Positions 1 to 64,000 of a stretch of 64,000 nt of DNA are shown piece by piece. The DNA is from Octopus vulgaris (taxonomy: Eukaryota): assembly GCA_951406725.2 (NCBI GenBank), contig OX597821.1:3100001-3164000 (forward strand), given 5' to 3'. Position 1 is the first letter of the stretch. Each line of letters begins with the position of its first letter. The position numbers and the translations under genes were made by a program. Under the pieces are notes generated by a model. That model was given only the letters and a program-made list of their open reading frames with translations, was not told the origin of the DNA and searched no databases.

Positions 1-544
1 TTATTTTTATTATTATTATTATTATTATTGTCGACATAGCTTCAGGTGTGTTTTTGGAGCGTTGTAAGTTTATGCTTAATTCACTTGTTTTAAAAGGTTC
101 TTGTTGTTTAAATCGTTTTGCAAACCTGCTGCCTTTCTGGGGTGGGGACAGAGGTTTGTTAACCTTTTTGTCTTCAAATGTCTTCGATAATTTGCATCGA
201 AGGGAGTAAACATTGAAGATGGTGACGAAAAGTGGGAGTGAGGAAGGACGGTGTTACGGCAATTTGCAGAAGGAATTCCTCGTCCTTTCTACCATGATTG
301 GCAGTGGACAGCAGGAAGAAGTGAAGGAAGAAGAAAAAAGGAAGAAAAGGAAAAGAAGAAAGAAGAAAGAAGATGAGAAACGGAAGGAAGGTGAGACGAA
401 GGAAGAAGAAAAGTCTTCCTCCCTACATGGAAATTGTAGTAGCACGAAGAACAGCATTGACAACAATTACGAAGAGTCTAACAAAAATGGAGGAAGCAGC
501 GAGAAAGAGACTTTTGCACGTATCTTGGCAGCTAAAGAATTCGT

Positions 545-697
545 TAGTTCGTAAGCAAGCTACTTACCACACAGCCACTCATATCGGCAAAAAATACTGA
601 TAGAATAAGTTCTAGAAAGGAATTGTTCGACCAAAGGCGGTACTCCAGCTTGGCCGCAGTCAAAATGATTAAAACAAGTAAAAGAATAAAAGAATAT
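545..697 (+). mobile_element. SINE 3' fragment
   Basis: gatagaataag..aaggcggtactccagcttggccgcagtc..aaacaagtaaaagaataaaag matches the 3' tail of the SINE copies at 49650-50045 and 31725-32120. Confidence 0.6.
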
Positions 698-994
698 TTA
701 TGAAGCGTAACTGTATGTCAGAGTGCGTGAGCCCCGCACTCTCTCTCACACATTCTCTCTCTGTTTCTCTGAATCTCTCATTGACAACCCGTGGTCGTTC
801 CTTTATATTCCCTTTCGTCAAAGCTAAACAAACTGGTTGAGTATCAGATTTAAAATCAGGGTGAATAAAGCTGAATAAACACTTCAGATGTGTGTACTAG
901 CGTGGACGAAGTTCAGCTCAATGACAGAAGCAATCAAACAAATATTTTAATTAATATATGGATATGAAAAATACAGTTCATGTTCTGCTATATA

Positions 995-1009
995 TTAATA
1001 ATAATAATG

Positions 1010-1063
<54 letters not shown>
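995..1063. repeat. (TAA)n microsatellite, left flank of Dong-like element
   Basis: Direct reading. Confidence 0.95.
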
Positions 1064-1065
<2 letters not shown>

Positions 1066-2436
1066 CAGGATCGAAGCGATCAATGATTTAGCCATGCCAG
1101 TCGTGACTTACAGTTTCAATATCCTTAACTGGTCAATTACTGAAATATGTAATCTTGACAGAAAAATACGAAAACTGTTGACAATGCATAGAATGCACCA
1201 CGCTAAGGCAGATATAGAAAGAATTTATCTGCCAAGAAAAGAGGGAGACCGTGGATTTTTACAACTGGCAATAACAATGAAGATTGCTACAATTGGCCTA
1301 GACACCTACCTGAGAAACTCTGAGGATTGGATGTTAAAACTTGTCTCAAAACATGGAAACAAGAAAGCATCATACTCAGTAACAAAACAGGCAAAGGAAT
1401 ATCTAAGTGAATTCCGAATACAACAAATTTCGGAATTAGACATACAAGAAACAAGCACAGAAAAAGCTAAGTGCATGAAAACCCGTGCTAAAACTGCTGC
1501 CTTAGATATTCTGAATGATAAATGGCAAGAAAAACCTCTCAATGGCAAATACCCAAAGAGACAGAATAATGCAGATGTGGACAAAGCTCTGACCCATCAA
1601 TGGCTAATTGCCTCTGGCTTAAAATCTGCCTACCTACAAGGAATTACCAAGCCAACATATTAAAGAACGGCAGTAGCCCAACATGTGTCTGTCAACAAAA
1701 AGATGAAACCATTGTCATGTTGTCTCCAAGTGCAGTCTTCTAGCGCCTACAGAGTATCTCAACAGGCAGATTAGAGCTGCACAATATATTCACTGGGTAA
1801 TTTGCAAAAACCTGGATTTGTCCCATGAAAAAAAATGGTGGGAACACAAACCACCTCCAATGCTTGAAAATGACCACATCTCACTCCTCTGGAACTTCAC
1901 CATTCAAACTGATAGAAAGATGCGAATAGGCCAGGCATTATAGTAAAATACTTCAGACAAAGAACATGCCTCCTTATTGATATGACTGTCCCAATCGATA
2001 TAAACGTATCTGTCAAGACCTACCAAAAACTGAGCAAATATAAAGATCTGGAAATAGAAATCAGCAAAATATGGAACCTTAACACTAAAACAATACCTGT
2101 TGTCATTGGTGCTCTGGGAATGATAGCAAAAGGGGCTGATTGCTACCTAACTCAGATACCAGGAAACCCAAAAATGGCAGAAATTCAAAAGATAGTACTG
2201 ATGGGAACTGCTCATATCCTACGCAAAATACTTTCTATGTAATCTCAAGTTTTAAGACACACAATTTTCGTATGTTTTTTTTTAGGCATTCACTAGTAGA
2301 GCACTAAATCCAAAACCAAATATATGGCACCCTAGGCATAACACCAAAATGAACTTCCAGCCTGTTGTCTCTCGAGGTCTCTGGGTGAGACTTGGAGCAA
2401 GCTTGTGCAAATGTAAAGCTAAAGTCAAACATAGAA
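1064..2436 (+). mobile_element. 5'-truncated R4/Dong-like non-LTR retrotransposon (C-terminal RT/thumb, decayed CCHC, restriction-like endonuclease, 3'UTR), pseudogenised
   Basis: ORF 980-1663 has NRIEAINDLAMPVVTYSF, LDRKIRKLL, ERIYLPRKEGDRG and KWQEKPLNGKY. Downstream are ANRPGII..LIDMTVP, KLSKYKDLEIEI..W, IPVVIGALG and GTAHILRKIL. These are typical of R4/Dong RLE elements. Frameshifts at ~1630-1980. Flanked on both sides by (TAA)n. Confidence 0.85.
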
Positions 2437-2476
2437 TGATAATAATAATAATGATAATGATGATGATGACATTAAC

Positions 2477-2538
<62 letters not shown>

Positions 2539-2550
2539 TAATAATAATAA
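2437..2550. repeat. (TAA/TGA)n microsatellite, right flank of Dong-like element
   Basis: Direct reading. Confidence 0.95.
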
Positions 2551-3329
2551 AATGTAGCAACAAAAGAATGAGACCTAAATATTAGAGAAATAGACGATAA
2601 TTTTTATATATTATGAATATATGTTATGAATAAACAGTAAAATGGTGTCCTTATATTACTCCGAGTATTATAATTACAGCCTTTTACTGTTTGTTCTAAT
2701 TTATACCACACGCACACATTTATATTTGTGTGTGTGTGTGTGTTGTAGTGCTCAATCGATCACGAATATTTTTATTTTACATTTGGCTCAGTGTGTGCTT
2801 AAACACATAAGGCAGAAGAACAAGGAGGATAGGATATTATTTAATTGAAGTAAATTTATATTATATTCCGTCAGCAGCTGAAGCTTCTTGGATCCTGTTT
2901 TAAAAATATCTTTATTAAAGTCTGAATAGCATTTGAAATGTTTTGCTTTGTCACGCTTTGTTTTTAGTTCTTGCATAGGTGCAGTTTTACGTGCTAATTT
3001 CGAATATTTTATCCTATGCCTGAAGAAATTTATTTAAAAATATTTACGGACGTTTGAAAACTGAATTTTCGTTCATTTATACTGTCTAATCCACCCATTC
3101 CCCTACCACAAAATCTCTTTTACCTTTGTTTTTGGACACATAATTGTATTATCATTAATATCGTTTCGAGAATATTTTTAAGAAAGACATCACTAAATTT
3201 TTAACACAGAAAGCATATTTATCCAAAATAAGGCAAAAACCACGATACAACAAAGCAGTAGTTCAGAATTTTCGGCCGAAAATCGTAACCTGACATCTGT
3301 TATATATAGGAAAATGTTTTCCACAAATC

Positions 3330-3800
3330 CTTATATTCATAGTGATTCCACACAGATACGCCTCCCGAGTGTCTTCTACAAGTGTATAGCATACAGAAGC
3401 AGGTGGTGCTAAATCTTGTCACACACACACCTTTAAAAATCCCACCGCTCTAGTAGCTCTCATAAACGGTTGTATTTTCGTGAGAATTATGACCCCACGT
3501 CCATCTCCATCACTACTAACGTTCCAGAATCCCCTGCCAGATTAGGGTCCCCTCATATAGTTCCCTGAGGCAGATGTTACATTCAACATAGGGTGTTGTT
3601 TATTACTATCTTTACCTCACAAATATCCCCTGACAGTGGTTAGTGACCTTATCCAAGACTAAATAAATATTGATGTAGTCGTTAATCGAAGAATGCCACT
3701 GGCGTTTACATTGATAATTCAGGGTTTTGCCCACAAATCGTCTGCGAAACTTTTAACTGGAAAGAGCTTCCTGCATCCTCTTAGATTTTCAAACTTCTCA
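3330..3800 (-). mobile_element. Highly degraded CR1/L2-like RT fragment
   Basis: Minus strand encodes PQGT (agttccctgagg ~3560) and GVII (aattatgacccc ~3490) in the expected order; no open frame. Confidence 0.35.
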
Positions 3801-4257
3801 AATTCTTGGTTCACAATTTCATTACGATCGATCTTTTTCTACTCGATCTCTCAAGGTGGTTTCAACTAACATACACATCTACACACATAAACACATGCAC
3901 CCACAAAATCACGCATATATACAGTTTTCCCTCCACCATGCACCCACGAGCGCATGCACAGATGCACACACACACATATGTGTGTGCGCGTGTGTACGTA
4001 TGATAGTTAAATGCTTCCATCTACCGAGTACAATATACAAGGTATTGGTTTACATGAGGCTATATAAGGGTACCCTAAACCATGTAGCTTGGTAGACGAT
4101 TTGAACTCACAAGCTTAAGAAGATTTGTTATCTAGAGAGTAGTGATGTACCATTTTATACTAAACTTGGCTGGTAATTTATATCATTAACCAGAAAATTG
4201 GAGTTGAATATGAATGCAAAATGGAAGTCTTTTGTCCGAAATTTCAGCATACCTTTC

Positions 4258-4490
4258 TGATTTCTTTACTGCCCACAAAGGGCTACACACAGAGGGGACA
4301 AACAAGGACAGACAAACGGATTAAGTCGATTGTATCAACCCCAGTGCGTAACTGGTACTTATTTGGTCGACCCTGGAAGGATGAAAGGCAAAGTCAACCT
4401 CGGCGGAATTTGAACTCAGAACATAAAGACAGACGAAATGCCATTAAGTATTACGCTCGGCGTGCTATCGTTTCTGCCGACTCGCAGCCT
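4258..4490 (-). mobile_element. tRNA-type SINE (family A)
   Basis: Reverse complement of 16951-17125; B-box-like gagttcaaattcc, then gccgaggttgactttgcctttcatcc..gtcga..taagtaccag. Confidence 0.8.
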
Positions 4491-6064
4491 TTCTGGTAAA
4501 AAAATAAGACGCTGTTCAACATGCGCAGTTGTGGATCTATTCCCATCTGAAACGTAATGCAAATCGAGCGTCAGTCGACAACTTCATTCAGTTCCTAATC
4601 CTGGGAGGTAGATTCGCTGAATTGCAATACTGTTAGGACGTATAACTTGCTTATATGTTTTCACTGTTCGACCTCTTAATTCAAATCTAGCCACACTGTA
4701 TTTGATGCTGATAAGTTACACAAGTGAACACTATTATCTAATATCTGAGGTGTTTTTACTGGAGTTATGTCTGGTGCAAGCATCAAGGAATGACCCTGAT
4801 ATTAGTATAAATTCTTTCTTCCATCCAAACCACATTATCAGATATTAAAAAAATTCAATGCAAATCCTCCAACGCAGCAAACAATATAATCACTCCAACA
4901 CTAGACATGTAATAGCCCAAATTCTACTAATTATTGTTTATATATATTATAAATTTGGTAGGGCTCCTCATACACACATTTCAAAGTAAGATAACAAAAA
5001 ATCAACATATTTCTCGATCAGCATTTCAGCAACACCTCTACTAAGAAAAATCCATGGTGGAGCGCTGTAATGTTTTCTTACTTCATCTAGACTAAAGTAA
5101 TAGTTGAGTGTATAAACAATGCCAGCTGAATGACTATTCCAGAAAAGTAAAGTTTAGTTTTGTAAATATAGATTAGCAGAGTCGCAAGAAGTACTTAATA
5201 ACATATGGGAAATATAAGGCGCCAACAAATGGATTTTTAAAATTACTACGACTGGCAGAACATTCATGCGATTATAACTTGCCAACCACAATGACAAAAA
5301 ATAAATGATCACTTCTATAATACCCAATCTGCCTGATCTCAATGTGTCTATCTATTAGTAATTCCATCTAAATTGTATAGCCGTCTGCTCCTACTGGTAG
5401 AAGTCTGCGTGTGAGTAAACATACATATACATACATACAAACATGCACGCATACACACACGCACATATATATACATACACATATATGCATATATATATAA
5501 ACATAAATATATACATACATACATACATATATAAGGAAGAAATAACTACCTTGACCAATACATTGATATCCTGTCTAAATTTCCCCTTAGACGCAATACC
5601 AATGTTAGGCCAAACATTAACAAATCAGAGATGTCTGCATGTAAACGTATACAAAACGATCAAACAATAATAATTAAACAAGCAGATAAAGGTGGTGCAA
5701 TTGTTATTATGGATACCGAATACTTTAAGGATTTGGTTGAGGACCAACTGAAGGACACAACCTTCTATTGTGAAATACCCTCAAATATAGACCACCACAT
5801 CATGAAAAAGATCAACAAACTGATTTCACAACACTACAACTCACTTACCGATAATTAAAGAGACTACATCGTCAATTTCGAAGCAAAACCCAGCAACTTC
5901 TACGGCTTACCGAAAATACATAAATCAAAAGATATTCAACAGGCAGTAAAAGAACAAAAAGTGAGTACATAAAATTACTACATACAAAAGATCTAAAACT
6001 TAGACCTATTATAGCTGGTCCAGCATGCCCTATCCACAGTCTAAGCAATTTTATTGATATTGTT

Positions 6065-7540
6065 TTGAAACCACTATGTACTTACATACCCAGTTTCATC
6101 AGGGATGACATCGACTTCCTGTCCCATCTACCCAAAACAACAGAAACAAATTCAGTTTTACTAAGTTTTGATGTGGTAAGCCTCTACACCAATATTCCAC
6201 ACGCTTTAGGAATAAAGGCGATTAAATACTGGTTAGAAAAACATAGAGAAATGATTCCCAGCAGATTCACAGTGCCATTTATATTAGACACAGTCACACT
6301 TATTCTAGAAAACAACACGTTCTTCTTCAATGGAAAGAATGACATCCAAATTAGAGGCACGGCGATGGGAACGAGGTTTGCTCCCGTTTACGCCAACTCT
6401 GTAATGGGATACTTAGAACAACAGCTCTACCAAGAGGTGGAGGTAAACTATGGCACTGGATTTAGAAAATATATTGAAAAGGCATGGAAGAGATACCTAG
6501 ACGACTGCTTCATAATCTGGACAGAATCTCTAAATACTCTGGAAGAGTTCAATATCCTCCTGAACAACCTACACCCATCTCTCCAATTTACAAAGGAGAT
6601 GAGTAGTACCAAATTACCATTCCTAGATATAATGGTAATTAAAAAAGACACCACCATCACCACAGCTATATACTATAAACACACAGACACACATCAATAC
6701 CTGAATTTTAAGTCGTGCCATCCACCACATACAAAACGCAACATCCCATACTGCCTAGCCGTAAGAATTTGTACCATTGTAGAAGATGCAAATATCAGGA
6801 ACAGACGCCTAACAGAACTAAGAGAATTTTTGCTCAAACAAAAATACCCATCTCTACTTATAGAAAATGGCATACAGTGGGCTATAAAAATAACCATACA
6901 ACAACTTAGGACAACCCAAAGAAGAGGAAAACAAGAACAAGTCATACCATTCATAGTGACACACAACCCATGTCACCAGAATATCTTCAACATTGCCAAA
7001 GCAAACCTACCAATCATTGCTCAAAGTAATGAATTAAAAGATATAATCACGGATCGAGCTATGGTTCTTAGTAAAAGACAGCCTAAAAACTTGAAAAAAT
7101 TACTAACAAAGGCAAAATTTGACCTTAGCAACAAAGACCAAACATTCACTGTATCTAAATGCAATGATAGCCGATGTTGCACATGCCAATTCATACATAC
7201 CGGCCAATATATAAACACAAAAACCGGGAAAATATTCACAAACGCGAATATGAACTGCAAAACCAAAAATTTAATTTACTGCATCAAATGCCCAAATTGT
7301 GAAGAAATATATGTAGGTCAGACGGGAAATGCACTATCAGAACGCTCACGTGTACACCGACAACGGATTAGAGACCCAGAGGTCCGTCAGATACCTTTGA
7401 GTAACCACCTAGAAACATGTGGTCGGAAAATATATATAATATTTCCATTTTACAAATTACACAGCCCAAGTGAAATCGAGAGGAAAATCAGAGAAAAGAA
7501 TTTTATTGATAAATTCGAACCCAAGCTAAATAAGCAATAA
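6065..7540 (+). CDS. Penelope-like RT core-thumb-Zn finger-GIY-YIG ORF (491 aa uninterrupted portion of a disrupted ORF)
   Basis: ORF track; YLDD catalytic motif and IY..YVGQT GIY-YIG motif. The Cys-rich linker is consistent with Neptune-type PLEs (inference). Confidence 0.85.
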   Translation: MKPLCTYIPSFIRDDIDFLSHLPKTTETNSVLLSFDVVSLYTNIPHALGIKAIKYWLEKHREMIPSRFTVPFILDTVTLILENNTFFFNGKNDIQIRGTAMGTRFAPVYANSVMGYLEQQLYQEVEVNYGTGFRKYIEKAWKRYLDDCFIIWTESLNTLEEFNILLNNLHPSLQFTKEMSSTKLPFLDIMVIKKDTTITTAIYYKHTDTHQYLNFKSCHPPHTKRNIPYCLAVRICTIVEDANIRNRRLTELREFLLKQKYPSLLIENGIQWAIKITIQQLRTTQRRGKQEQVIPFIVTHNPCHQNIFNIAKANLPIIAQSNELKDIITDRAMVLSKRQPKNLKKLLTKAKFDLSNKDQTFTVSKCNDSRCCTCQFIHTGQYINTKTGKIFTNANMNCKTKNLIYCIKCPNCEEIYVGQTGNALSERSRVHRQRIRDPEVRQIPLSNHLETCGRKIYIIFPFYKLHSPSEIERKIREKNFIDKFEPKLNKQ

Positions 7541-8019
7541 TAATAATACTTAGAGGTACTAATTCTACTGCTACGACCAATGACCACTAACAACAACAAC
7601 AACAACAACAATACTAAAGGTGATCAAGATGAAGATAGCAGGAAAATTATCTTATTTAGGGTTAAAAGTTCTATTGCCACCACCATCACCACTAGCAACA
7701 ATAATTAAGGTGCTGACAATGATGATGATGACAATTGAAATATAAAAATCCCTGACAAAGGCTATTTACAACATTTCTAAAAATAACCCAACAATTGCTG
7801 CCTCGGCCAGGGTTAAGATACAGGACTCTTGACATGTCCAACAAAGCGTGACGCCTAAACCAATCAGCTTAAGTAATTGAGTTATACTACACACTGATTG
7901 GTCAGAATACAGTTTGCAAAACCTAGCAATCTGGAGTGCACACAGCTGTATTTAAGGCACAGATTTAATCATCTCGCCACAGTCAAAAATTGTGAAGCAT
8001 GACTGTCACAACTACTACA

Positions 8020-8066
8020 TGAACCTGAAGATTGGAGAATTTAATGCATGAAAGTACTATATCAAT
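8020..8066 (+). ncRNA. Decayed hammerhead ribozyme motif in PLE 3' region
   Basis: CTGAAGA (8025-31) ... GAAA-GTAC-TA (8050-59) with palindromic stem III; stems I and II poorly paired. Confidence 0.5.
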
Positions 8067-8225
8067 CAGAATGAACATTTAACATTCTATCATTTTATTT
8101 TATTTTATTATATTATCTTATCTTATATTATATCATTATAAGATTGTAAATAAAACGTGAAAATGAGACAAGGTTGTAATCCTTTTTATTAATATATTCT
8201 TCTATACACAATCACACACACACCC

Positions 8226-8306
<81 letters not shown>

Positions 8307-10104
8307 TAAGAGCGATGGTACTATTAAAATATCACCACCAGCCGTACAGGCAAATTAATAAGATATATACATACAATATAAAATATCTTATATTGTATGT
8401 ATATATATATATATAGAGAGAGAGAGAGGGAAAGAGAGTGAGAGAGAAATAGAGAGAAACAGAGATATCTTTATGACAGACCCATTAACATACACGTAAA
8501 TATGCGCACACATAAGCAGACACTTGCACACACAAGACACATGTATGTGTGTTTCAGAATGTATATCTCCTATGTATGGCAGCGTTTGTGTCTCCGCATT
8601 CTGCTTCATGAATTCCATTTTTACCACTTAAACTATAAAAACCTAACGTGCGATTCTCACTTAATATGATACAGAGGCGTCATAATTCCGTATTTCCGAT
8701 TTAATCTGCCAAAAGAATATTTATTCAAGTGTAAATGATGAAATATGACAAACACACAAATAAATAAATGAACACAAATATATAACTAATAAATTCTTTA
8801 GACAAGTATCATGCTGCACTAACCACCCTTAAACGTTAAAATATTCATATGACATTTTGATATTTCAGGAATTATTGTTCGCTTCACAGCCAATAATTCA
8901 TTTTATTTCTGTATTTTGTAACAGATTTTTTCTCACTAAGTAATTACCTTGAGTCTGTGAGTTTCTTCCAGTTGTTATAATTTGTTGTGTAGGGGCGTTG
9001 CCGGTGGCGTTGTTGACGCTGTTGTTCGCTGGTTTAGATGTTGGCTTTTCACAAAAATGAAAGAAAACAAAACAGTTGAAGAGTATTATGTTATTGCATG
9101 ATATCTGATTACGATGACGCTTGTTTTATTAACATTGTGATTATTGTTAAGAATAATTGTTTTCTATTATCACATGCGAATTAATTTGTGCAACAATTAT
9201 GTTATGTATAATATTATGAGATTTTGACTTGATACGAATATGCTTTTACTCTGAGTTTCTCCTTCAAAAAAATACACATGCGAATGAGAGAGAGAATGAC
9301 AGAGATTGTGGGTATACACATGTGTTTGTTTGTCCGTGTATGGCATGCATGTGTGTGTGAGACAAAGAGAGAGAGAGATTGTGCACATACATGTGTGTGA
9401 GTGTGTGATCATACATTTCCTTTGGATGCGCATCTGGCATCCAAAGGAAATTAGGTACGTTTCGAACTGTTAAGTTAATTTTTAGAACCGCCTTAAATAT
9501 CACGGACTGTGTGTCCAGGGATGCAATTAAGCCTGACCTGAGGTCAACAAGCTAACAACAAATGTCCAGTGATTTAGAATATCTACTCGCAGTGGTTGGT
9601 ATTTCTTCATAAATTATTTTAACTGAGGACATGCTATATCAATTAAGCTCAGTATTAGTTGTTGACATTCATATGTTGCTACCGAAAACCCTTTACCAAT
9701 GTGGTAGTAATTATTTGTCCTCCTTTTCTGGTTTTTATATTGTATCGCAACAGCTGCACTTAAAAGCACAAGCGTTTCACCTGCGTATATTTCAATGAAT
9801 AACCGTCAGATTGTGTTAACTCTAATCCAGATTTTGGAGTGACACAATATTTTAAGGGTGAAAGCGTGGGATGAGTGGTATGTGTTGAGAAATATCTGTG
9901 CGCATGCTATAATTTTGTATGCGACTGGAAATGCAATGTTGCCCAGACAAGACAGGTTGAACATGATAATAATTTTGTTGAACTGATAACTGAGTCGATA
10001 GTTTGAAATGATTCAGGGCAGGAAAAGAAATATCGTTCTTTAATTTTTTTATATATATGTTACTACCCACCACGTGGTAATAATAGAAATTCCTCCCTTT
10101 CTGT

Positions 10105-10138
<34 letters not shown>

Positions 10139-10583
10139 CTTACTGAAAAACACCAAAAATATCACAAAAGCTGTAACTTTCACGTTCCGTTCGTTGGACA
10201 GTTTTGTTTGTAACGTGGAACTGTGGGTAATAGTTTTTGTGCTATTTTTGAGACTTTTCAATAAAACATTTAATCTACCTCTTTTATTCGAGTACTATTT
10301 TTCCACCTTGTTTCACATTTATTTGCTTACTCTGGTATGAATACACACACACACATATATATATGTGCGTGTGTGTGTGTGCGTGTGTGTACGTATGTAC
10401 GTATATATATGTATTGTCTATATATTATAGGCGGTACAGGAAACAAAGGAGCCAGAGAAATAAAAAGACACACAGTTAAGCCCATGCTCATTTATACTGT
10501 CACACATGCGTACCATCGTGTATACACACACACACACACATACATCTCCACTTTTGTGCATAAATGTCCATGTGCATGTGAAC

Positions 10584-10618
<35 letters not shown>

Positions 10619-10818
10619 ACTGCATGTTATGTTTACGTGCATTAGTATTTTCATACAAGAAAAATAGTCAGAGCCCTCCATTACTGGAGCCGAAATAGTT
10701 ATGCAGATAAAATTCTTAAGCTTTTGATTATATAATCATCATAATAATATCTATCTATCAATCTGTCTGTCTGCCTGTTTGTCTCTCTCTCTCTCTCACT
10801 CTATCTATCTATCTATCA

Positions 10819-10891
<73 letters not shown>

Positions 10892-12249
10892 CTGTATCTA
10901 TTTGTCTGTATCTAAGTTAAGTTATGTTAAAATATCTGTATTTAAATACGATTTGCTGTTGGCATTACACAATTCTGTCAGGTGGTTTGAATATGGTTTT
11001 AGATTCTGTAGGCATTCGAAGATTTTGGTAGGAGTAGGCAGAATGAGGATTAATATTCTGCAAAGTGCAATGTCAAACACAGGAAACGATCGCAGCCTAG
11101 GCAATTGCTGAGAAGTTCTATGGCTGTCAATATATGCCAACTCATACATCTGAAAGAAAATAAGTGATAACTTGTCTCTGAATAAATTTTGACTACCCCT
11201 ACGTCTTGTTTCTTGAAGAGGAAATAATCTGTTAGAAAACTGATATGAATTCTTCAAGATATGGAAACAAGGATGCATATACATACATACATACATACCT
11301 ATGTATACACACATATATGTATATATATATATGTGTGTATATATTTATCTATGTTTTTGTGTGTATGAAGATTAAAGCAGGAATATTTCACATGCATACA
11401 CACAGACACTTAGTATAACATGAATACATATGTGTAAATATATTATGTATGTTCAATAACAGTATAGATAAAAAATTATGAAGTAAAGTTTAATTCTTTT
11501 TTATTAAATTGTGATTCTATTTTAAAAATCGAGAATATATAATGCATAGTTATGTTCTTGGAACAAAACGAAAATATAAAAGTACGAAAATCGTAAGAAC
11601 CAAGCAAAAGTTAAGAAGACACATTACAAAATCGTTAAAAAACAACAACAACAAAACATTCTTCACAAGAATAAAATATCTTGTGAAACATGACAAAAGA
11701 AGCAGAAATGCTTTGACGATAGAGAAAATAAATGAAAAAATTAGTAAAAGGTCAACGATGGAATATATCATTTAATATATTTTAGCAGTTGATAATAAAT
11801 TGCCAGTTCGTTATTGATTTTTTTTTACAAAAATATGTAAAACTACAATGAAGTTAAAACTTTTATATATTTAACCTACTGTTGTTTTTATTGCTTCCTG
11901 TGCTGCAAATTTTATTTCACGGTATACTGTTTTCTATTTCTTTTTTTTTTCAGTTTCCGTTGCCGACATGATTCAGAGTTCCTACTTTGTAGTTGCGTAG
12001 TTTCAAGAATCAGATTTCCTATATATCGGATTATGGAGTTTTCTTTTCTGTTCAGTTTTGGCTTTAATTATTTAATTTTCGTCTGGCAACATCTATGAGG
12101 AAGTCAAAATGTACACACTCATACACAGACACAGACAGAAAGACACACAACATATATATATATAAGGTGAAGTGCATGTGTATGTGCATGTTGCTATAGG
12201 CACACAGACAGACAATATCACACACTGATATATGTATGTGTCTATGTAA

Positions 12250-12282
<33 letters not shown>

Positions 12283-13916
12283 CTTACATACATGTAAATG
12301 TATATGTGTATTTGCACCTACGCATATATTTTTGTTGTTGTTTTTAGTGGTATGTATGCTTGTCAGTGCTATTGTGTAAAATTGATAATGAAAATCAAAT
12401 TTCTGGGGATAAAAAGATTTATTTCGTGAGAAACAGATCAAAATTCGTTGAAAGAGTCAAAAAAGTATTATCTTCTTTACAGTATTGATGTATTTAAAAT
12501 ATCTCCCTTAAATCAAATTAGCACACTGAAATAGTAGCTTGTTTGTACATATTGAAATATATATAGACACACAAAAACCTAAGTTGTTCGATGCAAGTGT
12601 GTTTGAATAGGCGACATTTTGGAGAAACGAAATGTATGTCATCGCTTTAATACAGTCCTTTGAAGAGATTAACACTCGACCTCAAATATATTTTAGTATG
12701 TATGAGACGTATCAAAATTTATGCTAATTCGATTTAGAAACATTATATTTAATATATTTGATTACCCTAAACTACGTATTAATTAATTTTTGCTCTCACG
12801 AGGAGAAAGGAAGGGAAAATAAATCAGAAATTGTCAGTGACTTCTCGCGAGGGAGAAGATGATTTCAAAATGGTCCTCAAATCCTTAATTTCGAGAAAAT
12901 AGAATGTTACACTTGATAACTATAAGTTTATTTTGTTTATTTTAGTTCACCATTATAGTAAAAATCAAAGAAATCCTGTTGAACAGACGAGATAGGTTTT
13001 ACTTGTTCATGTATAGTAAAGAGTTATAGAGAATTGGAGCGTAATTACTTGTAAAATAAAGTAAGGGGTAGTATTTATCCCCACTTAAATGTGGATGTTC
13101 GGTTAGATCCAACTATACTTGGGAGAACCTTTGATACAGGCTATTGGCGCAAAATAATCATATCGATAGCGGGGAGTGAATTTTATAATTGAGTACCATC
13201 AGCGATATGGTAGAAAATTTAGTTCAATGACTTTGGTATAATTACTATCAGTAGCGTTACTCCTGTTTTCAAACTACTTACGGCATTTCACGATAAAGCG
13301 AATTTTCACAACCATCGGAGCGCAAAACGATACTTTCGAACGCTTGTTCACGAGATGGTTGTGATCTGTAAACAGTTTTGAGTAGGAACCAGAAAAGAAG
13401 TATGAATATGCAATGCGCGTGTGTATCCTGCATTTGTAAAATGGAAGAGGAAAATAAAAACACACTGTCAAACACGTTATATGATTGTCTGCATACCACG
13501 TCTGACACGATTATCTCGCAGTTTTCCTGCCATTTTCTTGTTGGTGTTGTCGTCGTGGTCGTTGCTGTCGCTGTCTTTGTTATTGAGGTCCAATAGCTTT
13601 TGCAGCTAACTTTGGATTATTAGGATGATGGTTTGAAAGGGTCGTAGGTGCAAGTCCTACTTCTGTCGCTGTTCCACCTGTCACACATCAATACTTTCCT
13701 ATATCATATTTTACTAGAAGTTAATTTACTTTATAAATTCCATACAATACATTTCAAAAGATAAAAGATAACTGAAAATCGTTCGCGTTCCAGAAAACTG
13801 GCCGGACTTACAAAACAATGCAACAAAATCTACCTTTACGTATGCAGTTTTTTTAAAGTTATCTTATGAGAACATTTCAGACATATCACCTGAACTGAAA
13901 AAAATCTGTTCCTGTA

Positions 13917-13938
13917 ACAACAACAACAACAACAACTT

Positions 13939-13978
<40 letters not shown>

Positions 13979-14048
13979 AATAACAAATTAAGAAATTAAT
14001 AATAATAATAATAATGACGACGATAACGACGACGACGACGACGATGAC

Positions 14049-14114
<66 letters not shown>
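13917..14114. repeat. Compound trinucleotide microsatellite (CAA/CTA/TAA/GAC/GAT)
   Basis: Direct reading. Confidence 0.95.
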
Positions 14115-14256
14115 CTTTTCTGCTATAGGCAAAAGGACTGAAATTCGATCCGAGTGTTTCAATGGTACTTAATTTATCGGTCGCAAAAGGATGAAAAGAA
14201 AGTCAACCTCGGCAGAATTTGAACTCAGGAAGAAGCGACGGGCAAAATGCCGCTAA
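14115..14256 (-). mobile_element. SINE family A fragment
   Basis: tggtacttaatttatcggtc..aaggatgaaa..aagtcaacctcggcagaatttgaactcag. Confidence 0.75.
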
Positions 14257-14269
14257 TTATAATAATAAT

Positions 14270-16930
14270 TGGTGATCAATGTGGGCCCGGTCGTCATCAA
14301 ACGACTATCCACGAAAGCGGATAGAAACCTTAATGCAGCCGTAATTGAGTGCTATTTTCTAACAAGCCCGATAGACGATGAATCACTTCCTATTTGAGAA
14401 TATGTGCAAAATATTCTGAAATCCTCGAGAGAAAGTGACTTGTTCGACATAAATGAACAAAATGTGAATGACAGGCCTAGAGAAATCGAGAAGCATGAAT
14501 GATTATCCCTAGTTGAAATAGAAAGTATTGAGAGGGTGGTTCTTGTGGGCGGTAAGATGACTAGAGAATGGAATTACGATGAAGAGAAAGTAAACAATGA
14601 GTGAATAGTTGTCGAGTAAGAGGGAAACGAAGAGCATGAGGTTGAGGTTAATGTTCAGGAAAATGTTTGAGAGATCCGAGTATCAAAGAAAACATGTTGA
14701 ATGAATGAAAACATTTTGACCTCTGATGAGCAGAGATTTGATGCAAAATTTAAAAACAAAGTATACAAAAATGGTCGGTAAATGGATCAGAAAGCTTAAT
14801 GACACACCTGGTGATATCGGGAAGGACGACATTACAAACACCAACAACATGATAAATGCAATGTCTATCTTTATAGCTTGGATGTTAGCCTTTAAAGCCA
14901 GTGGTAATCAACATCCTAACGAGAAGGGACCATGCTCAAGGGATATAGCTGTCCGTCAATAGGATCAGAAAGTGCATTCCTATCCTAGAAAAGATACGGA
15001 GTGATGAAATTCGGAAAAAAGGCAACGTTGAGTTAGAGAAGAATAATAGGGTATAAAAAATAGAATTAATGGTATGATTGAGAACTTTAAATGAGAGTCC
15101 GAAAGCTAAAAGTTCAAAAACAGAGGTACGGAAACAGAACTGAACAGTACATATTTTTTTATGAATACCAGAAAAGAGTTTATCAGGAACTGAATGGAAA
15201 AGTAAAAGTTGAAAACACTGTACCAGATGCTCATAGCAAGTGATTCTGGCCGAACATATGGTCTTGGAAGAAACAGGGGGGAAATAAGCGGAGTGGTTAC
15301 GGGGAAAGCAGATTATCACCGGGAGAATTTCAGAATTATTGTAGAATAGAGCAAGAAATAATCTGAACGAAAAATCACTTTAGACCAGATAGAGACCAGG
15401 GCTTTTAGTTTAAGAACCTGACGCAAAACAATTGTGAGTGGGATGGACAACATGATGATCTTTGAAGTTCAGGTGCCGGCCTGGATGACAAAAGAGAAAA
15501 CGATATTACGTCAGAAGAAATATGGTAGGAAATTTTCGCTCATTTAAAAACTTTTTTGTTAGCCGCATTTTGGGGAAAACGGTGAGGAGCATTATCTAAT
15601 ATGGCATGTACAAGAACCTAGACAAGGATATGATACGCAATGCGGAAAATAAAGGGTTTAAACGCGAGAGCAGATGGCCTAAGGATCGATTGATAATACG
15701 AGACCATCTTGGTTGACTGCCAGAGGAAACACAAAATTTAGCAGGGTATGGTTAGACTACAGGTAAACCTATAGCATAGTCCCACACACGTAGGTTAAGC
15801 AGATTAACATATCTGAAAGTAGTGTGAAGTTCATACAAGGTTCAGTGGCAACCTGGATGACTAAACTCACAGAATGTAATGAGACGATATTAAAAGAGGA
15901 ATTTTCCCAGTGACAACGTATCACCCAGCCTATTTGTCATCTGCATGATACCTGTACGGAGTATTCTAAGAAACATGTGTGTATGGATGTCCTAAACGAT
16001 TTTAAGAAAATGTGAATGAAATTTACAGTTTAATGTCAACAGTTCTGACGATTACAAAGTGAGTTCAAATCGTAAAACATGGTGTAAACTTACTAAAAGG
16101 AGGACAAGTTAGTAAAAGACATGCCACCAACCGGCAAAGTGGTTAAACCAGAAAGGAATTTGGTGAAGAAGAGTATAAATACCTGAGTGAAATTGAAAGT
16201 GATAATATAAATGAGATCAATATGAAAGAAGCTTTCAGAAAGGGTAGCTGAGGAAGATCCGAATAGTAGTAAATTCTAAGCGAATAAAGGTGCAATAAGA
16301 TCAAAACGATTAACACTTAGGCTGTCTCTTTGATAAAGTATGGGGTAGGAGTAATATTTTGGAAGAAGGAAGAATTACAAAAGATCGGTCATTTACATGT
16401 AAACTAATGAAAAGGAACAGTGCTTGTGTTTAAAAAGGATAAAGGAGGAAACGTATTAATGAGCTGTAAGAGTTGGGTAACAGAAGAGAAGACCGTTGCG
16501 TGGTATGATAAAGCCAGGTAGTAAGGAAGAAATGTTTGAAGCCGTGAAAATGTAGGAAAGTTTAAAAACGAATGATGCAATAAACTCTTTAAGAAATAAC
16601 AGAAAACCAAACTGAGGGAATTTGGCAAAAGAGAATGTGCAGTGAAGTCTTGAAGGATAAAGTTGAAATTGATTAGAATAAGACGTGGCAATAGCTGCAT
16701 TGCCGTGCTCGAGTGCACAACATTAGAACAAATTACACCATGGACCATATTGATAAAATCACTGATTTGGCACAATGCAGAGTGCGTTCGAAACGGGGAG
16801 GAAGCATAAGATACATTGTCAATAAGTCCTGAAATCTTGCACAGGGCGAATTTAAAACGAGACATTAAAAAGTGGACATGTATGTACCCTGGTTGCAGTC
16901 TTATAAAATAAAACTTGAGAGACTCTAATG
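14270..16930 (+). mobile_element. Old, heavily degraded R4/Dong-like LINE (long copy, RT through CCHC region)
   Basis: Broken-frame remnants in the expected order: PAWMTK.KT.L (~15480), WLDYR..YSIVPH (~15750), SPSLFVICMIP (~15920), YKYL (~16175), IN T.AVSLIKYG.G (~16310), KGG..LMSC (~16440). Begins right after a short TAA run. Confidence 0.65.
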
Positions 16931-16950
16931 ATGGTATAAGCACAATCCAG

Positions 16951-17125
16951 AGGCGGCAAGCTAGCAGAAACGTTAGTACGCCGGGCGAAATGCGTAGCCG
17001 TATTTCGTTTGTCATTACGCTCTGAGTTCAAATTCCACCGAGGTTGACTTTGCCTTTCATCCTTTCGGGGTCGATAAATTAAGTACCAGTTATGCACTGA
17101 GGTCTATGTAATCGACTTAATCTGT
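16951..17125 (+). mobile_element. tRNA-type SINE (family A)
   Basis: ggcggcaagctagcagaaacgttag (A-box-like) ... gagttcaaattcc (B-box) ... gaggttgactttgcctttcatcc. Confidence 0.85.
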
Positions 17126-17128
17126 CGA

Positions 17129-17600
17129 TTACATAAATGAAGCACCGAAAACCTTCACGAAGAAGGTTATGGTGACTATTTGGTGGTTTACTGTTGGACT
17201 TATCCAATTTAACTTTTTAAAATCCGTAAAAAGAATTACTGCAGAAACATATGAAATTTCCAAAATGAACAAAAAAGTGCTACTTCTCCATCCCAGACTG
17301 GTCAACAGAAGTGGGCCAATCATTTTCCATCACAATGCTCGACCACACGTTTCACTAATGACGCTCCAGAAGTTGAGGGAAGATGGCTACAAAGTTCTTC
17401 GCCACCCAGCTTATTGCCCCAATCTATCTCCCACCAACTGCCATTTTTTCAGGCACCTTCTTGGTTTCGAACAAGAGAAGGAGATCAAAAATCCACCCGA
17501 TGCTAGTAATGCGTTCAAAGAATTCATCAGGTTCAGGAACCCAGATTTTTATGTTATCGGAATAATCCAACTTGTAGCTCGTTGGCAATCATCAGTAGAA
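17129..17600 (+). mobile_element. mariner transposase catalytic-domain fragment (pseudogene)
   Basis: VMVTIWW..GLI, IIFHHNARPH (xHDNARPH), LRHPAYCPNLSPTNCHFF (YSPDLAPSDF), LVARWQ. Confidence 0.88.
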
Positions 17601-17785
17601 TATAGCAGTAATATATCCGAGAATTTATCCGAAATTGTGTACACTTTCTAATTCATTCCTTCCCGTTCGCACCTGCGGTTGAATAGAGAGCTCACATTTT
17701 AGAGTGGATTGTAGGTATTTGACTGCTAATTCTAGCCCAGTCGCTGGTTATTTCCAGTAGTCCGTAACTATAATTATATTTTTCT

Positions 17786-17844
<59 letters not shown>

Positions 17845-18781
17845 TATATATATATATTTATTTGTTGTTTTGTCTCTAATCTAATATAATATATATATAT
17901 ATATATATACATTTGAAAATTATTCAAGTTAACAGAATAGCAGTGAATGTTGAGAAAAACTATTTCTTGTATTATTACGCACACCACATTTGATTAAAAT
18001 CATTAATGTCAGTGAAATATATTTTCCCCTTTGGAGATGTATTTAGATACACTTTACATCATACGCTCATACGCTCATATTTTAGTATTCGCGCGAAAGT
18101 ATCTGACACAGCTCATTTACATAATGGAATCAGTTTTATAGATCGTCAATGATTATAGCACAAGTTCGGCTTTCTTGTGCATACATACCCGTAATTATAC
18201 AGATATGCACGGGTTGTTTCTATGGAATTAAGTCTTATAAGGATATTTTCTATCGTGGAACGTTACACAGTTTGGGATATTGTATACCTGTAACACTGCT
18301 TCTGCTTGTTTGTTTTCCTATACTAGAAAGACCATGATTGTGGTGACGTGGTATACCGACCCAAATAAACACAAAGCGGGATGATATAGAGTAATGGTTT
18401 CATTTCTTTTATAATTAAGGCCTAAACTATTTATATATGAACTCTAAAGTGATAGTCGTATAACTGTAAACTTTCTTCTGGGGCACCCTGTATGCGTATA
18501 TGCATATATAGCTTAATAAAGCATATGTCAATTTCACTAATCCGACTATACTCATACTGGTAAAGGTTGCAAAACGATCGTAGTTGTAGGGATGTCAATT
18601 GGTGAAATAAAATGTTTTATCCCATACCTCCTCTCTTTCTTCCTTCCCTTATTTCTCTATGTTAGCAGTTTACGTTACAGACAATAGTTTTACCATCACA
18701 TGGCACGTTAGCTGTTGCCGGAGGTCTAGTAGTCCACTGCTATATATGTGGTAATATTTTTTCATAACTTTGAATAACATT

Positions 18782-19168
18782 CATTAATTTCTTTTATTTT
18801 CGCCATGGCTTTTTTTTTTTTTAACAAAATTTCTGCTAATGCTGGAAATAGTTTTTTCAGAAAAATAAAAAGTTCTTTCAGCATAACATTTTATTGTTTA
18901 GAAAGCTCAATGGTAAAAACAGATATGTGATTAGCTTTGTTTTGTCAGTAAAGGTAAAACTTTGATTGGTTATGTCTATAATGACATAAAGGCACACGTT
19001 ATAATTTTGAAAAATTCATTTGATAGGATATACATATTTTCTCTTCCGTTCATTAGACATTCAGGTCAATAACCGATCTATTTTAATCTCTTTGTAATAC
19101 TCCATAGCTTTACAGGAATCTTGCTACGAAAATACAAACAATTTTCCTTGCGAACTTTTATCAAGGAC
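18782..19168 (+). repeat. ~385-bp direct repeat, copy 1 (copy 2 at 21931-22310)
   Basis: Both copies start cattaatttcttttattttcgccatg and share cagcataacattttattgttta, tttgataggatatacatattttctc, cattagacattcaggtc and aatcttgctacgaaaa. Confidence 0.9.
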
Positions 19169-19369
19169 ATATTTTCCCTTTCGTTCATTCCATACGCATG
19201 ACGACATAAGTAACGTCTACATAATAGTAGGATCAAGTGTGTCATAATTAACCAAAGTGTCATTAATGACAACGATGATAATGAAGAGAATGCGAGTGAT
19301 AAGTTGCGGGATACATAGTACCATTTGCGAAAAAAGATCATGTAATTAATGCTGATAATTGGTAATTTT

Positions 19370-20235
19370 GTAGTGCTGCTGGTGGTGGTGGTGGTGGTGG
19401 TGGTGGTGGTGATGATGATGATGATGATGATGAAATTTGTTATGTTGGTGTTAATTGCGGTTGCAATGATAATAGTTGATCATTGAGGATGATTGATGAT
19501 TGAGGATGATTGATTAGAATGACCGTGAACATGACTAGATTATGACGACAACTACGACAGTATCGATGATGATTGTACTGATTTCAATAACTACATTTCT
19601 GCTGCTGCCGCTGCTGCTGCTACGGCTGATGATGGTAAAGAGGGGGAGGCGGTGGGGGAATATGAGATGATGGAGTAGTTGTGGGCGGTGGTGATGGTGG
19701 TGGTGGTGGTGTTCGTGGCACAGTCGTTGGTAATGGTTTGCTTTATGGAAGCTGATGGTAAATGAATGATGATGACAACGACAATGATAACGATGATGAC
19801 GAAGATGAAGGCGATGACTACTATAATGATGTTGATGACGATGATGATAAATCTAACGACGACGTCGGCGATATTGACGAGAACGACAACGACGGCGATG
19901 ATGATGATGATGAAGATGGCAGAGGTGATATTGCGGGATGTTTGTAGTGTTGCCGGCGAAGATTTATGACAACAGTAACGATGAGGATGCATGAAGTGAT
20001 GAGGATGCTGATCGCAATGTTGATGAGATGATGACACTGAAGAAAATGCTGATATGAGCGTAATATTAATTACGGAGTTATTAGTTGCTATTTCTGGTGA
20101 CGTCGCCGCAAAGTTACATAAATTAATGAAAAATAATAAACGTAATATCAACGTTACTGCTATGTTGCAGCTTCCGCTACTACTACTACTACTAATACTA
20201 CTACTACTATTACTACTACTACTATTACTACTACA

Positions 20236-20283
<48 letters not shown>

Positions 20284-20363
20284 GCTACTACCACTACCAC
20301 CATCACAACTACAACTACTAGTAATACAACTACTACTACCACCACCACCACCACCAACACCAA

Positions 20364-20405
<42 letters not shown>

Positions 20406-20545
20406 CACTACTGCTATTATTACTAATATTACTACTACTACTATTATTACTACTACTACTACTAATATTACTATTACTACTATTATTACTACTACTACTA
20501 CTACAACTACTACTATTACTACTACTACTACTACAACTACTACTA

Positions 20546-20590
<45 letters not shown>

Positions 20591-21150
20591 ACACTACTAC
20601 TACAAACATCTGATGATGTATGGCGATGATAATAATAATAAGAACGTTACGGGTAGTAGTTCTGTTGATAATGAAAATAATAATGCTAATATTAATTTGA
20701 AATAAAATAAAGTAGCGGCGGTTTTAAATACCAGTGGAATATTCATGAAGTCACATTTAATTATAAAATGAATATGCAGGGTATTGAATTTAATAAATTT
20801 TCTAGAAATATTTATTTTTAATCAATTTTTAATCGATTTTTTGTACTTTTAGTTTTGTAATAATATCAAGTCTTCAATGAAGTTGATTAACTCCCCCACC
20901 CACCCATCACGGTGGAAGTCATCCTACCTTCAAGTATTTTAACACATTCCATAAATTACAGTGTCAAGCCTTATTTTTGTTTTGTTATTCACAGTTTTGT
21001 GAATTACAACAGTGCCGTCTCCTCCTCTCCCTCTGCAACCCCATCGCTCCCACCACCTGCTGCTCGTAAATCAATTGCTTTTTAGGTTACTCAATATTCA
21101 ACAAACTCATCGATTATATCAGTCCTTTGAGAATATGCTCACGTCATTAC

Positions 21151-21231
<81 letters not shown>

Positions 21232-21587
21232 GATTATTATTGTTACTATTATCATTATTATTATCATTATTATCATTATTATTATTATTATCATTATCAT
21301 TATTATTATTATTATCATCATTATTATATTACGATTGTTGTTGATATTGTTGCTGTTGTCGTTCATACTAATATTTCATCATTGTTTTTTTTTTTTCTTT
21401 TCATCAATGTTGTAATTTTTGTTTACAACTGTTATTCATATTATTTCCTTATTTCATTTTTGAGAATATTATTGCTTTGCTAGCTTATCATTATGATCAC
21501 CATTATTATCATTGCTGTAACTATTCTCCTTTTTATCATTGTTTATTATTTTATTGCTGCCGTTGGTATTATTATTATCATTATCAC

Positions 21588-21628
<41 letters not shown>

Positions 21629-21760
21629 TTTTTATTATTATTATTATTTTTGTTGTTGTTGTTATTATTATTATTATTATTGTTATTTTTGTTGTTATTG
21701 TGTTAGTATTATTATTTATATACTTGTTGATATTTCATACGTTGTTACTTGTTTCTTATC
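19370..21760. repeat. Large compound trinucleotide low-complexity block (GGT/GAT/GAC/CTA/CCA/TTA)
   Basis: Direct reading; source of the poly-L/V/I/Y/D ORFs. Confidence 0.9.
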
Positions 21761-21930
21761 ATAATAATTGTTTCCTTTTCATTTTTGTATGTTTTCATCT
21801 AAGAATATTTAGAGTTTAAATTTTCCATTTCAATTTAATTGAAAATAATGAAAAAAATGTGTTTCATCACATCGCTTATTCATTATATTTATTTAATTAT
21901 TTCATGAATTGTTTTGAATTGTTCGTATAT

Positions 21931-22310
21931 CATTAATTTCTTTTATTTTCGCCATGTCTGTTTTTTCCTAACAACATTTCTGCTAATGTTGGAAATAGTT
22001 TTCTCAGAAATATAATAATTTCTTTCAGCATAACATTTTATTGTTTACAAAGTTCAATGGTAAAAACACATATGTGATAGTTTTTTTTTATAACGGCAAA
22101 TCCTTGATTGATTATGTCTGTAATGACATAACTGCGCACGTGTTAATTTTGAAAATCCATTTGATAGGATATACATATTTTCTCTTTCGTTCATTAGACA
22201 TTCAGGTCATTAACCGATCTCTTTTAATCTCTTCGTAATACTCCATGGCTTTACATGAATCTTGCTACGAAAACACAAATTATTTTCCTTGCCTACTTTA
22301 TATGAAGGAC
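21931..22310 (+). repeat. ~385-bp direct repeat, copy 2
   Basis: Colinear with 18782-19168. Confidence 0.9.
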
Positions 22311-22842
22311 CACCATCATTCAGGTTCAGTGTTGAAGATGGACCTCCAAATGTACAGAGCTGATAAAGTATTTTTTATGAACAATTCATAGGTATCTACC
22401 CATGAAACTCTACACGAGCTTCGACACAGATATTGCCTGTGAGTGTTGATTCAAATAACTGCATACTTAGCCGTAGTGGCTACTGTCAAAAGAGAATAAG
22501 CTAGAAGAGTCACTGCTAGACATTACAACCCACAATATTACTGTTGTGCCAATTCAACCTCCTGGATTATCTCTTGTTGAACGATCACGAAAGAATGAAA
22601 TTTAATGATTAATTTTAGATGGTAGAGAGTGAAAATAAATAACTCTCCAATGATTTTTCTATGTGTTCACTAAGAGGAATTTTTCTGTATTGCGGGAAAC
22701 GGATGTGCTCTTTATGCAGAGTGATTCTCTTCCTCAAAGTTAAACTCGTTTGTCCAATGTACTGATGACTGCAACCCGAGCAGATTATTACATAAATTAG
22801 GTTCTCAGATGCACAGGTGAAATTAGTTTTAATTGTGAAACT

Positions 22843-25800
22843 ATGTCCTTGTTTGAAAAGGAAATCCGAGCATTCAGGGACATATTAAAAGAATTGAAAG
22901 AAATTAACTCAAATTTAGTTATTCTAACTAACAAAATAGATGGACTAAATTACCGTACCCGAGAAGAAACGGAATTGAAACAAAGAAGACAATCTACAGA
23001 ACAGGTTAGTCAAAATTTGAACAAACTATGCACGACATTGCATTCATTTTTGACAAATAAGTTTGAAAAAGAATCATCAACACATTTAATTAAAAGTCGA
23101 GTTAACCAGATTTGGCTAAAATCTCAACACAAGGAAATTTTCTTTCTGTAATATGACAATAATTAACAACACAGCAGAAATTTACGCAAAATGGAATAAC
23201 TGAACACCGTTAATCCTACCACGCAAATTTCAAATTAAACCAATCCCAGAAGAACCAGAACAGCAAAGAAAACTTAGGGAGAAATTAGCATTAGAAAAAT
23301 TAAAAATAGAAATTGAGTTACTCAAACTCAGAGCTTCGAGTAACGAACAAAAATACAAAACGATCGTTGAGGAAATGCACTCCGAACTCACCAAACATGC
23401 TGAGGGACAACTTTTGGAAAGCATTTTAAAAGTATGGAAAAACAGCTGTGAGACGGAAGAAATAAACTCCCTGCAACGATGGGAAACAGTATTAACTACT
23501 TCCTCAATTATGAAGCTCAATTCAAAAGAGACTACACTTCAGATAACCCCTTCATAAAACAATCTAAAACAAATGCATCTACACAAATAAATACACATCC
23601 ACCTAAGATCAAACAATCAAAATCCCAAATAACACAAACACAGTAATGTAACCCAACGCCTAGAAGTAAACCATTCTCTGTCTAATAACAGGAACTCTCA
23701 TTCTATTAGAAACACTTGAAGAAACCAGCCGAGAGTAAGGAGTGATAATTTATTCTACCCAGCATCTAGAAATATACAAGAGACCCCCTTTACCCCTCAA
23801 CGAAGAAACAACATAATTAAACACCCCAAGAATTCACTCCAGCGAAGAAATCCTAACCACGTGCCCCCAACCAGTTTACCCAGGCAACAACACCAACCCC
23901 CCAGCTACCCGAATATAATAAGTACTAATAATACTGATTTAATTAATAACAATAATAACACAAATAATAAATTCTACCAACCGAACTTCAATCAACATTT
24001 TTTAGACCAAGTGGAAAGAAACGGGGACACACGTTGGAACAAAACTTACAGGAGAAACCCAAAGTCATTAACTTATCAAAGAAAACTCTATCCATAACAA
24101 AAATCAATATACTAGCCAAAGGTTGAAAGTTCACCCCAACCCCACGAAGAGCTAACCATAATGAAATTAAAGACAATATTTCGGAATTGTGCAGAAAACT
24201 ACGACTCGCAGAAGCACTAACTGACTACGACAACGAAGATGAATCACTAGCTAAAAACAGAAGTAATTACCTTCCTCATAAGGGTAGGAATAAAACACTG
24301 GATGACTACTGCAACCATATCCAAAATTTCCCCTACACATTCATTAAACGAAAAATTAATCCTAACCTCAACAATCTAGAATGGAAAAATCTGACTGAAC
24401 TAAAAAGACTTGACATTTAAAGAAGGTGACAAAGGAAGTGCTGTAGTTCTGATGGACACAGAACCCTATAAAAAACTAGTACTTTCCATATTAGAAAACG
24501 AGGCCTTCTACGAAAAAATTATAAACTATAAACAACAAAAATCAATGAAAAATCTTGAATCCTTAATTCTTCTACATGGAAAAGGCCTGACAGAAAAAGA
24601 AACAGACTACATCACGAACTTTTTTATGGCCTCCCTAAAATACACAAGAGCAAGATAATCAATGAAGCCTGCAAACAATCACCAGGTAAATATATAAACA
24701 TCTAGACGCCAGAAGACTTGCCTTCAAGACCCATTGTAGCTGGGCCAGCCTGTGAAACCCACCGACTGAGCAATTTTCTAGACATCCTACAGAAACCCTT
24801 CCTGAAATACGTCAAAGGCTTCATTAGGGATTATTTAGACATGTTAGAACCAAAAACGATTAATGTAGAGGCAGTATTGGTCACACTTTATTTCCTATTT
24901 GATGAGACATACTATCGTCAGAAATGCGGAATTGCGATGTGTACGAAAGCAGCTCCTGTTCTTGCGAACCTAATATTGGGTTATTTTGAATTCACCTTAT
25001 ATGAAGTATCACTCCAGAAATATGGTTACCCATTTTACCTCTACATAAGAGAAAATTGGAAGCGATACCTGGATGACTGCTTTATCATCTGGAAGGAGAA
25101 CATCGACAAACTTTTGGATTTCAAATCAACACTAAATAACATAAATAGTAACAGTCAATTCACAATGGAATATAATAAAGAACAATTTCTATTTTTAGAC
25201 ATCATGATAAATTAAAGTTAATGAAATCATAACTGACATTTATTATAAACCAACTGACTCAAACCAATATCTTCTTTTTAACCCATGCCACCCGAAACAC
25301 ATAAAAATAAACATCCCTTTTAACTTAGCAAAAAAGATCTGCACAATAGTGTCTGATAGAACAACTCGAGACCTTCGTCTTCAAGACCTCAAAAACACAC
25401 TTATTGAAAGTCAATATCCACCCTCTCTTATCGACGAGGGAATTAAACGTGCCAAACAATTAGACACAAAAACACTAAGAACAAAAACACAGAGCACCAC
25501 ATCGCAAACAAAAACATTACTTTTTATATCAACACACAACCCCAGAAACAGTGAGGCATTCAACCCGATTGTGCAAACTCCCCCTTTACTAACTAGACAT
25601 CCAGAAATGAACGACATCCTGAAAACACACAAACACATCAAATGCAAAAAACAAGAAAAATCGCTAAAGAGACTACTAACAAATGCGAAGCTTTACAAAA
25701 CAACCACGAAACCAACAGTTGAAAAATGTAGACGCCCGAATTGTGGCACCTGCCCCAACCTGCTTGAAGGCTCGGATTTCTTTTTCACCTTTTCATACAA

Positions 25801-26630
25801 GGACAGAGGTTCACAATTAAAACTAATTTCACATGTGCCTCTGAGAACCTAATTTATGTAATAAACTGCTCGGGTTACAGTCATCAGTACATTCGACAAA
25901 CGAGTTTAACTTTGAGGAAGAGAATCACTCTGCATAAGGAGCAAATCCGTTTCCCGCAATACAGACAAATTCCTCTTAGTGAACACATAGAAAAATGTGC
26001 TGGTAACATCAAACCAAATTTTACAATTTTCCCTTTCTACCAGTGCAAAGACATAATCTCTCAACTAGAACGCTTAAGTAAAGAAACTGTTTTCATTGAA
26101 AAATACAAAACGCGTCTTAATATGCACACATAACTAAAATTTATATTTTTACATATTACTTCACTGTACATAAATCTCCTACTAAACAAGGTCCTTTTTT
26201 TTTAACCTGTCTCCTTTCTGTACACATATTTATTCCCCACCCAAAACCTAAACCGTTATCTCCCTTACACGCAACAATAACAATAATAACAACCAATTAC
26301 CTCCCTTTACATGTCAACTTATAAAATCATTCACTCGTGAATTTCATTACAGGCAGCAAGGACCAAATTTCTTCTTGAGAAGAAATATATATTCATATAA
26401 ATTAAGCATTGTATCATGAATACCGATTGTGAAACCGGTCGATACATTAAAAAAATATTATAACCATGTAAGTGTGCGTATTTTTCTTTTTTTTGTTTTC
26501 TTATATACATTACTCTTCGTTCTTTGTTAGTTAAATAATTTAAATCTTGAATATTATATTTTATATATTTTGTATATTATATTAATTAATTTTATTTCTA
26601 TGTTTTAGTTTATGCTTTTCACTCTTTGAT
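22843..26630 (+). mobile_element. Second Penelope-like element, long copy with N-terminal region, RT and GIY-YIG; multiple frameshifts
   Basis: ILAKG*KFTPTP, KEGDKGSAVVLMD, FYGLPKIHK, RPIVAGPAC, GIAMCTKAAPVLANL, WKRYLDDCF, FLDI, CRRPNCGTC, NLIYVINC..YIRQT, QIPLSEH..KC. Confidence 0.9.
26410..26446 (+). ncRNA. Decayed hammerhead ribozyme motif in PLE 3' region
   Basis: Stem I tgtatc/gataca flanks GAAA-CCGG-TC; the CUGANGA box is mutated (atgaata). Confidence 0.5.
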
Positions 26631-27542
26631 TTGCCTAATAGTGGTTTTATCTCTAATTCAATTTATTTATATATATATATAAAGGGAAGACAAGTGGTGT
26701 ACAAAACAAACCTGCGCTCAGAATCAAGATCACACAAAAACACACAAAAATTACATATTTACATACATACAAGCATAAAGCAGAATATACAAATCAGGAT
26801 ACATATAGATAAAAACAAAATTACCCTGTTGTTGATGTTGGAACTCCAATGATGGAGCTTTGAATCTAGGTTAGAAACCGGCTCTTTCTATATTAGTAAG
26901 AAACCTTGAAATAAAACTGAACAATGACACACATGTCTATATACTTATCTCTCATTTTCCTTTTTGGTAACTATGAAAAGCTACTTATTAAACGTGTACG
27001 TGATATACTCTTAGAAATTTGTATTCAAATGTTGGTAAATCATCTCTAATTTGCAGTCACGCTTCTGTCTCCTCTCTTTTCTTATCTTGAAATAACACTA
27101 CCTTGTTCAGACAGACTGCAATTTGCTTTGCATACGACTGTAGCATTTATAAATTACTGCGTGCAACATACTATGTCATTGCTTGTCTTGTCAATATTAT
27201 TGCTCCTTATTCGCCTCTATTAAATCGCTATTTCTATATTGAGAATAACTCTAACTTTCAGACTTTTTAAAAAATTTGAACGTGTTTCTCTGAATTCATT
27301 CATATTCATTACCAATGTATATTTACGTTTCGTTTTCCTTATAACTTTGTTGATGGTTGACTAGGTGGTAGTTATTGCAGTCATTCACCGTCCTCGTTGT
27401 GTGAAGGATACATTATTTGCATTTTATAAACGTTTTCATTCTATATTCCTGTTTTTTTATTTCCTTTTATTTCCTTTTATTAGAGATGCTTCTGCCTGAC
27501 ATAATTTAATACTTCCAGATATTACAGATGCAAATTTCACAT

Positions 27543-27590
<48 letters not shown>

Positions 27591-27793
27591 CACACATATA
27601 TATACATACATATATATATAAATATATATATATACATAGGTATATATATGTATATATACATATACACACAAATATACAAACGTATAATTATGCATATAAG
27701 TGTGTATACAGATACCCTCATGCGTATATGTGAAAGGGAAAAAAATAAAGTAGAATTATAGTTATAGAAAACAAGTGTATATATACATGTGTA

Positions 27794-27856
<63 letters not shown>

Positions 27857-27894
27857 CATATATATATATGCATATACATGTATATATATATGTA

Positions 27895-27949
<55 letters not shown>

Positions 27950-28543
27950 CCGTCCAAGTTGTTTAAGTTTCTAAATTATGACATCAATAACGGTGTACAT
28001 ATATTTATATTAGAAATTCTAATTCTCATATCTTTAATATAGTTTACTCGTGACATTTCTCTAATTTGAATATTGCTTAACATCGAATTCCTAATTTCTC
28101 AATGTCCTGTCCAGAGGCATTCTACGTAATTTTAATACCATCAAGTATATTATTTCTCTAAATTTTCTTGAATTTGCATACGAAATTCAGTAATATATCA
28201 CACTTATATTTGTTTGGAAATTAAGTATCTTTTATAAAATTGTTTGCGTGTCTGTTTAAAATCGTTCACATGAATATGTACGTGACTGAATATTACGTTA
28301 TGTACATACATACATATACATATATATATATACATACAGAATTATACACACCCGCACGCAAGTATATGTGTACATGCATAAACAGATACATATATAAACA
28401 TATTCATGTGTATATACGCCTTAGTGTAATTGTTTGTATTTATATCATATATATATATATATATTTATATATATACATATGTGTATATATAATTGTATTT
28501 TTGAATATACATATATATATATGCATATATACATACACATATG

Positions 28544-28578
<35 letters not shown>

Positions 28579-28646
28579 ATCTATATATTTATATTTACAT
28601 ACATATATATAAATTCACCCCTCCACACACATATATTTATATATGC

Positions 28647-28695
<49 letters not shown>

Positions 28696-28704
28696 CATAT
28701 ATAG

Positions 28705-29093
28705 AGAGAGACTTAGTAATTTTAATATTTCTATTATTGAAAACAAGTGCCTGTATTCCACTGAAACTAGGTAAATAAATCCTTCGAACAGGGACGATCA
28801 GTAGCGACACCTGCAAGTCTGACTACGCTGCATTGAAAAGGGGCAACAACACTGAAACGTCTGTAGCTGTCTGACTGGCAGGATGAAGCGGCTGACCTCC
28901 CTTGTTCGAAGGTTTATAATGGACGCAATTTTTGTGCCAAATAGCTAGCTTAAGGCGATGGCCTCATGAAGCTAATCAGCAACAGCTTTAGTCTTATATT
29001 TATAAGACTGACATATTAGTATGGCGATAACTATTAATTTCCAGTAACGCTGCCGTAATCTCCTGTAGAGAGACTTAGTAATTTTAATATTTC

Positions 29094-29099
<6 letters not shown>
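28705..29099 (+). mobile_element. 362-bp non-coding unit with 33-bp terminal redundancy and internal hammerhead-like motif, inside TA-rich microsatellite
   Basis: agagagacttagtaattttaatatttctattat at 28705 and 29067; motif gctgca-TTGAAAA-...-GAAA-CG-TC-tgtagc at 28827-28867. Confidence 0.65.
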
Positions 29100-29151
<52 letters not shown>

Positions 29152-29575
29152 GTAAATATATATCTATACATATTTATATATATATATATATGTGCGTGTG
29201 TCTTTGTACCTCATCATCACCTGACAACCGATGTTGCTCTATTAACAACCCCAAAATAAGCTGTTTGTGACGTCCTGTCTTTGTTATTATTATTATCATT
29301 ATTGTTTTTACGTATTTTCGTATTCATATTCGTGTAACATCGTCCGTTTTTCCGTCTTTGATTAATATACATTCGAGGCTTTCTTCCAAGGAATATAATG
29401 CGCTGAGCTTAGATTTCCCTTGGGGCTGGCCAGATTGGACCAATCTCAAGATTAATCAGCCGAAATTGCGAGGAGGATCCGGTTCTTGACTGAAGATTGA
29501 AGGCTTCGTATGTCCCATGTTTTTTGTATCGTCTTCTAAATGTTTTGCGTTCTTGTCCCAGTTTGTATTTTTTAC

Positions 29576-29649
<74 letters not shown>

Positions 29650-30527
29650 CACGTGATCACGTAACCGACCAGACCATCAGATGTTGCTACACATCGCTGG
29701 TTGGTCACAATGCGTTCGCATTGTTTTAGCCTTCGAATGACGCCACCCCGCTGGCTAAGCGAGCAGGCCAATATATATATATATATATATATGCACATAC
29801 ATATATACATCTCTTCAATATGTTGAGTCGTTAATCCCTACTCGTTTCTTTTTCTCTATATATCTATATATTTAAAAATATGGATATATATACCTACAGG
29901 AAACAACAATACACACGTTCATATTTTGTTAGTTTGTTCTGTTATCCCTGGCCATATTTCCATGTTTGTTACGTTTCCCACTTTATTAAATAAATCAATG
30001 GAATTATTATGATTATATATCCTGAAGTTATGTTCAATATAGCATCTTCGAAGTAAAATCAAGTTTTATTTCTTAAAGGCTTAGAATATTACTTTAGTAT
30101 GAAATATATTTCTTCATTACATTGACATCTTGACGTAGACTGCGTGAATGTGATTGACTTAATGTTGAGAAACTTTTTGCTTCGTATGATTTCTCACTTA
30201 GAAGTAGCTGTGTGCCGGACTAGTTTACGGTAAGGTAAAATTCTTTGGCAACTTCAGCTATGGTTCCTTCAAGTCTGGATTTAAACTCAGCCTGTTCTGG
30301 AATTTCAATATTATCGAACCCTGCAGGTTATTCCAAACTTCTCAGAAATCTTTCGTCTCAGAAGTTAATACTCTTCTGAGAATATTCCAAACAATATTCC
30401 GACAGTTTGTTTGTATTTATATCTTGAGGTTGAGAATTTGCTGTATGTACAGTGTATGTATAAAAGTCTTAAAATATATAGAAAAGCAATGACCATTTTT
30501 GTATTAGTTGTAAACTATTGTAAACTA

Positions 30528-31057
30528 TTGGGTTGTCTGGAAAGTTCGAGACGACTTAAAAAAGAAAAGAAAAAGGTCAATAAACACTTGCCATTACATT
30601 TTTAATCAACCAAATATAAACCATTTTTTTGCACAATGCGTCTCCATATTTCCTTTAACTTGAAAATACACTCTTCCCAGAATTCATAGCAAAGAATTCA
30701 TCAAGGTATCTTTTTACGTCATCCAAGTAATTGAAATTTTTACCATTAATACTATTCTGCAGAGACCTGAGGCAGTGGAAATCCGAAGGAGTAATATCTG
30801 GTGAATATGGAGGGTGGGGTAACACATCTCAGCCGAGCTGCAGCAATTTTTGTCTGGTTCCTAAACTTTCTTATCTTCCATTTTAAAAGGTTACAGAATT
30901 AATACATGTTATACGAACATAAACCTTCTTCCACGAAGCTTAAACTCTGCTCTAAATGGATGTGTAGTCAAATCCTATTTTATGGACTCAACGATGTACT
31001 AAAATAAGTCGATATGTAAGCTACTATGAATCGGTACCAACTTTCTGGACAACCCAA
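30528..31057 (-). mobile_element. Internally deleted mariner element with TIRs and TA target duplication
   Basis: TA|ttgggttgtctggaaagtt ... aactttctggacaacccaa|TA. Minus strand encodes DVLPHPPYSPDITPSDFH at ~30775-30830. Confidence 0.88.
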
Positions 31058-31082
31058 TAAAATTCTTTGGATATACACAAAC

Positions 31083-31149
<67 letters not shown>

Positions 31150-31724
31150 CACGTACACACACACGTACACACATACTGACGTACACATGTGTGGTGTGCG
31201 TGTGTGCTTATATACATCTATCCATTTGCCAATGTATCTATCTATTAATGCATACGAAAACAAAGTTAATATCAAACGTTTGCGGAATTCAAAGAACATT
31301 TTCAATTCCATTGCCATAAAGAAACGCTTGAGATATCTTCATTGATTCAGTCTATTGGGAGAGTGTAAGGTGATTTAGTCTGCCTTGCTCTGATTTTGTC
31401 TCCAGTATGAAGTCAGGTAATATGTATAAAAGATGCATTTAACCACGTATTTACTACACTTAAGAAATTTGGGAAACAGGTGCCGTTTTTCCTTCATTAT
31501 AACATTCCGAAATAAACTGCTTTCCAAAGTTATCTTGAATTTCGTAATCAAATATGATAATTAGCTTTATGAAATTGATAATGTATGGCTGTCATTATAA
31601 TGGTTTTTCACATTGCAAAATATGTTAATTATTTCATGACTGTCAGCGCCATCCACTTCTGTTCCTATTCGAAATTATTTGGTTCTATATGTTTATTCAT
31701 GTATTTTTCTAAACTTATGTATGT

Positions 31725-32120
31725 TACTCTTTTACTCTTTTACTTGTTTCAGTCATTTGACCGTGGCCATGCTTGAGCACCGCCTTTAGTCGAGTCACTC
31801 GACACCAGGACTTATACTTTGTAAGCCTAGTATTTAATTTATCGGTTTCTTTTGCCGTACCGCTAATTACGGGGACGTAAACACACCAGCATCGCTTGTC
31901 AAGCGATGTTGGGGGAGGGGCAAACACCCCCCACACCCACACACACACATATATATATAAGACGGGCTTCTTTCAGTTTCCGTCTATCAAATCCCCTCAC
32001 AAGGCTTTGGTCGACCCGAGGCTATAGTAGAAGACACTTGCCCAAGCTGCCACGCAGTGGGACTGAACCCGGAACCATGTGGTACATAAGCAACTTATCT
32101 AACACACAGCCACTCCTACG
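31725..32120 (-). mobile_element. tRNA-type SINE (family B) with internal CA/TA microsatellite
   Basis: Reverse complement of 49650-50045; ggttcagtccc B-box-like, gggcaagtgtcttctactatagcctcgg, gacggaaactgaaagaagcccgt. Confidence 0.85.
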
Positions 32121-32830
32121 CCTGTTCAGCTTTTTCTTTGTCATCTAGTTGCACCAGATCCTTGTAACTTTACACTAGAAAAGTATTTGTTGCGTTAACA
32201 GAGAGGAAAATTATATTCACATATAAGCGGAGAAATAGTTACTTTTGAATTGGTGAATTCCTACTTATTCGAAGATTATACAAATTAAAATGAAAGGAAA
32301 GAAAACTGACGCTGCTATAAACGTATTCTTTTAAGAATGAGAAAGACAAATGCTGACATGTATGGATGTTAGCTTAACGTTCAGTAACTTTACAAGACCT
32401 TCGAAAATATATTTAGCTTAATACAAAATCAATAGTCAAGTAAAACATGTAAAGAGAAGCAGGTTTCTTCTTACATCGATAGAAAACAACAACAACAACA
32501 ACAATAATAATAATAATGATAATAATAATATTAATTATAATAATGATAATAATAATAATTATAATAATAATAATAATAGTAGTAACAATAATCTTATACC
32601 CGCAAAAAAACACATTTTCTTTCAATATTTTTTCTTCCTCCTTTCATATTAAGTTTAAGTAAGTGAGATACACGTTATCTAGGAATTTTTATTGCCATTT
32701 CATAACCTATATATTTCTTCACGTGATGCATCGAAAAATGTTTGTCATCGAAACTAAACATTTCCACTTGTACAGCATTTAATATGTGTGTGTGTTTTTA
32801 TGTGTGCGTGTATATATGTTTGTATATATA

Positions 32831-32877
<47 letters not shown>

Positions 32878-33071
32878 CGAAAATAGGATAAAACCTTTAT
32901 AAGAATGTATCAAGTAGTTACCGTGAAAAACCTCATAAGGGAAAAAACTTATTAATTATGCCCTTTAAATATATTTATTTATATTATGGGCATTACTATA
33001 CATAAATAATGAGGTAGTTTTCGAATTTAAAAGTCCCTCATAGCGTGAGGCATTTATGAATAGTAATGCCC

Positions 33072-33106
<35 letters not shown>

Positions 33107-33111
<5 letters not shown>

Positions 33112-33380
33112 AAGTATAGAAGCCATCTTATCATGGCTAACCACATTGGGGAGGGGGTTGTTACTGTAACTTTATAGCCCCAAGAGATCTTCGTCTCTAG
33201 CTGGCTCTAAACACAATATCTGTGTCTTTGGTGTATTTGCAAAGGGAGGTCATCCCTTCCTCGAAAGCCTGAGTGAAACTGCTCGAACTAGTTTCGGGAT
33301 GGTTGTCCCCCGTCAACGGGCGGTTACAACCCCCTCCCCATTGTGGTTAGCCATGATAAGATGGCTTCTATACTTTACAT
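33107..33380. mobile_element. Short element with ~55-bp near-perfect inverted termini and internal decayed hammerhead (minus strand)
   Basis: atgtaaagtatagaagccatcttatcatggctaaccacattggggagggggttgt is the reverse complement of 33326-33380 (one mismatch). Confidence 0.8.
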
Positions 33381-33426
33381 TATCGAGAGATTACTGTTTC
33401 AATCTCATTCTGAGATTTAATTATGC

Positions 33427-33474
<48 letters not shown>

Positions 33475-33670
33475 CATATTATTGTCAGTAAACAGGTCAC
33501 GGTGTTATAGCCACGAAAATATTTTGAGAAATTAAACTTAAATGTTGAAGTGAATCGAACGGCTTTTGTGTCTTTTAAATTGTTTCGGAAAGTTATAATC
33601 ACTCTGTATACGCATTCGCAGAGATAAACACAGACACACACATATATATATGAATATATACATGTGTGTT

Positions 33671-39561
<5,891 letters not shown>

Positions 39562-39799
39562 AATTTAAAATTTTAAAAAGTTTAGTCCTATTTATAGTGG
39601 AATTAATAACAAATGAAAGACAAAACTGAAATGCCCATTTATTATACTGATGATTAATGTTCGATACGCCGACCCTTATCTTGTTGAGGAACCGTGTAAA
39701 GGTCTTTCAATTTCTAAGAGAGTTTTATGTCGGATAGCCAATTACAAGTGGATGATATTCACCGGATGAAAGAATCGCTGGTAAATATCTTTTGTTTTT

Positions 39800-40130
39800 C
39801 ATCTTTAATCTTTCATCACATAATTGTTTCAGTCTTTAGACTGCAGTTATGCTGGAATTTCAGTCGAATCAATACATCGATATAAGTAGTTTCTTTGTAA
39901 GCCTGGTACTTATTGTAACAGTTTTGTATGTGGAATTGCTTAGTTACGGGGACTTATACACAGCAACACCGGTCTTCCATCAGTTTCTGCGTACCATTTC
40001 CACTAACAAGGCTCTGGTCGGCCTGAGGCTATAGTAGAAAGAACGCGTCCAATATGTCACGCAGAGGGACCGAACCCGAAACATTGTTGTTCGAATGAAA
40101 GCTTCCTAGCTCATAGCAACGCCAGCAACT
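39800..40130 (-). mobile_element. Degenerate SINE family B
   Basis: tgtttcagtc..gactgcag, caaggctctggtcggcctgaggctatagtagaa, cacgcagagggaccgaaccc. Confidence 0.7.
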
Positions 40131-40304
40131 AAATATACGGTAGAAAGGAAAATCGAATTTCTCAAATATGATAATAGTGTATGCTTACATATTTATTCGT
40201 GTCTTGTTATTTGTTACTAACGTTTTTTTGTTGGATACTGCTAAATATGGTTAGCAAACGCATATGGTGAGAAACGTTTTTTGGAAGGATATATCCTCTA
40301 TTAG

Positions 40305-40540
40305 TTATGAAACGGTAAACTCAGGAGTAATGTAATTTTGGATCATATCTATATATCTCTCATCTTTAACATGACATCCTTGAAAAGAATATGATCTAAT
40401 GATGCAATCTTCTACGAAAGCATGCCAGATTTTAACCACATTAATATCTTCATTTTCTCCAGTTTTACATGAATGTTGAGTGCCCCATTTGCTGGAATTT
40501 ATGGCTGTAGAGTTTACCGATAATGTGAAATGTTGCATTC
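40305..40540 (-). mobile_element. Tc1-like transposase fragment
   Basis: HFTLS.N...N...WGTQH...VKIWHAF...IIRSYSFQ..V..ERYIDMIQNYI.P resembles the Tc1-like DDE segment (F.L.G.VN..N.RIW..VW..IIGPYFF..Y..ML). Confidence 0.6.
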
Positions 40541-40934
40541 TCGGAAAACATTAAATGGTTAAAAGTGAAGAGGCGAAGCATCTTTGGCTACTTCTTCGTT
40601 GAATTGATGACAGAAGTTAGTAAAGCATGATAATACTCTGCCGGCAGCATTAGACACATTTGAACTTTTCATGCTTTCATGTGAAGTTGCATTCAAAGAA
40701 TTTTATGCCCCGTTGATTCTGGAGAAAAATCAGCTGCAAAGAAGCCAGTTTTATTAATTTATGTGGATTCTCCAAAAAGGATTTTTCGACAGTTACTAAA
40801 ACTTTTTGATTTCTCTTTGGTCTTCGATGTCAATGCTTCTCTTTCACAATAACATTTTGAAATTTTCCATCTAGTTACACAATTCCGGCAGAGTGCAACT
40901 GTATGCACTAGGCTCAAAGCTTCCGTTAACGGTG

Positions 40935-41006
<72 letters not shown>

Positions 41007-41514
41007 TATTATATTAATTGCCTAGCATTTAAAGAACAATTTGCTTTCAAAGTAATTAATGAAAAATTATAATAAATTTTCTGATTGACCACAGCAAAAT
41101 CAAGCTATCAGGGTCGTAAACGTTCTTTACAAGGTAAAAATTTGTTTAAAATTTTGAATTTAAATAGGGAGGAAATTCAAATTTGCCGTAGCTGTTTCAT
41201 ATTTCTGATATTCTCATAAACCCCTTTTGAGCATAGACTACATGAAGCATCAGGAAAGCAAGGAATGAATATTATATAGCTCTTATATAAAACGTGTGTG
41301 TGCGCGTGTAGAAAATGAGTGTGTTCCTACGCTGGAAAATATTGCTCTTATACTTTCGATTCTCTCCAAACCTGTTTCTTTATGTTTATTCACCATCGAT
41401 AAGCACCAAAACAAATCGATAACGGTCTGGTGTTTCAGTAAATCTGTTGCAACATGTAAAAACAAACCACACATATACATTTCCAACCCCCAAACAGAGT
41501 CTCCGTGTCTATCG

Positions 41515-41609
<95 letters not shown>

Positions 41610-41641
41610 AATCTATCTATATATCTATATATCTATATATG

Positions 41642-41705
<64 letters not shown>

Positions 41706-41719
41706 TGTGCACTTGTGTG

Positions 41720-41908
41720 TGTGAGCTAGTGTACCGCTAGCCACCACACATTCTTTATTTTCTTTCCTTGTTTCTCTCTGTATTTCTTTCTGTGGAAGAG
41801 CGTAGGCTCGAAACGTTAAAGACTTTATCACTTCCCGTATTTATGCAAATACATCTGTTTGTTGTCTACACCACCTGTCTTCGTCTATTGTATTTTTGTG
41901 TGAATTCT

Positions 41909-41912
<4 letters not shown>
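41720..41912 (+). mobile_element. Short repeat with minimal hammerhead-like motif (second copy 58365-58500)
   Basis: tcttt-CTGTGGA-A-gagc gtag gctc-GAAA-CG-TT-aaaga. Downstream gacttt..cttcc..atacatctgtttgttgt is shared by both copies. Confidence 0.65.
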
Positions 41913-42004
<92 letters not shown>

Positions 42005-42008
42005 AATG

Positions 42009-42040
<32 letters not shown>

Positions 42041-42138
42041 GTATATTATATATATATATATACATATGTATATATGTATATACATATATATATATATACA
42101 TATATCATATTATATTATATATATATATGTATTATATA

Positions 42139-42234
<96 letters not shown>

Positions 42235-42290
42235 CGTGTATTTAAATATATCTACATACATATATACATATATATATAAATATATACGTT
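41913..42290. repeat. (TA)n/(TG)n microsatellite
   Basis: Direct reading. Similar tracts at 8228-8301, 27545-27942, 29098-29190, 33640-33800, 39514-39557, 40937-41000, 44875-45236, 53185-53292, 60105-60157. Confidence 0.95.
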
Positions 42291-42340
42291 TAGATATTTG
42301 TTGTGCAATATTTTTTATGTGAAGTCGTGTGTTGAAACAG

Positions 42341-42676
42341 ATATTGTTATAATTCGGAATGGTCATTTTGCCAGTTGACCCAATAAAATCACACGCACTA
42401 TATATTTGGTGTTGCTTTGCTTCAGTGTTATTTATTTTTTATATTAATCTTAATCTTATTTTGGCCAGAGTTCTTTCGTCAGACTCCTGTGGCCGCATCA
42501 GTGGTCCTTTGTTTTCCTCTTTCTTATTTGTGTCTCTCCTTACTAACCGTCAGCCATTTTGTAAAAAATAAATGTAAAAAATAAAATAACACTGGATCAA
42601 AGTAACACCAAATATATAGTGCGTGTGATTTTATTGGCTCAACTGGCAAAATGACCATTCCGAAATATAACAATAT
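42341..42676. mobile_element. Short element with ~100-bp inverted arms and internal decayed hammerhead (minus strand)
   Basis: ttcggaatggtcattttgccagttga.ccaataaaatcacacgcactatatatttggtgtt is inverted at ~42603-42664. Confidence 0.8.
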
Positions 42677-43911
42677 TAATATATACATATTCGTACATAA
42701 ATACATGCATACATACGACGCTTGATAAATTTATTGCATTCACTGTAATTATGTGGTTGTTTCATTTCTCGTGCTTGTGAATTTGTTGAGGAAATCATTT
42801 CGTTTCACCTTGCTCCGGTCCACGAACCTGATTTGCCGCAATACCTGTTAAGTAGACACTGAGAGGAACCAGTGCCACTTTCGGGGCAAGGTATTGCGCT
42901 CTCAGTCAGTTAGGCACCAATGAAACCAAGTTAAATATCGTCATCATCATTCTTAGTACTCATGAGGAAACCTATTTTCTCTTATGATAACATATCTTCC
43001 TATATTTAGCAAACCTAGTCAATTTGGTAAATTCTCAGCAAGAATATACTTCTGATGTTTCCATATAGCAGTAAGTACAGTAAGGATGTCTACGGTTAAC
43101 CCTTTATAATATTATTACCCTATGCTTTTAGAGTATACTTGTAGTTACATTACGGAAATTCACATTCACATGGCTCACTTGTCCAAAGCATAATCTCTTT
43201 GAAACATATTGTATATTCTCATCTAGAATGTACGCAATGTATTTTCGTTTTCATTTTTATGCGTTTAGAAAGATTACAGGTAGCTTGACGTGAATTGCTG
43301 GAAACAAGATGCTATTATTTCCGCATCAATGTACCACTTAATAACATTTATTTCGAATACACAGGAGTTATATCATTTTATAGGCTAACTTTCTAGCGAA
43401 TTGATTTTTACAGCAACAGAGAATTTAACTATATGAAGAGAAAATTACAAAAGGATTCCCCTTAATAAATAATATCTGCATTGAATAGGCGCTGATAACA
43501 TATAATAGTTTGATCCATGAAAGATAACTGATATCATATTGTAGCTGATTTTAGAAGTATACACATCTTAGGCAAACAGGCAGCAGAAAAACAAATGTTC
43601 AGGCTCCAACAGGTCGATTTAAATATTCCAGCAGTATCATGTATTGTCTAATGTGTTTTACATAAGCAGTTTGTACTCACCTGAATTAGGAGGCTTTGTA
43701 ACTCTAATATCTCACTGAAGTTGATCTTACTCTTACCTGATACTATCCAAAGAAAAGAAAATGTGTGCTACCCCACTCAGAGGAAATATGACAGTTCATG
43801 TTAAAAGTATGTAGTAGAAATTCTACACTGGAAGATAAACAGATTTTTGCCAAAATATATACATCACTGGAAAAATGCAAACAGACACAATCAAACACAC
43901 ATACATATGTA

Positions 43912-44046
<135 letters not shown>

Positions 44047-44872
44047 GGATTGATACATAGATAGATAAATTTTTTTGTGTGTGCAAGTCCCAGTAAGTCT
44101 GTTACAATGTGTAAGTTCGTGGATTAGTGATTAGAGGCTCAGATCCACTATCAAAATATCGTGAGTTCGATTCTTGGATCGGGCATTTGTTTCTTTGTAT
44201 AAAGACATGTATTTCACTGGACTGACTCTTCCTGAACTGACTTGGGGCTGGGGCTTCATCGATATCACAATTAGCCGAGCATGGGATCGCCAAGAGAGAG
44301 TTTCTCTGCTCTAACATGCAATAATTAGTGAAAGTATGCTACATGACTCGACATCATGCACAAATACACAGGACTACATGCACATATGCACATAATAATT
44401 CGAATTTCTTTATTGTTTCTCTTCTTGCAATATTTTCCACTAGTACTTATGTATTCATAGTTGAGACACATTCGTATCAATCTATCATTTAACATTTTTT
44501 TTTCGATACACATCACACATTCACCCAACATACAATCATTCGTGACTATACGTAACTAAATTAGAAACTATTATCAGTTCATATTTACTCAGTTAATTTC
44601 CATGCATTTACTCTGCACATATATCACGAATTGTAATTTGCATGAGAGGTATTTATATTTCATTATAAGACAGTGGTCTCCTAATGAAATATAAATAACA
44701 AATAAGCTGTCCAAGGAGACATGGACAGAGATAGTTTATTTGATATATGAGAATTGGTCTACTTAATGTCGTTTCTCCTGCGACATGAATCCGCAATATT
44801 CATAAAGTGGCGTTCCAGTTGGTACGTGTATAAATACAGAGGCACATAGGTACACACGAGTATACACATAGG

Positions 44873-44964
<92 letters not shown>

Positions 44965-45112
44965 TGCGTATGTGTCTGCGCTTGTGAGTGTATAAATATA
45001 TAAATGAATACATACATGTTTGTGTAAATGTATATATATAAATATATATGTATATACATACGTGTGTATACATGTATGCTCGTATACATATATGTTATAT
45101 ATATATATATAT

Positions 45113-45156
<44 letters not shown>

Positions 45157-45205
45157 CATATATAAATAAATGTATGTATCCATATATATATATATATATT
45201 TGTAC

Positions 45206-45239
<34 letters not shown>

Positions 45240-46424
45240 ATGTGTATGCCCGTGAGTACAAATATGTCTGTCCACTGATGCGTTTATTGTTACTGATATA
45301 CACGGCCATAAACATGCATTTATAGATGATATTTCTTGAGTATGCTGGCAATATTTATTGAAAATTATTCACAAACTAACTGAAAGAGAAGTAATAATCA
45401 AACGTAATTGTTTGTCTCAAGTTGCTGGAAATTGCTTTATATTTCCATCTATTGAGTTGTTATTGTAGGCTACGCGTATTATTGAAATATTTACCTGGAG
45501 TATAATAATAATTTCTATATGTCTTCAATATCATATGTATAAACTACACTTATGTATGCAATGTATGTATTTTTAATTATGCTTTAACATTGCGCAACGT
45601 GAGTTTCCGTTCATGCATTCTCATTTCTTTGTAATTTCAAATTAATTAATTACACATTAAACAAAGCTAACCAGTTAGTATTTAGAAATTCCTTAAAATA
45701 TGTATGAAATTCATGAATTATGATGTTTTATTAAAATCATCGAATGCTGTTTTACATTTCTTCTAGAGTCTCTGGTCCGGCTTAATCCCCGATAACGATA
45801 ATTTCTTGTAGATGGTGTTTTCCAAACAATGGAATCTGAATTTTTCCAATTTCTAAAATGATCGGACATTTATGTGGTGAGACGGCTTTCCGCTTATTTA
45901 GATTTATACATTTATGCTGAAAACCTTGCTTCAAGTAGATGTATACATGTTTCTGAAATACTTTTTTTCTGCAAGGAGACAGTTTGCTGATTAAATCCGT
46001 TAAAAAGACGAATATTTTTGTGGCAACATACATTTGGAATGGTCTGTTACATACATAAGGTAGTTTTTGCAATTTCGTATTGGAAATATATCTACAAGTT
46101 TTTAATAGAAGTGAGGAATTATTATTGCAGCTGTATATTATCTTGAGGGTTTTTCTTATCAATTTTTCATGCACAAAGTACAAAGTTGGATTAAGGCCAT
46201 TTGATTTATGTGAATGGCGTAATTTTACGCTAGGTTTACTATTAAGGCAGCATCTACCAGTGCTGCAATTTACATATATATTACAGAGAGAAAGATGGAG
46301 AGAGAAACAATCACACACACACATTACATATATATGTGTGCATGTATGGATATTATATAGATTTTTATATATATACACACATATATATATATATATATAT
46401 ACATATATATAGATATATATGTGT

Positions 46425-46469
<45 letters not shown>

Positions 46470-46580
46470 TGTCGCATATGTATATAAAAGCTTCTATTTT
46501 ATTATGCCTAATGAGACCAGCTGGCAATAATACTTTTCTGGGGTCGTACCGAGCTGTGCCGATATAAGGCAGGATAAATC

Positions 46581-46665
<85 letters not shown>

Positions 46666-47067
46666 TATAATTATAATTATAATATATACAGAAACTTCAT
46701 TGCTTACAGCGTTCGTTTCAACCCAACCTGTATCGATCCCTCACGGGTGGCATGCTATGAAACTGGTTCTGCAGCACCCCTTAGGATAGAAGCGTCCAAG
46801 GGGATCTTGTTTTAAAAATCCTGTTTCGCACGAGTGTAATACATGTTAGTGACTGTAAGTTTAATCTGTTGGCCCTTTTCCTTATTTACCCCTTGTGTTT
46901 AATTTATTACTAAATACATGTTGGCAATTGTCTATAACATCGCAACGGAATCTGCTCCTCGACATTACTTCCCAACAACGTCAAAGTACTGTCATTAAGA
47001 AAATACTCGAAACAAGGTTTATTTTACATGATATCCCTTATAACATCATCTCACGAAACACACCGAG

Positions 47068-47269
47068 AGATAGAGCACAACCAGATGTACAAAATCTCAC
47101 CTGTGAGTGGTTGATGTACGATGAGTCGAAATGATCATTGTGAGTAAGAAAATGTCTCGTATATTCTATTTTCTGTTCCTATCATTTGTTTTATACTCAA
47201 GGAACACTGAGGAATTTCTAAGGTAAATCCAGGGACAATTGTGTAATACCTATCTGTCTATCTATCCAT

Positions 47270-47341
<72 letters not shown>

Positions 47342-48144
47342 ATATTAATCTATCTATATATCTTTGTATATAAATGTCCTGGAATGGTAGAAAGATGAAG
47401 TATTTCGAACACATCACTTAAACCAAACTTTTGGCTATCGTCGCTGAGGAATTCCAGACTCCTATCGTAATTCCTCAGGTGTAGAAACTCCACGATTCAG
47501 AACAGTAAAACTGTTCTGTGGGATTATAAAAGACTAAAATAGAAGCCAAATAAGAAGGCAAAGAAATGTTTTAACCCATCTTTAATGATAATTTACAATT
47601 GTTCCAGTACAACCCCGTCTTTGAACGCCTCTACGCACAAAATTCCCAATTGAAAGTTTACGGAATGTTTGCAGTTTTAGACAATAGAGTGGCACTTTTT
47701 CAGGCCCGCATCAAAGGTGAGCTCTTACAGTGTAAGTCTGCTGGACTTAGACTTTTGCTTATATCGGGAGGAAACTAAAGATAAATAAGATGAAAATGTA
47801 AATAGGCTAATAATTAGGCCTGGGCAAGTACAGTGTTAATACGAAAGTAGAAAAAATACAGTGGATTAAGGGCCTGAAATCCTTCAGCGACGATCGCCAA
47901 AAGTTTGGTTTCAGTGCTGTGTTGGAAATACTTCATCTTTCTACCATTCCAGGAGATTTATATAGATAGATAGACCACAACCAGATGTACAATATTTCAT
48001 CAGTGAGTGGTGGATGTAGGATGGGTCGAAATGATCGTTGTGAGAAATAAAATTTCTCGTATATTCCATATTCCGTTCCTATCATTTGTTATATACTCAA
48101 CGAACATTAAAGAATTTGTGTGGTAAATCCAGGGACAGTTGTGT
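47068..48144. repeat. Composite: ~177-bp direct repeats (47068-47244 / 47968-48144) enclosing an ~80-bp inverted repeat (47367-47447 / 47884-47964)
   Basis: cacaaccagatgtaca..gtcgaaatgatc..ggtaaatccagggaca occurs twice; cctggaatggtagaaagatgaagtatttc vs gaaatacttcatctttctaccattccagg. Confidence 0.85.
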
Positions 48145-49649
48145 TCAAGAGGAAGAAGAAGACATTGAAGATAAAGATGGATGGGGGGAATGAGCGGAGG
48201 AGGAGGATGAGACAGAGAAGAAGAGGAAGAAGGTGAAAATGAAGTAAAAACGAAATGAAGAAGAAACTAGAGAAGGAAGTGTATGTGAGAACGGACAGTT
48301 GGGGGCAGAAAGGGTGTAATAGCGACACTAACGAGTCATCCCCAAATCGCCAGCAACGCATTACAATGGACAACGGAAAAGTAATTTCGTTGTAGAACCA
48401 TAAATAACTAGTGATAAAATAAAGAATATAACAAAGTGAAACGGAAGGTGATAGTAAGAATAACACCAACGACCACAACAATGATAATAATGAAAAGAGA
48501 ATGATCAGAACATAATAAGCGATATCATTAATGCTATTAATAATAGTAATAAATATAATAATGCTAATATTAAAAATGACAATATTATTAATATACAAAT
48601 AATTGTAATTGTATTAGCGATAGGCACAACAGAACATACGTAAATATATGTTGGAAAGTAACTATCCCTTGATATTTTCATTTGAGTGTTTATTAACAGA
48701 AGCGTTTGGAGCTGCACATACTTGTTTCAAAGGTCTTTTTTTAACTGTGGGGATATTTATATTGTCAGAAGATGAGTAATCTACCATCCTCTTAAAGACC
48801 GAAATCTACAGGGAACAAAATCTCCCCATATTGTACATTCCCAGACATATATTGCCATATTACAATTGTTAAACTAACACGCAAAATGAATATCATAAGA
48901 GGGCAACACTTTTCTAGAATTGCCTTACGACACTATTGTTACATATTGGGATAAAAGTCTGTCATCGAACTCTGAGGAATTTTGAAACAAACCTCTTGTT
49001 AGGGATCGACTGTAATATACGGCACTCTTTTCATTTAAGATTTTATTCTACATTGAAAAATGGACTATTAAATTTAAAAACTAGTTGTAATGATTCTAGT
49101 AATAGAATCTGAAATATTGTACCTTACATATTTCGCAATTATCCGAATTCCTTAATCTACGTATACATTTTAAAAATCATACTTACTATCTAGAAAGTCA
49201 TAATTGGCATGCTTTTAGTTTTTGATGTTGTAAATGCAATTAACATCATTTAAGGGAGAGTTACTTCATCTGGATGCCACATATCCATCATACCCTTAAT
49301 GTAATTCATTTTGAGTAATGCCCAGACGTTTCTTGCATCATGTTAAGGAAGTGTTGCCCTATTTCCAGATTTTGTCAAATCGTCCACGAAGAGTACTTGA
49401 AAAGTTAAGCAGTAATAATGAATTAACAAACGTAAATAGAACGAAGATACTATTGTGGAAGTACGTAAGGTTATCTTTCAAAACAGTTGCATAAGAGACT
49501 GTAATACCTCGAATGCAGCGTGCTGGAACACAGTGTTTTGTGCATAGAAAAGTTGCTGGTAAAAAATATATAAACGGATAACAGCCGCTTAAGAGGTACT
49601 TGATTTGCAGGAAAATTGGTGAAAAAGTTTTGACAGATAAAGGCGCAGA

Positions 49650-50045
49650 AGTGGCTGGTGGTAAATAGCTTGCTTCCCAAGTACATGGATCCGGTTAAAT
49701 TCCACTACGCTGAACCTTGGGCAAGTGTCTTCTACTATAGCCTCGTGCCGACCAAAGACTTGTGAGTGGATTTGGTAGACGGAAACTGAAAGAAGCCCGT
49801 ATGTATATATATGTATGTGTGTGTGTATATATTTGTGTGTTTGTGTTTGTTCCCCTCCCCCAACATCGCTTGACAACCGATGCTGGCGGGTTTATGTCCC
49901 CGTAACATAGCGGTTCGGCAAAAATAGAACAATAGAATAAGTACTAGGCTTATAAAGAATTAGCCCTGGGGCGATTTGCTCGATTAAAGGCGGTGCTCCA
50001 GCATGGCCGCTGTCAAAAGACTGTAACAAGTAAAAGAGTAAAGAG
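49650..50045 (+). mobile_element. tRNA-type SINE (family B)
   Basis: ggcgcagaagtggctg..gcttgcttcccaa..ggttaaattccac..gggcaagtgtcttctactatagcc..aaacaagtaaaagag-type tail. Confidence 0.85.
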
Positions 50046-51290
50046 AGAGAGAGAGCTGTTACAGCAAGAGATGCAACGTAGTCTTACAGCTTGCTACCGA
50101 AAATAAAAGAGTAGACGTTAGAGTAATTTGTATCATTTTTACCGAGAACAGGTTTTTGACTCAAAGTAAGCCTTTCAGTGTACGCAGTTTACTTGAATAT
50201 TTGGGTCAAATACAGTTCGAAGAAAGAGTCGTGAGTTATGAACATCCTGACACTATAAGATACATCATGTCATTTTCTACCTGACGTTCGTGTCACTCCG
50301 GAACCGTGAATAATTTTGGCAAAACAATAAGGCACAATAACTGTGTCAGCTGGCCTGATTTGATCCCGACTGAACTTTTGCTGTTTCTGACCTTTAAAAT
50401 ATTCTTCAACTTCAATGGGCATGAGGAGGCAAAGTTGCATATAGGTTCGACAAGGCATTAAAAACTAGCAATAAGATATTGGGTGTCGAATAACAGCAAT
50501 GGTTGGGGGAATTATTTTGATGGATACAAGCCTGATTAATTTGTAAGTGTTCAATAACAGTTAAATACCGTTTTTACTTAGCGTACATGTATCAATTTGT
50601 GTCTGTATATTTTGTACGTGTTTACAAGTTTGTATTAGAAGTTTTACATCTGTCTGTCTATCTGTCTGTCAGTCAGTCTATATGTCTGTCGGTCGGTCCA
50701 TCTCTTCATCTATGTATGTATATCTATCTATATATCTAACTAAATACCTATGTAATTTTCTATTTGTCTATCTACGTTTTGTTTAGATATATTGTGGAAA
50801 TATATATATATATATATATATCAGCTTGTGTACATTTATAAATAAATATATGTGTATACTTGTAAAAGTGTAAATATTCATATATGTTAATATATAGCTG
50901 ACAACCTTTCATTTAGTCACTAAGAAAGTTTTTTTTTTCTGTCTTTTTGACAAGAGGAAAGTAGATGGTGTCTAAAGATGGATAATATCGGTTGTCTAAA
51001 TATTCTGTGTAATCAGTGATGTGTTTGCCAATAGTTTTTTGATAATGTGATAACAACGTGTCTGTATTGCATGAAAATGAGAATCGTATTTTGATAAAAT
51101 AATAGCTTTCTTCTCTAGAGAACGGAATGAAATATATGTAAGATCGTACAAGTAGTATTAATGTCTCAACCGACGTCCATTATGAGAGTGTCATTTGTTG
51201 CTTACATACGGCTTTTTAACTGTTTTATAATGAGTCGATTAATATACTCTGTCGCGAATATACAAGTATATATGTATATATGTATATCTA

Positions 51291-51363
<73 letters not shown>

Positions 51364-52051
51364 GTCTATCTATCTATCTATCTATATATATATATTACTG
51401 CCAGCCAGTAAGAAAGTGTAAAATAATTGAGACTAGTTCCCCAACAAGCAAATCGAAGAGTGTGTGATGTGATGTGTAATTACTTCAAGATGAGAATGTA
51501 TGCTATTAAGCGTGTAATAACAGGGGAAGTGATTTTTAAAGAATAGATAATTTCGTTTCCCGTATTTAACAATTTGCTTCCTAACAATAGAATATAACGA
51601 GGAAGAATAGGATTTTTTTTTAAAGTACATCAAATTGAAACGTTTCAGGAAAAAAGAAAAACGTGTCGGAAATGCTTCTCAGAAAATTGCCATGTCTATT
51701 ACACAATATTTATTTATGTACGTATGTATGTTTGTTCAGTTATATCGTATGAGTGGAATATGCGTCATCTTACTTTTCCAATGACTTAGTTTTAAACGAA
51801 GAAGTTGTTTGCTTAGCTACGCTGCAACAACTTTCGTGCTGAGACGAAAGATTCAGAAATATTGCGTACCTAATACACGGTTTATGCATTTGTATGTTCG
51901 CAAGAAAAAAGATGCCATAGAGATATCACTCTGCTACAAGGGACAATGATTGTGGCTGACATTGTTTGAATGGAAAAAAAAGATAAGTTTCAATTACTTG
52001 AATGTATTTTGAAGTCTCTAAGCCAACCTTCCAAAAACTGCCGATAAAATT

Positions 52052-52860
52052 AATTTTAAATTTATATAAATAAGGACAAGTTCGCTAATTTAAATTAAAT
52101 ACCGATCTCATCAAGTGGCCAGCATGGAAATAAAAACCTTCAAAGGTTATAATTATTGTGCATTTATGTTACTCTCTGCGTTTATTTCACTGATGAGGCA
52201 AAGTATTTCTAAATGCAAAGTCAGAAATGCAGGATCTGGAATTATCCAGTAATTTTTTACTAATTTTATTTTGTATTTTTGTCTTCTCTCTTTATGCTGT
52301 ATGTGCATCTAATGTAGTTTTAGAGTCAGATCTTGGCTGCCATTTTCAGCATGGTGGTATATCTTAGATACCCTAAATTATAATTTTAATGATAATTATT
52401 ATTTTGAAGGTTTTTATTTCCATGCTGGCCACTTGATAAGATCGGTATCTAATTTAAATTGGCAACCTTGTCCTTATTTATATAAATTTAAAATTCTTTC
52501 GTCACTGTGATGTTTTAACCGTAGCGCACGATGGAGTTACGAAGCGGGCAATTTAAACTGGTCTTGTTGCATATGTGCATATATATATGTATGAATACGT
52601 TCGTATATGTAAATATTCGTATGTTGTATGTAGATATATGTGAATTTATGTTACTCTTTGCGTATATTCCCCTGATGAGGCAAAGCATTACTAAATGCAA
52701 AGCCAGAAATCCGGGATCTGGAATTATCCAGTTATCCAGTGATATTTTGATTTTTTGTCTTCTCTCTTTGTGCTGTATGGGCATTTAATGTGGTTTTAGA
52801 GTCAGATCTTGACTGCTATTACCAGCATGGCAATATCTCTTAGATACCCTAAATTATAAT
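52052..52860 (+). mobile_element. Composite: ~93-bp inverted repeat (52052-52144 / 52403-52495) plus ~220-bp direct repeat (52162-52384 / 52644-52860), each direct copy with a hammerhead-like core
   Basis: CTGATGA-ggc..g(t/c)c-a-GAAA-...-ATC-tggaat at 52184-52242 and 52666-52724. Confidence 0.75.
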
Positions 52861-53190
52861 ATATATATATATACAAAAATTCTGCAGGGTAATCAAATGA
52901 AAATTCTTTTGGACAATGTTTAGTCCGTCCATGTGTATTCTTACTTGGTTTATATATGCAAATGACAATGCGTGTGGGTTGCAACTTTAATTTCGAATGA
53001 AACTCTACGTCACGGAGGTGAGAGGCCTACATTTTGCAGTTTCCTTTTAGACCTGCAGTCACAGACACATACACGTGCATGCATACATGAATCCACGCAT
53101 ACATACATAGATGCATACATTAAACTATGCATATTGCGTCAAGCAAACATATACATGCATATGCATGTATATAAACATAAACATATATAC

Positions 53191-53297
<107 letters not shown>

Positions 53298-54409
53298 GAA
53301 GCAAATATGTTTAAATTGTGTAAGCACTTTTTCTTTCAAGTGTGCTTAAATTCATGTTTGCCGAGTTTATGTATCAGCGTGGAAGAGTGTGTGTGCGTGT
53401 TGCCATTCTGTGTGTGTGTGAGCGTATTTGTGTCAGTGTCTGTTTTATGTTGGTAAACATTGATATGCTTTTCTTTGTAAATAGCGTATTTGTACCTAAA
53501 TAACTCAACATCTATAGAGAATAGCGTGTATATGTATCGATGCGACTGAAAGGAAAAATATTGATATTTGTATAAAATCTGTGTTATTGCAATGTAGGCT
53601 TTTATGTTTGGCACAAAAAGTTTGCCATAGGCATACAGGAAACAAGTATTGTTGGATGAAAATACGTAGTTTACTTTCAATCGAAATATCTAAGGCTTTC
53701 AGATATCTTAATACATTGTTTTCTATCTTGCCTAAGTAATTTTCAAACTTTGATACATTACTTCCTCTTTTTTTTTTTTTCTGGTGGAGTACTTTCCAAC
53801 GAAGTCTTTGAAAGTGAATGATATACAATAAAGCGTATGTGAGTCCACCTACACTGTATGATAATCGCTAATGATAATATTTAGACCAATAAATGAGTGA
53901 CTACGTGGTTGTTTAAAATCTCATAGCTTAGTCTGACGTTGTGTTTCACCCACGTTAACCCAGGCCGATCAAAGCTTTGACAGACGGTGTTATTGCTGTT
54001 ACCGTCATATGTATGTATATACTCGTCTGGCACAAATTTCTATAAAATGACATAAAGATTAGCGTTTTCTTTAAACTTTCCTTTCATACGTTAAAACAGT
54101 ATCTTGACAATAGATATATCAAGAGAAAAGCAGGTTAACCTTCTCAGGTAATGATCGGATAAGTGTGAAATAGTTTTAAGTATATAGAGTGTGATTAAGA
54201 TCAGATCTCGAAACAAATTCATTATTGAAACGGATGATAGCTAATATAAGTCAGGCGTTAATATATTCATGTAAGTAATTCCGTATAATTTCTTGTTTCT
54301 TTTGTACCAGTTGTATAACAGTTATTGTTAATATATGTATAGGTATATTTGTATGCTTGTGTGTGTGTGTGTTTTGTGTTGTATACTTGACTGCTGTGGT
54401 TACGTCGAG

Positions 54410-54720
54410 CTTACGATCGTGAGCTTGTGAGTTCGATTTCCAGACGGGGCTGCGTGTTGTGTTCTTGAGCAAGACACTTTATTTTACTTTGCTCCAGAAG
54501 GCTGTAGAAATGAATTACAACGTCACTGATGCCATGCTGAATCGGCCCCTTTGCTTTCTCTTGGATAACACTCGTGGCGTGGAGTGGGGAGGCTGGTATG
54601 CATGGGCGACTGCTGGTCTTCCGTGAAATCAACCCTAGGTCATGCATTCGCCGGTGAGTCGACTTTCAACCCAGACTTGTACCCCGGAGTGGGAACCTAT
54701 CAGGAGCACCCATCGTCATT
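54410..54720 (+). mobile_element. tRNA-type SINE (family C)
   Basis: gtgagttcgatttcc B-box, gttgtgttcttgagcaagacactttattttac. Related fragment at 44110-44230. Confidence 0.7.
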
Positions 54721-55659
54721 CGAGACCGACGGAGTCGAGTTACTTAATTACTATACCATCTACTATACTTATGCATAAGATAGCACTTAGGCAAATAACA
54801 GGCTGGTTTTAAGATAATCATTCAATGTATTAACTTAAGCAGATTTTAGTGCACTTTGTGAGTGAACACTACAAAAATAAACATAGTATTCCGACGTATT
54901 TCAGTGTTACTTTTGCACTGTTCTGAGAGGCCCACGGTTATTCTTTAGAATGTGAAGTAAAGGTATAGCAAATATAATTTAAATCAATCTACAACTACCA
55001 CTGAACTCTATCACATAGACTAATTTGGATGTCAGGTGTACGTTAGACCAAACGTGGAATAATAATTTCATATTCTTTATATTAAACAATTGATTCATAT
55101 TAATGAAATTACGGTTGATATGGATACTCGACACCCAGCAATATTATCGCTTATTTTCATACTTCTAGGGACGACGGAAGAGAATGCCAACTGGTGGTGT
55201 ACATGGGTAGATTTCAGCAACAACTTAGTTTGTGTTTGTCAGAAATGATGCATTTTGCGCTACCTTTCCTTTGGAAAAATCTGAGATACAGAGCGTTCGG
55301 CTTAAATTTGAAGAATTTTTTATATGTCGTCCTCTTTTTCTGGACCAGCTTCATGTAGCGGCCTTCGAGGAAATAAAGTTCATAATTGTACTTCAGGGAA
55401 AGTTGGCTGACATTGAATGCAGAAGACCAATTGAATAATAGAAAAGATTTACTTGTATCATGATAATTCGCACCAGGTTTCAATATGCCGACATAATTAT
55501 TGTTGCTCAATGGTCTGTGAACATAATAAAGGTTGTAAGACGTTATACGGGCTGATGCGATCAACACTACAAATCTATGACCAGCAAGAAGGGAGAAAAA
55601 GGATCTTCTGTTTCCGTACACCGTACACTCGCTGTAATTCAGCCACATATATTTGAACG

Positions 55660-55985
55660 AAGTCTTAGGCTTAATTCAGACGGCTGTGCAAAGCTGCTGA
55701 AGACTGCGGTTAACACCTGCTTGGAATGAGTGGCAACTGGAAGGTCATATGTCTGACAGCAGAACTAGGGATCCTTGCCATAACTTATGACAGGGTCAGA
55801 AGTAGTTGTCGAATAATTTGTCCCAATTCCTGACCTGCTAACTCTGCCGATTGTAGTCCGATGGATTAAAATGTGCGGGTTGCGGTTGAGAGTTATCTTC
55901 CCAGTTACTGAGAGAAGAACTCATTCGCTAGGTTTCTGAGCCGTCTTGGGACCATAGTGGAAGTTGAGAGCGGTGACTTTTTGTC
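55660..55985 (+). mobile_element. Tc1/maT-like transposase C-terminal fragment
   Basis: ATGRSYV*QQ.. and *PANSADCSPMD*NV..AVE (cf. WPPNSPDxNPxDYxVW). Confidence 0.6.
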
Positions 55986-57819
55986 TACCTCCCATCCATA
56001 ACCTAGATGATATTTTACGATTTTTTAAAATTATTATTTTGAGTGAGATATTGCTTTTTTTATTCTTATATGCATACTTATTTGGAACAAACTACGTATT
56101 TCTCAGAGAAAATATTATATTTGAAAATATATACTTAAGCATATATTTCATTAAACATTTTTATGTTTTCGATGAGACAAAGGCGTGTGCCAGTGAAAGA
56201 CAAACAGAATATTTATGAGGTTATATGACTCGTTTAAGGGAGGAGTTGAACAAAAATTCAAAAATTGCTTTTTATTAAATCTTGAGACCTCATCTTTATC
56301 CATGCAAAAATACAGATCTTAATTCATTATGTTTCACATTGGAATTTCTGTGGGAGTGTCAGTAATAAACAAGAGAGGGATGAGCACAGACGAATCTCAT
56401 ATCTGTAGATATAAATAGACGAATGATAATTAAATGCGTTCGGTATCGGTGCGGCATGAACTTTAATCCTGTGTTATTCACTTTTCAAATTCTTGTTATA
56501 TTTTTAGTTGTGTTATGAAGTTACATTAATTCTCCACCGCCCGCAAATACATGCAATCTTCTGTCAACATATCCATGTTTAATAAGTAAATATATTTCAC
56601 AATCACATCCATGAAGTAGCTATAAATTAAAACGATATAACATAAAGCTGCAAATTTCTTCTTGTTTCAATATATCAAAATTTGTCAGACAATAGCTCAC
56701 TCAAACATGTACACAAATTAGTAAAAAAATTCATTAATTTACAAAAACTATGAAGTTAAAACATCATTAATCTTCGAAAAGCTTTAAATATCATATTCGG
56801 CAAATGTCTGAAATGCTAAACGCATTCATATGATTTGGTTATGTTTTGTATTCTTGGTATTTACGAATGTTTGTTCGAGTTACGATAAAAATTAATGCAA
56901 TTATGAACGCTTCAAAGAATTAACGCCATAGATTTAAAGCATCTTATTTTACATTTTTCGCACGTTTAGTACATTTGAGGTGTTTCACTATTTCCATGTA
57001 TTAAAGTATGTTAAATACTATTTCGCTGGAATCACTGTGAACCTCTTACGCAGACTTCATGAGGTAAAATAAAACAAATTTCAGTCCACACTCACACACA
57101 CGCACGTACACATACACTTATAAACACAAACACACATACACATGACCACCATCACATATACACACGACCACGATCATAAACACACACACACACATACATG
57201 GACGCGTACAACCACGTGTGTGTGTTTCTCTGAATTGAATTGTTGAAATGATGTATATATTAATAAGCGTGTGTATGCGTACATATTTATTCGCATACAC
57301 ATAGGTGCAAACACTCAGGTATACGTGCATGTATAGATACATCTAATACCGTAAGCGGTGATTATCTTTTCTTTATAGAGTTACAAGCTGCTTCTATGTA
57401 ATTAAGTATCTAGTGAAGAAATTTTATGAGATGTTTGTATACAGATTTAATATAAATTATTTGCGTTATTGGATTTCCAGCTTGTAACCTAAGATTTCAT
57501 ATTCATTGTAATCTAACATAAGTTGGATCTTTAACATGCTTATTGGAAATAAGTAGTAAGTATTTTATAGTGAAATACAATAGAGGGTACACTTTGAAAA
57601 ACCTCGGACTATGAAACAGTATTAAACGACACTTTGGTGAAAATACACGTAATGACTGTGAACCAGCATAAGCACATCAGATACGCTTCAATGAACTAAT
57701 CGGATGTGAAAGAATATAACAGATGACATAACTGAAGATAGTTATTCTGTACAGAATAGTCGTTGAAGAAAATATACTTAACTGTTGTAGCATTTTTGCT
57801 GTCTTCTTTTATTCCATTT

Positions 57820-58255
57820 TGTGTCTCTGTGGTAAGAGGCTTACTTCCAAACCACATGGATCCATGTTCAATCCCACTGCGTGACACCTTGGGCAAGTGA
57901 TTTCTGCTATATCCTCGAGCCGACCAGTCGATTTGGTAGACGGAAACTAAAAGAAGCCCGTCGTATGTGTATGTTTGTATGTATATATATACATATATAT
58001 TAATGTTTACGTGTATGTCTGTGCGTATGTGTGTTTTTTGACAACCGGTGTTGTTGTGCTTACGTACCTATAAATTCGGGAAAATAGACCAGGTCTAAAG
58101 AAAAAGAAATCTGTTAAGTTGATTCAAATATATTCTTGAAGGTGGTAGTCAAGCATGACCGCAGACTAACGACTGTAATTCCGGCTTCAGTACCTTGGAC
58201 CGACCGAAGTCTTGTGTGTGGATTTGGTAGGCGGAACCTGAAAGAAGCCCATCGT
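57820..58255 (+). mobile_element. SINE family B fragments
   Basis: ggcttacttccaaaccacatgg..caccttgggcaagtg..gatttggtagacggaaact.aaagaagccc (twice). Confidence 0.7.
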
Positions 58256-59399
58256 GTACACATACACACACACATATAGACACACACTTACATACACACA
58301 TACATACATACATACATACATACATACATACATACATACATACATACATACATTCATACATACATATCCTTTCTGTTGAAGAGCGTAGGCTCAAAACGTA
58401 AAAGACTTTCTCACCTTCCAGAGCGTTAAACTAATACATCTGTTTGTTGTTAACACACCCGTTTTCGTCTTTTGTTTTGTTTGTTTATTTTGTAAATTCT
58501 AACTACACACACGCACACACACACACACACTCACACACACACATAAATATATATATGTATGTGTATAAACGTGCTTGTGTGTGTTGGAATTTATAGATAA
58601 CAAGGCCAAATAGATAACAAGGCCAAAGCAAACTGATATTTCAAGGATATTTATAAATAGAATCGTGCCTTACAGCTGTTTCAGAGAAATAAATTATATC
58701 CCATCCTTAGAGACGAGTTAAAAGAGTTCGATAGAAGTAAGTAGTAGAATCCATTGTTTTAGAAGTTATTCTGGAGGTGTGGAGATATACAAGAAATTAG
58801 ATATAATGCAGAAAGTATAAATGGAAAACACGAAAATAAAATTACGTGTTGGGTGTTAAAGTTGCTGTTCCGTTATCCAAGAAATGTGTTGTGTAGACTG
58901 GGTAAAGAGTCTTCTTGTCCATGATGTGTAAAGTCCGATAAGAATTCATATGTTGTTATGTCAAATGCAGGTAATAATACCACGTGTTGTTCATTCAAAG
59001 AATCTTCTGGTATAAAGTAATTTTAAGAATTATACTGATAAGGGGAAATAGTTAAAGGAAGAAAAAATAGTGAAGAATATTTGAAGGAATAAAGAATTAT
59101 GTGTAGGAGAGGGTGATATTCTTAACGTCTAGAGTAGAAGGAGGGAAGGAAAAAGGAAAAGAGAGAAAGAAGATGATAAAGAAAAAGAAAAGGGGGGTGA
59201 TGCATGCTGGTCAATATATTATTGGGGGGGAGAAAGAGTTGACAGTAGATAAAAGGAATAGGAGAGAGACAGAAGAAGGGATAAGATGGTCAAAAAGGTA
59301 ATACTTTCAGCATTATATCTAATTTCTTGTATATCTCTCCCATTCCAGAATAACTTCTAAAAACAACTAGGGATAAGAACATTCTCCTCGATACAACTT

Positions 59400-59810
59400 C
59401 AGTTTTTTCAGGCAACAAATCATTACCTGTCCAGGTAGGAGAAATACCATCCTCGACGTAGTCTTTACCACCAATAGTGACGTCATTCACAATACTCACG
59501 ACATTCAAACAGCTATTTCCTACCGCAATATTACACAATTATATGTATACGGTGCAAAGACGGCAACACATACAAATAACACGAAACATGACCCATCCCC
59601 CATAAATTTGTATTTCAGGAAAGCTAAGTGCAAGGAACTCGAAACTAAAATTTTCTAAACGCACCCGTCTCTGCATATTGATAACATCAGTATTAACGAT
59701 CGATTGAAGTTTCTATACGGAGATTTAATCGGGATCTGCGGAAAGCATGCTTCGCATAAACAGGCCTGTTCTCGCAAGGACTTGATTCCACGAAATAGAT
59801 GGGTGCTAAT
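59400..59810 (+). mobile_element. CR1/L2-like APE endonuclease C-terminal fragment
   Basis: QQIITCPGRRNTILDVVFTTNSDVI..SYRNI (cf. Q.I..PTR...LDLVF..SDH), then FRKAK. Confidence 0.55.
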
Positions 59811-60100
59811 GGTATCACATTACGCATGGATGCTTATAATAACTTTTATATGAAGATTAGTCATCCCGTAAATAATCCATAAACTTTTATGGTAAATACA
59901 TATAGGCTGACATGGGATTGGCCCTGAATTTATCAAACGGGTAGACGTTACTGAGAAGGCTACGGACGTCGACTTATGTGCTTTTCCTATAGTATTTACG
60001 AATTTTAGCTCTTCTAACAATGAAGGTATCTTGACACCCTAGGTCGCGGTCAGTGACGCTTATAATTTTCCTTTATGGTATTACATTGCGCATGTCTGCT

Positions 60101-60159
<59 letters not shown>

Positions 60160-60399
60160 GAGTAAGTGGACAAACGAAAGAAGGGTGACTCAATCAATTT
60201 ATTGCGAATTACATGTGTAGATCAAAATATTTGATTCAAATTCGTTGGTACTCTTGAGTTCCAAGAGGATGCATGTCGTCAGCCAATTTGAATTTGAATA
60301 TGCAAATTGCATATGTGTGCATTTTCCGATTTTCATTGAAATCGTGCGGTACCCATTTGTCAGGTTTTATTTGAATCTCCCATAGTATGCAAATAGTTG

Positions 60400-60702
60400 C
60401 AAGCAGTCTTATGGCTAACTTGAAGTTCTTTTACGAGTTCTCAAGTGGTTTTACGTGGTTACTTCTCAATGTCGGTCTTTATTTGACCGTCATCGATGAC
60501 TAATGAGCGCCCATTATACTCGCGATTTTCAAGACTCAGGTCTCCACTGCGAAATCGTTTAAACTATGTTGGAGCTGACCGCTTACTGGGAATTTCCTCA
60601 CCAAACGTTTCTTTGATATCACGAGCAGTTTCAGCTGCTTTACACCCGTTTTTGAAGTTGAATAGCAAAATTGCGCGAATATCACCCTTTGGACAATTCC
60701 AT
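60400..60702 (-). mobile_element. mariner transposase N-terminal HTH fragment
   Basis: MELSKGDIRAILLFNFKNGCKAAETARDIKETFGE...FKRFRSGDLSLE...GRS.VID, with in-frame stops. Confidence 0.85.
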
Positions 60703-61429
60703 TTCAGATGTTTGTAATAACGATGAAATAAATATGAATGTTAATTCATCGATGCATTTGGGTAAGTCTATGTCTGTATAGTTTGTATCTACAAAACAAT
60801 GTTTAAAGAAATTCAGAACTCTGCAAAAATCCGGTACAAATTTTCTTGGTGGTTCACGACGTTGTTTACGTTTAACTCAATCTGATATAAATACGCACGC
60901 ACGCACACATACACACACATACATATACTCAAACATACATACATGCATAAATACTTACATACATACCTACGTATATACATACATATATAAATACATACAT
61001 ACATATACATAAATACATACATGCATTGTTATCCGTCCGAGATCTATAATTCATATGTGTAATTAAAACTGAACCTCTTTTGGTTCGATGTGAGATTCTC
61101 AAAGTCATTCATTAAGAACACTTGAATGTGAAAATCATAAGCATCTGCTTCACAACGTGATTGCTAAGGCGCTACGTTATCCACAATTATCACATAAACA
61201 TTTGCTGCTGATGAAATATCTTCAGTATATATCAGATATGACTTATAGATAAACACGTTTATCAGATTTTCAGACAATATGATTTACGCTATATTACTGA
61301 GGTCGTTTCAAGTTCTGACTTCAAATCTCAGGTAAGTCAGTTTTCATTTTAATCATTTCAATGTAAAGAAAGTAGTTAATTAGGCAGAAATTTCCTTAAT
61401 GTTATTTGTTTTTAAAGCGGTTCTCTGGT

Positions 61430-61840
61430 AAAATCTTTAGCACGCCAGGCAAAACTGCATCACGGCGTTGCGTCCTTCTTTACGTTCTGAGTTCAAATTC
61501 CGCCTAGATTGATCTTGCCTTTTATTCCTTTTAGGGTTAATAAAGTATGTACCAGCAAAGTACTGAGGTCAATGTATTCGGGTAATCCCCTACCCTAAAA
61601 TTGCTGGTCTTGTGCCAAAATCTGAAATGAATATGAGTTACATTTAATGCAGAGAGCTGACAAAATTGTTAGCACGTCGGCCAAAATGCTTTTTGATATT
61701 TCATCATTATTAACGTTCTGAATCCAAATTCTACCGAGGGTGAATTTGCCTTTCTTCATTTCAGGTCGATAAAATAGGTACCGGTTGAGCATTATGGCCC
61801 TCCTCTTAAATTACTGGCCTGGTACCAAAGTTTTCATAAT
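61430..61840 (+). mobile_element. Two degenerate SINE family A copies
   Basis: ttagcacg..gttctgagttcaaattccgcc..ttgcctt (61437-61625) and ttagcacgtcgg..gttctgaatccaaattctaccgagg (61668-61830). Confidence 0.7.
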
Positions 61841-62620
61841 TTTCTCCCAACTACAAAGAAATATGATGTAGCAGCCGTCGGGAATTACACCATGTCTTCT
61901 GCTAATATAATGTTGTAGTCTTCTGCTTACTCCCTACAAAGTTCCTCCTTCTGAATAACAGACCTCTGTCGCTAGACCAATCGACTTTTGAGCATCAAGC
62001 AAAATTTCGTGATACTTCAAGAAATACTATAGTCTTGGAACATTTTTACTAGAGGTACTCTCAGGTCCCAAATAATAGTGCGGTGGAATAAGCAGGTGGA
62101 TTGGATATCTGCTTAAATTCGTATAAGCAGGTGCGTTCGAATAAATAGAGCGGTTGGAAAATCGGTTATTGTATAGTGATAGCTGTATAAGATTTAAATA
62201 ACTTCCAGGTTGTCTCACTTGACGTCTTTAAAACCAGTTATTTACTCTCGGATCCCAAATAATGGCGGTGTTGGAATAAGCGAGTGGGTAGGACCTTTGC
62301 TTAAACTCATATAAGAGGGTAGGCTGCAATAAACAGTGGTGGGTGGGAATCACTAAGTGTGTAGTGTATGTACGAAATTTAGGAAAAATGCCTCTTAAAG
62401 CACATGTAACTACACAACGAGGCAAAATAAATTAACAAACAGCAAGTGAAATTAGCACATAGGTGTGCTTCAAACGTTCACATTAGTTAAGATATACAGT
62501 TGGATAATAAAAATAAGACATCTGTTAATTATGGAAATTATGGAATTTCTTCATCAGGTGTCTTGGAGAAATTTCGAACCTGGGTTCTCATTCCTAAGGT
62601 ATTTTTCGCTAATATAAATA

Positions 62621-62740
<120 letters not shown>

Positions 62741-64000
62741 TGGTCACTGCTTGAAATCGAACTTACCGAAGGTTGGGTAAGCTTTGTGGTTCGTAACCCG
62801 CTACATTCGAGGTAAGGCCGTTTTTATTGAAGAAAATATACCAATGTGGGGAATACATAATTAGTATCGTTGTCGTCTCCACTACGGATAAATTAAAATT
62901 TTCATTAAACTATCCCGGCTTCCTAAATATATTTTCACCGTGACATCCACCCACATATTTCGAATATATTTATTTCATTCTCTGCATCTCATTCGAATAT
63001 CTTCCCCTAAAGGAACTCATCAAGAATTAAATAAAATCCGGTATTAGATGGTTTAAAATCATTAAGTATAATTATAAAGAAATTTTGGAAAGTAATTGAA
63101 TGGCCATCGACTATGTATTGATGAACTAAAATTGACTTCCGTTATTACCAAGAGTATTTGATTCACTCCAGGAAACCATACTTTAAGCATAGGTACCAGC
63201 ATGGCGAATATTTCAGAATTTTGAGAATAACATAATTCACTTGCACAGATTAGTATATAACCGCTGGCAGCAAAGGTTATCAATTTTGAAGAAGCCATGC
63301 AAGCTTCTCTATCTTCCTAAGGACAGTTCAAAATATCACTAATTCCTCTTCAGATATTCTACTTCATTTCCCAACATCAAATTGTATGTCGTATCTTATA
63401 ATAGATTGAGGGAGAATAAAATCTCCCTCTCAGCAAAATTCTAAATGCAGAAACAATTTAGTTTTCGATTAATAGTTCTTTTCTAACGTGTCTTAATAGA
63501 CAACCTTATTAAAGATAACATCAGTGAACATTAACGATATTCTATTATGCTACCGACAATTTCGCTTCTCTTTAATAACCAACTATCAATCATTGCCAAA
63601 TATGTTTACTAATTCACCAATATCTTGAACTTTCATTCAATTATGACCCTGAAATCTCAAAGCTTGTGTACACGAATTCCAGTGCACTTGTGTGCTTCGC
63701 TAACATATTTATCAAGTAATAATTTATCAAACTCTTAAACCTTTACCAATGGTTAAAATTATATATGAGATTGGAATTCGTTTGCAAAACGAGATTAATC
63801 ATTTGTGACACACAAATTAAAGTGCGCACATTTTCCACTATACTCGGTTCTTAATCTGCCAAGGAATGAATTTGTACCTTATTCATTTTGTAAAATATAT
63901 AGAATATATCAACTCACAAAACGTTTTATTTTCTATTTTATTGCTAAATAAACATTTCTAATAAATATTTCTGATAATGTTTCAAATTCTTATCATATAC

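What the first reader, a model, noticed from the sequence alone, without database searches (positions are those of the whole stretch)
5532..58714. Window-wide pattern: Penelope helpers plus many unrelated hammerhead-bearing parasites in TA microsatellites
Seen: nine sequence-distinct hammerhead-like contexts in 64 kb (8020, 26410, 28827, 33281, the 34090 array, 41785/58369, 42463, 52184/52666, 58667). Nearly all are type I with a minimal, often palindromic stem III, and many abut (TA)n or (CA)n. Inference: a diverse non-autonomous RNA-parasite system that uses PLE RT/GIY-YIG with a preference for TA-repeat targets. Much of what would be annotated as unknown repeat or MITE in this genome could be ribozyme retroelements. 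Only the array has an intact core with fully canonical spacing; the others rest on pattern recognition of variant or decayed motifs.
Basis: inference. Interest (0 to 1): 0.75.

Follow-up and report, generated by a model that had tools for sequence, protein, structure and literature searches.

The report
Penelope hammerheads and passenger retrozymes
This stretch holds at least eleven families of jumping repeats carrying a predicted self-cutting RNA motif: of the nine flagged, five are end-pieces of protein-coding Penelope retrotransposons (one of them only probably) and four are small protein-less repeats that the Penelope enzyme likely pastes into TA repeats, a known partnership seen here at very high density.

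Summary
All nine contexts are real multicopy families whose majority sequence is a minimal type I hammerhead. In the window only the array and 41785 match their family pattern; the other copies are decayed. They are not all parasites. Four (8020, 26410, 41785/58369, 42463) are pseudo-LTRs of RT+GIY-YIG Penelope-like elements (PLEs), and 58667 probably is. Four (28827, 33281, 34090, 52184/52666) are non-coding head-to-tail units of 358-583 bp, that is, non-LTR retrozymes. Both groups share one insertion footprint: two fixed 3' ends, TA-tract junctions, and two-armed insertions pairing one long and one short end (36 of 48 retrozyme, 17 of 20 PLE insertions). A systematic 800-kb sample gave 14 canonical-core motifs against 0 in shuffles; TA lay within 300 nt downstream of 24 of 27 motifs (random 21.5%). 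Most sampled motifs are PLE ends, and the four small units cover only about 0.15% of the sample. Core pair 3-8 occurs as C-G, U-A, A-U, G-C and U.G. Cleavage and expression are untested. The system is in print, and this scan has already noted it, including the footprint and purine-3 cores, on other DNA of this genome.

The parts
5532..8226 (+). 5'-truncated Penelope-like element 1 (RT + C-terminal GIY-YIG frame 5924-7537), between TA-rich tracts
   Evidence: Pfam RVT_1 E 1.3e-5 and GIY-YIG E 3.2e-5; tracts
8020..8064 (+). pLTR hammerhead of element 1; canonical CUGAAGA core, U.U at 10.1-11.1, palindromic stem III; window copy mutated in stems I and II
   Evidence: 20 of 25 family loci (window locus included) have a PLE-protein hit
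22653..26520 (+). decayed Penelope-like element 2 (frameshifted RT and GIY-YIG pieces 24706-26130; inverted piece 22653-22876)
   Evidence: (GIY-YIG E 0.0024); limits approximate
26410..26446 (+). pLTR hammerhead of element 2; family core AUGAAUA (A3-U8), 2-bp stem II, palindromic stem III
   Evidence: 18 of 25 loci have a PLE-protein hit
28705..29099 (+). 364-bp non-coding unit plus 33-bp terminal repeat, TA on both sides; hammerhead 28827-28867, family core UUGAUAA (U3-A8)
   Evidence: upstream direct repeat in 17 of 25 loci, period 350-369 in 16; longest ATG frame 21 aa
33109..33427 (-). two-armed insertion of a 358-bp non-coding unit; hammerhead 33280-33322, family core UUGACGA (U3.G8), U17
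   Evidence: 14 distinct copies among fetched loci; two 3' ends with TA and back-to-back arms
33801..39511 (-). array of nine full 581-583-bp units and one partial unit, TA on both sides; ten canonical hammerheads (first 34090-34180); units alternate between two types
41735..41911 (+). solo 3' end (pLTR) of an abundant PLE; hammerhead 41785-41822 with U at core position 6; TA follows
   Evidence: related repeats (78-89% identical) flank or follow 693-1200-aa RT frames in 9 of 9 fetched loci; RVT_1 and weak GIY-YIG hits
42286..42676 (-). two-armed 5'-truncated PLE end; hammerhead 42463-42507, family core CUGAUGC (C at position 9)
   Evidence: GIY-YIG-region hits upstream on the same strand in 5 of 25 loci
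52043..52860 (+). two-armed partial tandem of a 480-505-bp non-coding unit; hammerheads 52184-52242 and 52666-52724, canonical core, extra A before G12
58366..58503 (+). second solo pLTR of the 41785 family; hammerhead 58368-58405, G12 mutated
58608..59366 (-). two-armed 5'-truncated end of a probable PLE with an about 1-kb 3' UTR; hammerhead 58667-58714, canonical family core
   Evidence: decayed RT-like and GIY-YIG-like frames upstream in L364, L370, L376, L378, L380; no Pfam match
62549..62608 (-). fragment of an eleventh family with canonical core, cut right after the CUGAUGA box
   Evidence: whole motif seen in L263 and L390

Best explanation
The window is a dense sample of one Penelope-like retrotransposon system: five of the nine flagged hammerhead-shaped motifs are pseudo-LTR ends of RT+GIY-YIG elements (one only probably), and four lie in non-coding head-to-tail units (retrozymes) that are likely copied and inserted by the same kind of enzyme. 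Shown: family membership, the ORF link, tandem periods, two fixed 3' ends, long-plus-short pairing of ends in two-armed insertions, TA junctions. Inferred: a PLE protein binds the RNA, cuts both strands of a (TA)n tract and primes reverse transcription on each cut strand at two different internal start sites; finished or aborted copies give single arms, tandems and back-to-back arms. Inferred: the short, mostly palindromic stem III lets two hammerheads fold and cut as a dimer, giving unit-length, possibly circular RNA. Which PLE family moves which retrozyme is not resolved.
For: ORF link. No PLE-protein hit belonging to the unit in the four small families: 1 of 105 loci had a hit, downstream and on the other strand; longest ATG frames 21-68 aa. 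Tandem periods about 364, 358, 583 and 480-505 bp. Two 3' ends 26-127 nt apart in seven families. Two-armed insertions: one long and one short end in 36 of 48 small-unit cases (2 long-long, 0 short-short, 10 other) and 17 of 20 PLE cases (0, 0, 3) (one 26410 case left out because its short end was not defined). This fits the in vitro result that a PLE protein cuts and extends both strands, prefers AT-rich DNA and starts at two internal RNA sites bounding the tail (PMC11167929, parts 1-2 of the text read). TA: 159 of 217 3' junctions, 92 of 207 5' junctions, 3.3% of random positions; unbiased sample 24 of 27 within 300 nt downstream, 10 of 27 upstream, random 21.5%. Core covariation: with positions 3 and 8 free, 17 of 19 motifs in the 800-kb sample are Watson-Crick paired, 4 of them not C-G.
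Against: No sequence homology between the four small units and the five PLE references in hand; the one hit is simple repeat, so no helper is identified. TA adjacency is not exclusive: with a strict junction measure the 41785 family scored 5 of 19 alignment ends, and two unrelated abundant repeats 57 of 164 and 16 of 44 at one end; the junction counts are biased upward by masking of simple repeats and by use of best-scoring copies. The 10-unit array alternates two unit types (12-15 differences between, 1-4 within) with a weak 4-unit period, so it is not one pass round one monomer circle; local duplication or a dimeric template is needed. No cleavage was tested; published PLE hammerheads cut slowly or need protein (PMC4209133, PMC11167929), 8 of 9 frog retrozyme dimers did not cut (bioRxiv 2026.07.22.740005), and A6 changes lower activity (PMC3088659). 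The 58667 coding part has no Pfam match and only weak similarity to other PLEs here (E 0.002 in a 7-protein set).
Confidence: 0.82

Rival explanations
1. All nine are non-autonomous ribozyme parasites.
For: Four families are non-coding tandem units; most 41785 copies are short solos, median 192 bp.
Against: RT/GIY-YIG sequence lies directly upstream in 8020, 26410 and 42463 copies, and 41785-type repeats flank long RT frames as direct repeats; solos show staggered 5' ends and no tandem period.
Confidence: 0.04
2. The four small units are simply pLTRs of PLEs whose bodies were not sampled, or satellites expanded in place by unequal crossing-over, not separately mobile RNAs.
For: Only 25-30 loci with 1.5-kb flanks were read per family; the window array shows higher-order duplication; the 2026 preprint discusses local amplification of pLTRs.
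Against: Upstream of a unit lies the unit's own 3' end, not an ORF; copies are dispersed over many contigs, each with its own TA junctions and two-armed ends.
Confidence: 0.1
3. The hammerhead folds are vestigial: inherited PLE protein-binding or structural motifs that no longer cut RNA, at least in the A6U and A9C families.
For: The highest-copy family in the sample has U at position 6, also in long-ORF copies with matching pLTRs; hammerhead mutants did not affect PLE insertion in vitro (PMC11167929).
Against: Pair 3-8 covaries through all four Watson-Crick forms with stems kept, which is hard to explain without selection on the catalytic fold. This rival concerns catalysis only and is compatible with the mobilisation model.
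Confidence: 0.2
4. The motifs are chance matches in AT-rich, repeat-rich DNA.
For: Seven of nine window copies fail the family pattern; Rfam finds none; monomer folding z-scores were not significant.
Against: 14 versus 0 in shuffles in the unbiased sample; family majority rows restore the pairs that window copies break.
Confidence: 0.01

Closest known systems
Minimal type I hammerheads in pLTRs of metazoan Penelope-like elements (Cervera and de la Pena 2014, PMC4209133; parts 1-2 of 4 read)
   Same: Minimal palindromic stem III, bulged base after A9, thousands of solo motifs from truncated PLEs, opposite-strand pairs 100-700 bp apart, U3-A8 variant.
   Different: A3-U8, G3-C8, U3.G8, A6U and A9C cores fixed in whole families are not in the parts read; its supplementary figures were not seen.
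Metazoan non-LTR retrozymes (PMC7229834, passages seen; Li, Clavereau and Pollet 2026, bioRxiv 10.64898/2026.07.22.740005, parts 1-3 of 5 read)
   Same: Non-coding, low-GC head-to-tail units of a few hundred bp with one type I hammerhead each; proposed to be non-autonomous PLE derivatives moved by PLE enzymes.
   Different: The preprint argues from co-occurrence and pLTR homology; here no homology to a PLE in hand was found, but the insertion footprint (two ends, two arms, TA) is shared. circRNA and cleavage were shown for some published families and are untested here.
EN+ PLE insertion anatomy (Craig et al. 2021, PMC8557442, passages seen) and Poseidon in vitro mechanism (Frangieh et al. 2024, PMC11167929)
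   Same: 5' truncation, partial tandems, inverted 5' copy, tail at one end only, (TA)n bias; non-autonomous head-to-tail derivatives are described for Chlamys.
   Different: Tails here are 26-127 nt against the 30-40 bp described; the strict long-plus-short pairing is counted here on non-coding units.
Natural hammerhead core variants (Perreault et al. 2011, PMC3088659, section 8 read)
   Same: U3-A8 covariation, U10.1-U11.1 mismatch, 2-bp stem II, a position-6 change with low activity.
   Different: A6U rather than A6C; purine-3 pairs and A9C are not named in that section's text (its figure was not seen).

Membership tests
Type I hammerhead ribozyme | Three stems round a CUGANGA/GAAA/UH core, open at stem I | tested here: met
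   Family majority rows of 8020, 34090, 52666, 58667 have the canonical core
Type I hammerhead ribozyme | Canonical core letters in the other five flagged families | tested here: not met
   26410 A3-U8, 28827 U3-A8, 33281 U3.G8, 41785 A6U, 42463 A9C; pair 3-8 is kept in all; filed as variants, not canonical members
Type I hammerhead ribozyme | Self-cleavage 3' of H17 | not testable with these tools
   No assay; only contigs, no raw reads, were listed
EN+ Penelope-like element | One ORF with RT and C-terminal GIY-YIG | tested here: met
   8020, 41785 (GIY-YIG below Pfam cut-off), 26410 in pieces, 42463 by distant tblastn hits
EN+ Penelope-like element | ORF for the 58667 family | tested here: inconclusive
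   RT-like and GIY-YIG-like motifs read by eye, motif names recalled; no Pfam or Atlas match
EN+ Penelope-like element | pLTR with hammerhead, 5' truncation, inverted 5' copy, tail at one end | tested here: met
EN+ Penelope-like element | Clade (Penelope/Poseidon, Neptune, Nematis, Hydra) | not tested
   No reference set or tree built
Non-LTR retrozyme | Head-to-tail non-coding unit of a few hundred bp, one type I hammerhead per unit, GC under 50% | tested here: met
   28827, 33281, 34090, 52666: periods, GC 0.30-0.44 and frames of at most 68 aa
Non-LTR retrozyme | At least two consecutive complete hammerheads (the 2026 preprint's 'active' criterion) | tested here: inconclusive
   Met by the 34090 array; not counted for the other three families
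Non-LTR retrozyme | Accumulates as unit-length circular RNA | not testable with these tools
   No run on record as RNA; contigs cannot show ends or circles
Non-LTR retrozyme | Homology to a PLE pLTR (24 of 57 frog families in the preprint) | tested here: inconclusive
   None to five PLE references; the genome holds many more PLE families

The most novel reading that the evidence does not exclude
This genome runs a natural mutagenesis experiment on the hammerhead core: whole transposing families carry A3-U8, G3-C8, U3.G8, A6U or A9C cores that canonical searches miss and that still cut, probably as protein-assisted dimers; and retrozyme RNAs unrelated in sequence to any PLE are captured by PLE enzymes through structure alone and written into TA tracts by priming both cut strands at two fixed sites.
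Probability: 0.35. Interest if true: 0.65.

Novelty: new member of a known kind. Interest (0 to 1): 0.42.

Why it matters
It gives a countable genomic footprint, shared by coding PLEs and non-coding retrozymes, for a mobilisation route that the literature read here argues from co-occurrence and homology. It maps, per family, two predicted reverse-transcription start sites that can be tested in the existing PLE in vitro assay. Extrapolating the 800-kb sample, the genome holds of the order of 50,000 canonical-core motifs and about twice that with variant cores, so hammerhead censuses that fix C3-G8 and A6 undercount. It does not show that ribozyme parasites explain much of the unannotated repeat fraction.

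Tried and rejected
Rfam: no hammerhead in the window (150 of 204 matches listed, all low-complexity hits) or in nine family loci. Monomer folding of nine motifs: z-scores -1.6 to +1.1, and several windows were misplaced, so uninformative. A two-unit fold of the array gave stem I probabilities 0.61-0.68 and inter-unit stem III 0.24-0.28: compatible with a dimer, not proof. Expression: no RNA holder listed for the array unit; four runs guessed to be RNA were laid as contigs and cover parts of the unit, with loose TA ends at both mapped 3' ends, but cannot show expression, ends or circles. Naiad idea: an RT piece close upstream of a 41785 copy (L058) suggested a C-terminal-RT element; full copies have RT then GIY-YIG, and L058 is an internal deletion. 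A GIY-YIG frame upstream of 58667 copy L386 was rejected as a separate insertion. Pfam and ESM Atlas gave nothing for 58667 frames. No phage match to the array unit (irrelevant control). The first tail table cut the 26410 and 42463 references at internal TA and was redone. Families at 10145, 26774 and 29312 are repeated and TA-adjacent, but no hammerhead was established. L281 (two hits, one two-armed insertion) was dropped from the 27-motif TA count before I knew it was a real G3-C8 family. Lunse et al. (PMC5785218) was not held, so its variants could not be checked. Literature searches for novelty; none listed a paper on natural A3-U8 or G3-C8 cores or on two-armed retrozyme insertions, but these are word searches of an open library. 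A 2026 octopus repeat annotation (PMC13282606, term search only) has no occurrence of 'ribozyme' or 'hammerhead'; the window's taxon was not tested here.
Full report
Setting. The window is G000:C8:3100001-3164000 of a 2.8-Gb genome in 227 contigs. It is AT-rich and full of microsatellites. In an evenly spaced sample of 80 x 10 kb, (TA)n runs of at least four units make up 3.2% of the DNA, so TA adjacency needs controls.

The observation. A structure-constrained scan of the window finds an intact canonical type I hammerhead only in the ten units of the 33801-39511 array; with one core mismatch it adds 41790 and 58710 plus two likely chance hits. I therefore searched the genome with each context and aligned 25-30 best copies. 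Every family has a majority row that folds as a minimal type I hammerhead, and the majority restores pairs that the window copy breaks. Cores: canonical in 8020, 34090, 52666 and 58667; A3-U8 in 26410 (20 of 25 rows); U3-A8 in 28827 (22 of 25); U3.G8 in 33281 (23 of 25); C9 in 42463 (24 of 25); U6 in the majority row of 41785. Against chance: 10 canonical motifs in the window versus 0 in each of 100 local dinucleotide shuffles; 14 in the 800-kb sample versus 0 in each of 8 shuffles; 29 versus 0-3 with variant cores. The stem options and variant list were chosen after seeing the families, but the shuffles used the same descriptor. Scaling 14 per 0.8 Mb gives of the order of 50,000 canonical-core motifs in the genome (my arithmetic, wide error).

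Two kinds of family. The 8020 and 26410 motifs lie 300-500 bp behind RT and GIY-YIG frames in the window, and 20 of 25 and 18 of 25 family loci have PLE-protein hits, mostly upstream on the same strand. Five of 25 loci of 42463 have distant GIY-YIG-region hits upstream. For 41785, an RT piece found upstream of one copy has 5069 first-look candidates, many in frames over 1000 aa; 41785-type repeats (78-89% identical) lie behind the frame in 9 of 9 fetched loci and on both sides in 6, with RVT_1 and weak GIY-YIG matches. For 58667, about 1 kb of pyrimidine-rich UTR leads upstream into decayed frames with RT-like and GIY-YIG-like motifs in five loci, and 6 of 11 new loci found with such a frame carry the 58667 end; Pfam and the Atlas do not confirm them, so this assignment is probable only. 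These five show staggered 5' ends and no tandem period: they are 5'-truncated PLE insertions. The other four are different. Upstream of each unit lies its own 3' end, with periods of about 364 (28827), 358 (33281), 583 (34090) and 480-505 bp (52666); only 1 of their 105 loci has a PLE-protein hit, and it belongs to a neighbour; their longest ATG frames are 21-68 aa and they share no sequence with each other or with five PLE references. These fit non-LTR retrozymes.

One insertion footprint. Seven families show two fixed 3' ends 26-127 nt apart, both running into TA. Many insertions have two back-to-back arms. One arm ends at the long end and the other at the short end in 36 of 48 small-unit insertions (2 long-long, 0 short-short, 10 other) and 17 of 20 PLE insertions (0, 0, 3) (overlapping loci removed, one 26410 case left out). 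Four window insertions (33281, 42463, 52666, 58667) are two-armed. Craig et al. describe the inverted 5' copy, the one-sided tail and (TA)n bias for PLEs (PMC8557442, passages). Frangieh et al. show that a purified PLE protein cuts and extends both strands, prefers AT-rich DNA and starts at two internal RNA sites that bound the tail (PMC11167929). The simplest reading is that both cut strands prime, one at each site, and that the small units use the same enzyme type. This step is inferred; no helper is identified. I had seen the two ends before consulting earlier scan notes; the formal pairing count was prompted by them.

TA preference. (TA)3 lies at 159 of 217 3' junctions and 92 of 207 5' junctions against 3.3% of random positions; this count is biased by masking and by best-copy choice. 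In the unbiased sample a TA run lies within 300 nt downstream of 24 of 27 motifs, upstream of 10 of 27, and downstream of 21.5% of random positions. Against exclusivity: with a strict alignment-end measure the 41785 family scored 5 of 19, and two unrelated repeats reached 57 of 164 and 16 of 44 at one end, others 1-17 of 125-152. TA on both sides of many insertions favours insertion into existing tracts, but empty sites were not examined.

How much is parasite. Of 27 sampled motifs, sorted by eye, 10 are 41785-family, 1 is 42463-family, 4 are canonical-core sisters of 41785, 3 resemble 26410, about 5 resemble small-unit families and 4 are unassigned. The four small units cover about 0.15% of the sample and the five PLE references about 1.1%. 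The pattern is genome-wide but dominated by PLE ends.

Core variants. Mapping the window on the sample revealed two missed families: 33481, whose majority has G3-C8 with a 7-bp stem I and 5-bp stem II (14 copies), and a cut fragment at 62557 of a canonical family. With positions 3 and 8 free, 17 of 19 motifs in the sample and 90 of 108 in all loci (family-biased; 11 more are U.G) are Watson-Crick paired. U3-A8 and the U.U start of stem II are known natural variants (PMC4209133, PMC3088659). My searches listed no paper on natural A3-U8 or G3-C8, but Lunse et al. was not held and figures and supplements of the papers read were not seen. An earlier scan note reports purine-3 cores in this genome. 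Covariation argues for selection on the catalytic fold; it does not show cleavage, and the A6U core of the commonest family, present in long-ORF copies, may be slow.

The array. Units 2, 4, 6, 8 differ by 1-3 letters, units 3, 5, 7 by 1-4, and the two types by 12-15; units 3 and 7 share an indel. It arose from a two-unit template or by local duplication, not from one pass round one monomer.

Verdict. Observation confirmed; interpretation partly supported. The window shows PLE pseudo-LTR hammerheads and non-LTR retrozymes, both described, with their link proposed in 2020 and argued in a 2026 preprint. What this adds is a counted shared footprint and family-fixed core variants, both also noted by this scan elsewhere in the same genome. 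Interest 0.42.

Noticed in passing
window 33801-39511: Array units alternate between two types with a weak four-unit period; unit 9 is a hybrid.
   Followed up: partly
window 33481-33532 (+): Tenth hammerhead family with G3-C8 core, two 3' ends and back-to-back arms; no helper ORF tied to it.
   Followed up: partly
window 62549-62608 (-): Fragment of an eleventh family with canonical core, cut after the first box.
   Followed up: partly
window 26774-26947 (+): Repeat family with a GAAA plus palindromic ACCGGT but a degenerate first box; may be an older hammerhead family; ends in (TACA)n.
   Followed up: partly
window 10145-10337 and 29312-29576: Repeat families with TA-adjacent ends, the first two-armed; no hammerhead established.
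   Followed up: partly
L358:1300-2300 (-): Another tandem unit of about 590 bp (by eye) with a canonical hammerhead, 69% alike to the 34090 unit's 3' part; L291 has a similar motif.
   Followed up: no
L346-L352: A young PLE subfamily with frames of 1046-1200 codons and matching pLTRs that carry U at core position 6; many near-identical copies.
   Followed up: partly
L058: Internally deleted PLE joining the RT region to the 3' UTR and 41785-type end.
   Followed up: partly
window 17121-17648 (+): Mariner-type transposase fragment, Pfam Transposase_1 E 7.5e-10.
   Followed up: no
window 4238-4507, 14139-14260, 16946-17138, 31678-32128, 49620-50042, 57819-57981, 61395-61833: Very abundant short repeats (74-148 overlapping hits in 800 kb), probably SINE-like; used only as controls.
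   Followed up: partly
window 968-2437 (+): Repeated stretch with a 231-codon frame and no Pfam match; looks like a decayed non-LTR retrotransposon (recalled resemblance).
   Followed up: no
L359:1223-3841 (-): 873-codon LINE frame (endonuclease, RT, PHD/C1-like finger) next to a PLE copy.
   Followed up: no
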